NCBI RefSeq assembly: GCF_013076305.1
Contig: NW_027019640.1
Coordinates: 4,874,378-4,938,377, forward strand
Reading direction: 5' to 3'
Length of the DNA: 64,000 nucleotides
From: Rhopilema esculentum
Taxonomy: Eukaryota
Shown: positions 1-64,000 of the stretch, one piece after another
Layout: every line of letters starts with the position of its first letter
Numbering within the stretch: the stretch's first letter is position 1
Made by a program: the position numbers and the translations under genes
Notes under the pieces: model-generated
What the model was told of the DNA's origin: nothing
What the model saw: only the letters and a program-made list of their open reading frames with translations
Database searches by the model: none

Positions 1-1
1 G

Positions 2-197
2 AGAAATACATTCAGTCGGCACGTGAAGGATCAAATGTTTAGTTCATTTAGTCTAATCACATCGGCTCAAAATTTTCGGGAAGTAGCTGTGGGTTTTTAT
101 AATATTAGACGTGGATCGTCATACGCTGGAGCTGTTGAACTCACACGACACAAAGGGGGTAGTTTGATCACTATAAACAAGCACATTGAGGCATTGT
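2..197 (+). CDS. Possible internal or terminal coding exon of an upstream gene running off the window start (..RNTFSRHVKDQMFSSFSLITSAQNFREVAVGFYNIRRGSSYAGAVELTRHKGGSLITINKHIEA)
   Basis: The frame is open from the window edge and ends at a consensus donor (catt|gtaagt). No recognisable family. Confidence 0.2.
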
Positions 198-1995
198 AAG
201 TTTATAAGATTTAAGGAAATATCATAAAATGTGGTTTCTAAGAGATAATTTTGTAATATCAATTTCACGGTAAATATTTTTCATTGATATCTAATATTTT
301 TGTAAAGGGGTTTTCTAATGTTGTTACAGTTGCTAAAGGGCCTAGCGGAATCATTTGCCAACAGCCCCAGGAAATGGTTATTAGTAAAAGCAACAACAAT
401 AGATATATTCCCACCTTGGTCAACGTCACTTTCAAGTTCCATACGATTACCACGCCATAATGTTCTCGTTTTTCCGAATGCTCATGCCAGGCAAATAGAG
501 AGTTTTAATGAAAAGAGCCATGATTGTAGGTTCTCGAAGTAAAGAAAATAAGAAAGCCTCTGGGTTTGAAGAAATGGACATTTTTCTTTTAAATTGTATT
601 TTTGAGATCAAAGATGAAGCATCTGATAGCTTTCAACAGAAAACGTTATGCCAATGAGATGATTTCCCTAACAAAAATGACCTAAAAAGCACAACAATAT
701 TTATTTTGCTAACTATTCATTTTGAAGTTCTGTAAACTGTTGTCTTTGGCGTGTAGACCGAGTATATGCATCGTTATCATACCTCCTTTATCGGTTGTAT
801 TATTTTACGGGTCCATTAGATCTGTAACATTGAAAGAAGGTTGCTTCCTGAAATCGTCATTACTTTCGAATGAGAGGTATCATTTAATGTAAAATAGACT
901 TTTTAATGTCATTTATATCAGAAACCCGTTTAGGCGTAGCCTGGAAAGCATTTTTTACATGAAGCATATTTTGTAATAATCCTGCAGGTAGTTTCAGGTA
1001 TTTAAAGCCATACATTTATTACCAGTACACTAATAATGAACATTTAACTGTAACATCTTTTGTAACTGTAACAACTATTCATATTTAGTTTTGAACTAAA
1101 TGTTGCTTAGTTTGGTTAAAATAAGCAATCGTTTTTAAACTCATGTTCTTCATGGGCTGGACGTATATTCTGGAAATGAATATTTTCTTCGCCTTAATTA
1201 GATGTAATATTATTTCAAAAGAATTATCTTTCTTTTCTAAAAATGTTCGCCTACAACAACGATCAGCCCCTAATTTGATTTCAAATTCAATTGATGATTT
1301 CTTCACCTACGTAGCAGGAAGGGACGTTATCTGTGATTCCAAGTTAATCTTTTACTTAAAATCACCCCCAATTTTTACAACACTACTGTACTGTTAATCT
1401 ATCCATTTTATTTTGCATAAATTATTGCCCTAATGAAAGGGTCCTGTTGTACCTTTCTTGTGGTTTTTGTTTAATAAGTCGAGAAACAAAATTGTAGCCA
1501 ACAGGTATGGCTGACTGAAATTGTCTTGGTTGTCTTCATTAGCTTTTCATCAGATCATTAAGATTAGCTTTGAAACACCGTATTTCTATAGGAAATATTT
1601 TGAAAAAAGCTAGGTTTTGCTTTTTCGAAAGTTGAAAGGCCCAGGAAACATTAAATGTCTGGATTCATTTTCATCAGCAATTTTCAGTGCTAAACTTTTT
1701 GGCAATTTCTTAAAAATTTCTTGTCAATGTTATCAAGGATTCGAAAAAAGACTTTTACTGAAAATGCTCATACCATCAATTTATCAGGCCCAGTGAAGTT
1801 TTCCTTTCTTATTGATAATGAGGTAAGATGTGTAATGCGAGGCTCTGCTTCAAAATAACGTCTCTTTGTAGCTGGCAATTTGGAAAATGATTGGTCGTTT
1901 TGTCTGGCTGCTACATTGAGACGGATTTTGAAAGCGGGAGACTTGTAAACTCGAAATTTCTTTTGTCATGCTGTGCCGCTCGTGGCCTATGGTAA

Positions 1996-2163
<168 letters not shown>

Positions 2164-4285
2164 TGAAGTTGTTGTTGCATTACATGACGTGTACTTAGAA
2201 TACAAGACGACCCAATATTCCCAATGGCAATTTATCAAAATGATCTGCAAAAGTTTCAATAGACGGTATAAAACAACATTAAATTGAAGCTATTAGAAAT
2301 ACACAATGAAATCCACGCATAGATCTTTATTTTTAATAAAGCTGTTATCCTTTTTGTATTCTGATGAGCCGTTTCAATTCCCTGTTTACAAAACTTTGCC
2401 ATCTGACCCTCGAAGTATAAAGCCATACAGTACTCAGCAGAAACCCAGTGAACGTTCGTCTAAAAAGCAAATCTGTATTTAAAATTTACTGGAGTTATGA
2501 TTTTTATCTTTGTGAAGAAACTTGAATGAAGCTGCTCTTGTTTTGGACAGTAGATTAAAAATTCTTTGTTAAGTTCGAATTTAACAGCAAAATACATCAG
2601 AATTCATCAAAATATTTCAAACTCCTAAATATAACAGGATGTGGAAGCATTCTTAACAATGGAAGAAGACAGTAATGTGCCTTATTCGCATGACAAGTAA
2701 TTTTGATCTCCTGTGCTGATGTGCTGTTCTTTTGTTTGTACAGCAGTCAGTTTTCTGAAAACTGGTAACCTAGTGTACTGGACAATTAAGTGAATCTTTG
2801 AAACTAAAGGTATTTAAGAAAAAGGTTTTCTTTTGGTGGATTTTGTTTGTAAGAAAAAGTCGGTAGTATCTGAGACCTTTCATCTTCAGATTGAAGAAGA
2901 ATGTTCAGAATATCATGGGAATTGCAAATTTTTTATGATCAAAGTCGATTCCATTTCTATCATAAATCACTCCTAAATCTAATTTACAAATGCTCAACAC
3001 ATGAAACACTATCAAACTATTAACTAAAGTACATTAGCAATAAGGAGAATATAAATTGAAATCTTATTTGCTTTTAAAGGATTGTATTAAAGGTTGATTA
3101 ATGAAGAAGGAACTCTCTAGGCAGGCCTGACTTCTGATGCATGCTATTGCCTATGTGCACCTCAATTGACGTCTCCTGCCTGCCCTCTGCCCTCTTTAAA
3201 TTCTCATTGGCATTTTAAGCTTAACAATATTTGTAACATCTTAAATGTCTACATAATTTGGATACTGGAACTTGTCAATGTCAGCCACAAAGACTTACTT
3301 ACATCAAATATTTAAATATTACAAACAAATACAAAGCTGTACCACCAAGCATTTGTTTAATCTGGCCTTACTCCTAGTTTTTGGCAGGCACTCATTATCA
3401 AATATCAAATCCACTGCAAATGTGTAAGAATACTAATGGGCATTTAGTATTTGAACTACATTAGTCCTTAGAACATCATCTGGGCAGCTAAAGCGTTTTT
3501 AAAAAAGGTTTGGAACAACAACATGACCTTTGTGATGTAGATACATAAAATTTATAAACGAAGCACATTTATGTTGAACACATTAGCATAATAATTTGCA
3601 TTAGAGATTTACAATTTGCAGACAGGCAGCTTCTGCCCCTAAGTTTGATATGCTGTCCCAAAAACAATAAAGGACAGCTTTTATGACACCAGCCAATGGG
3701 ACTGCCTGTTTGCAATTTTCTGAAACATCATCATTGCCCCATTAACACCTTTAGTTCAACAGGAGATGTACCGCCGAAAGATGAATCCCCAGAAGGGGGC
3801 TCCATTGTTTCAGTAGTGATTTGAATACACTCTCCCATTGACTGCTTCTCATAACTGCTGCCCTAAATTGTTTTTGAGACAGCAAAGGGCAGTAGCTGCC
3901 TGTCTGCAAAATGCAAATCCCAATGCAAATTATTTTGCTAATGTGATGTTGCCTATTTAATCTTTCTTGGAGTGCATTAAAGATTATTGTAACAATTCAT
4001 TTTGATTTGATATTACTTTACACAAAAGTACTTCAATGCAAGATCATACAATTTTTTAAACATTACAAAAGCTTTCAGCATTTTTATAGTTATTATCATT
4101 TTTGAGCAACTGCTTGTGCAAGAGAGTTCAACAGAGTGCTTGAACACTTATGCTGGCTATTTCTTATGAAAAGGCCTATATGGTGTGACATATTGTAGCT
4201 TTGATATATCTTGCCATGATTAGTGAATATATCTTGCCTTGATGTCTTTTTATCTAACTGGCAGACAGAACAAAGACATTTGTAG

Positions 4286-4354
4286 CATTTAGTTAAGTCT
4301 GTGATTCCCTTGTGTGAAATTTAAATCACACAGGGAATCAGAAACTTGACTAAA
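4286..4354. repeat. Near-perfect palindrome/hairpin of about 70 bp (gcatttagttaagtctgtgattcccttgtgtgaaattt | aaatcacacagggaatcagaaacttgactaaat)
   Basis: Direct reverse-complement comparison of the two arms shows 2-3 mismatches. Confidence 0.6.
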
Positions 4355-4937
4355 TTCTACCTTGGTCTGCATCATTAGTGTCCAAAGAGGAACTTGTCAA
4401 GACCATGATGGAAGATGTTTTTAGAAAATTTTTCTAAGAAATATTTCCAAGTTCAAATTTTCAAATTTCACACTTATATTGACTTGGACTGTAAAAGGTG
4501 GCAATACTTCTATTCAGGCTAAAAGGCAAAATTATGCTTCTTTAAAAATGCTTTCAAATCACATGCCTGACTTAAACAAGCAGAGCTATTTACTGGAGTG
4601 AAATCAGTCAGTTGCTAGATCTGTCCATCAGCAACTTGCTAGAAAAATATATTTATATTTGCTAAATGCTCTGTACGTAAACCTTTGTCTTTTTGTAGTT
4701 TTAAGAGTACTTTAATAACAATGACTTTTTAGAAACCCAAATAATAGGAAACTGGTGTTTGACCAGTACCCTTATATAGCCCTTAAATGGGTGAAGAGTA
4801 TCTTTGAGGTATTACTTGATTTGACTTTACAGTTTGCAGCATCAGTAGAAATAGCTTACATTAAAGCTTATTTGCACAAGAGAAAATATTTATTGTAGTA
4901 GGTATCTAGCTCTTTAAATGTGTGGTTTTGTTTACAG

Positions 4938-5001
4938 GCTACACGCAATGCAGCTTCCCTATTTATAGCTGTTCAACACAATGTAACCCAAAATGCTAAT
5001 G
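4938..5001 (+). CDS. TRAM1: TRAM exon (ATRNAASLFIAVQHNVTQNAN)
   Basis: Human: ASIIFVTLQYNVTLPATEEQ. Acceptor tttacag|GCT, donor G|gtgagt. Confidence 0.65.
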
Positions 5002-8000
5002 GTGAGTTTGGTTCTTGTTGCATTGGCAGTTGCTTCATTTTTAATGCATAGAATCTACAAAGTTGCCTGAATATAGAATCTACAACTATTTACATGCTTG
5101 CGTTATTGTTTTTAACATTCAAAATTTAAATATTATTGATGATATCCATGATATAAAAGTTGAAAATGCAGAGTTTTAGCCATGTTTTAAGAAAGTGAAA
5201 ACTTCAATATATTCATTAGAGTTGTTATAAACACACAAATTCAAACAGATGTGACAAAAGTATTATTTTGCTATAAATTGTACAGAAACTAGCCAACACT
5301 AAAAGCACAATCAAAATTTCTTTTCCAGTGTTTCTATTTATCCTATTTGTCCTTTCTATTCAAAACTCTTGGACTTCCTTTTAAGACTCAACAGATGCTT
5401 CAGCAGCATTAAATGTCTTGTATAACAATGGCTGGAAGGACTTGTGTGGTATATTTTTTCAAATGTTATGTTGGATTGTTGTTCAAGCAGTTATCCAAGA
5501 ATATGTGCTTGATGTAAGTAAATTTAAATTTTATTTACATATTTTCAGCATGTTTTTTGAGCATTAGTAATCAGCATGAGTATTTGGAGCAGAAACTATA
5601 TGAATTTTTACCAGAAAGTTTATGTTATTTTAACCCATTTGATTATAAAATATAGTTTACACCCTTGACTTCCTTACTTCATTACTTTCATATGTTCAGA
5701 CATTCAGAATTTGATTAATTGACTTCATTTCATTGACGACTAAATAGTTTTTCTTTCCTTCATATCTGCAAATGTTTATACTTAAAATATCAATACTTGA
5801 GGGGATTTATACTTTACTGTGAATCATACAATTGTGGATCAATATTGTATCTATGGTGCAAAATGCATTATTCAACAACCCCCACAACCCATCTTTTGCT
5901 AATCAACAACCCCCACATGTAGTCAGGGATCTGGTGATTTTATTAGCTGAAGCTACATGGACTAGTTTTAGGGTTTGAGTCAAATTAGTATATTGTAATT
6001 GGATTAGTTCAAATTGTTTATTAGTTAGTTCATTTTAAGTTTATTTGTAGTTCATCTTGTAATTAGTTTAGAGGCCTCTTTTGCCTACACTCCTTTTCAT
6101 TAAAATTTTTTGCTGGTTTTATGATGTTCGTGATTCATTCTATGCTAGACTTATTCTATCATGATTTATTCTATCATTTAGCTGCCAAATCAAAGGAAAA
6201 CAATTTATCTTATAATGCAATTCTTGAGCAGAAATGTTTTAGAAGTGTTTGAAATTACAAAAACAAGTTAATTGTGATTCTCAAGACAAAAACTTATAGA
6301 TTTGAAAAGTAGAGAGCATTCTAGTGTGTGCTTAGTTTTCACCATCACAAATATGATTTTCTGCAGAAAGTTAACAGAAAGCTGCACATGTCAAAGACAA
6401 AAACTAGCAAGTTCAATGACTCTGGCAACATGCTTCCAATATTCATAGCTTCTATTGGAGTGGGCATTGACTTGATAATGAAGGTAAAATATTTATACTG
6501 TATATATACCATGTAAAATTATGGAAGTTTGCTTCCTTATACTAGACTGTAATCAGAAAATGCTATTATTGAAACATTACAAGGGAATCAAGCCCATGAT
6601 TTCAGCCAGAGATTTGTGATGGCCAAGAAACTGTGTTCAGCTAAAACTAGCATGGAAATCTTGTTGATTAACTCATGAACATGTGTTTGAGTACAAAGAT
6701 TTTCTTTGAAGTTACTAAGGTTGATCTTTGTAATATAGATCCAATTAAATTTTGTATTTGATTTAGGAAAATCTAATCCCAAAGATCCAATCACTATGGA
6801 CTGGATATCCTCACACAGAGATGTCGTAAGTATTTATTAGCCACTAAGCATTGTAAGCTGCAATAAGTTCTTGGCTTGAGTGTATTAGCTTATGCTTTTC
6901 AAATCAATCTCTTTAAGACACGGGGAACAACCAAGATACTCTCAGCTGAGATACCTGCAAATTAGGGTCATGAGTAGAGACAAGCATGCAGCTTGACATA
7001 TCACAATCAGAATAAACTTTTGTGACAAAGCAAGTTTTATCATACTGTATGTAGCAGAAACTTTTAAGTTAATGAAATGAATACACCTTTTTTACTTGGG
7101 AGGCCTTTTGAACCAGCCAAAGATGTTAAGTAGCGAAGACAATATTCTATGCTAACTGCTTTTGTTGTTATATTGATGATTGAAGAACAGTTGAATTTAC
7201 CTTTGCCTTGTTATGTTTTATAACTGTTCTTTTCACTTCTCTTCTTTTTAGTTTCATGCTTAAGTTGTTCTTTATGCTTCAAGTTGCTTATTGGCTTCAC
7301 ATGTTCCCAGAGTTATACTTCATGAAAACTAGAAAGGTATTTTACACAAAAATCTTCTAAATCCTGAGGTTGATGTTGACTATATTGCTTAATTAATTTC
7401 ATCAGTTGAAGGACAACACTTTAAGGAAGACAATCACAAAATTGGAATAGATTATTGGGATTTCATTAATTAGAAATTGAAAACAAACTTTCAGTATGGA
7501 ATAGCCGTTTTTATATGTTTCACAATAAATTGTTTTTGCATTTGAAAATTTTTTGCCAATCTGTGAATTATCCTTTAGTTGCAAGTGATGAGGCAATAAG
7601 TTATTTGAAAAAAATTCAAGTTGTAGTACCATAACAGAGGCGGACCCAGTTCAAATTTTGAGTGCAGCAAAGTTAAGGAAAACTAAAGTACCCTTTAATA
7701 AATGAAAAAACTAGCAACTGAAAAACAAGGGCTATTGCTGAAGTTCAGTCATCAGGTCTCGATAAGTTGCAGGTTTTTTTGTAAAGCCCTGAGTTAGAGG
7801 CCCAATAGTTGACTGGATACATTGTATCAAATGATAGCTAAAATTTTGTAATTTATACCCCCTCTTACCCAGGCTCTATTTCATGCCAACCCTACCCCAG
7901 AACCTCCTAGCATATAACAGATTCCTGGGCTAAAGGTTTTTGGACAGGCTTATACCTATAACTAGATAACTTTTGATTCTTTTTAAGCTGCTTTTAAAGA

Positions 8001-10927
8001 AGTAAGCCTTAATAGCTACTTACTAGAGTATTTGGTAATTTACATCCATCTATCTCTTTTATAGGAAGAAATTCCCCAAAAAGTCACCCATTATTCCCTC
8101 TACATGGTATTCATTTCAGCTGCCTACGTAATGAAGTAAGTTTTTTTACAAAATTTTGCTCCAATACAGCATAATTTGCAATAAACTCTCAATTTCTCTT
8201 GTACAATTGCCTATCTTTCCAATTTGCTTTCCGAGTCATTAAAAATGTGTTTGAAATAACATCACTTTAGCCTTGGTAGGTCTTACTGTGTTTACAATTG
8301 GTTGATTTTATAGAGTACAATGTCTTCAATCATTTCAAAAAAGTTATAGATTTTAGAGTGGATCCTAGGCATTTTATTTGCACTTTTAATAAATGGATAT
8401 TTATAACAATTAAGGAAACTTTTCTAACTTTTCCAAAGCTGGACTAAAAACATAAGGGTGTCCCTATGTGTAAGTTTTCCTATCTTTCATCAGATCTTTT
8501 TCCTCAATTTTGATGATCATTTACTGTACTGCATGTTGGATCATCATTTCCTTAAATAGTAAAAGACTATAATGAAGATCATCTATAAAACACAGCTTTA
8601 TCGTGCCAAAAAGTTGGTTCTTAGAGTGTGGTTATTGTTTTCCCTCCTTGTTAAAGGTTCTTAGGAATTTTTAGTTTTAAAATGTATACCCAAACATTTT
8701 TTAAGTTGTAAAGATAATAAAATTGCACCCCTTTATCAGCTCCTCCCCTTCATTTTCCGCCCCATTATTTTGGGGCTGGTGCCCCCCCCCCCTGGTAGAA
8801 ACGGTGTGTAAACGATGAAAAGTGACGCTACATTGTTGCTGTTCTTTGACTGCCCAAAGTTTGGATGATTGGGAAAATTCTGCACTATGGATCGAAAAAT
8901 CATGATAAAAATCGCATAGTGCTAAGAAATAGATTTATCTATCAGATTTCAGAAAATTCCTCAACCCTCCTCCGGATGAAACTTTGCCCTCCACCTTCTT
9001 CAAATTTTTTTATATCTTTTGTGTAAAAGTTTCTAATAAATGGTATTGAAGTAAAATCACATATAGTTTTGTAGTAACGCATTGACCTTCCTCAAAACTA
9101 CTGCATCGTTGAATAATTTTCCTCCGGTTTACAGCCATGGAACCGTTAATACTTTCTAGACTCTGTTATTTATCATTTATTTCATGGGAATGCCACGGTA
9201 ACGCGTTAACGAAACGGTGGTTGCCGCTAAACGTTCGCAGCTGCATATAGATTTTAATCCTTGCTTTCCAATTTGTGCACAGCTTCACAAGAATTGCCTT
9301 GGTATTGCTGGTTGTTCATTACATCCCGGAAGTTGTCTTCCATGCAAGTAGAATCTTGCACTGCCTAGGAATGTTCGAAATCGCTCAATATGGGTGAGTT
9401 CAGCTTTAAAATTAAATACTTACTGCTAACTTTTCATATGGTGATTGTTCTTCTGTCATAAGAAACCATGCCTCAGATATGTAGTGAAAAGAAGTCAAAT
9501 ATTGCAATGATAACAAAAATAATTACTTTATTTTTAGTTTCTCATATTTTCTTAATTTTGTGTTTTTTATATTTTGCATACTGTACAACTTGCATTTAAA
9601 TATTGCCAACCAGATGGAGTAGTTGATTTTTGCAATTTCGTTATCACTAGGAGAACATATATATCCAAGAATTCATCCTTGTGGTCAACCCACAGAATCT
9701 CGATTACTTTATCAGAAATGTTTGACAAATAAAGTCCAGTATAATAGCCGTTTGTCTTGCAGTACAATTTTAGCTTCTACAAGGCGATCACTTTTGTATG
9801 TTTAATAATCAGATGATAAACATTCAATGATTTAATGTCATGCTTTATATAGTACTGAGAATTCCAACCCAAATATCTTTCTTACGAACACATTGAGGCT
9901 GGCACTTGTTCGCGCTTCAAGATTTTCTTTGTCTTTTGTCGTAGTTTCACGGTGTGGTCGATTCTATTTGTTCCAGCTCGCCTTATCACAATTACCCTGT
10001 CGATCCTCACTTTCTGGTAAGTCAAATGTGTTTGTGATAAAGTAATGGTCTTAATCTACCAGTAAAGTTTTTAATTTTTATAATATTTTTATAATATTAA
10101 TTTAATAATCACAGGCATGCAGGGAAAGTTTTTTAATTAGGTCCCTATTTCATTAGAAAAAAATTATCCTGTTAATTGAAATAGCCGTTATTTGCAGATA
10201 ACTTAAAAATTAAAAATTAACCGTAATGCCCAGAATCATAAAATTTCTGAAGGTGCTGATCCAAGAGTCTCGAGCAATTTGGTATTTTCCTTCACATGTT
10301 CTTTCCTTTCACCAGGTTTGGTCTTGGCAAAGCGGACCAATCAGCATTTAGCATTGCTTCTGGTAACTTCAACAACCCAACCTTCAGGTTTGTTAATGCT
10401 CCTCGATTTTATCAACCCGAAAAGCCTTGCATTTAATATTAATTCCTTCAATTTTTCATATCAGAATTGGGTTGTTCATCAACATTTTAGAGTATTATTA
10501 TTAGTAGTAATAGAACCTGTCTTTGTGCATCCTTGGACCAATTGGTTGATTTCGTTGTAAGCAGTAAGTACATCCTTCATAGGCTTACTAAGATCTTCTA
10601 AGTTTACTAGGATCTTTGTTTACGCGTTGTGCCTAATAAGTAGGTAGTTCATTGTAAGCATAAGATCAGCCTGTTGTTGTACTTTTCAGTATCTTTTGTC
10701 ATTGTTTTAACAGGCTAGCTTGCCTTCTGGCTGTTATCTTAGTCCAAGCGTGGATGGCATGGAATTTCATAACATTCCAAGTGAAGCGTTATAGGGAACG
10801 TTCAGCTGTCACCCAGAAAAAGTCCCGACAGGACCAGAAAAAGAAAGGCAAAAAGGAGAAGAAGTCAAAAGATGATGGTGATGCAGTACAAAACGGCTCT
10901 CCGAAACCCCGACTAAAGGAAGACTAA
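4938..10927 (+). CDS. TRAM1: TRAM1/TRAM2 ortholog (translocating chain-associated membrane protein, TLC domain); span of resolved coding exons 2 to 11, exon 1 unresolved upstream
   Basis: Exon peptides match human TRAM1 collinearly: VIQEYVLD, MSKTKTSKFNDSG, LWTGYPH, FFMLQVAYWLHMFPELYFMKTRK, VLLVVHYIPEVVFHASRIL, and a C-terminal AWMAWNFITFQVKRYRERSAV plus K-rich tail (human [20 protein letters not shown]). Confidence 0.8.
5386..5513 (+). CDS. TRAM1: TRAM exon (DSTDASAALNVLYNNGWKDLCGIFFQMLCWIVVQAVIQEYVLD)
   Basis: Human: [31 protein letters not shown]. Donor GAT|gtaagt. Confidence 0.8.
6367..6483 (+). CDS. TRAM1: TRAM exon (KVNRKLHMSKTKTSKFNDSGNMLPIFIASIGVGIDLIMK)
   Basis: Human: [40 protein letters not shown]. 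Confidence 0.8.
6767..6825 (+). CDS. TRAM1: TRAM exon (ENLIPKIQSLWTGYPHTEM)
   Basis: Human: ENYISDPTILWRAYPHNLM. Confidence 0.75.
7252..7336 (+). CDS. TRAM1: TRAM exon (SFMLKLFFMLQVAYWLHMFPELYFMKTRK)
   Basis: Human: [29 protein letters not shown]. Confidence 0.85.
8065..8135 (+). CDS. TRAM1: TRAM exon (EEIPQKVTHYSLYMVFISAAYVM)
   Basis: Human: [23 protein letters not shown]. Confidence 0.8.
9283..9393 (+). CDS. TRAM1: TRAM exon (NFTRIALVLLVVHYIPEVVFHASRILHCLGMFEIAQY)
   Basis: Human: [34 protein letters not shown]. Confidence 0.8.
9945..10016 (+). CDS. TRAM1: TRAM exon (GFTVWSILFVPARLITITLSILTF)
   Basis: Human: GFSLWAVLFVLGRLLTLILSVLTV. Acceptor tcgtag|T, donor TG|gtaagt. Confidence 0.75.
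10316..10387 (+). CDS. TRAM1: TRAM exon (WFGLGKADQSAFSIASGNFNNPTF)
   Basis: Human: [24 protein letters not shown]. Confidence 0.75.
10714..10927 (+). CDS. TRAM1: TRAM terminal exon (RLACLLAVILVQAWMAWNFITFQVKRYRERSAVTQKKSRQDQKKKGKKEKKSKDDGDAVQNGSPKPRLKED, stop)
   Basis: Human: [33 protein letters not shown] followed by a K-rich tail. Stop TAA at 10925-10927. Confidence 0.85.
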
Positions 10928-12241
10928 ATGAAGACCTGGTTTGGCGAAAGATAACTCCGCTGCAATTTCTAGTTGCCCTTTCTAATAATGATAAACTCAT
11001 ACATTTTCACAAATTTCCCCTTGTTTTTCTTGTAGTTTTGATTTTGACTTGTTAGAAAAAATTGCTGTGGAGTTTTAAGATGGTTTCTTCATTTCTGTGT
11101 TTTACTCTTTTTTTAAAATTCTGTTTATTACTAGCAGTTATGATTGTATAAATACATTTGTTGTAATGATATCTGAAAACCCAACAAAAACAGATAAGCA
11201 GGCCCAATTTGTTACTTGTTAATGTTTTCACCCTTATAAGTACAAGTTGTTTTCGATATGACATTTAATTATTTTTGGTTTTAATCTTCACTACACTTTC
11301 TTAAAAAGCCGCTGTTTTTATCAATATATTGTTTCCATTCATGCATGACTACCCCAGAATTTTCTTGTGCCCCTCCCCGAATTTCCCAGGCTAGAATTGC
11401 CCCTGGAAAAATCGGATGTTTTGCAAGTTTTTAATGCAAAATAATTAGCAATGAATTTGACCATATTCTCAATTTAGAAAACCTTTCGTGGTTTATGTGA
11501 CATAGTTTATTGGAAAAAAGCGACAGCACGTTCACAAAAAAGAAGCTGGAAAACTCCGTATAGAATGATTCTGGGAAATATTTCTTTACTTGGATGGTTG
11601 CACATTTTTAAGGTGCTTGGGTTTGTTTATTAAGGACAGTCTGTCGCGTTTCTTATCGGTTCTCTAAACGAATTTCTGACACCATTGAAATATTTCAACC
11701 AAGCAAGTCAAAGTGCAGCTCGAAGGGTGAATTACACCTTTTTTCGTTTATAAGAAACTGATTTATAAGAAACTAGTACTAGGACGCACAAAAATTTAAG
11801 AAACTTTAGTACTAGGCTCAAGAAAAAGTAAAAAACTGTAAAATTTTAAGGAAATTGTCCAGAAGTTTTTATTTTCTTGATTCTTCTTTGGAAGCAGTAG
11901 CATAATTTGGATCTTGAACTGCTAGGGGTCTTTTCGCGACGATCTGCGTTTATATTATTCCTGCTCAACTTCAAAACAATAAGGAAATTCAAGCTCCCGA
12001 AATAAGAAACAAACTAAGAAATTTTGGTACTAAAACGCCAAAACTTGGATGTCAAACTCGGAAACTTTATAACTTAGTGTTGATCCAAGTTTCTTGTAAA
12101 ATAAAACAATGTCTAGCCAGGAATTTCTGACGAGGCATATTGACAAAAAAGGCATAGTTAATAACGCAAAGATAAACTTGTCCGCGTATTACTCGCTAAA
12201 GATTTCTTCTAAAATACATTCGTTGGACTTAACAATGCCGA

Positions 12242-13207
12242 ATGCCAAAACCACGGGAGGTAGACACTAGAACGAGGCGTGACTATGAGGCACTTCCCAG
12301 TTGTCCCACCATTGCAGGACGCTCTTGCATGGTGCAACCTGGGTCTAAAGTAATTCACCTTTCTGGGTTTGACTTCAGCATGGAAGGAAAGAAAGTTGTT
12401 ATGTCTTTGGAGAATAAGCTCTTGTTAACCTCAAGGCTGCAAGGGAGCGGGTTGTTACAGTCAAAATTAGAGCTAGGCCATCATCGACAAAGCTACAAAA
12501 CGGATGTTCCTGGTGTCTACGATAAACCTACTCATCGAGAACTCGGTGGCGACTCGAGAAATAAAACAAGGCCAGCAACAAGCTTGAATAATGATCTTTT
12601 GCGAAGCAGTGTTGCAAAGCAATTGACAAAAAACAAGCTCTTAGGGCAAACCAGTTACAGTCATAAACATGTGTCTGAGAAAAAGAAGCCAGCAAAAGTG
12701 TCTAGTCTAGAGAAAAATGCCGATAAATTGCAGCATTCAAGTGAAACAAGAGTCACTAAAACCTTACTTCAAAACAAAAGGCTTGAAAAGCCTGTCGCAT
12801 CTAAAGGTTTGGCAGAGAAGAGTTTGACAACTAATTTCTTGCTGAGGTCATCAAATTCAATCAAAACAATGGGAATACAAAGACAAACAATCGATACAAA
12901 CAGTAAAAATATAAACTTCCATTTGAAACCTAAAGCTTTATTGGCAACCAAAGAAAAGCATTCATATCAACCTGGTCCAACAGCTCTATTACAGAGCAAA
13001 GGTGATATTAGAGACAAGGATGCTGCTGTTGAACAGATCATATGCATAAAGGAAGTTCCTCTCGTAAAGCCAATATATAAACTTGCATTTGATGATGAAG
13101 ATCCGTCTAGAGAGTTTTTAGGAAGAAATAATGCCAGCAGTTTCAAAAACATAAGTTTCAAAGATCCATCTGCAGAGAAGGAAAGACTGGCTGTTCAGAA
13201 ATGCAAG
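12242..13207 (+). CDS. TEP1: TEP1 exon 1 (ATG start; Lys/Ser/Leu-rich N-terminal region with degenerate LLxS(K/R) repeats)
   Basis: Long ORF 12242-13294 on the track. Donor AAG|gtatgt at 13208 ends in phase 0. Next exon begins the TROVE region. Confidence 0.6.
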
Positions 13208-28200: not shown

Positions 28201-31200
28201 CAATAGATTGAATACATGCTGAAAAGCATGTTGGAAAAGTATTGTTAATATGTGACAATTGGTTCTGCATTATTTAAGCTTGTTTCATGAATTTTTGCCA
28301 GAAGTGGTCCTTTGGCCCTTTTCAGAAAGAAGGTCAAGATCCCCACTTTGACAAATCTCAATTCTACAGCTCGAGAGCTATGCTGTCCTTTTCCAAGGAT
28401 ACATACAGAGTTCTATTTATTTGGTCGTTATGGGGTCACATTTCTAATTCTTTGAAGCACTCTTAGGATTTTATCTTTCCAATTGTTGCCAGGCCTGTAA
28501 CTCTTTTATTTGATTTGTTTAACTATTTTGCTGTTTAACTGTTTAACTTGATTTGTTTAACTGTTTAACTATTAGAGCTTTTTTGCACAATCATAATTTT
28601 ACGGCTAATATTCTTTTTTTTTTGAAACGTAATTTGCCACAATTTTGTTAACGTTTCCGTGTGTTAAAGTATTTTTGTGGCTGTTTCAGGCAAAGCTATA
28701 TAAGGATGTTTCTGGTGAAAAGAGTTCATGTCCTTGCTTTTTTGCGGATGCTGTTCCTGACAAGAGAAACATCCATGACTTAGTGAAACATCTTTTTGTT
28801 TCAATTTTGCCACATGTGGATAAACCAAGAGATATTCCAGAATCCTTCAAGTAAAACAGTTTATCTCCATTCATATAAACTATTACAAAGCATTTTTATC
28901 AGTTCTTTTTTATAAGTTTAGAAGTCTAAAACATTATGATAGTTAAATGTGTCCAAACATAATTGAAAAAAATCACATTTTCATGTTGATCATACGTAAT
29001 GGCATCCTGAAAAAGGAATAAGTTTCTGCTATAAACTTAAAGCTCTATGTGATCACTGTTTCAATTCAATTCAATAATAATGATAATAACCATGACGAAA
29101 AACACGACCCAACTGAAGCAGGGCTTGTCTAGTTTCAGCTACAATGCAACAAAACTAGATTACTAACAAAACAAAAAAGCATTTAAGATACAAAGCATCC
29201 TAATTCTTATGCGTTACCATCATTTGATTTATACGTTACCGAAATTTGTAGTTTTGAAATGCTGTATGGTTCAGAATAGATTTCACAAACGTTTCAAGTT
29301 TATTCTACGTTTGTTATTTGACATTTTGCGTTTTCGTAGCTACGTCACTTTCTGTTGGATTTTACTGTTTTCACACTTAGTTTTTATGTCGTATTGTTAT
29401 CAATGCTCATTGAATTGGCGATGAAGTAGTTTTGGAACTTTTTGGGAGCGTTGTTATGATCCACGTCATGTATTAATTTTTGAATTTTAAGCTTGCTAAT
29501 GCAGCTAACTTTTTTTAAATAAGATGCATCTATTTTTAAAATTTTCACAGGGTTTCTTTTTGTATAGCATTTAATGCCCTGTCAGTATGACTTTATATAG
29601 TACTTCACTTTCTTCCTTATGTGTGAGGCTTTTCTTGTTTCTATAACCTGCAAAAGCTACTTCTATTTTTGTTAGATAAATGTCTTTTGATGTCCAACTA
29701 TTGTGATTTCTTTGCTTCGTTTTAGAGACCTTCAGAGTGAGTTTTCTCTGTTGCTTGAAGATGCAAGCAGAATAGCTGAAACAGATGAATTGATGATTTT
29801 CATTGATGGCATCGATCTTGTTGAGACACCGGCAAAGGTATCGCTACTCGGCTGGTTGCCCGATCCCGTTCCAAAGGTATTTGTCTGGCAGCTCTAGAAG
29901 CTTTAACGCTGGATTCTATAAACATTGTTACAGCGCTGTCTGGCAGAATTAATGAGTTAAGCCAGTTAACTGTATTGAAACGAATTGAAATTTATCTAAC
30001 ACCCTTTTTCTTAAACGTTTCAGCTCCATCGACTACAAGCACTTCCTTAAGGCTTGGAACCCAATTACTTATTTAAAAAGATCGTTGTCGACACCCTGTT
30101 CCCCTCCATCCTTGAAAAAAGTATTGGTTTACTGAGAGAAAATGGTTTTTTAAACTGTTTTTATATTTACTGTAATTTTCATTATCTCTACACATGAAAC
30201 AGAGAGGATTCATTTTTGAAAAGAAAATGCTAATGAATGTGATTCGGAAAAAAATACAAAAACAGGCACTGTATGTATAACAAAAAAATTTGGGTCCGTG
30301 AAGACGGATTTGCCCTTTTTAAACGTTGGTAAATAAATCATTTGAAAAACCTTAATCTCGTAATGGTACGTAACCATCAGGCACCTCGAAAAATGCTGAA
30401 AGCTGTGTGCGTTACCTACCATCTTTAGTTCCACCATTGGTTAGTTCGGTTGTCTAACGAAAGCAATTACGGTCACTATGTTGCTTTAACCTCGTCTCGA
30501 CCCAGAGCTGGGTATCCAGTTTGCCATATTTGGTATAGTTTCTTACACTTTGAGAGGTGTTTGAGAGCGAATTTGCTTTCATTATCATCAGTATTTCGAT
30601 AAAACTCTTGAGTTCCTTTCTTTTTTTCTTTTTTTTCCTTATGTTTGCAACACCGAATTTGTAATTTCAGGGTATTTGCTTTGTCATTTCCTGTCATCAA
30701 GACGGACTCTGTGCACAAACACTACAGTCAAGGAAGAAAGGTGTTGAAACTCTTCGAATCGGGGCGCTGGATATGATGGAAAGGGTTGAATTCGTGAGGC
30801 GACTTTTGAAGAAGCACAGGAAGGAGCTTGATGAATCAGCCTTTAATAATCAGGTAAGGGAGCTTTTTTGGATTCCATTTTGTGACCTCTCCATTCTTGG
30901 ATGCGTTGTTTTCGATGCGTTGATCAGAAAATCGATTAGTAGACAATAGAAAGAGTACGGTACATTATTAGCAAGGCTTTAGGTAGAAGGGGCAAGGTAC
31001 ATTATTAGCAAGGGTATACCTTGATCTTTGTGCTATGAATGGCTAGAAGGGAATGGAAGTGCTGAAAAAAGAAAGGAAATGGGATGCAGTAATTTCTTGC
31101 TTTTTGTCGTTTGTCCTTAATATTTTCTTTGATATTTATCTTCACTGTTTAGAGTTATATCTAAACTTCAATCAATTTAATATTTTCCTGATTATTTATG

Positions 31201-34200
31201 AAATCTTTACTTTATAAAATCTGCAAGAATAAAGTTGTTTTATTCAGATGAAAATGTTGGTATCAAAGCGTGAAGCAAATCTGCCAATTTTTCTCAAACT
31301 TGCCTGCGAAGAACTTCGATTCTTTGGAGTTTATGAGATGGTAAGACTGATCTTTCATTTTTGTTTTTTTTTATTGTCTGTAGGACTGTACAGTTCTTAC
31401 TTACCACCCCAAGCTTCTTGCTTGACGCTTTTATCTGCCTAACTGCCTAATAAGCTAACTGTCTAACTAAGTCAGCGTGTACTGCTCTGTCTGAATGACA
31501 TGATGCACTCAGCAACAGACTAGAGAATTGTAATCTTATCAGTAGTCCTATATTTTGGTAGCTTCGTGTTTCTTTTCCTAGCAGCAATTGTCTGACACCT
31601 CATTTTTTCCATGGAATTAATTCTTATAATATAATCTTAATTGCTTTTAATCGGTGATTTTTGAGTTTTTGGTATGTAATATTCGCAAACAGCACACTCA
31701 AATAACCTAGACTTTTGCTACAAAAACCCAACTGAAGGAATGTGATAATTGTGCGGAGATACCTATTCAAATTCTCAAATAAGTCTTACTTGTAACTTCT
31801 TGCTTATTTCTGCAATGGTTGGTCTACATTTCTTTCAATTCTTTTATTGTATTTTAAGGTTTCCGACCATTTGCGGACATTGGCCCAAACAGTGCCTATG
31901 CTCCTCCAGAGTATCAGTAACAGGCTGGAAAGTGACCATGGGAAAGACCTAGTATCGTGGTCGCTGATGGTGTTATTCGTCAGCAGACAAAGTATTTATC
32001 ATCTGCTTCTGTAATCTTAAAATTATATATTAAAGCCCAAAATGGTGGTGAAGGGAGTGGGTATGGTCCTTGTGTATGGATATGGGCCTGTCACAAAGAT
32101 ATTTTCAAGCAATGACTTTGGGGGCCAATTTGTTATCCGACTCATGCTTATAACGATATCAGGCAGAAAAGCAACAATGTCAAACTCACGGTCGTTTATC
32201 GACCCAGGCCATGTTTAAAAAAAATCACTTATCCTTTTTCATATCTCTGATATCCATCAATGTATCATAAATTTTGAGAAGATGAGTTCTATAGGAAACA
32301 GGAGTTGAAATTTTATAGAAGAATTTCATTACTAAGCTTTTAAACTTTTACCTGAATTTCGTAGAAAATATTCCTGGAAACACCTACAACTTGACAATAT
32401 TTTAGCTCCGGTAATATTTCAAATATCGTTTTCGTGCTGATGGTACCCGTATGTAATTTGATAATCCTGAGGTTCTTGCATGTTACCTGAATCATATGGT
32501 TTTCTAGCTCTATCTGAAGACGAGCTGTTTGACATAATATGCTGTTTGGAGCACTGCAAAAAAGTATCCATTAAGGAGATGAATGCTTCTTCTCTTTTGA
32601 ACACAAACATTTCGGCAACAGAAGGAATTTCGAGGATAGAATTCACGATGCTTGCCAGATCTCTTAAAGGCTTCATTCAGCAGTCAGACGAGCAAAGGTT
32701 GATATTTGTGTCTTTATTTTTGTTTGTGATTTATTCATACTTTTCTCTGCTATTATGTGCCCGTGCTTCAACCCAATCCCCTCCTCTATTTTCTTACTTC
32801 TTTAACTTAAAATTGTTTTGCTTGTAGCTATACTTCTTAGATATGCTTTATCTATTTCATTCTTATGACGATTTGAAACCAGTCACTCCAACGTTTTGCC
32901 ATTTTAATAGATCATCCTACGTTCAATGAATTTGAAATAACCTTTATTCTTAAAAGAGTTCAAACCTAATTTTGCCTTTGTTAAAAAACGTTTTTCTGAC
33001 AGTTTACAGCTGACGTTTTCCGATGTCCGCAATCTTGTTAAGCAGAAGTACATTCGCTCCTCCGCCTCCGACATGTCAGTTCGCATACATAGAGTACTTG
33101 CAGGTATGAATTCAAGTGCACGTATTGTTGTTAATCGTAAGATTTCCACCGTTCATTGCTTTTTTTACTGTATCATGACCATGTAAGCTCATGTGACATG
33201 GCCATATAAGCTCATTTTTGTGGACACAAACTCGTGACCCTGGCAAAAGTTACTTTGATACTTACTCTGGATAAAGCGAGGCTCAGGTGATGGAGCAAAC
33301 CTTGTTGTTGGTAATTCTAAACGACCAGATGCGGTCGCAGAGAGCACTGTTTGATAGACCTTGCCAACTGTCCTAGGAATCTTCACTAAATTTTGCACAT
33401 TGTCAAAGGCCTCCCCCTCCCCCTCTCCCCACCGGGGGTATATGTTAAATGCTGAACATTTAAGAAAATGCAAAGCTGACAACAAACATTTTGTGGAGCA
33501 AATTTAAAAAAAGGATTTCCCACAACTGCCAATCTCACAAGAGGGGCATTTTTCGAAGGGGACGCTAAATTGAAAAAAGGGGGAAATTAACAAGCACATA
33601 AGTTGTTAGTTTTTCTTAATAGTTACTCTAAATAACCCCTTTTATGTAGTGCGAGATTTAGAGTAACTCTGACATATTGTTGCCCTTTCCTCAGATCTCT
33701 ATTGTTTTATTGCGAATTTTGATTGGCTTAAAACCTTTTCCCTTCTTTCTAATGTGGCTCTTTTTGTACCCTTTTATTCTTGTATATAATTAACCCTTAT
33801 TTATTCTCAGCATCCTGTTTTGTTTATCTGTAAACGAATATTTCTCATTCTAGCTTATTACAAACGAAGGTCATTCGATAGCACTTGGAGGCAGGGTGAT
33901 TCCAAGGCTTTGTCTGAAGTTATCCATCACATGGTAGGCTGCACTATCTCCATAATTAAATTTTTATGCATAAATATGTTCTTATTTTTACTATTTTTTT
34001 AAATAATTGTAGCATTTTGTTGTTTGCGTTTACATAACCTCTCTTTATTCTATGTAAGCCCGCATCAATTGCTCTCTAGATATTTCAGACACAAAATTGC
34101 TGTATCCGTGCGTTTTAAAATTTTGTTGGATCTGACACGGCACTGTGCACGCTTAAGTATAGAACAAGACGGTCCTAAGTTAAAACTCCGATAATCGTCC

Positions 34201-37200
34201 AGCAGCTATACTTCATGTCGTATTACCTGGAGTAAACCACCTTTTTGTTATTACCACTCCACTTCGGATGAACGGTTGATAATGTAAAAAATACCTACTT
34301 TTTATAAACAATGTATTTCGCTGGAACAACTAATCCAACCTTCCTTTCCTCAGTCATTCTTGAAAACAAAGTGTTTTTTCTAATTCCTTGAAATGGTGCT
34401 GGTATTGTTTAAAATGTTTTGTTTGTAAAAAGTGCCCCGCTTTACAGACCCTTATAAAAGCATGAAATTTCTAAAGAACGCCACGGGTCTTTTTGAAGTA
34501 ATACGGTACGTGGTTGTTGAAAATGGCATTTCTTAGAGTTTGATTGAGTGATATAAAATTGTAACATCCTTTTTGTTTACTTCTGCAAATTCTACCTTAG
34601 GCTGCTGGAGGACTTTGGCAGGATCTGGAAGACACATTATGTTCATTGTCGTTTATCTATGCAAAGTTTCAAGCTGGGCTGGGGAACCAGCTTCTTGAGG
34701 ACTTTTTGGCTAATGGTACGTCACTTTCTAACTCATTATGGAATTTTGACCATGAAACTCATACCCTGTTTTATCGACAATTTACAAGCCACATTTCCAA
34801 TTAAAAACAGATTGAAAAAATCTAGTAGCAGCTCTATGTCATAGATTTGATTGTAGAATTCTGTTATTTTATTAGTTGATGATCTGTCACCTCAGCTAAA
34901 CCGACAACGTCAGAGCTTCATTGAAAACCCCAGAGTAAAGGTTTGCTAATTACTGTTTATCATCTATTCTTTAAAAAGGTTCATCCTACAAAGAATTTTT
35001 ATTATTAGCACTGCCAGAAGAAAGACATACATATAAACATGCATTCACAAAATATTTGCTTAAACAGTATTTGCGTTATTGTAAGTTGTTTAGTTACAAT
35101 TTTTGTATTTGATACCAATAACGATGATGTTTGTCTATCTAAACCTTTTTTAGAATTATCAAGCATTTGTTGGTAGGAACATGCATATACTGAACCGGTA
35201 AGTAGACCGTACTTATTTTTTGAATACCTTTGTATCATATATGAATATGAATACGAATATGAATTATTTTTATGGCTGAATTTATAACCGTAAAGCCCAA
35301 AAATATTGTCCTCCAGTTTTAAAGTAAGTTTTGATTCACATTTGTGTGATCTGTTTCCATCTTATCTGTTGAATTTCCAATGCTCCATCTAGCTTTTGAG
35401 TTTAATTATTTTAGGTATCCAGTTCTTGTGGTTCAACAAGCGTTGAACGATTCTGCATCTGAGCAGCTAAACCAGGATGCTGTGCAGTACTCAAAGGAGC
35501 AAAATGTTTTCCAATGGCTGAACAAACCAGCCAAACCAACACCTTTGAAGCGAACAATGAATTTCAACGAGGTATGCACATAAGATCCTATTTTAGTTTC
35601 GTAGCATGGTAAGTAATAGGGATAAGTTTTATTGTGTCTCTCCGTGAGTATCCATGGTCATGGCAAATAAAATCAGTAACGATACATCAACAACAGAATA
35701 CCCAACGATATATCAAGTTTTTCCTTTAGTACACAACCTCAGAATTAACGCGAACCTTACTAAATTCATCCGAAAACTAGACTTTGTTTGCTAAGAGCCC
35801 TGCTTTGTAGTTCAGCCGTTTTTTACGAGTTGTTAGAGCTTCCGTTGGAGCTTTGGCATCTTTGTTAAAATTTGTCACTTTCTTTTAGGCCGTCCTCTCA
35901 ACGGATATATCACCGGATGGCAGCACACTTGTGTGTGGCACAACAGATGGGACAGTTCATATGTTTGACATCGCCACTGGAAATGTATTTTTGCTTATTA
36001 TATACTATTATTTGTGCAATCTTAATATGAACAAATTTAGATATTGTGAACATATATACCTGTGAAAGGTCGGGTCCATTGGTTGAGGCTGTTACTTGCA
36101 GGAAAGAATTTTTGGACCAGATTATTACTTGGAGTCTTATCCTAAAAGGTTGCTTGTTTTGAAGAGATATCTACAATGATTTTTGGCGTTATGTAATGAT
36201 CTGTGGCCAACCTAGCTAGCATTCTTAAACTGAAGTCGGCCAGTTATAATATAGTCTACTCACGTTTTTCTTTCAAGTTTGTGCAAAGTTGTGCTCCTTC
36301 CAGTATGATCAAATACTTTTAAAAGCTCTAGTCAGATACTACATCTGAAGTTGTGAAGGAAAAAACCTCCCATTAAAGCTTGCTTTCTTAACTTTCGAAA
36401 CCACTGCAACACTTGTAACATCTGTTGAACTTCAGCCTGTTCTTGTTGTTGAATTTTTAGGACATTGGAAGATTCATAGGGCACGCAGACAGCATAACGT
36501 CATGCTGCTTCGTTGGACCGAAAAGGCTCGTGAGTGCGTCAATGGATTGCACGTTGTCTGTATGGAATGTATCAGGAGGACACAGGTGAGGTGCTCAAGT
36601 GACGTCACATGCATGGTATTGTTTATGTTTACATCCCAATGCCTAAGGTAAAATGGGTAACGATGCCCAATTTTTATGAGAGACCCGATAAGAGAGCATA
36701 TTTACTGTTCGTTGTGGAGAGGTGTTACTTCAAGTCAGCTCGAAGGTTGCTTCGACAAGAGATATTCTCTAAGGATCTGGTTTTTGGGAGTGCTCTCCCT
36801 CTCTCTCTAATTAACTCATCAGGCCTGCTCATCTTGATTTACTTTCTGCCATCTTTTATTTCATATCCACCCCTAAACACAGAAAAGTTTTTCTCTGTGC
36901 AATATTTAACAGTATGACATTCGAGAGAGTCTAAAACTATTTTATGGTGTCAATATTCTTATTAAATGTTTGTCTTATTGTTTAGAGTTCAGCGCTTGTT
37001 GGGCCACAGACGACCAGTTACGTGCTGTGTACCTGTACCCACAAAACAGCAAATCATCTCTGTTTCATTTGACTGTCAAGCTATAGTCTGGAATATACAG
37101 GACGGAAAAAAGGTCCTGGATTTCAAATCTGGAACGTATGTAGATTTTCTCTTGTATTTTCTTTCGAAGCCATAGAGTCCAGGGCCGTTGCTACTATTGT

Positions 37201-40200
37201 TTATGAAATTCATTTAAGTCCTTCATTTCTAATGAACTATTCCTTGCATTCTTATTCTACTCAAGCAAAGGTGCCCCAATAATTCGGCCCTTATTACGGG
37301 ACTGAAATCTAATACTTTCCTCCGCTGACCCCAAGAATCTCTCCCAAAATACAGTAGCTTTAATTATCTAACATAATGTAAGCTGATTTGTTTTATTTGT
37401 CAAAGCATCTAGAACGAATTCTCGCTGTGATTAAACTTATTCAGTAAGGGTCTCGTCATCTTTTACAGCCGACCGTACAACAGCGTTGCATGTGATCCAG
37501 CGGGTCGTCTTGTCGCTCTCGGTGGCTGGGATTGCGTCATAAAGCTCTGGGATTTGTTGACCAACAAACGACAAGGGGTATGAGAACCTTTGCAGCTTTG
37601 TTGGGTTTGTCAGATATCATATCATATCATATCATATCATATCATATCATATCATATCATATCATATCATATCATATCATATCATATCATATCATATCAT
37701 ATCATAGCATATCATATCATATCATATCATAAATGTGACTTCTATTTCAAAAGAGTATTTTTAATCTTTAATAATAGAGTTTTGCCACTTTGTTCCCTGC
37801 AAGTTCATAGTAAGTTCTAGTAAGTTCACCTGTCCTAGTAAGTTCATATTGAAAGCATTTTACTGACTACAGCAAGGTGTAACCTAGTTCGTATCGTTGT
37901 TTAATTCTACAGCTGTTGAAAGGCCACGAGAGCTCTGTCCGTGCAGTTACGTTTTCTCCATCTGGAAAGCATCTAATTTCATCTGCTCTACTGGGAGAGG
38001 TTTTCCTTTGGGCAGTGACGTCTGGGACAAGGGTATGCAATCTTTTTTTTTTTTAAAGGAGGTGATACACAGTTCTTCTCTGTACTCACCTCAAAATTAC
38101 TTTTAGTGGTTTTAAAGATAATTTATGAAATAGGTATGTTATTAACAGGCATTGTATACTATGATTAATATTCTCGGCAAGAATTTATTAAGGATTAATA
38201 ATTGTTAACAAAATCTTACTGAAACTGAAATAGTTTACTCATAGATTAGACCAGTCAGATATAATTAAGAGCCAGTCCCATTGCAAACCTTGGCTCAGTA
38301 ATCGAAATTTTACACGTTTTTGAAATAACACTCCTCCTGCGCGTCGGTGCGCATTACAAATTTCCATTCAACATATATGTTGATGCTGAAACGGTTAACT
38401 ATGATTTGGTGTTATTGATTAATGAATTTACATATTTTTGGAACGTCAAAAACGAGCATCCAATCAAATATATCCGGCTTGCTCTCGCGCTACTTTCAAT
38501 CCGCATCAGGATATAAATTTTTGCTCCCTTTAAGTTGTTATCCGATGTTTATACTCTGAAGAGTGGAAGACGAAATGTACTCAAGTATGTCGTGTTTCTG
38601 TTCCTCCATGCTGTCTTCGTGGCACCAATGGTTTATTTGCATAAACTGATCCGTTTTGAAGAAGTGAACGACTAATGTCTATTGAGGACGGTATCTCTTA
38701 ACTGCAGAAGGTATATAAGTTTCTATAGGTTTTACCATAAAATATAGAATGAGAATCGGATTACAGCTCCGCGAAGGAAGGCAGCCCAGGCCTATTGAAA
38801 ACTTTTTAATACATTGGTCGGTTTAACTACATATTCGGTTGACTTTTGCTTGTATCAAATAAATCTATATTGATTTACATTCAATTTGGTTTCAAGTAGA
38901 CACATAATGTATTGATATTTTCATATTTAATGGCTCTTCTTTGATTGACGTTAGGTAGGGAAATTCTCCATCGGCTCATTGGCAATCAATAGCATTTGCT
39001 ATACTGCAACTGGTTTACAGATGATTGGAGCTTGCGCGGACAGCTCAGTCAAGGTTTGTGTTAAAGAGCAGTTTTTTGCCTGGGCAATTTCTGTAAGTAT
39101 GTTTTTCGATCAAAAACTAGCTTTGCATAGGTTTCATCCAACATAGTTAGGCTGGTACCAAATAGTAGTTGTATATGTAGTTGGACTACGCTGGCGATAG
39201 GTTATGATTGCAGTAGCTCCTTACGCAATGGTGGAACACGCTCATGCCCAGCCCAGCCTATACGGCGTGGGGTAGCATTCGATATACCGGTTAACTGTAA
39301 TCGTCATTATATTAATTGCTCATTAAAGGACTGATTATTCTATTTAAATAGAAGTTTGATGAATGGAATATAATTCCCTTTTAGGTATGGTCTGGTTCAT
39401 TAGGTCAACCATGTGGCACATATAGCGAAGCAGCTGGTGCCGAAGATGACTGGGCTTTGGCTGTTGTCATTGATGCCATTGGCATGTACATCCACGTTGG
39501 TTACAATTCTGGTAAACTCGCATCATTTCGATACAGCGATGGAAGCGTACTGAGGGAATACAATCTCCACAAGTCGTCGATTCGAAGTCTGTGTGTGTCT
39601 CAAAATAGTGAATACCTCGTTTCTGCATCTGATGATCGTACAGCGAAAGTGAGTAGCATTGCCTGCATATGTTTGGAGAATGTGATTTTCTGATTCATTT
39701 CAATCAACCGAAAATAACAGCATTTTTTAGTAGCTACTTACATTTACTTGTAAGAGTCTTTGATAATAGTAGTACTAGTTTATCAGCAGTTTGCGAATGA
39801 ACGTGTACATGACAAACAAGTGAATAGATCAATTAAGATAAGATGGATATGTTACGAGGATTACGAAAGATATTTGCAAACCTAACACAAGATTGCTAAT
39901 GTTATCAATTCTAGCTAAATCATGAGCTTGGCATCAAGTAGAATGAAAATTCGCCACTACAGTACAGCTACTCTAAAGTCTTAGGGGAGGAATGGGAAGG
40001 GATTTTTATCTGCAAACAAACTATCGATGTGTGACCTTAACATTTCAGTACAGACTGTTTATACTGACATAGCTTCACGTGCAAGAACAGCTTGAAATCA
40101 CCATCACGCTTGCATACACAACTCTATTGTAATCTTCTTAAAGACTCTTTTTTTTCTTTCTCCTGGGATTAAATAAATTCAGTAAAAATCAAAATTAGTT

Positions 40201-43200
40201 GCGCATAAAGCAGAAGCAGAATGGGTAAAGTAAAAAAAGAATCTTCAGTTAACATCCGAATCAGGATTTGAATTTTTAACACTCCGAGTTAGAATAAGAA
40301 TCGTTAATGTCCGAGTTAGGACTTAATCTTCCCACAGGTTATACCTAATCATATTTCCATTAAGGCGATACTCTTTACAAAAACCGGTCTCATATTTTGT
40401 TTCTGACTGGTTTCAAAAGTTCAGTTTCTCTCAATTGTAAATATGGAATGTGTGACTTATTCTAATAAACACAAAAGTTGATTCAGTGTATTTAAATCGG
40501 GTTTATTTTTATATCACCAGATTGTGAAACTCAAGGATTCCAGTATAACCACCTTGGAAGGCCACACGGAAGGAGTCCGTTGCGTGAGAATGACTGCTTC
40601 TCAGGTTGCCACAGGCTCAGAAGATTACACCATAATGCTCTGGGACATCCTATTTTTGGAAGAGAACTCAAAGTGTGTAGCTGCTTTTAAAGACTATTTT
40701 TAGATCCATGTGTTTTGTAAAAGTGCATTTCAAATTCAGGTCAAAAATTTCAAATACATAAAAGCCCTGATCGTGGTTATATTTTTTGTTATTGCAGTCC
40801 CAAACCGTCAGCAACCCTGCGTCATCATACTGGCTACGTCACGTGTTGTGACTTCTCACCTTGTGAAACGAAATTGGTTTCAGGCTCAACTGATAAGGTA
40901 TTTTTTTTTATTTCAGCAGGCTTCTAAAGACATTTTAAGTACATTGGTATTTACAAAAATAGAATAACTTTTTCCATGCAAAGTTTTGCTGGTGTTACTT
41001 TCTAAAAATGCTTCTTTGGATGGGCTGTGTCCTCTAGTTAATTTGATGTCTCAACCACAGAATGTTTCAAGACTTATTCTGTTCTTTTTCTCATTACCAA
41101 AATTTTCAATAATCCTGAACTCTTCGAAAACTCTTGGAAGAGAAAGCGGTACATGTTTCGAGAAAACCATGCTCTACCTTCTTAGACATCTCTTCGAGAG
41201 GGTCAGCTCTTGAGAATGTAGGGAAAACTTGCAAAGTGGGTTTGGAAGGCAATTAGAGCACTCATTTGCAAACTATGGAATAGCCTTTCAGCTGAATCTA
41301 GGACGACATCCTCCTCTAGTTTTAATATCTGTTTGGGTTTCAGCTTTTAGTTCTATTGTAATTAATGTATAATTGTGGATAGGTTTCTTTATTATGTTCT
41401 TTTAAATCCAAGTTTTTTCATTTTAAACAGTAATTGAGTTTTTATTGGAGGCTAACCCTCCTTAAAAAACTGAAATATGAAGCAACATATATCAAATACG
41501 TAAAGCTATTTTGAAAGCCATTGATGGAGAAATTAGAGTCTCAGGGAACCCTGTGATAAGAGTTTATATGCCTTGTTATTGTGAGCGTAGAAACCTTTTG
41601 CTATTCAAAGTTTGTATTCTTTGATTTCCTGGCGGTTACGTCAATTTTTCCCCAGTCTATTGTCATATGGGATGTTGTGAACAAAGCACCACTTCATGTG
41701 CTGAACGAGTGTCATCGCGATTGGGTAAATGCATGTGCTTGGTCAGATGTTGGAGATTTCGTGGTAAGATTGTTTCTAATGACTCTTCCTCTACAACTTA
41801 GATTGCCTACCTTATTAGCTATCTTCCTTTTCCTCGTAATCCAAGTTTAAGGTTTTCCATTTGTTTGAATGCCCAATCGTGTTCTCACGTATAGTATCTA
41901 GTATCAACTAAACTTGCTAGGGTGGCGGATGAAGTTTAACCCCAAGGTTAGGAATCTTTAGCCATCTGTATCATCTCATTCAAAGGCTCTAGCGTTTCTT
42001 CTACGGGTTGAGAGTCCTTGCTCTGAGATTCAAATGTTGCAGCTGGCACAAGTGCTGCTGGAATATATAGGCCAGCAAGTACTAGAGATACTTGGCAACA
42101 GCCTGTTGTATTAGAGACATCATGCTGTTACTAAGGACATGTGACTTTCGTTCAACCTCGGATTGTATATGGAACTCCTTTGCTTCTTGATGTACGTTAA
42201 ATTAATAACTCGCAATTGAATCTTGAAAGGCTGAAATACTTGTCCAAGTTAGGCCTTTTCTTTGTTTATAAGTCTTGAGATTTGAAGCAAGATTTCCCTT
42301 TGAATGAGCTTCAAGTAAGCTTAGAACATCAGTCCAATGTGATGGGGGACAGATTTTTAGTAATGCTAAATCATATATGCTAAATCATCTATTTGATGTT
42401 TTCTCAATAAATGTTCTTTGATATATATCATACCAGCTTGAATCAGTTATTCTCATGCTATTTGCAGGTAACAGGCTCAAATGACTTTACTTTGAAATTA
42501 TGGGATGCCAAAACAGGAACACAAAAATATGAGTTTCTTGGGAACACAAGTGCTGTCAATGATGTTGCATATAAGGTATTTAAATTCTTTTGTTTTGCCC
42601 TTTCCTCGCGTAAATATATTGTTTTTGTTTCTGTACCATCTTCTTCTTCCTCTTTTGCGTACTTTTCTAAGCCTTTTTTGTCCGCTCTTTCTTGCTTGTA
42701 TTGTTTCCATCGTTTTTTGTTCTTTGGCCCCTCTTTTTGTGGCCTCTTTCATTTAATCTTTTTCTCATTTTCCCCGTCGTATTGACTTGTTTACATTTTC
42801 ACATTCGCCATAGCCTATTCTTATATCTTTCCCGCTTGCAATCCATCCACTTTTTGCTTTTCTATTTCATTTGTATCTCCATGTTTTCCTCATCCTTTTC
42901 TTACTCCCTTTCGTCTTTTTTTCTAAAAGTCAATATTTTTCACTCTCCGATCCAAAATACCTCATGGCTGCTATTCCTCTCAAAATTCCTTCTAACGCCC
43001 AACAAGAATTTTCGGTTGATCTTAAAAAATCTCCACATATTGGGAGGGGGGGGCCCTTAAAAAATTACGGACCCTCTCCTTCTCAACCAACAGATTTTTA
43101 TAGTTCAGCTCAATATCATAAAACAAGGAAACTTCCTATACTTTAACATCCTTTGTAGTAATCCAGCATTGTTAAAAGGAGTAAAGTAGGATGATTGAAT

Positions 43201-46200
43201 GCGTCCTTATAAGTTGACAAAAGTGCCCCAAGACTTTTGGCAGTGAGCGTATTTCATCCCGTCTTTCTCTCTTTTTTCCTTAAAGCGCCCGTGCTTTATG
43301 TCTAGCTTTGTTAGTGTCTGCATCAACGAAGAATCATGAAATCTGTCCATTTTCAATTATCGTCATTTTGAAGTGACGGAAATCTCTTGACAAGCTAAAA
43401 ATTCCTCCAATCCCTTATGCTGCTTATCTAAGGTCCTTAGTAGAAGGGGATCTTGATAGTTGGGGGGGGGGGGGTCAGAAATTTTTTCAAAAAATAAATA
43501 AGCGGGGGGGGGTCCTAGTAAGTGGGGGGGTTAGAAATGAGAAAAACCTGAAAAATCACATGATGATTCTTTTTTGGGGTTAAAGGAGATTTTCTTCTGA
43601 AGACAATCGATAGCAAAATGACAATTATCACCATGTAATAACGTATTTTTGTATTACTAAAATGAGCAGGCTAATTATCATTGTGTACATCAGTCAGGCC
43701 TATGTAAATCTTTTTAGGATGTCACTACTTTTCTATGTTAAAACTTTTGTACAATGCAACCTCTTCATTTAAGAGAAACTTTACAGAAATTTCACACCTG
43801 CAAGATCAAAGGACAAATGAAATAAGGGATATGAATGACTGCATATAAAAATTAATAAACGGAGGTCCAAAAATAAGCTCCGGGGGGGGGGGGGGGGGTT
43901 TCAGAAAAAAATCAAAAAATTAATAAGCGTCCCCCCCTTCTATTAAGGACCTTAGAGTACTTTTGTCAGTTGCTTCAACATGTTTTTCATTGAGTATCTC
44001 AATTCTATGAACTGTAATTCCTACAGTTTGGTTGCGTGGTATCTACGTCTTTTGACGGCTCTTTGAAAGTTTGGACTCATAAGGGAGTGGAGATCACCAC
44101 GCTACAAGCACATAGCGAACGGGCAAATGGGCTTTGCCTGTGGAAACAAGGGGTATGCAACAGTTTTTTCTGAATAGTGATTCATAATATTGTTTTCTTA
44201 ACAATGACAGTAAATATCAAAACTATAGAAATCCATCGTAGAAACCTGAGCTGTTTCACATGCAGTATAGCTATGACTTCGTGTTGCAGTTGTTCAAAGT
44301 CATCACTCAAAGAATCAGATTCGATTTCTTATCTGTATCGAAATGAAATAGAATTTTATACCCGGAAAATTTGTATGTACAAAGAAGCTATATTTGTAAA
44401 ATTTATCATAGCAAGAGTATTTTCTGAAAAAATATCTACGATCAACCCGCTAAAATCTTGTTATCATTGTTTTGCATTTAAAGTGTAGTGAAAGTTTTAA
44501 ATCATATTTGATCTTTATGTAAACAGTCGAGGGTGAATTATACATTTGCTGCACCGGCACATTTTGATTTTCAGTTGATAATGATTTACGTTTGAGGTTT
44601 GAAAGATAGGCATCTAATGATACGTGGTACATTTTTGGAGTTGTCTCACTTTTTATCGTCCTGTTCAAGCTTTTTGTAGTTGATTGCTTAAACTGTGGCT
44701 CGCTCTGTTTCAGGATGAAAGTATTGACCACTGGGAGCTTGATGACACCAGTGAAATGTCGACAAACCAGCTGATCAAAAACAAGCAGCCAAAATTGGAA
44801 CAGGTAGAAATCGTGACGACAAGTGACGATGGGACTGCAAAGAAATGGAAGCCGTTCGTGGTAAGTGATTCAAAAGAACGTTTACCCTTGTTGTTTAGTT
44901 TATTGATCTGTACCTGGGAGGTCCAGCTTTAGAGACCTGACTGTGGGCTGTTTTCATCTACAAGCATTGTTTAAAAACGCCTGTGAAAGACCATTTCGGA
45001 GCTACATCATCAAGATAAGACAAAGCAAATTTTAAGGAATAATTTGAAACAAAACAGTAGCTGCAATAAATATCACAAACCTCTTTTTGCCAAAATATTC
45101 TTTAAGAGAAGGGGCCTCTTTGGCAGCAAAAAAACTGTATCATCAGATTACGCCATGTTTGTTCGTAGACTTTCATCTTGTCTCGATTTCGTTACAGCCT
45201 CATTTCATTGAGAATCTGAATGGTCATACAGATGTAGTATCCAGTGTTGTTGTTAGCCCCAATGGGAATGATGTGTTCAGCGGTAGCTATGACAAGTCAA
45301 TCAATTGCTGGGACCAGTCGATGGTAATTTTTTGTTAACGTTCAAAAAAGCCAATACACATTCTTCCATAGCTTGTTTTGATACTGATTTGAACAATTTA
45401 GATTTAACCTGCAAGAACATGCTTGTTCTTTGATCACAGATGGAAGTACCCAAATTCAAGATGAAATTTTGTTTGTCAACGAAGCTCGTATCTCAATTTG
45501 TTTTGTTAAAAAAAAGAAATCGCAGAAAGTTTTATGCAACTGAAATACTCTGATGTAACCATCCAACGTTTTGTAAATAGATGTAGTAAGCTGCCAAAAC
45601 AGCTGTTTATTGTAACTTGTGGCTGTTTCTACAGACAACGCTCAAGTTTCATTTTCAGTCTGCAACACAGAAAACATGGCATAAAACAGAAATCAATTGC
45701 AATATTTTCCTAGGGCCTTCAACTATGTGCTTGAAATGTCTGTTGTCTCAAACTAGTAGATCTGGACAAGTTCCTGCAAGTCTCCTTTTGAATAATCATT
45801 TCTCTAGATGCTTCCATGAATTTTTTTTTGCCCTAAAAACCATTAAGATTTTTGTAAAGTATTGTTGATATCTTATCGTAATAACGCTCAAACCTGAATT
45901 AATCTATGGTCAGATTCACTGAGTTTTATAAATGCTGCGTTTGGATGTATTGTTTATTATAATTTCATTTTCTTATGATCTAAGAAGTGTAGTTTTTTTT
46001 AAATGTCATAATTTTTCCATAGTTCGAAGCTAGAGATCGTACTCACTCAACTGAAGTCAAATGCATTAGAATATCCGAAAGTGGAAAGTATGCTGCATCA
46101 TGTGGAAGGTAAATCGTTCATATGCATTTAAAATAAAGAAACTGCTTTTGTGCTTAGTTGTATTTTTCATCAGGATTGTAAACGCAAAACTTTTAAAAAT

Positions 46201-49200
46201 GGTATTGTATGGTATGGTATGGTATGGTATGGTATGGTATGGTATGGTATGGTATGGTATGGTATGGTATGATATGGTATGGTATGGTATGGTATGGTAT
46301 GGTATGGTATGGTATGGTATGGTATGGTATGGTATGGTATGGTATGATGGTATGGTATGGTATGATATGATATGGTATGGTATGGTATGGTATGGTATGG
46401 TATGGTATGGTATGGTATGGTATGGTATGGTATGGTATGGTATGGTATGGTATGGTATGGTACGGTATGGTATGATATGGTATGGTATGATGGTATGGTA
46501 TGGTATGATGGTATGGTATGGTATGGTATGGTATGGTATGATGGTATGGTATTGTATGGTATGGTATGGTATTGTATGGTATGGTATGGTATGATATGGT
46601 ATGGTATGGTATTGTATGGTATGGTATGGTATGGTATGGTATGGTATGGTATGGTATGGTATGGTATGGTATGGATTGGTATGGTATGGTATGGTATGGT
46701 ATGGTGTGGTATAGTATGGTATAGTATCGTGTGGTATGGTATGTTATTTTATGGTATGGTATGGTATGTTATTTTATGGTATGATATGGTATTGAATGTA
46801 TTCTACCATGTGTGGTATATTGATGTATCGTTATTCAATCTGATTCTTTGAGTGATGACTTTGAACAACTTCAACCGAACGTAAGAAGCCGCAGGTCTTT
46901 TGAAGTAATTTAAAATTTCCTCATCCAACAGGGATGGCTTTGTCGGTGTTTGGAGCCTCTCTCCCCACAGTCAGCTGTCAACTTTTCAGGCATGTATCTG
47001 TTTGTTTCTGATCGCTGATAAATTTTTTGATCATTGAATCTTACAGTTTTGACTACTATCTCCCTATATATATCTGTTTATTCCTCTGGACATAGTGCTG
47101 AACGACAAGCACCTTACCACTTTCTTGTTTGTCATGAATTCTGCTATTTGTCATAGGCGAGTACAAAGAGTGTTAATGCTGCGTGTTTCATTAGCGATGA
47201 GCGATTTGTCACAGGGGATGACCTTGCTTGCCTCTGTTTTTGGACCCTGAGTGGCCAGTTGGTCGACACGTATGTATTATGAATTCTTAACAAATTAGTA
47301 CTGATTTTCCAATTAATTGATTTACCTATATACCTAGAATGGTACTGCAGGCTTTGCAGCTGATGTCCCTTATGTGTGCTTTTAACCATTTTGCCAGGAA
47401 TGTTTTCTATATATCCACGCAATTATCTATTTCATTGGTCCAAAAAAGTACTGTCTAATCCTGAACTTACATTAAGCCGCTTTTTACCATCTTTGGCAGT
47501 TGCAATGACTATTTTAAGATTAATGGAATAAAGGAATAGATTTGCGAATATTTCTTCAAGAGAATTTCTATCTAGTGGATTCTCATACAACAATTTTGGT
47601 CATGTGCTAGTAATTGAATTGCTGCCTTTTTATTATTTCGTGTAAAAAATTTTAAACACTACAATTAAAGCCTTTCGGTAGAATAGTTGAAAAACTTCGT
47701 TTTAAAGACATATTTCAGTGGCGAATGTTTAAAGTAATTGAAAGTTTAATAAAGAGATTTTCTGTCCTTAGGATGGACATTTCATCTGATGGCCACTCGT
47801 ACCCAATCACTTGTATCAATCGCCAGGGGAATTTACTTGCCATTGCTGCTTACAGCCTTTTTGTAGTTTGTTGGATGGATGACGATGATGCCAGGAAATG
47901 GGCGCGTACTTCTATAATGACAGACAATTTGTGAGTTTATCATTCTATGAACTGATTCATTTTGAAAAAATTGATCATTCGCAAGCAAAAAATTAACTCG
48001 ACCCAGCAGAAATAACTAAGTTTCTTTTTTTCTGCATGTCGGCGTATTTTAAAAAACCATATTTAACTTATTCAATTTAAAAAGAACTTTTCTTGTAGTT
48101 TACAGCGTTGGCCTTTCTTGAAATGTAAACGTTCAAATTCAGCTTTTATGTCCGGCCTAAAAATTTTTCAAGACTCATCTAACATTACGTCATTACAGAG
48201 TTCGTGTTTAGAATTTTTTACTTTTGGGCGCGTTACCTGAAAACACACCATGATTGTTCGGGAGATGAATCATGCTCGTCTTCCAGACCTGCACTAGCCC
48301 CCGTTTTAGAGTCATTGCACATGCTCATTATCATTTGAAGCCCTGACGGGAAGTTCAAGAGGTGTGTGGTCATAGACAGAACAGCTGTGCAAATACGGTT
48401 ATCCATGCGCATGTGCTATGACCCTGCAACACTGATTGGTTTAAGACAGTATTGTTTCGAAACAAAGGCCTGAGGGTTTCGTCTCCAGAAAAAAATGAAT
48501 AAAAACTATGACGTCGTCATTTTAATATGCAAAATCAATCAAGTTTGAGTTCAAAACGTTTAGAACCTAGACCAAGTTGTAAATTGAGAATTGGATTTGT
48601 ATTGTTCATTTCGCCATATCTCAACAAATTTGTAACAAATTTAGCTGATATTTCCCACTTAGGTTATGTGGTCCAAAATAAAAAACTCTAAGAAAACGTT
48701 GATGTAACTCTTCCATTGTAAAGAATTGTCGATACATTGTCAGGCCACGTGTTCTTGTTTTTTGACTCTAATAGTGACCCCGTTTTCTTGCCCCAGTTTT
48801 TGCTTTGACGGCTTGTGTTTGTTAAACCTTTCATTCTTCCATACCTTTTTTGTCTTTATCATAAGCTTTGCTTTTAATGGTCCTCTGTTGCCTTTACCTA
48901 TGCATCAGTTCTCTGAATTTTTCTTTAGCATTATTAATCTTCCTTTCTGAATCAGGGGCGGACACTTGGTCAAATATTGGGGAAAGCAAGACGTCACATT
49001 TCCCCATTATTTTAGAACAAACGCCCATTGTCTTCCAAAATATTGGGGGGTGTGATCACCCCCTCACCCCCCAAGTGTCTGTCACTGTTACGAATCTTTC
49101 TTTTCCAGTACCTTTCGACACTAATCAAGATATTTTGCCGCAGAGTTATTTATCTAGTATATTTTTCTGAAAGATTTCTTGAAATATCTCAGGATACTTT

Positions 49201-52044
49201 TCCCAATACGAAAATCTTTCCAAAGAAACTCTGTATCTGTGTAGATTCTGACTCTTTTAGAACTATTTCTTAAAAAATGGATTTTCCCATCTTATCTTGA
49301 ACAACTTTAAGTGGTAATTTGCTAAAATTCTAGTTTTCTAATCTCCACATTGTTTTCTTTGAAGCATTTCCAATGCGCTGAATGAGCCTTGGATAATGGA
49401 TTTAGAAGTTATGAAAGGTGGAAAGACAGTTTTGGCAGCCATCACAGATGACCATATCTGCAGTCTAAACATTTTCGAAAAGGTTTGTTAATTATTTAAA
49501 GCTATAATAATTGTCATCTGTCAATTAATTACCTATTTTTTTGTTTTCTTATCACCTGTGTTGACTATCTTTTCTTTCAGCTACAATCCCGGACAAAATT
49601 GGAGACAAAATGCAATTTTCGCAGTTTTCCAATTTACGTTGCTCTTGTATATTCGAAATCTCCTTTTCAGCCCGAATCAATGTTGTTTTTCTCTTTCTTC
49701 GTTGTTTTCTATAATTCTAATATTCTAATAATATGTAGAGAAACGTGATTGCTTCATAAGCTGTTGCTATATTTCTGGTAAATCATATATTTTGCATGAT
49801 ATTTCTAACGATTTATCATAACATCGTTTTGTATCAATCACATTTAAATTTGTTGGCTGTTGGATTGCGTTAATTGAAAGGCTTTGATTTAATCCGATAG
49901 CATGGACTGGGGTTTTTTTCCTCTAAGACAGGACACTCCATTTGATTTAATCCATAACTTCTTTAAATGATGATGAGCCTTCGTCTTAGTGGGACAGATT
50001 ACAATTCATTAGAACCCCTATTCACAAATAAAATTTCTTATTTTCCAGAAAAGAAAAGATTCGGCTTGGAAATCTCTCATAGAGGTAGCCTAATTCTCTT
50101 AAAGATGCTTTTATGTATTTTAAACTACACAAAACGCTAAAGATTTTATTTATATTGTTTCGCCTATTCTGGACTTTTTCCATTAAATGCAGTATTTCTA
50201 ATGGTAAAAACTGCTGGCTAGGAGAGTAAGGTCGATTGCCGTTGCTCAGATTTGCAGACGGTTTCAAAACTAAAACTTTTAATTCTATCCTTGCTCACTT
50301 TCTAATGTTTTGCTAACTTTAACGTTAGACTGTATTCAAAAGCAAATTTTCTAGGAAAGAAGCATTATCAGTGTAAAGTGGAATTGGGTATATTTGAACT
50401 TCAAAGAGGAAATGTATTTTGTGGCAGCCAATGTAACTCTAACTCATTTGTAACTAAGGATGATTATGAATAAAGGGGAGAATGAGACTAGCCAAAAAAC
50501 ATCAAAATTCGTTTGCACTTGCAGATAGCATCGACACTTATTATTTTAAGAACTATCATAGTTGCTTTCAACCCAAATAGCCCAAACAACATAGTATCTT
50601 TAGCTATCTATTCAAAGCTCTTTCATAATTACGTCATTTTGCTTCAGGTCTCGCTAGATTCAATCAACAGAGCAGAATCATCCATTCGCTATTCACCTGA
50701 AGGTGAACGTCTAGACCTGGAGAAAGATGACAAGATAACCATCTACGCAGCTAGACTGTTTGATTGTTCTGGCAAAGGATGCAAATTATTTGCAACTTCA
50801 GAAGGATGTATAGGATTTGTCATTAATCCCGATCTAGAGGAGCCAGTTCTAAAGGTATGGTTCTAAAGGAGCCAGGAGCCAAATCTTTTGCTCACCCATG
50901 TGACCTTTTTATAAATTTAAAACTATACACAGTTATGGCTACAATCAATGCGAATTTGGATGTTAGTGTATTTTCTTCATTCAGTACTTTCTTTAGATTT
51001 GTATGTCATTTTTTTCTAGGTTAGTAGTTTTATTCCTTTGAAGATTGCAAGGAAGATCGTTTAGAGAAAGTTAGGTTTTTGTCTATTGACATGTAAAGGA
51101 GAACATTATTTTTGGACTCAGGGCAAAAAATGTTCCCAAAAGCATGCAAAGCAACATAATTATTTTTTGTCATAAACCACTTGCCTATGAGAACTTAATA
51201 GTCCCAATCCATTAGACTGTCGGATGAAAATTCATAATTTCTTTCGCTTATTGGTTCATAACTGTTACTCTTAACTAGGCGTTCAATTTTTTCTGAGATG
51301 TCGATATAAAGAGGAAAATTGCGATTGACATTCCTGAAAATGATTAGGACTTCCTTTTCTAGGTACATGAGAGTGCAGTCACGGGTATAGCAATTGTTGA
51401 CAAATTGTTAATAACTGCATCTTCGGATACCACTATCAAGATATGGGATTTGACTGCTTTGCACGAAATCATAGCCGCAAGTAGTGACGTCACAAGCCCG
51501 GCATTCAATCAAAGACTGGTGGAGTTTGTAGAGGCGGGCGGAGTAAAACAGGTACGTTTGACGAAATGTATCCGACCGGAGCCTGTGCTGTGACTATATG
51601 AAAAGCTGATTTATTAAGAAAAGCTCACAGTAAACGAGGTCTACGTTTGATAAATTGACGCGAATTCATGACTTTTTGCAAATCATTCGAAAGTCACCTG
51701 TTAATGTGACTTCAGCGACCATTTTGCAAACACGACCTTATGCTCAGTAGCCAAGCTTTGCGCATGCTCAGAAATAGGAGCATGACCAGAGCAAATCGAT
51801 CGGAAAGCCACCGTTACGCTGATTTTTATTCGCTAAATCGTGTGTATTACAATAAAAAAATAATGCCTATTCACTGCCAAGTAATATACTGCAAACTTTG
51901 ATTTTCGATTTTATTTTTCAGATTGGCTTGTTTTTCTGTCGAGGGCCCATCACGACTCTAGATGCAAAATCAGTTAACGGAGATTGCATCATATTTGCTG
52001 GAGACAAGACTGGGAATGTAGAAATGCTGAAATTTTTAAGATAA
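12242..52044 (+). CDS. TEP1: TEP1 ortholog gene span (telomerase-associated protein 1 / vault protein component), about 55 coding exons; architecture: N-terminal region, TROVE, DUF4062, NACHT, WD40 repeats
   Basis: Exon peptides align collinearly with human TEP1. Examples: [123 protein letters not shown], many WD blades, and a C-terminal GNVEMLKFL versus human GNVYFLNWE. GT-AG introns throughout. Confidence 0.85.
13761..13895 (+). CDS. TEP1: TEP1 exon 2 (TROVE N-terminus: [18 protein letters not shown])
   Basis: Acceptor tttcag|ACT, donor AAG|gtaagt. Human TEP1 has LEPEFILK at the same position. Confidence 0.75.
14792..14953 (+). CDS. TEP1: TEP1 exon 3 (TROVE: [27 protein letters not shown])
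   Basis: Acceptor ttgcag|ATT, donor CAA|gtatga. Near-identical to the human motif LPSDWIQVAELYQ. Confidence 0.8.
15359..15505 (+). CDS. TEP1: TEP1 exon 4 ([36 protein letters not shown]..)
   Basis: Matches human FAQFDEYQLAKYN. Splice sites tttgtag|ACA and AAG|gtacat. Confidence 0.75.
15893..16134 (+). CDS. TEP1: TEP1 exon 5 (acidic Ser-rich cluster [35 protein letters not shown] followed by [26 protein letters not shown])
   Basis: Human has FTLKKLVQRLHI..ALLGYRYP at this position. Donor AA|gtatgt ends in phase 2. Confidence 0.75.
16698..16755 (+). CDS. TEP1: TEP1 exon 6 (K)[19 protein letters not shown]
   Basis: Acceptor ttattag|G completes the AAG codon. Donor GAG|gtactg. Confidence 0.65.
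16884..16983 (+). CDS. TEP1: TEP1 exon 7 ([33 protein letters not shown])
   Basis: Human: KRMKLSRPETWERELSLRGNKASVWEELI. Donor G|gtatca ends in phase 1. Confidence 0.8.
17482..17591 (+). CDS. TEP1: TEP1 exon 8 ([37 protein letters not shown])
   Basis: Human: [32 protein letters not shown]. Confidence 0.8.
17943..18051 (+). CDS. TEP1: TEP1 exon 9 ([36 protein letters not shown])
   Basis: Human: SVIHSRQFPFRFLNAHDAIDALE. Donor ATG|gtaatt ends in phase 1. Confidence 0.8.
18353..18470 (+). CDS. TEP1: TEP1 exon 10 with an RG/RGG repeat insertion ([39 protein letters not shown])
   Basis: In-frame (CGN GGN) repeat. Acceptor cgttcag|GT and donor AG|gtatta keep the frame into exon 11. Confidence 0.65.
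19118..19298 (+). CDS. TEP1: TEP1 exon 11 ([61 protein letters not shown])
   Basis: Human: KYDGEMLNRYRQALETAVNLSVKHSLPLLPGRTVLVYLTD. Confidence 0.75.
19861..20016 (+). CDS. TEP1: TEP1 exon 12 ([52 protein letters not shown])
   Basis: Human: LNYALLLIGMMITRAEQVDVVLCGG..ILKTAIKLQAQVQ. Confidence 0.7.
20943..21014 (+). CDS. TEP1: TEP1 exon 13 ([24 protein letters not shown])
   Basis: Clean acceptor tttcgaag|CTT and donor AAG|gtacga. An additional small exon between exons 12 and 14 cannot be excluded. Confidence 0.55.
21673..21842 (+). CDS. TEP1: TEP1 exon 14 ([56 protein letters not shown])
   Basis: ORF-track frame 21664-21846. Donor AG|gtaggc ends in phase 2. Human: VDRVILLGQSMDDGMINVAKQLYWQ. 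Confidence 0.65.
22816..22872 (+). CDS. TEP1: TEP1 exon 15 ([19 protein letters not shown])
   Basis: Acceptor tttgcag|G. Donor AG|gtaaca keeps the phase into exon 16. Confidence 0.5.
24016..24097 (+). CDS. TEP1: TEP1 exon 16 ([28 protein letters not shown])
   Basis: Acceptor ttcttag|G, donor AAG|gtaaca. Phase consistent. Confidence 0.55.
24400..24653 (+). CDS. TEP1: TEP1 exon 17 (DUF4062 part 1: ..[50 protein letters not shown])
   Basis: Human: [45 protein letters not shown]. Donor AA|gtaatg. Confidence 0.85.
24753..24997. mobile_element. Foldback/MITE-like element: about 75-bp near-perfect terminal inverted repeats flanking about 95 bp of internal sequence
   Basis: Left arm catgtaaaggccgatttccatttgacattttttgtgcgcgtgggcgtagcgcctgaatctgagcatgcgtagtt. 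Right arm aactacgcatgctcagatttgggcgctacgcccgcgcgcacaaaaaatgtcaaatggaaatcggcctttacat. The arms are reverse complements with about 4 mismatches. Located in the TEP1 intron between the DUF4062 exons. Confidence 0.6.
25507..25749 (+). CDS. TEP1: TEP1 exon 18 (DUF4062 part 2: [48 protein letters not shown])
   Basis: Human: [47 protein letters not shown]. Confidence 0.85.
26837..26947 (+). CDS. TEP1: TEP1 exon 19 ([37 protein letters not shown])
   Basis: Acceptor caatctag|A, donor AA|gtattt. Phase consistent with the flanking exons. Confidence 0.55.
27501..27621 (+). CDS. TEP1: TEP1 exon 20 ([41 protein letters not shown])
   Basis: Human: [37 protein letters not shown]. Confidence 0.8.
27967..28149 (+). 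CDS. TEP1: TEP1 exon 21 (NACHT Walker A: ..[41 protein letters not shown])
   Basis: P-loop [10 protein letters not shown]. Human: LSLVTGQSGQGKTAFL. Acceptor ttttgaag|ACC, donor ATG|gtaagt. Confidence 0.85.
28690..28850 (+). CDS. TEP1: TEP1 exon 22 (NACHT: [53 protein letters not shown])
   Basis: Acceptor gtttcag|GCA, donor AA|gtaaaa. Phase continues into the Walker B exon. Confidence 0.7.
29726..29876 (+). CDS. TEP1: TEP1 exon 23 (NACHT Walker B: [51 protein letters not shown])
   Basis: Human: QTQVLIIDGADRLVDQNGQLISDWIPKKLPR. Confidence 0.8.
30671..30853 (+). CDS. TEP1: TEP1 exon 24 ([42 protein letters not shown])
   Basis: Human: CVHLVLSVSSDAGLGETLEQ..ARLVREELALYGKRLEESPFNNQ. Confidence 0.85.
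31248..31340 (+). CDS. TEP1: TEP1 exon 25 ([31 protein letters not shown])
   Basis: Human: MRLLLVKRESGRPLYLRLVTDHLRLFTLYEQ. Confidence 0.8.
31859..31991 (+). CDS. TEP1: TEP1 exon 26 ([44 protein letters not shown])
   Basis: Human: VSERLRTLPATVPLLLQHILSTLEKEHGPDVL. Donor A|gtattt ends in phase 1. Confidence 0.75.
32508..32697 (+). CDS. TEP1: TEP1 exon 27 ([48 protein letters not shown])
   Basis: Human: LTVDQLHGVLSVW..GPFACLVQSLRSLLGEGPLER. The exact donor (AG|gttgat) is uncertain. Confidence 0.5.
33003..33103 (+). CDS. TEP1: TEP1 exon 28 ([34 protein letters not shown])
   Basis: Acceptor ttctgacag|T, donor G|gtatga. Phase links exons 27 and 29. Loose match to human ARLCLPDGPLRTAAKRCYGKR. 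Confidence 0.5.
33854..33933 (+). CDS. TEP1: TEP1 exon 29 ([27 protein letters not shown])
   Basis: Acceptor ttctag|CT, donor ATG|gtaggc. Phase consistent. Confidence 0.55.
34601..34715 (+). CDS. TEP1: TEP1 exon 30 ([38 protein letters not shown])
   Basis: Human: LTNLHVVAAHLELGLVSRLLEAHAL. Donor G|gtacgt ends in phase 1. Confidence 0.65.
34876..34940 (+). CDS. TEP1: TEP1 exon 31 ([22 protein letters not shown])
   Basis: Human: FRTFLRQQASILSQYPRLL. Splice sites ttattag|TT and AAG|gtttgc. Confidence 0.6.
35154..35197 (+). CDS. TEP1: TEP1 exon 32 ([14 protein letters not shown], small phase-bridging exon)
   Basis: Required to bring exon 31 into frame with exon 33. Acceptor ttttag|AAT, donor CG|gtaagt. 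Confidence 0.55.
35415..35571 (+). CDS. TEP1: TEP1 exon 33 ([53 protein letters not shown])
   Basis: Human: HLQHTLRWLNKPRTMKNQ, just before the WD region. Confidence 0.75.
35889..35984 (+). CDS. TEP1: TEP1 exon 34 (WD: [32 protein letters not shown])
   Basis: Human: AVAFSTNGQRAAVGTANGTVYLLDLRT. Confidence 0.8.
36461..36585 (+). CDS. TEP1: TEP1 exon 35 (WD: [41 protein letters not shown])
   Basis: WD40 GH..WD motifs. Splice sites tttttag|GAC and AG|gtgagg. Confidence 0.75.
36986..37135 (+). CDS. TEP1: TEP1 exon 36 (WD: [50 protein letters not shown])
   Basis: ORF 36966-37175. Donor AC|gtatgt. Confidence 0.75.
37469..37577 (+). CDS. TEP1: TEP1 exon 37 (WD: [37 protein letters not shown])
   Basis: Human: CLGGCLKLWDTVRGQ. 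Confidence 0.75.
37606..37730. repeat. (ATCAT)n microsatellite of about 25 copies in a TEP1 intron
   Basis: Direct reading: atcatatcatatcat.. with one G variant. Confidence 0.95.
37913..38032 (+). CDS. TEP1: TEP1 exon 38 (WD: [40 protein letters not shown])
   Basis: WD40 pattern. Splice sites ttctacag|CTG and AGG|gtatgc. Confidence 0.75.
38955..39053 (+). CDS. TEP1: TEP1 exon 39 ([33 protein letters not shown])
   Basis: Splice sites gttag|GTA and AAG|gtttgt, in phase. Confidence 0.65.
39385..39648 (+). CDS. TEP1: TEP1 exon 40 ([27 protein letters not shown])
   Basis: Human has the identical VWSGSLGRPRG motif. Donor AAA|gtgagt. Confidence 0.8.
40521..40672 (+). CDS. TEP1: TEP1 exon 41 (WD: [50 protein letters not shown])
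   Basis: Human: LLASASEDFTVQLWPRQLLTRPHKAED. Confidence 0.7.
40798..40897 (+). CDS. TEP1: TEP1 exon 42 (WD: [34 protein letters not shown])
   Basis: Human: CGTELRGHEGPVSCCSFSTDGGSLATGGRDRS. Confidence 0.75.
41656..41763 (+). CDS. TEP1: TEP1 exon 43 (WD: [36 protein letters not shown])
   Basis: Human: LLCWDVRTPKTPVLIHSFPACHRDWVTGCAWTKDNLL. Confidence 0.85.
42468..42575 (+). CDS. TEP1: TEP1 exon 44 (WD: [36 protein letters not shown])
   Basis: Human: SCSSDGSVGLWDPESGQRLGQFLGHQSAVSAVA. Confidence 0.85.
43428..43955. mobile_element. Putative MITE-like element with about 22-bp terminal inverted repeats (ctaaggtccttaRtagaagggg) and internal poly-G tracts, in a TEP1 intron
   Basis: The left end ctaaggtccttagtagaagggga and the right end ccccttctattaaggaccttag are reverse complements. 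Internally there is a duplicated segment tcagaaaWWttttcaaaaaaTaaataagcg followed by G12-18 runs. A related fragment aaggaccttcaagggagggggggggg occurs at about 18925-18960. Confidence 0.45.
44027..44152 (+). CDS. TEP1: TEP1 exon 45 (WD: [42 protein letters not shown])
   Basis: Human: HVVSVSRDGTLKVWDHQGVELTSIPAHSGPI. Confidence 0.85.
44714..44860 (+). CDS. TEP1: TEP1 exon 46 ([49 protein letters not shown])
   Basis: Human: ELLVVTVGLDGATRLWHPLLV. Confidence 0.75.
45198..45323 (+). CDS. TEP1: TEP1 exon 47 (WD: [42 protein letters not shown])
   Basis: Human: CQTHTLLGHSGPVRAAAVSETSGLMLTASEDGSVRLWQ. Confidence 0.8.
46023..46108 (+). CDS. TEP1: TEP1 exon 48 ([28 protein letters not shown])
   Basis: Acceptor tttccatag|TTC, donor AG|gtaaat. 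Followed by an intron carrying the (GGTAT)n repeat. Confidence 0.6.
46201..46795. repeat. (GGTAT)n microsatellite of about 600 bp in a TEP1 intron, with occasional GATAT/GGTATT/GATGGTAT variants
   Basis: Direct reading. It is the source of the spurious [10 protein letters not shown] ORFs in the six-frame track. Confidence 0.95.
46932..46989 (+). CDS. TEP1: TEP1 exon 49 ([20 protein letters not shown]), apparent GC donor
   Basis: Frame continuity with the next exon ([11 protein letters not shown]..) requires the exon to end at TTTCAG, followed by gcatgt. Human: EDGSVRLWQVPKEADDTCIP. Confidence 0.5.
47157..47269 (+). CDS. TEP1: TEP1 exon 50 ([37 protein letters not shown])
   Basis: Human: SSAAVTAVAWAPDGSMAVSGNQAGELILW. 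Donor AC|gtatgt. Confidence 0.6.
47772..47930 (+). CDS. TEP1: TEP1 exon 51 ([53 protein letters not shown])
   Basis: Human: LTSLDWAPDGHFLILAKADLKLLCMKPGDAPSEIWSSYTENPM. Donor TT|gtgagt. Confidence 0.8.
49365..49482 (+). CDS. TEP1: TEP1 exon 52 ([40 protein letters not shown])
   Basis: Splice sites tttgaag|C and AAG|gtttgt, in phase. Confidence 0.6.
50648..50854 (+). CDS. TEP1: TEP1 exon 53 ([69 protein letters not shown])
   Basis: Human: SSFLCASSDGILWNLAKCSPEGEW. ORF 50513-50866. Confidence 0.7.
51363..51551 (+). CDS. TEP1: TEP1 exon 54 (WD: [45 protein letters not shown])
   Basis: Human: IHSGSVTALHVLPELLVTASKDRDVKLWERPSMQLL. Confidence 0.85.
51922..52044 (+). CDS. TEP1: TEP1 terminal exon ([40 protein letters not shown], stop TAA)
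   Basis: Human C-terminus: LGLFRCEGSVSCLEPWLGANSTLQLAVGDVQGNVYFLNWE. Stop codon at 52042-52044. Confidence 0.85.
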   Translation: MGLFFCRGPITTLDAKSVNGDCIIFAGDKTGNVEMLKFLR

Positions 52045-53100
52045 CTACTTTGAAATGTTCATTCCAAAATTACTGATGACAGACTTGGAAACATTAGGAA
52101 ATAATGTACATTTATGTCACTGCACGTCTTATTAATTTGAATCGTTTGCATAGATTAAACATAATTTATTAACATTGATTTAGGATATGGGCAATAGTAT
52201 ATTATATCGATACTCTAAATTTGCACATTGTTTTGGTCCTAGGGTTAGGATTCGATTGGACAGATTAAACTTGGCATTGTTTCCATAACATAACCAGTAA
52301 AGGGGCAATGTATACGACAAAACCCGTTATGTACCAAAGTCTGGTCTGCTCAGATTCTTGCAAAATGGGTTCCATTTGATGTGTAATATGAAGGCTCGTA
52401 ACATAAAGGAATAAAGCAATTTCAAATTATGTGCTTTTCGTAAAACTAGGTTCATACGCTGGAAGTTTCTGTGATCCAAAATCAAGCAGTTTGTTTAGAT
52501 TTTTTTTAAATATATCTATAACCCAATAGATTATAATCTATCTATAACCCTCCAGAGTAATAATTTGAAAATTCTATCGGCCTATATACCCTAGATAAAC
52601 TTTTATAATAATTAGGTTTTATAATCAACAACAGAAATTTGAATTTAACCAGACATATAATGAATCCATTTTTTATTAAAAAATCTTTTGAATTACACTT
52701 TGGTTTTTATTTTTATTTTGTGTTTAATTGCACCTGTAGAGCCAAAGACGGAAGTATGAAGAACCTAAATTAGTTTCGATCTTTTGAAAAATCTTGTTTA
52801 TTCCATTATCCGAGTCAAGAAAACTGGTTTTTGGTACTGGAAAATAGCAGTGGTGAGTTACTTATGTTACCTCTGCTCAAATCGAGTGGATTTCATGTAA
52901 GGAACCAATTGGTGGATTCTCATATTTTGCTTCCGTGTCTAAAATTTCAACAAAGTTCATGCTTATCTCACCATTAGAAAAACGAGAAATTTGTATCTTC
53001 TAATAATTTAATTGCTTTCTACAAGTAATAGAGACAATTCTTTTTAAGAATATATAAAATTTTATTGCAGCATTTGAACAAATTAAAATCCATACTAAAG

Positions 53101-53106
53101 TTTATT
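53101..53106 (-). promoter_or_regulatory. Polyadenylation signal AATAAA for the CUB-LDLa gene
   Basis: The plus-strand sequence tttatt at 53101-53106 is AATAAA on the minus strand, just downstream of the stop codon that ends at 53162. Confidence 0.5.
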
Positions 53107-53161
53107 TACAAAATAACCCTATAAAACACTTCTGAAAATTATTTTGATAAACTCGAAGCTG

Positions 53162-54865
53162 CTACGCACACACTTCGGCATTGGGCTTATTATGACCTTC
53201 TTGCGTCGCGACGTCTGTTTTCTGGTTAACATACTGTATCGACGTTTCCTCAACATGATTGTAAATAGCTTGTGTTTCTTGGTTGTGCTGGCTAGGTGAT
53301 GAGGTTTCCGTAGCTGCATCACGTTCACGGTATGCAGGCAGTCTGGGGATCTCATATGCAGGAAGTTTAGGCGAATTTTTGTCTTGGTAGGAATGTTGTA
53401 GTCTTTCATGCAGTACTCTGTCCATTGAAAGCACAAACAAGCATACAAATAGGACGAACACTGTGAGCAAAAGAACTAAAAGTGTACCTCTGATAAAACT
53501 AAAGGTATTGTCGTTTCCATGATTTGTCAAAGAGAAGCCTTCAACTTGCCCATCACTGCACTCAGCCTCATCAATTGCGTCTTCACAGTCTGCAATACCG
53601 TCACATTTCCATTCGCAATCAATAAAGTGTCCATTAGAGCACCTGAAGAATCGCCTTTCTCCGATGTAAATGCAATCTTCAGTCGATGTATCAAGATTAA
53701 TTTGTGCCTGATAGACAGCTTGAAAAGATATCCCATTGGATCTGTAGTTGTCTCTAACAGTTCTGCGAACAATCCTTAGTCCGTTTGTCTCCGTTGCAAG
53801 TTCCATTGGCGGAAACATACCGTTGGCTGAAGACCATAGCAGACGAGTTTCGTTAATGTTGAGACCATCGTATATGGCCAATTCTTGCGATTGGCCTGGG
53901 ATCGAAGGCCCGTTTGCATACTTGAGAAAACGCAATGATATTGAATGGATAGGAGGGACCTCGACTTCCCACTGGCAATTCTGGGTAGATGTTTGGAACG
54001 TGGCATAATGCAGAGGCACTGAGATGCTGCCAAACAGCCCGCTCATTTTGCTGCTGCATCGATCAACAAACTCGTAGTTCATTACAATTCTTGGAATCTG
54101 GGGCGTCAAATCCGAAGTGAAACTTGGTTGCTTCGTAAAATCGATTGTAATAGCATTTTGTGAGGACACTATGCTTCCAGCTGGCGGATTTTCGTCGCAG
54201 AAATCTCCCAGTATCTGCTGATCATCATTATCACCTTCCATGATAGCAAGGTTCTGGAAAATGCAAGAACCTGGAGGCAGAGAAAACTGGGAAAATGATA
54301 ATTTAATAATTTTGCTAGATCCTGTATTCAGTTTCCAACTGCAGTTTTGGAAGGACGAAGAAAGGTGCAGAGACAAGGGAACCACGATTTGACCCTGCGG
54401 CTCTGTTAGCAGCCCGCCACAGTGCGTGTCTTCAAAGAAAGCATCAAATACGACATAATCTCTCTTTGCAGCGAATAACTCAACCTTTAATCTGTTGTAC
54501 TGTGAAAATATAACACTTCCTGGTTTTAGTTCAAAAAATGTTATGTTGCTTAATTCAGCTGTGGAGTGTCCGTTTAGATATTCCGTTATTACAAGGCTGT
54601 CGTTTACATCCAGGCTTATTTCCTTCAAGACCACCGCAATCTTATGGCCAGGTGCCATTTCTATCGTCCATTTGCAGTGTATATAGTTCTCGATTGTCTT
54701 GTTGTGTTGCTGTGATGGCGGTAAAGTCATAACGCCGCTCCTTTCTTGTGTGAACTTGTAACCACAATTTTCATGTGCGAAAGCAAAATTCGAAGCATGT
54801 GCGAAAGCAAAAATCGCGAGAAGTGCCCGCAAAAGCATTATCGGCTTCGATGTTTTTGGTGACAC
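53162..54865 (-). CDS. Intronless gene for a type-I membrane protein: signal peptide, 3 CUB domains, LDL-receptor class A domain, TM helix, cytoplasmic tail (Neto/LRP3-like CUB-LDLa protein)
   Basis: Uninterrupted 567-aa ORF on the track. N-terminal hydrophobic MLLRALLAIFAFAHA. Three Cys-spaced modules beginning CGYKF.., CGGLLTEPQG.., CSSKMSGLFG.. with CUB-like spacing. LDLa consensus CSNGHFIDCEWKCDGIADCEDAIDEAEC. TM helix LLVLLLTVFVLFVCLFVL. Minus-strand AATAAA (tttatt at 53101-53106) lies about 55 nt past the stop. Confidence 0.75.
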   Translation of the reverse strand: MSPKTSKPIMLLRALLAIFAFAHASNFAFAHENCGYKFTQERSGVMTLPPSQQHNKTIENYIHCKWTIEMAPGHKIAVVLKEISLDVNDSLVITEYLNGHSTAELSNITFFELKPGSVIFSQYNRLKVELFAAKRDYVVFDAFFEDTHCGGLLTEPQGQIVVPLSLHLSSSFQNCSWKLNTGSSKIIKLSFSQFSLPPGSCIFQNLAIMEGDNDDQQILGDFCDENPPAGSIVSSQNAITIDFTKQPSFTSDLTPQIPRIVMNYEFVDRCSSKMSGLFGSISVPLHYATFQTSTQNCQWEVEVPPIHSISLRFLKYANGPSIPGQSQELAIYDGLNINETRLLWSSANGMFPPMELATETNGLRIVRRTVRDNYRSNGISFQAVYQAQINLDTSTEDCIYIGERRFFRCSNGHFIDCEWKCDGIADCEDAIDEAECSDGQVEGFSLTNHGNDNTFSFIRGTLLVLLLTVFVLFVCLFVLSMDRVLHERLQHSYQDKNSPKLPAYEIPRLPAYRERDAATETSSPSQHNQETQAIYNHVEETSIQYVNQKTDVATQEGHNKPNAEVCA

Positions 54866-56235
54866 ACGGCTTCAATCGCGAATCGCTTCCTTAAATGTCA
54901 ACTCCACATTTACTTTGTCCTAGCAATAGATTACAGGATTTCTCGCACAAGCCTTACCTTAATGCTGCGACTTAACATTACATCATGCAACGCAGCGAAG
55001 CGTGCAAAAATCACTCGAGTGAATGGCTGCGCAGTGGTCACGCATTACCATGCCATGTTTATTCAAGCCCGAGGCTAGATAAAGCTTTCTGCGGGCTAAA
55101 GCCAAAGACTGTAACATGTGTAGTATATAAACCAAACTATAGTATTTTTCCCATCTTGGTCCCCTCCTTACCTCGGACCTGTGCTTATTTTCCTTATGAG
55201 TAAATTTATAACGAGTTTATAGGAATAACATAATACCAGTAGCAAAATCGATAATTCAAAACAGATTTTTTACAGTTTCATCGCTTGATTTTGGTATCTC
55301 TTGTAGCTTTGTTAGACTCCAAATTGAGTTCAGTGATGACTGGAAACCGCGATCTGCCTTTTCTGCTGTTTGGACCCAAGTAAAATTATCCAAAGAGTAA
55401 CAGTAATTTATGTCTATATTGGAGCTGGTCAAACTCAAAATGGCTAATATTAAGATTTCAAGTTGAAGGGTAAACCTTGCTAAAAGAGGACAAATTACTG
55501 AGGAAAGCTGAACATTTCTGGCATAATGTCATTTTTTATTGAAAATAGCAAACTAACAATAATTTCTGCCGGCTTTTGCGTTCTTTATCCCAAACCAAAC
55601 GCCGAAACAAACAATGGTAAACTGAGCAGTCCGGCTCATTGGTTTACTGGTAGGTACCGGTAGCCACGGTGGACATTATGACGACCCGGAGATAAAGCTG
55701 CCCTTCGCAGAAGACGAAAAAAGATTTTCAAAAGCGCTTTTCCTGGGGAAAAAGGCGTCTTTTAAGCACACTGTTGCTGCATTCATATAACTTTTGCCCT
55801 TAAAGAACTCCCTATTAAGTTCGTCATTATATGGTTGGTCTTTGATGCAAATAATATGCTTGTTGAATAAGTCAGTCAGGCATGCGGAGCTCCAAGCCCC
55901 AGCATCCCCTTTGCAGGTGAATTACATTGTGAAATGGTGCTATAATTGTATGAAATATAGTATAATATATGTTTAAATGAACTTAAGTATAATGCAAGAA
56001 GACATCAACCTTTACTTGAATCACAATTTAACTCAGATTCATTTTTGCACGCTTGCCATCCAACAACTTTAGAATCGTTGGCCATCGCACAAAATAGTGT
56101 AACCTGATGAATTTAAATTTAACCGAGTAATTTGGGAGAATTTTCCAATGCGAGGATGGAATATGGGTAGAAAACCCAGGGTGGTTACTAGATTTTGTAA
56201 TCAAGAGGGGGAGGGGGGAGGGGGGTTCCAAGTCT

Positions 56236-56298
56236 CATTTGCCGACAATGTTTGTTTACTGTTCTTAATTTGCCGACAGGCTCAAAAATTTGCCGACG
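56236..56298. repeat. Three spaced copies of a 12-mer (a/c)atttgccgac(a/g) within 63 bp in the intergenic region between the divergent CUB-LDLa and thioredoxin-like genes
   Basis: Copies catttgccgaca, aatttgccgaca and aatttgccgacg, at 31-bp and 20-bp spacing. Confidence 0.6.
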
Positions 56299-58629
56299 AG
56301 ACACCCCTAAGTGATAAAAAGCTCCTCGTTTTTTAAGGGAATTTTTACCAAGAGGCTCACCTGGGCGCAATAAAGTTTCCGGCGAAATGTTTAAGCGTTT
56401 AAGCAAAGGGGTTATTCATATTTATTTTAAACCGATATCGATGGTGCTAAACTGACTTGTTTATGATTAGTTTGATTAATTATTGTTTCATTGCCATTTT
56501 TCTTATCGCTTTCTGTTCTTCTGTTGCTATTTTTTATTTTTCAGTTTTTGCTGGTATTTTATTCCTTGAGTTTTGTTGAATCTCAGTCTGCCTTGTTTCC
56601 TATATTGTTTTTATTTTTTGGGGGACAAATCTCAGCCTAATGTTTCTTATATGACGACGTTGTTCTTATAAAAATAGCGTGTAAAACACCAAAGGAAATT
56701 TTTATTCTTATCATCAACATAATTTTGCAGTTTCTGTTTCTTTTTACTGTTTTCTACTACTATAGGCTTACCTTCAAAACATCGCGTTATTTTCAAAATA
56801 ACTATAGGTTTGCAATACAGCTGTTAACAATGTTAAGTAACTTGAAGTTAATCAAAACCAATTGAGGTCTCTATACGCAAGCAATATTTTCCAAACTCTT
56901 CTATTTCAGTTGAATGGTCAAACCGCAAATACTGAAATATCTAAAAATAAAAATAATCTTTCAATTCTACACAGGTTAATTTGTTTAGTAAATTAAACTA
57001 CTTGCATTAATCAAAGATCTGTATTTTACATGATAAAAGTGAGTATTTACAAGAGTATGATTTTTAAAATTCACAAAAATAAAAGTTAAAAAATGACAAG
57101 AACAAAATTTAAAAGATTCACAAGAATGAAAGTTAAAAATTAACAAGAAAAAAATACAAATGATCACAAGAATAAAAACGATAATTTATATACGGTTAAA
57201 AGTTCTGGTTTGTTTCCTTAAATATTTGGTGCCGTAAGATTTGAAGATTCGGTACCACGAAACTACGATATGTGTTATAGTTTACAAATTGGAAAACACT
57301 GAAGTACAAACTCTAATCTATTGTAAAAGGTCATTTTATTATTTATCAATTAACAAATTTTCCACATATAGAGTAAGAATAGTCCAAAGCCAAAACAAAG
57401 AAATCTCTCTTTAGGGCGACGCATATCAAAAACAGACTATAGTCACTCATAGACAACACCGTCAATCTGATTAAAATGGGCAATGTGAATAAAAAGTAAA
57501 CCATACTTTCTCCAGTCAAAATATTATTCGCAACGTGTTCATATTGTGGATGTAAATATAACGATTTAAAAAATGCATAAAAAATAGACAGAGAAAAAAC
57601 CAAGTTCATCGCACATTTTGCCAGTATTATCATCAATAAAAATCACCAGATTGAAGTTGCTTATCCACCCCTGTTTCCGTTTTGCCGATCCCATATTGAA
57701 GCTGTTGTCCTCAAACTTTCTGACCGAAGATAGAACCTTCCAAATGCCTATTGCGGTCAGTGGCGTCGCCAGCTCGAAAAAAACTGGAGTGGACAAAAAC
57801 AAATTTTACTCGGCCACGCCCTTTAGACTCTTGGAAAATCCTTTTTTAGTGTTTCTTTATCTGGCTTTGAATAAATCCGCTTGCCTATTGATAATGTTAC
57901 CAATGGAGTCCTAAGGTGAAAACGAACTCCTTTTGTCTACACAGTAGCGGTTTTTTCGTGCTTATGTAGATAGATTCCAAAACTGCTAGGTGGAACGACG
58001 ATCGGGTTTTACCTGGTAATTTTTTTATCTATTTTGAAATATCTGGACAAGGAACTTTCTCAAGCAGCATTTTTCGTAACGGTGGCTTTTTTGCCAGTGC
58101 GAAAATCGAAATGAATCTGATCAACCCAACCCCATTCCCCCCCAAAGGTTTCTCAACGGGCTTCAAAAAAATCAGAGAATCGGCTTCTGAGATGGGGTTG
58201 ACATGTTGACCCCAGTCCACCCCGTGGCAACACCACTGATTGTGGTCAGAAGCCTAGAATTCTAAAAATGTACATCGTAAATCCTCGAATTAGCCCCCTG
58301 GGGACTTATAAAATTATTGTAGTCATTAAGAAGACATTATTAAAAGACCTCGTTTATTTTAGGAGAAATTTCTTTATGAGCATTAATTCAATTGTTACCA
58401 ATGTTATGGATTTTTCTGGTAATTCAATAAAACGCCAAAGGCAACCTCAGATGGCAAAAATCATCGAATTGAGGGGTCCAACTCGAGAACTTGCGGTAGC
58501 AGTTGGGGCTCATTCGAGGGGGATCTTTTTTAGGGCAGGAGGCAATTCGAGGATTATAGAAACTTGGATGTGAGGCCATTTCAAAAGAGGCTCTGCATAG
58601 AGTTTCATACCAAACACTACCAAACTGTC

Positions 58630-58765
58630 ATGGCGGACAAGTATGTGCTTCTGGCATTCTTCGTGGCCTTACTAACGTGTAAAAGTTTTGCTGACAATGA
58701 GGAGGTTGCTGGAGCTAAGAATGAAATAAATGATGCTGCAAAAGACTTTGAAAAACGATTTTCAG
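58630..58765 (+). CDS. Thioredoxin-like transmembrane protein (TXNDC15-like), exon 1 (signal peptide MADKYVLLAFFVALLTCKSFA..)
   Basis: ORF 58564-58911. A hydrophobic signal-like N-terminus follows the second Met, so the first ATG at 58564 is also possible. Donor G|gttcgt ends in phase 1. Confidence 0.5.
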
Positions 58766-59953
58766 GTTCGTTATTAACTCATTTTTTCCTTCTGCTGCTC
58801 ACTTCCCGAATCAATTTCCATGTCTCTGTCTGTGTGTGGTGCCAAGATGTCCTTCTTTTAGTTCCAACTGTTCCTTCATTTCTCTTCATTTTAGCCAAAA
58901 ATCGGTTATAGATTTGGAATCTTCATTTTTAAATTAGTCCGTTACCGAAATGGTGTTTGGACGGTCCAAGGCTGCGAATTAAATTACGCCGTTTCCAAAA
59001 TTTAGCTTTACATCAACTGCTATCCACCGGACATCGCTGCTGCAATGGAAAAAATCACTTTTAAAATAGTTTAGTGGAAAGTTAGATGAAAATCGATGAC
59101 GTACGTCCGAATCCAAAAGACTCCATGAATATATACAAAAGGGTTTCCGACTTATTCAATATCGTTGAAAGAAAATTTTTAGTGATTCTAGCATTGATTA
59201 ATGTTAAATGATCGTGTAGACGAAAAGTCACGTGGGTCGTTAGATGTCGATCTTGAGCAGATTTGGTTATCACAAGAATAAGACATATGCAGCTTATAAG
59301 CATTAATATAATATTGCTTAAAACCCCCAAAAACAGAGCAGGGGTGAGAGCTACCCTATAAAGATCAAGAACTTAAGTGACCATTAATACTGAGCCAGAT
59401 AGATTTTAAGCATGTAGGCGCTGATATGGCTCTAGAACCCAGGTGGCAAAGCCCCTAGCTTTACAAGGAATGGATTGAGCAGGGGGAATGCCATAAGAAA
59501 TATTCAAAGGGTATGATTCCAGCTGCTTAATATATTATTCCTAACCACCAGGTACAAGTAGCCTCTTCTTCCAACTGTCCTTTACATGGTGAAAACTCTT
59601 TTTACTTGAATTGGGGACAAGATGTGTCTCAATTTCAGCAGGAAAATATAAATTTTTTTCTACTTCAGCTGCCCTTGGCTTCTAGTTGGCTTATTTTAAC
59701 TAACAAATTGTTGAAAATTTTTATTACATGTCTGTGACTAATAAGATGATATTTTAGTTTTGGTGCAAAGTTGAATTTTTGTTTCCACATAATAAAAGCT
59801 TTGGATATTTATTCATTAATTGTAACAGTTTTAAATAGCAACTTAATTTGACAATTAAACCCATAACCATGATTATTGTCATATAATTTCTCAGTTCCGC
59901 AGTATGACTTATTCCTTATACATCACAAAGTCATTGCTCTTTTATTCTGTTAG

Positions 59954-60347
59954 ATGAAATACAAAAGAAAAAGGAGCAGCTAGAATCATTCATAAATGAA
60001 ACAAGTTTTCTTGATGGATTGAATCTGACACTAGGTCAAGAAGAAACGGATACACAGTTCAATGAAACTGAACAGACGGAGGAAGCAACTAAAGAAAAAG
60101 CACGGTGGAACTGTAATTTGATGTCCCTGTTTTCTTCTCAGGAGGAACAAAAAGTTGTTTTAGTAAAGAATGACACACAGCTATCAGATGTCATTGCAAA
60201 GTCAAATGAAAGTCAAAGTTGCTTTTTGTTGTATTTTTATGTTGGTTGGTGTGAGTTTTGTGCAGATTTTGCTGCAGAGATAAATACTGTTGGAAGAGTT
60301 TACTTTGGTTTACCTGTATTGGCAGTTGAATCATATTATTTGTCAAG
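59954..60347 (+). CDS. Thioredoxin-like protein exon 2 (..NDTQLSDVIAKSNESQSCFLLYFYVGWCEFCADFAAEINTVGRVYFGLPVLAVESYYLS)
   Basis: Thioredoxin-fold active-site-like W-C-x-x-C (WCEFC). Acceptor ttctgttag|AT joins exon 1 in frame. Continues the track ORF 60019-60399. Confidence 0.65.
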
Positions 60348-61787
60348 GTATTTCTTTCTTCTATTATTTGTATATGTATGTTATGTTATTGTTCCTTAGT
60401 CTCAGCGATAATCTTAAAAGGATGAAAGGGTCTTAGCAAAAGCCTCAACAGACAGAAAATTACTAATTGGAAGATTATTTAAATTGACAGGAGAAAAAGT
60501 ACAACATTTTAATCTAAGTCAGCTCTCAGCAATATGGACCTAAATGCAGAGCGTGGATGAAGCACTAAAATTTGGCTTGTTTATCTTGAACTTGTTATCT
60601 TTTATGGTTGCTGCAAAAATGAGCAAAGCTTACTATTCAAACCTGCACACTTCTTGATCATTCAGTTAGCCAGGCATTCAATACTTTACTTTTTCCACAC
60701 CTCATATTTCCTTACCAAGGATTCTTCCTCTGTGTTTGTAAAAGCATTTCTATCCAGAAAATTTCTAAAAAAGTCTAGAATTAAGTCTACCCCATACCCT
60801 CTATAAATTGATGCATAGCCCCTTGGGAAAAATCATGGCTGCCATTTAAATCCTGCTTGTGGTGGACCTTAAGGGAAGAATCTCCATAGGTTTTACACAG
60901 GCCTTTCCTGGAGATGCCGGCTATAGCCCCCACTCGTGCAAAATAGATTTGCGGGGGCTTTTTTCTGCCCGTGCAGTTCTTCAAACCATTATTCTCATTT
61001 TATCTACACAGTTTAGCTCCCCAATGTTTGTTCTACTCACCGCTAAATATCAGGGTGTTAGTGAATAAAGAGAAAGAGGTCTTAAAGGCAATCTGCCTCG
61101 TTGTGGACTAATTAACAAGAACAATATCTGGAACAATAGCCTAAACACAATTCCAGTGCTCCGCCATATTTTTTACAATGTGATAAATTAAAGGGTGTTA
61201 TGGTCTCTCCTTGCATAAAGACTTTTTGCGTTGAGCATGAATTGAATAGCGATTCATTGGAATTGTGTGCATTTTGAACCCCCTTTTGTTGTTTGGACAA
61301 TAGAATTTAAGGTGAAAATCAAGGTAAATAGTATTTAAAGAATTATCATTGTAATGTATTTTTGCCTTTGTAAATACTCAAATATAAAAAAATTAACAAC
61401 AGTTCTAAATAGCCCATGCAGCCAAACTTGCAAGGGCTTCTTATAGGTTGTGTTGTTTTTTTTTCTGGAGAGACCTGCACACAGTTTGGTAAAATGTGAG
61501 CTTACAAATATAGTTATTTTCAGATTTTGTTTTTATCTTGCAACAATGCAATTTTTGCTTTTTCTTTGTCAAGTCTGATACCTGGTTTGTAAAGCAATTA
61601 CTGACAAAAACACAAGGCCACAAGTTACCTCAAACATTTTTTGAAGACCCACTCTGAACATATTTTTTTGAAAATCTGCAATAACCATAAAATGTTTGTT
61701 TTACAGTTATAAATTTAAAACTGAGAGATCCATTTAAGTTCTGGCTAAGTGGCTTTTGTGACTTTTTTTACATAATTTTTTTCTCAG

Positions 61788-61915
61788 TATTGCTGGCAAG
61801 TTTGGAGTAACTGGTGTTCCAACATTAATTCTTTTCTACAATGGTCGTCCAGTTGCTAAGTTCAACAGAACAAGATCGTTACAAGGATTAGAAGATTTCA
61901 TCAGCCATACAACTG
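61788..61915 (+). CDS. Thioredoxin-like protein exon 3 (SIAGKFGVTGVPTLILFYNGRPVAKFNRTRSLQGLEDFISHTT)
   Basis: Typical Trx-fold segment (cis-Pro region V-P-T-L..F..G). Acceptor tttctcag|T, in frame with exon 2. Confidence 0.65.
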
Positions 61916-62690
61916 GTATGTCTTAGCAAAATTTCCCATTTATATTTCTCTACTGAACAAGCTACTTTTCATGTATTGAAAATGGTACGTTTATGTCAGA
62001 CAATTTGCTTGTGTTTATGGCTTTATATGTGGGTGAATTCACTACCAGGAGAAAAGTAAGATTTACTCCCAATCTGATTGATGTACATCAAGCAGAGCTT
62101 TTTGGTTTCTGGTTTGGGAGGTCTGGTCTTAGTCCATAGAGCATTGGTTGATACTATGACAGAAAATGATTTTCAGATTTGTGAAAAGAAATAAAAATAT
62201 TTTGCAAACAAGGCAATTTGGCTTTAAGCAGCCAAATGAAATCTAATAATAAATGTTTACGAATAGCATTATAACAATGATTCTAACAAACCTACCTCAG
62301 CCAACTAAAGTCCCAGTACAAGAGAAGTTGTACCTATGCCTGCGCAATTTTAATCATACAAACAATTTTTAGGGTTTTTTTAGAACATGCGCCTCAATGT
62401 ACAGACTAGGCATCATGTTGACTTGTGCCAAGTCAAGTCTCATTATGGTATAAATGAGAGCTTTCGGGCATCACTGTAAACTTTTTAGTAATGAGTAAAA
62501 AGAAGCATTGGATGTGCATTCACTTTTTATCGTTCTGCCATTTAAATGTGTAACCTTGGAACATTCCCATAGAAACATCTGATCCACTGTCTATCTGTTT
62601 AGATCTCAGTGAAGTACATCGTGTATGCACTGTTTAGGATGCATGACCCAGCCCCTTTCAAAAGGCTGCATAATGTTCGTCAAAAAAGTT

Positions 62691-63575
62691 TTCCAAATCT
62701 CTTTCACATCAAAATTTCCATCTCATCAGGCTAAGAATTTTTCCAATTTCCTTTCACATCAAAATTTCCATCTCATCAGGCTAAGAATGTTTCCAATTTC
62801 CTTTCACATCAAAATTTCCATCTCATCAGGCTAAGAATGTTTCCAATTTCCTTTCACATCAAAATTTCCATTTCATCAGGCTAAGAATGTTTCCAATTTC
62901 CTTTCACATCAAAATTTCCATTTCATCAGGCTAAGAATGTTTCCAATTTCCTTTCACATCAAAATTTCCATCTCATCAAGGCTAAGAATGTTTCCAATTT
63001 CCTTTCACATCAAAATTTCCATTTCATCAGGCTAAGAATGTTTCAATTTCCTTTCACATCGAAATTTCCATTTCATCAGGCTAAGAATGTTTCCAATTTC
63101 CTTTCACATCAAAATTTCCATCTCATCAAGCTAAGAATGTTTCCAATTTCCTTTCACATCAAAATTTCCATTTCATCAGGGTTAGAATGTTTCCAATTTT
63201 CTTTCACATCAAAATTTCCAACTCATCAGGCTAAGAATGTTTCCAATTCCCTTTCACATCAAAATTTCCATTTCATCAAGTTAAGAATGTTTCCAATTTC
63301 CTTTCACATCAAAATTTCCATCTCATCAAGCTAAGAATGTTTCCAATTTCCTTTCACATCAAAATTTCCATTTCATCAGGCTAAGAATGTTTCCAATTTC
63401 CTTTCACATCAAAATTTCCATTTCATCAGGCTAAGAATGTTTCCAATTTCCTTTCACATCAAAATTTCCATTTCATCATCTAAGGCTTCTTTTCACATCA
63501 GGCTAAGGATATTTCAAATTCCTTTTTCAAATTTTCATCTTTTCAGGCTAAGAATGTTTCTAATTTCTTTTCACA
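62691..63575. repeat. 50-bp minisatellite of about 17 tandem copies (unit ttccaatttcctttcacatcaaaatttccatYtcatcaggctaagaatgt) in the last intron of the thioredoxin-like gene
   Basis: The line-to-line register shifts by 10 nt per 60-nt line, so the period is 50 nt. Copies differ by a few point changes (c/t, cagg/caag) and 1-nt indels. Confidence 0.9.
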
Positions 63576-63675
63576 TTGATATTTATTGTATATAGGAGCA
63601 AGTAAAAATATTAGTATTTGGGTAAATAATTATTGCTGCAAGCATTTTAAGTATTCTCATTATTTTCATTTCTAG

Positions 63676-63897
63676 GTTTATCTTCAAATATATCCATGCG
63701 TACTGATGACAAAGACTTTGAAGGGCCTCTTCCCACTAAAATTAGATGAGCAAGGTGACATTTATCTTACCTTGTCATTCATTTCAATTGTTGTAATTGC
63801 TATTACCAGTTGGTGTTTAACTGAACAAGCCCAGTCCATAATCAAAATGCTTTGTAATAGGTTCAAGTGTTGGGCTTTACATGAGAAAACTGACTAA
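63676..63897 (+). CDS. Thioredoxin-like protein terminal exon with a TM helix (..GLFPLKLDEQGDIYLTLSFISIVVIAITSWCLTEQAQSIIKMLCNRFKCWALHEKTD, stop)
   Basis: ORF 63706-63897 contains a 20-aa hydrophobic helix. Acceptor tttctag|GTT. The phase relative to exon 3 is not cleanly resolved; an alternative phase gives a short tail ending at a TGA near 63750. Confidence 0.4.
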   Translation, partial: VYLQIYPCVLMTKTLKGLFPLKLDEQGDIYLTLSFISIVVIAITSWCLTEQAQSIIKMLCNRFKCWALHEKTD

Positions 63898-64000
63898 TTT
63901 AATCCTGTAATGCTAATAGTAGATGCAGTTATTTATTAAGAAATTGAAAAGTGTATAAATATACCTTTAAAACATGGCTGTTCATAAAATTTCATGGTTA

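Follow-up and report, generated by a model that had tools for sequence, protein, structure and literature searches.

The 64-kb window, i.e. the whole stretch of DNA that was analysed here, is made of AT-rich eukaryotic DNA with an overall GC content of ~ 0.35, and carries on its + strand a long, intron-rich gene. In our curated splice-aware model, the coding span of this gene extends from 12242 to 52044 and is distributed over 56 exons separated by 55 introns, and the first-pass annotation, which had announced about 55 exons over 40 kb, was accurate in this respect. The locus is very probably a single, functional TEP1 gene (telomerase protein component 1, minor vault protein) of the scyphozoan Rhopilema esculentum. 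The source had been described as an invertebrate, which is right, and is more precisely a cnidarian. The gene is a further member of the known TEP1 family, and its recognition a correct, ordinary identification.

Several other features surround this gene. Just downstream, on the minus strand, an intronless cubilin-like gene (53162-54865) encodes a membrane protein of 558 aa, in which three CUB stretches accompany an LDL-receptor class A domain; read from MLLRALL, its product matches XP_065063102.1 ('cubilin-like [Rhopilema esculentum]') exactly, which identifies the source species. Also downstream of TEP1, exon fragments on the + strand at 59908-60396 and 61762-61923 display a thioredoxin domain (Pfam, 40 bits) with a WCEFC motif, and a tandem array at 62690-63478 repeats a 50-bp unit in 15.8 copies (95% match), with a related stretch of 117-bp period reaching up to 63576. 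Upstream of TEP1, coding-looking fragments on the + strand (7184-7357 and 10664-10924), with a Lys-rich tail, match the TLC/TRAM_LAG1_CLN8 models weakly and below cut-off (17 bits), and may represent the 3′ end of a TRAM-like gene. No vault RNA or other known RNA gene was detected when the entire 64-kb window was scanned with Rfam and for tRNAs.

Exon structure and conservation in a related jellyfish

The exon model was built with a self-written gene finder based on dynamic programming, in which the codon usage of 37 clear coding fragments was combined with generic weights for donors and acceptors and with exact tracking of the phase. Full-length relatives were retrieved with a draft model, their tblastn alignments (120 homologues) were scored per codon with BLOSUM62, and the remaining junctions were curated by hand against the two closest proteins, P0121 and P0122. 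Two simpler procedures were rejected: gene finding from codon usage and splice scores only missed small exons and several clear coding fragments, and a flat bonus at homologue-aligned positions let exons run into introns (66 exons, 3353 aa). None of the 2883 homologue HSPs obtained by tblastn lay on the minus strand, and none fell outside positions 13701-52041.

The curated coding sequence totals 8169 nt without a single internal stop, with compatible exon phases and a TAA stop codon at 52042-52044, and encodes a protein of 2722 aa when read from the ATG at 12242 or of 2693 aa when read from the ATG at 12329. Introns are 125-1451 nt long (median 540) and poorer in GC than the exons (0.344 vs 0.429). 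Splice sites are of the GT-AG type in 54 of the 55 introns and of the GC-AG type in the remaining one, with a consensus of AAG/GTA… at donors and T-rich…CAG/G at acceptors (the slash marking the exon boundary).

An independent view of these exons was provided by another jellyfish. A search of 1.84 billion representative proteins with the N-terminal exon 1 brought up one relative only: an ORF of a related jellyfish, 89% identical, which sits on a 239.8-kb contig (ctg3552, ENA ERZ25067906) alongside an orthologue of the cubilin-like gene. Two loci of this contig (L001 and L002) cover TEP1 exons 1-14 and 45-56, which were compared with our model, while exons 15-44 rest on protein homology and splice logic. 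Beyond the cubilin-like gene, the same contig also carries a 431-aa ORF of the MULE-transposase/ZSWIM type (L002:1425-2720).

Several short exons of the model were placed individually on the + strand. Two of them (34876-34940 and 35154-35197) come from frame inspection against P0121 and P0122. Exon 49 (46932-46989), which bears the sole GC donor of the gene (CAG/gcatgt), was likewise added by frame inspection, the finder being limited to GT donors, and micro-exon 53 (50049-50084; 36 nt, 12 residues) was the top candidate of the gap solver. These last two calls, the doubtful ones of the model, are supported by their conservation in the related genome: exon 49 is 96.6% identical there and is followed by a GT donor at the same position, and micro-exon 53 is identical at 36 of 36 nucleotides, with its AG and GT intact, between flanks that are 83% identical.

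More generally, all 26 comparable exons are present in the related genome with intact AG and GT dinucleotides, and are more similar (92.7% identity) than the 40 nt of intron that flank them (87.6%), most of the long HSPs to the contig, mainly intron and intergenic DNA, being about 80-86% identical. Over 1070 codons of exons 2-14 and 45-56, dN/dS is 0.25 (dN 0.037, dS 0.149). Differences between the two genomes are distributed 53:33:99 over the three codon positions, and the indels of the covered exons are multiples of three, exon 1 excepted. This first exon also appears more relaxed, with a dN/dS of 0.59.

These observations bear directly on the possibility of a pseudogene, a TEP1 copy in decay or without function in which exons are still recognisable. 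In favour of such a decay, a Rhopilema TEP1 protein was not found in a collection of 15 billion proteins, neither by homology over three length ranges nor by exact look-up of two model variants, although the RefSeq protein of the cubilin-like neighbour is present in it; a three-piece chimeric query designed for fragmentary Rhopilema annotations likewise gave nothing above 60% identity. Against it, no stop interrupts the 8169 nt of the 56 exons, usable splice sites border each of the 55 introns, the residues for catalysis and nucleotide binding have been preserved, and indels in the compared exons other than exon 1 keep the frame. The excess of third-position differences, the dN/dS of 0.25 and the kept splice sites together indicate that the TEP1 gene is functional and exclude a pseudogene, a reading to which we attach a very low probability.

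The introns contain some sequences of their own. Two pentanucleotide microsatellites were identified, (ATGGT) repeated 120 times at 46199-46792 in intron 48, which yields long spurious 'MVWYG' ORFs, and (ATATC) repeated 24 times at 37614-37731 in intron 37. On the minus strand of intron 14 (21790-22497), a 235-aa ORF is embedded in 255 consecutive open codons, a length unusual at a GC content of 35%; it had no Pfam match, and may be a transposon remnant or a product of chance.

Domain architecture and relationship to TEP1

The spliced protein was searched with Pfam models using HMMER, and the domains reported here scored above the Pfam cut-offs. From the N- to the C-terminus, the protein displays a variable N-terminal region, a TROVE domain followed by the vWA-like DUF5920, DUF4062, NACHT, an APAF1-type helical domain and ~ 21 WD40 blades. 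TROVE, DUF4062, NACHT and WD40, which had been proposed from the raw sequence, were thus all recovered on the spliced translation, and the motifs quoted for them were all found on the + strand, at the places given.

The TROVE domain (PF05731) occupies positions 13190-19217 on the + strand (aa 317-749, exons 1-11) and matches the profile over 15-442 of its 442 positions, with 362.7 bits against a cut-off of 23. It is followed on the same strand by DUF5920 (PF19334; 19296-24085, aa 776-951, exons 11-16), which passes marginally (32.4 bits vs 27). DUF4062, a TIR-like ('NIR') NADase domain (PF13271; + strand, 24478-27615, aa 982-1196, exons 17-20), reached 63 bits vs 24.7, and its 19-residue signature motif is encoded by exon 17 (24400-24653). 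The NACHT NTPase (PF05729; + strand, 28102-30811, aa 1244-1410, exons 21-24) scored 36.9 bits vs 26.7, and the same region also matches NPHP3_N (38.6 bits). Its Walker A motif (10 residues, including GKSGCGKT) is located at ~ 28117-28143 in exon 21 (27967-28149), and its Walker B motif (11 residues) in exon 23 (29726-29876), with FIDGIDL at 29799-29819, both on the + strand. Next on this strand comes a helical domain of the APAF1_C type (PF17908; 33088-35496, aa 1592-1725, exons 28-33; 30.9 bits vs 22.8), to which the two small exons at 34876-34940 and 35154-35197 contribute.

The C-terminal part of the coding span, also on the + strand, forms a WD40 propeller region (35557-52041, aa 1746-2722, exons 33-56), in which the WD40 model reached 276 bits vs 27 over 10 stretches and the TEP1-specific propeller models passed as well (Beta-prop_TEP1_2nd, 253 bits vs 89; Beta-prop_TEP1_C, 102.7 vs 32). 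A self-trained repeat HMM identified 15 significant blades, and the spacing over 977 aa, with degenerate stretches between the blades, implies ~ 21 in all. The earlier count of more than 15 blades therefore holds if degenerate blades are included and fails on the significant ones taken alone.

Inside the TROVE region, the + strand of exon 10 (18353-18470) encodes a 22-residue RG-rich, RGG-box-like insert (18385-18450), obtained with the gap solver and P0121 as target. Among 102 homologues compared, an equivalent was found in 11, including P0121, several molluscs and Branchiostoma lanceolatum, and it was absent from the vertebrate and echinoderm TEP1 proteins. The published model of P0122 also lacks it, possibly through misprediction there.

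Homology searches placed the protein within the TEP1 family. It aligned end-to-end with P0121 (jellyfish-like, JGI; 55.9% identity over 2704 columns) and with P0122 (Sanderia malayensis, EukProt; 50.5% identity). Among the best 120 matches, every named one was a 'telomerase protein component 1(-like)' or a TROVE-domain protein and none was NWD1, the family against which the TEP1 assignment had to be weighed. The full-length TEP1 matches come from molluscs, echinoderms, amphioxus, sponges, a placozoan, vertebrates and another jellyfish. Lungfish TEP1 (P0240) aligned to aa 364-2720 with 31.8% identity (1179 bits, 2468 columns) and produced 23 ordered tblastn HSPs over 14774-51470, and the N-terminal half of a primate TEP1 (P0256) was collinear with the locus. 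The collinearity with TEP1 that had been put forward as a check is thus borne out with both vertebrate proteins.

The order of the domains, from TROVE through to the C-terminal propellers, is the same in vertebrate TEP1, with collinearity to the lungfish protein over ~ 2350 aa; the catalytic Glu of the human protein is conserved in the jellyfish one, and Walker A and B are conserved as well. By contrast, vertebrate TEP1 is devoid of the RG-rich TROVE insert. As judged from sequence, the jellyfish protein presents every TEP1 feature except a match to the vertebrate TEP1_N repeat model. The value formerly seen in a fully resolved non-vertebrate TEP1 proved small, full-length invertebrate TEP1 proteins being already numerous: what is added here is a curated, comparatively validated cnidarian exon model, which matters little beyond good annotation.

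Another alternative is that two adjacent genes were wrongly fused in the model, a TROVE/Ro-like gene followed by an NWD-like DUF4062-NACHT-WD40 gene. The junction between them (exons 12-16, DUF5920) is indeed the least conserved part of the protein, and its Pfam score is close to the cut-off. Nevertheless, more than 100 full-length animal proteins carry TROVE, DUF4062, NACHT and WD40 in one chain, P0121 and P0122 align without a break across the junction, exon phases are continuous over it, and the related genome preserves exons 12-14 together with their splice sites. P0121 is probably transcript-derived, its ~ 8 kb contigs seeming too short for introns. Such a fusion is even less credible than a pseudogene. 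Ro60 (TROVE2), for comparison, is a protein of ~ 540 aa in which TROVE precedes a vWA-like part binding small transcripts of RNA polymerase III, and which lacks DUF4062, NACHT and WD40, whereas the jellyfish TROVE makes up the N-terminal fifth of 2700 aa; Ro60-type TROVE chains of the PDB (9l5y, 9kop) matched it weakly (E = 3.6e-5 over ~ 90 residues).

The DUF4062-NACHT core is shared more widely. NWD1, NWD2 and NPHP3 combine it with a helical part, after which NWD1 and NWD2 have WD40 repeats (10.64898/2026.05.01.722283), and purified human NWD1, NWD2 and NPHP3 displayed no NADase activity (10.64898/2026.05.01.722283, 10.64898/2026.09.04.749371). These proteins are devoid of TROVE, unlike the jellyfish protein, which has TROVE and the TEP1-specific propellers, and no NWD-named match was returned by homology searches with the DUF4062-NACHT segment, the full-length model or the three-piece chimeric query. 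Bacterial DUF4062/NIR defence proteins (Avs with NIR effector, Swarozyc, Vulcan, Vesta, Evangelion) contain the same TIR-like NADase, catalytic Glu included, and often join it to a STAND NTPase and repeats. Their genes are intronless, located in defence islands or on plasmids and without TROVE, whereas jellyfish TEP1 is intron-rich and belongs to a vault-linked family.

That the locus encodes a different, NWD1/NWD2-like NACHT-WD40 protein or a horizontally acquired bacterial DUF4062-NACHT defence gene is the least probable reading of all: the DUF4062-NACHT segment does have numerous matches in bacteria (Planctomycetota, Verrucomicrobia), which cover 99% of its length with ~ 30% identity and reach E-values down to ~ 1e-36 for named ones, and HTH_NWD1 matches weakly (18 bits, below the cut-off of 27), but TROVE lies in the same reading frame, TEP1-specific propeller models pass, all named full-length matches are TEP1, PADLOC defence models give weak P-loop matches only (Avs1b, 19 bits), and the gene has a host-like composition and animal neighbours. 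With its 55 spliceosomal introns and its fusion to TROVE, the gene cannot be a bacterial defence gene of recent transfer, in agreement with the first-pass annotation, which had already set the locus apart as a eukaryotic TEP1.

Start codon and N-terminal region

Exon 1 (12242-13207, + strand) encodes a fast-evolving N-terminal region in which four candidate starts were considered, at 12242, 12329, 12380 and 12401. The ATG at 12242, formerly given as the beginning of the gene, is that of the longest ORF. It is doubted as a start because 10 nt inserted at 12264 in the related genome break its frame; by our reading of the alignment, this ATG opens there a short upstream ORF of ~ 16 codons only. 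The ATG at 12380 best fits the N-termini of P0121 and P0122, yet reads ACG in the related genome. By contrast, the ATG at 12329 (MVQPGSK…) is in frame and present in both jellyfish genomes. On this comparison, 12242 is probably not the true start, and 12329 is the best-supported one; the start coordinate proposed at first was thus that of the longest ORF.

The N-terminal 322 aa had no Pfam match, and the vertebrate TEP1_N repeat model (PF05386) did not match the TEP1 protein at E-values up to 1. This region nevertheless shares a short core with the vertebrate repeats, and shares that core only. Three SLENxxL-type motifs are encoded on the + strand of exon 1, SLENKLL (12404-12424), SLNNDLL (12581-12601) and SLTTNFL (12821-12841), at aa 55, 114 and 194, and none was found elsewhere in the protein. 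The SLENxxL core also stands at residues 9-10 of P0121 and P0122, which have the N-terminal SLENKLL motif in common with Rhopilema TEP1, and occurs four times in the primate TEP1_N repeats, once per repeat. From this distribution, the vertebrate TEP1_N repeat may derive from an ancient short motif. It is conceivable, though unlikely, that SLENxxL is an old short linear motif whose partner is also conserved.

NADase domain and possible mode of action

DUF4062 had been treated as a domain of unknown function in the first-pass annotation. This view is superseded by two preprints of 2026, in which it is shown to be TIR-like and, in human TEP1, to work as an NADase that depends on E1008 (bioRxiv 10.64898/2026.05.01.722283; independently 10.64898/2026.09.04.749371). 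The activity climbs with protein concentration and persists within reconstituted vaults (10.64898/2026.05.01.722283; independently 10.64898/2026.09.04.749371), and the conservation of the DUF4062 Glu throughout eukaryotes has already been reported (10.64898/2026.09.04.749371). Furthermore, TEP1 binds vault RNA via TROVE and is needed to keep vault RNA stable, not for telomere maintenance (summarised in PMC12547018, PMC3762200).

The DUF4062 region of the jellyfish protein matched the PDB chain 11gz_A ('Telomerase protein component 1') with E = 5.4e-59, and residues were mapped by equating residue i of this chain with human residue 893 + i, which puts R908 in STFRD, in line with the published account. 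The catalytic Glu (human E1008) corresponds to E1094, in a TELEMN motif at 25658-25675. Two of the three active-site Arg are conserved, human R908 as R994 and R976 as R1062. The third, the BB-loop R954, which enters and plugs the active site in the human TEP1 crystal structure, is an Asn here (N1040), encoded by a codon split over the junction of exons 17 and 18 (24652-24653 and 25507). Among 121 TEP1 proteins, the Walker A Lys is conserved in all 121, the catalytic Glu, the R976 position and the Walker B Asp each in 120, and a Lys or an Arg occupies the BB-loop position in 102. P0121 and P0122, which have a Ser at the BB-loop position, share a non-basic residue with Rhopilema TEP1 at this place. 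Given the replacement of R954 by Asn, the regulation of the NADase may differ from that of the human enzyme. The NADase Glu and the NACHT nucleotide-binding residues have thus been kept in a lineage that split off before bilaterians arose, which provides a useful backdrop to the NADase activity now established for TEP1 in the vault.

By analogy with the other members of the family, jellyfish TEP1 would act as an NADase and bind vault RNA. Following mammalian and trypanosome TEP1, the TROVE module would bind small RNA polymerase III transcripts (vault RNA, telomerase RNA) and carry them into the vault particle. More speculatively, and after the authors of the 2026 preprints, the WD40 propellers could sense some signal and actuate a STAND/NLR-type, APAF-1-like switch formed by NACHT and WD40, which would lead to oligomerisation and turn the NADase on. 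Extended to the jellyfish, this suggests an NLR-type protein that would be sensor and executor at once, in which a TROVE-bound RNA or a signal read by WD40 would trigger NACHT oligomerisation and then NAD+ depletion, the loss of the BB-loop Arg meaning less auto-inhibition. We regard this complete scheme as unlikely, though less so than any of the rival identities of the locus considered above. If the sensor reading were true, the RGG-box-like insert would reinforce RNA binding by TROVE. The RG-rich insert, the missing BB-loop Arg and the SLENxxL motif are accordingly offered as leads on TEP1 regulation and not as discoveries.

Follow-up and report, generated by a model that had tools for sequence, protein, structure and literature searches.

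The longest open reading frame (ORF) in the 64 kb stretch of Rhopilema esculentum DNA analysed here (the window) probably encodes a functional type I receptor, one with a signal peptide, three CUB domains, one LDL-receptor class A (LDLa) repeat, a transmembrane (TM) helix and a disordered cytoplasmic tail with two LPxY motifs, and a member of a family seen so far only in cnidarians. We infer that this protein most likely acts as a receptor that binds a ligand and is linked to ubiquitin ligases of the Nedd4 type, which have WW domains. The existence of the gene was already known, as it is present in NCBI under a misleading name; the family to which it belongs is newly recognised.

The open reading frame and its genomic setting

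An earlier note on this DNA had described an uninterrupted ORF of 567 aa at 53162..54865, which lies on the reverse strand. The frame is indeed open, and the next longest in the window reaches only 350 aa, but the start needs correction: position 54865 is an in-frame GTG lying upstream of the first ATG, at 54838, from which the product is 558 aa long. This product matches NCBI XP_065063102.1, 'cubilin-like [Rhopilema esculentum]', with 100% identity over 100% of its length, so that the annotated coding sequence is likewise a single exon. Because stop codons are expected at ~7% per codon at the local base composition, an open frame of 560 codons is not a product of chance (~e^-40 by our own arithmetic). 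The features of the locus and of the encoded protein are collected in Table 1.

Table 1. Features of the CUB-LDLa gene, its product and its surroundings, in window coordinates.
Feature	Position	Strand	Remarks
TEP1 last coding exon and stop	51919..52044	+	convergent neighbour; stop 52042-52044
Complete coding sequence, one exon	53162..54838	-	558 codons and TAG stop at 53162-53164
First AATAAA, 58 nt past the stop	53101..53106	-	candidate poly(A) signal
Cytoplasmic tail, aa 473-558	53165..53422	-	predicted disordered (AF2)
Two LPAY (PY) motifs, at aa 492-495 and aa 500-503	53330..53365	-	alignments, motif scan
Single transmembrane helix, aa 450-472	53423..53491	-	hydrophobicity, AF2
LDL-receptor class A repeat, aa 389-427	53558..53674	-	six invariant cysteines; Pfam, alignment
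CUB domain 3, aa 261-379	53702..54058	-	C261/C288 invariant; Pfam, alignment, AF2
CUB domain 2, aa 140-258	54065..54421	-	C140/C166/C192/C214, 4/4 invariant; Pfam, alignment, AF2
CUB domain 1, aa 25-137	54428..54766	-	one disulfide pair, C25/C55; Pfam, alignment, AF2
Tandem duplication, 24 nt, in-frame (FAFAHASN/FAFAHEN)	54772..54816	-	end of signal peptide
N-terminal hydrophobic segment MLLRALLAIFAFAHA, aa 1-15	54794..54838	-	probable signal peptide; hydrophobicity; AF2 helix 2-13, low pLDDT
Conserved non-coding block TTTGCACGCTTCGCT...TGATGTAAT...AAGTCGCA	54966..55008	-	upstream of ATG; common to five scyphozoan loci
Thioredoxin-domain gene, at least 3 coding exons	60064..63897	+	divergent upstream neighbour; syntenic in orthologous loci

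As the earlier note had it, the gene lies tail-to-tail with TEP1, with 1118 bp between the two stops, and among neighbours built of many short exons. The identity of TEP1 was established through an orthologous transcript, which scores 230 bits for Pfam Beta-prop_TEP1_2nd (cut-off 89) and 110 bits for Beta-prop_TEP1_C (cut-off 32), and whose alignment to the window breaks into at least 30 short exons spread over 26.8-52.0 kb. An AATAAA does follow closely behind the ORF, and a second lies 98 nt past the stop (53061-53066); since the AT-rich 1.1 kb spacer holds six copies of this hexamer, these are weak evidence for the 3' end.

Upstream of the ATG, the conserved non-coding block is a candidate promoter or 5'UTR element and includes a putative bZIP-type site. 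A potential 5'UTR-intron donor (AAG/GTAAG, ~54955) was rejected, as the orthologous RNA contig is unspliced through the equivalent site. Just upstream of the orthologue in locus L002, an intron (9115-9499) has CT..AC borders and so belongs to the thioredoxin-domain gene on the opposite strand and not to the CUB gene. A scan for sigma-70 promoters and terminators, irrelevant to a eukaryote, gave background levels.

The same uninterrupted ORF was found in at least four other scyphozoan-like assemblies, with microsynteny to the thioredoxin-domain gene and TEP1: the order thioredoxin-domain gene, CUB gene, TEP1 is kept in L001, L002 and L003, and TEP1 lies downstream in L004. Protein identity to the orthologues in several scyphozoan-like genomes is 41-46%. 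The gene is under purifying selection, with a dN/dS of 0.16 against a 94%-identical relative that has the same open ORF (59.5 synonymous and 38.5 non-synonymous differences) and of 0.15 between two Aurelia-like orthologues. As judged from its sequence, the ORF is a real gene that is selectively maintained. Evidence for transcription comes from the orthologues. In the RNA-derived contig L003 (from the P0005 species), the 12 introns of TEP1 and the thioredoxin gene that have clear junctions are all absent, and the whole CUB-gene locus forms one colinear block of 3.3 kb. Several sequencing runs yielded contigs of 2.4-2.8 kb with the Aurelia-like orthologue.

A cnidarian family with a conserved tail motif

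Pfam recovers both of the domain types that had been read from the translation. Scored singly, the three CUB domains reach 25.8, 47.6 and 23.3 bits (cut-off 21.4) and the LDLa repeat 29.1 bits (cut-off 24.1), all above the curated cut-offs; together with one predicted TM helix, this bears out the CUB-CUB-CUB-LDLa-TM architecture proposed at the outset. A single strongly hydrophobic segment spans aa 450-472, and the N-terminus is hydrophobic too; the short in-frame duplication at the end of the probable signal peptide is absent from the aligned orthologues. An AlphaFold 2 (AF2) model built from 32 sequences (mean pLDDT 77.9), which superseded one from 9 sequences that was too poor for use (pLDDT 58), gives three beta-sandwich CUB domains at ~90, the LDLa repeat, a long helix for the membrane span and disorder in the tail. 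The calcium-cage signature of the LDLa repeat is W410, D413, D417, D423 and E424. In the CUB domains, D80 of CUB1 is invariant across the family, and when alignments are read against the textbook motif the canonical calcium-site acids appear incomplete in the Rhopilema protein, so that CUB-mediated binding may work differently here.

Database searches yielded ~60 colinear homologues, each matching in a single stretch; one further protein search, made with a 16-sequence alignment, brought up just the eight scyphozoan sequences found before. Where their origin is known, these are named only from Scyphozoa and Anthozoa, the named members being from Rhopilema, Sanderia, an Aurelia-type annotation, Actinia, Pocillopora and Porites. 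A family HMM separates them sharply from other proteins: members score at least 523 bits over their full length, and cubilins at most 240 bits per stretch, through their CUB domains only. The Rhopilema protein itself scores 572 bits in a single stretch (HMM positions 17-559), and shares with the family the colinear full-length match, the invariant cysteine framework and the PY motifs (aa 492-503). By these sequence marks, the proteins constitute a coherent and sharply delimited 3xCUB-LDLa-TM-PY family, so far cnidarian only. Its members carry four differing public names, mostly wrong ('cubilin-like', 'Cubilin', 'tolloid-like protein 2' and 'CUB domain-containing protein 2'), and a literature search found no relevant description of a cnidarian protein with three CUB domains and an LDLa repeat.

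All 45 family members examined have [LP]PxY in the tail, 40-60 aa past the membrane span, against an expectation of 1.3 when the tails are shuffled, and among 32 aligned members Y503 is invariant and P501 nearly so. PY motifs of this kind (PPxY, LPxY) are recognised ligands for the WW domains of the Nedd4 family (PMC8509885, PMC2824488). In the alignments, [L/P]PxY emerges as the sole conserved cytoplasmic feature across the family. The earlier note had pointed instead to YEIP and YVNQ as YxxI/YxxV-like signals, a suggestion we abandon, since these would-be YxxPhi motifs have P and Q at their Phi position; the tyrosine of YEIP is in fact the end of the first LPAY, and YVNQ shows no conservation in the family alignment. 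The lone true YxxV in the tail, YNHV at aa 526, was also rejected as a YxxPhi endocytic signal, as it aligns with no conserved column. Nearly all anthozoan-type members have an acidic-dileucine-type motif, D[ST]xPLI, near the C-terminus, and the scyphozoan tails, that of Rhopilema included, show no acidic dileucine motif. The C-terminal ends also vary, being -EVCA in Rhopilema, -VIEL or -PLIV in anthozoan members and T-x-V/A in several scyphozoan orthologues. The last of these look like a class I PDZ ligand.

Comparison with other CUB and LDLa proteins

Both the Neto/SOL-2 type of auxiliary subunit and the LRP3/LRP12 type of receptor had been named as likenesses. In each case a loose resemblance in architecture holds up, and membership of the family is unsupported. 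LRP3, LRP10, LRP12 and LRAD3 resemble the Rhopilema protein in their small ectodomains of CUB and/or LDLa domains and their single span, and LRP10 and LRAD3 in a tail PPxY. The proline-rich, PPxY-bearing tail taken as a mark of the LRP3/LRP10/LRP12 subfamily has a counterpart in the two LPAY of the Rhopilema tail, and the acidic dileucine motifs of LRP10 (PMC11315911) have a parallel in the D[ST]xPLI of anthozoan members. LRAD3 activates Itch via two PPxY motifs, and the proline-rich tail of LRP10 bears a PPxY (PMC11315911). However, CUB and LDLa domains alternate in LRP3/10/12, with several LDLa repeats, whereas the Rhopilema protein has three consecutive CUB domains and a single LDLa; LRAD3, for its part, has no CUB, and the Rhopilema tail has LPxY in place of PPxY and lacks a dileucine, the LRPs being compared here by description.

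A second possibility is that the protein is an auxiliary subunit of the Neto/SOL-2/LEV-10 type, in which CUB domains bind ligand-gated channels (iGluR or AChR) and control their clustering or gating; it would then be a relative of the NETO superfamily from before the bilaterians, set apart by an additional CUB at the N-terminus. We consider this unlikely. It is true that NETO1/NETO2, Drosophila Neto and C. elegans SOL-2 are alike in being type I proteins with tandem CUB domains, then one LDLa and then a span, and that Neto2 (7f56_E) is the sole PDB protein among the matches listed to be aligned in one colinear stretch (CUB-CUB-LDLa-TM; positions 143-538 of the 32-sequence family profile against 44-417 of Neto2, E 3e-37). 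In every sequence and fold search, however, Neto2 scores under cubilin, PCPE-1 and neuropilin despite spanning more domains, and with a single anthozoan CUB3-LDLa-TM query, whose top five matches were cubilin and LRP2, only CUB3 aligned, to CUB1 of Neto2 and not colinearly. Given this low rank and out-of-register alignment, we regard the colinearity with Neto2 as one of architecture only; the CUB domains of the cnidarian family are no nearer to those of Neto than to those of cubilin, PCPE and neuropilin.

The NETO architecture (signal peptide, two CUB domains, LDLa, TM) also differs from that of the Rhopilema protein in the number of CUB domains, which is three in the latter. This number varies among NETO-related families, with four in SOL-1 and five in LEV-10 (PMC9083331), a point in favour of the Neto reading. 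C. elegans LEV-10 and SOL-1 are also type I proteins with several CUB domains, and LEV-10 has one LDLa too (PMC9083331); both are described as protostome-specific (PMC9282427), and were compared by description. In the tail, NETO1/2 carry PDZ ligands (PMC9083331), which the T-x-V/A ends of several scyphozoan orthologues recall, but a PDZ ligand does not appear to be conserved across the cnidarian family, given the ends -EVCA in Rhopilema and -VIEL in anthozoans. The PY motif that defines the family does not figure in the account of Neto tails given in PMC9083331. Furthermore, the origin of NETOs has been placed in bilaterians (PMC9282427), at odds with a cnidarian member. That the cnidarian family is the sister group of bilaterian NETO/SOL/LEV-10 proteins, with an ancestor that linked channel partners to Nedd4-type ligases via a PY motif, seems quite improbable. 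Were it true, CUB-LDLa channel auxiliary subunits would predate Bilateria, contrary to PMC9282427. The family offers a candidate with which to ask whether there were Neto-like proteins before the bilaterians.

The public names imply that the protein is part of a cubilin, a secreted protein like cubilin or, after the name of the Actinia homologue, a tolloid-like protease. The best PDB matches by sequence and by fold are indeed CUB5-8 of cubilin, whose individual CUB domains are the most similar to those of Rhopilema. Cubilin is a protein of ~3600 aa with EGF repeats and 27 CUB domains, and is not known to have a membrane span, LDLa or cytoplasmic tail. The Rhopilema protein has an LDLa, a predicted TM helix and a cytoplasmic tail, and in Pfam neither EGF repeats nor an astacin domain; the Pfam list for P0196 likewise holds CUB-type and LDLa families only, and true BMP1 matches list PF01400. 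Large multi-CUB proteins (3000-4700 aa) match the family profile piecewise and in the CUB region only, and the family HMM splits the family cleanly from them. We therefore hold either name to be very improbable as a description of this protein, and return to that of a type I receptor of a distinct family.

Origin of the intronless gene and proposed function

The coding part of the gene is single-exon in all genomic copies examined, from Scyphozoa and Anthozoa alike. In Actinia tenebrosa the gene range of the homologue is 1857 bp, equal to 618 codons and a stop and thus a single coding exon, next to an intron-bearing neighbour, RPE65; in coral-like members, which lie on contigs of 0.4-3.2 Mb, the ORF is uninterrupted as well. 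Since most homologues come from collections in which genes are called as uninterrupted ORFs, intron-bearing members would be under-sampled in this set. With one exon in every copy examined from both groups, the intronless state is most likely older than the anthozoan-medusozoan split.

This bears on the origin suggested in the earlier note, a retrogene or else a lineage-specific compact gene, the latter being apt only if the lineage is taken to be the phylum Cnidaria. Recent, lineage-specific retrocopying of a CUB gene in Rhopilema, giving either a retrogene or a processed pseudogene, would account for an intronless coding sequence amid intron-rich neighbours. Yet the same ORF and neighbours recur in several scyphozoan-like genomes at protein identities of only 41-46%, dN/dS is 0.15-0.16, no poly(A) tract follows the 3' end and there is no target-site duplication, the only flanking direct repeat (22 nt, 77% match) being at chance level. 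A search of a database including the Rhopilema proteome recovered, among its 9 matches, no close paralogue that might be a parent gene. As the sea anemone gene has a single coding exon too, and the coding sequence of the family is free of introns in every genome checked, we set aside a recent retrogene as scarcely credible. An older event is a different matter: in the cnidarian stem lineage, the spliced mRNA of an intron-bearing multi-CUB gene may have been copied back into the genome by reverse transcription, and the copy may then have gained a promoter and been retained. This concerns the origin of the gene only and is compatible with its function as a receptor; its rivals are gradual intron loss and a gene that was intronless from the beginning. 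We regard it as possible but less likely than not. In its favour are the four-domain mosaic ectodomain without introns in both Anthozoa and Scyphozoa, the intron-rich neighbours, the genome-wide averages of 7.9 exons per gene and 199 bp per exon in Rhopilema (PMC7172023), and the affinity of the CUB domains to cubilin-type CUBs. The hallmarks of retroposition are nevertheless gone, with no poly(A) tract, a flanking repeat at chance level and no parent gene identified, and at such an age a retrocopy is hard to tell from complete intron loss.

As to function, we propose that the CUB and LDLa ectodomain of the receptor would capture an extracellular or cis-membrane protein ligand. In relatives of the LDL receptor the calcium-cage residues of LDLa repeats clamp ligand lysines, and these residues are retained in the LDLa of the Rhopilema protein. 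The [L/P]PxY of the tail may recruit WW-domain proteins, most plausibly HECT ubiquitin ligases of the Nedd4 family. YAP/Yorkie and other WW-domain proteins bind the same PY motif, and it is from this short linear motif only that we infer a putative Nedd4 link. Recruitment of a ligase would lead to ubiquitin-dependent internalisation and turnover of the receptor and its cargo, as proposed for LRAD3 and LRP10.

Exon shuffling is the usual explanation for the spread of the domains of CUB/LDLa mosaic proteins, and an intron-free multi-domain coding sequence in both Anthozoa and Scyphozoa is unusual for such a protein. The finding remains modest at present. What is new is a delimited cnidarian family, its lasting intronlessness and its conserved PY motif, which together frame a testable orphan-receptor hypothesis, in which ligand capture at the surface of cnidarian cells would be coupled to Nedd4-family ligases.

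The receptor gene and its surroundings

The window of the edible jellyfish R. esculentum has a GC content of 31-41%, consistent with the 36% published for the genome (PMC7172023). Its longest ORF (runner-up, 350 aa) is uninterrupted, as the earlier note had seen, though the 567 aa counted there start from an in-frame GTG; the first ATG gives a 558-aa product that matches NCBI XP_065063102.1 (‘cubilin-like [Rhopilema esculentum]’) at 100% identity over its full length, so that the annotated CDS is one exon. The CUB-CUB-CUB-LDLa-TM architecture read from the sequence was borne out by Pfam, the CUB domains reaching 25.8, 47.6 and 23.3 bits when each was scored alone (curated cut-off 21.4) and the LDLa 29.1 bits (cut-off 24.1), and by a Kyte-Doolittle scan, which found a short hydrophobic stretch at the N-terminus and one transmembrane segment at aa 450-472. 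An AlphaFold model built from 32 homologues (mean pLDDT 77.9) shows three beta-sandwiches with pLDDT near 90, a small LDLa, a long helix (445-483) and then a disordered tail. The protein is a CUB/LDLa type I receptor. A tandem duplication at the end of its probable signal peptide was not found in the aligned orthologues.

Features of the window and of one homologous contig (window coordinates unless stated)
Feature	Location	Strand	Remark
Longest ORF	53162-54865	-	ATG at 54838
In-frame 24-nt tandem duplication	54772-54816	-	copies 95% identical; FAFAHASN/FAFAHEN
Conserved upstream block	54966-55008	-	about 43 nt
TEP1, mapped exons	26.8-52.0 kb	+	stop codon 52042-52044
Thioredoxin-domain gene	60.0-63.9 kb	+	divergent, on 5' side of CUB gene
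(ATGGT)n microsatellite	46199-46792		about 120 copies, between TEP1 exons
50-bp satellite	62690-63478 and 63345-63576		15.8 copies, 95% identity
Second-longest ORF, 350 aa	12242-13294	+	K-, S-, L-rich, disordered-looking
551-aa ORF, contig L007	16205-17860 (L007)	-	weak RAG1_RNase_H Pfam match

The convergent neighbour was identified as TEP1 by Pfam TEP1 beta-propeller families on its orthologous transcript, which maps onto at least 30 separate short exons. The two stop codons lie 1118 bp apart, in agreement with the tail-to-tail spacing of 1.1 kb first noted; the ‘immediate’ AATAAA is also present, 58 and 98 nt past the stop, but is weak evidence because the AT-rich spacer holds six copies. 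The microsatellite accounts for the spike in GC skew at 46-48 kb and for spurious ORFs that overlap in that stretch. In the thioredoxin-domain gene region, the 50-bp satellite sits between mapped exons 2 and 3. The 350-aa ORF, which had no Pfam match, may be one large exon, or else a further gene with a single exon.

Between 110 and 190 nt 5' of the ATG lies a block reading TTTGCACGCTTCGCT..CATTACGTAAT..AAGTCGCA (the Rhopilema version has TGATGTAAT); within it is a bZIP-type site, the palindrome TTACGTAA. The block hardly varies among five scyphozoan loci (Rhopilema, L001, L002, L004 and L007) whose flanks cannot otherwise be aligned, and may be a promoter element common to, or bidirectional with, the divergent thioredoxin-domain gene.

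Synteny, selection and transcription

The earlier note had taken the lack of introns to suggest a lineage-specific compact gene or a retrogene, the latter to be traced through a paralogous parent, with a processed pseudogene as the further possibility. Eight homologues were found at 41-46% identity, and the loci fetched (those of P0003, P0004, P0005 and P0009) each carry the ORF unbroken, on genomic contigs 0.36-2.2 Mb long. The flanks of loci L001 and L002 match window exons of the thioredoxin-domain gene and TEP1 in conserved order and orientation, and in L004 a TEP1 C-terminal exon lies downstream of the CUB gene; this arrangement is therefore older than the split between these species. The same 558-codon ORF occurs in L010, a relative at 94% identity, with 59.5 synonymous and 38.5 non-synonymous changes (dN/dS 0.16), and two Aurelia-like orthologues compared with each other gave 0.15. 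When L003, a 9.7 kb and clearly RNA-derived contig, was set against its own species' genome (L002), the 12 introns of TEP1 and the thioredoxin gene that have clear junctions were missing, but the CUB gene and both its flanks formed one colinear 3.3 kb block, which indicates that this orthologue is transcribed and unspliced. No poly(A) remnant and no convincing target-site duplication were found beside the Rhopilema gene, and the protein homologue search recovered no close paralogue. A recent retrogene or pseudogene is excluded.

The RNA-seq contig L003 (Logan ERR13148255) also spans all three adjacent genes with most neighbour introns cleanly gone, which implies that the divergent pair overlap at their 5' ends and that the 3' UTRs of the convergent pair overlap or abut. 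The junction at L002 7503/8670, where the sequence is rich in GATGAT, shows no canonical splice sites and is possibly an artefact of assembly. The 551-aa ORF on L007, which lies a few kb downstream from the Aurelia-like orthologue, could be a Transib-like transposase.

Family membership and comparison with known receptors

When 1.8 billion representative proteins were searched with a profile, about a dozen further ones, including one from Sanderia malayensis, gave a single colinear match running from CUB1 into the tail. A second search, with one distant member as query, added about 25 more, including ‘tolloid-like protein 2 [Actinia tenebrosa]’ and clusters to which ‘CUB domain-containing protein 2 [Pocillopora verrucosa]’ and a protein of Porites harrisoni belong. 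The Aurelia-like cluster is tagged ‘GoldUCD ... product=Cubilin’, a tag that probably comes from the Aurelia genome annotation. A third clade, P0033-P0052, is suspected to be hydrozoan. Bilaterian proteins gave no colinear match in these non-exhaustive searches.

The Actinia gene is exactly 1857 bp (618 codons plus stop) beside an intron-split RPE65, and the ORFs of coral-type members run without interruption on contigs of Mb scale. As the single-exon state is common to Anthozoa and Scyphozoa, we infer it to be the family's ancestral condition, although gene calling in most of the collections searched relies on uninterrupted ORFs, so that intron-bearing members would be fragmented and missed.

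Public names for the orthologues (‘cubilin-like’, ‘Cubilin’, ‘tolloid-like protein 2’, ‘CUB domain-containing protein 2’, ‘hypothetical protein’) in no case reflect the LDLa, membrane span or PY motif. Cubilin and tolloid are ruled out on architecture, and the family HMM sets cubilins apart: every member reaches 523 bits or more with one full-length match, whereas cubilins and other multi-CUB proteins stay at or below 240 bits per stretch, in the CUB region only. The likeness to Neto/SOL-2 or LRP3/LRP12 proposed earlier holds as loose analogy. Neto2 was the only solved protein, among the matches listed, with a single colinear stretch to the broad family profile (Neto2 44-417 on profile 143-538, spanning CUB-CUB-LDLa-TM), so the ectodomain layout is Neto-like with an extra N-terminal CUB. 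Yet cubilin, PCPE-1 and neuropilin outscored Neto2 in sequence searches and in Foldseek, and a single-sequence search aligned one CUB only, out of register; the likeness concerns layout and does not demonstrate kinship. Published work dates the origin of NETOs to bilaterians (PMC9282427); we consider it quite improbable that this family is a pre-bilaterian relative. LRP3/10/12 have the module set and a PY tail in common with the family, but arrange CUBs and LDLa repeats in alternation (PMC11315911), unlike the Rhopilema protein.

Conserved residues and the cytoplasmic tail

In the alignment of 32 members, the columns without any variation are those of the CUB1-3 and LDLa cysteine frameworks, a handful of core aromatics, D80 (CUB1), D423 and E424 (LDLa calcium cage) and Y503 (tail); P501 is almost as constant. 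An [LP]PxY motif lies 40-60 residues past the membrane span in 45 of 45 members (1.3 expected from shuffled tails); Rhopilema has two, LPAY 492-495 and LPAY 500-503. Of the tail motifs first proposed, YEIP begins with the tyrosine of the first LPAY and YVNQ is not conserved; these and the retrogene idea are what falls from the earlier reading, its observation, architecture and loose analogies standing. Nearly all anthozoan-type members have D[ST]xPLI near the C-terminus, and NDTxPLI...SVIEL is common to anthozoan members there. The third clade, possibly hydrozoan, has LFHDTDVIES as a second conserved tail motif far downstream of the PY motifs (P0033, P0034, P0039, P0040 and P0052). None of these was found in the scyphozoan tails.

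PY motifs (PPxY, LPxY) are recognised ligands of Nedd4-family WW domains (PMC8509885, PMC2824488). LRAD3 uses two PPxY motifs to activate Itch, and LRP10, a CUB/LDLa receptor, has a proline-rich tail with PPxY and dileucine sorting motifs (PMC11315911). By analogy with these tails, and given the conserved [LP]PxY, we propose that the ectodomain would capture a protein ligand and the PY motif would couple the receptor to WW-domain ubiquitin ligases, which could lead to its internalisation and turnover.

The gene is functional and an ordinary representative of a receptor family that is misnamed, uncharacterised and so far known only from cnidarians. Two traits are mildly unusual: the mosaic ectodomain is encoded in a single exon in Anthozoa as well as Scyphozoa, and the PY motif is invariant.
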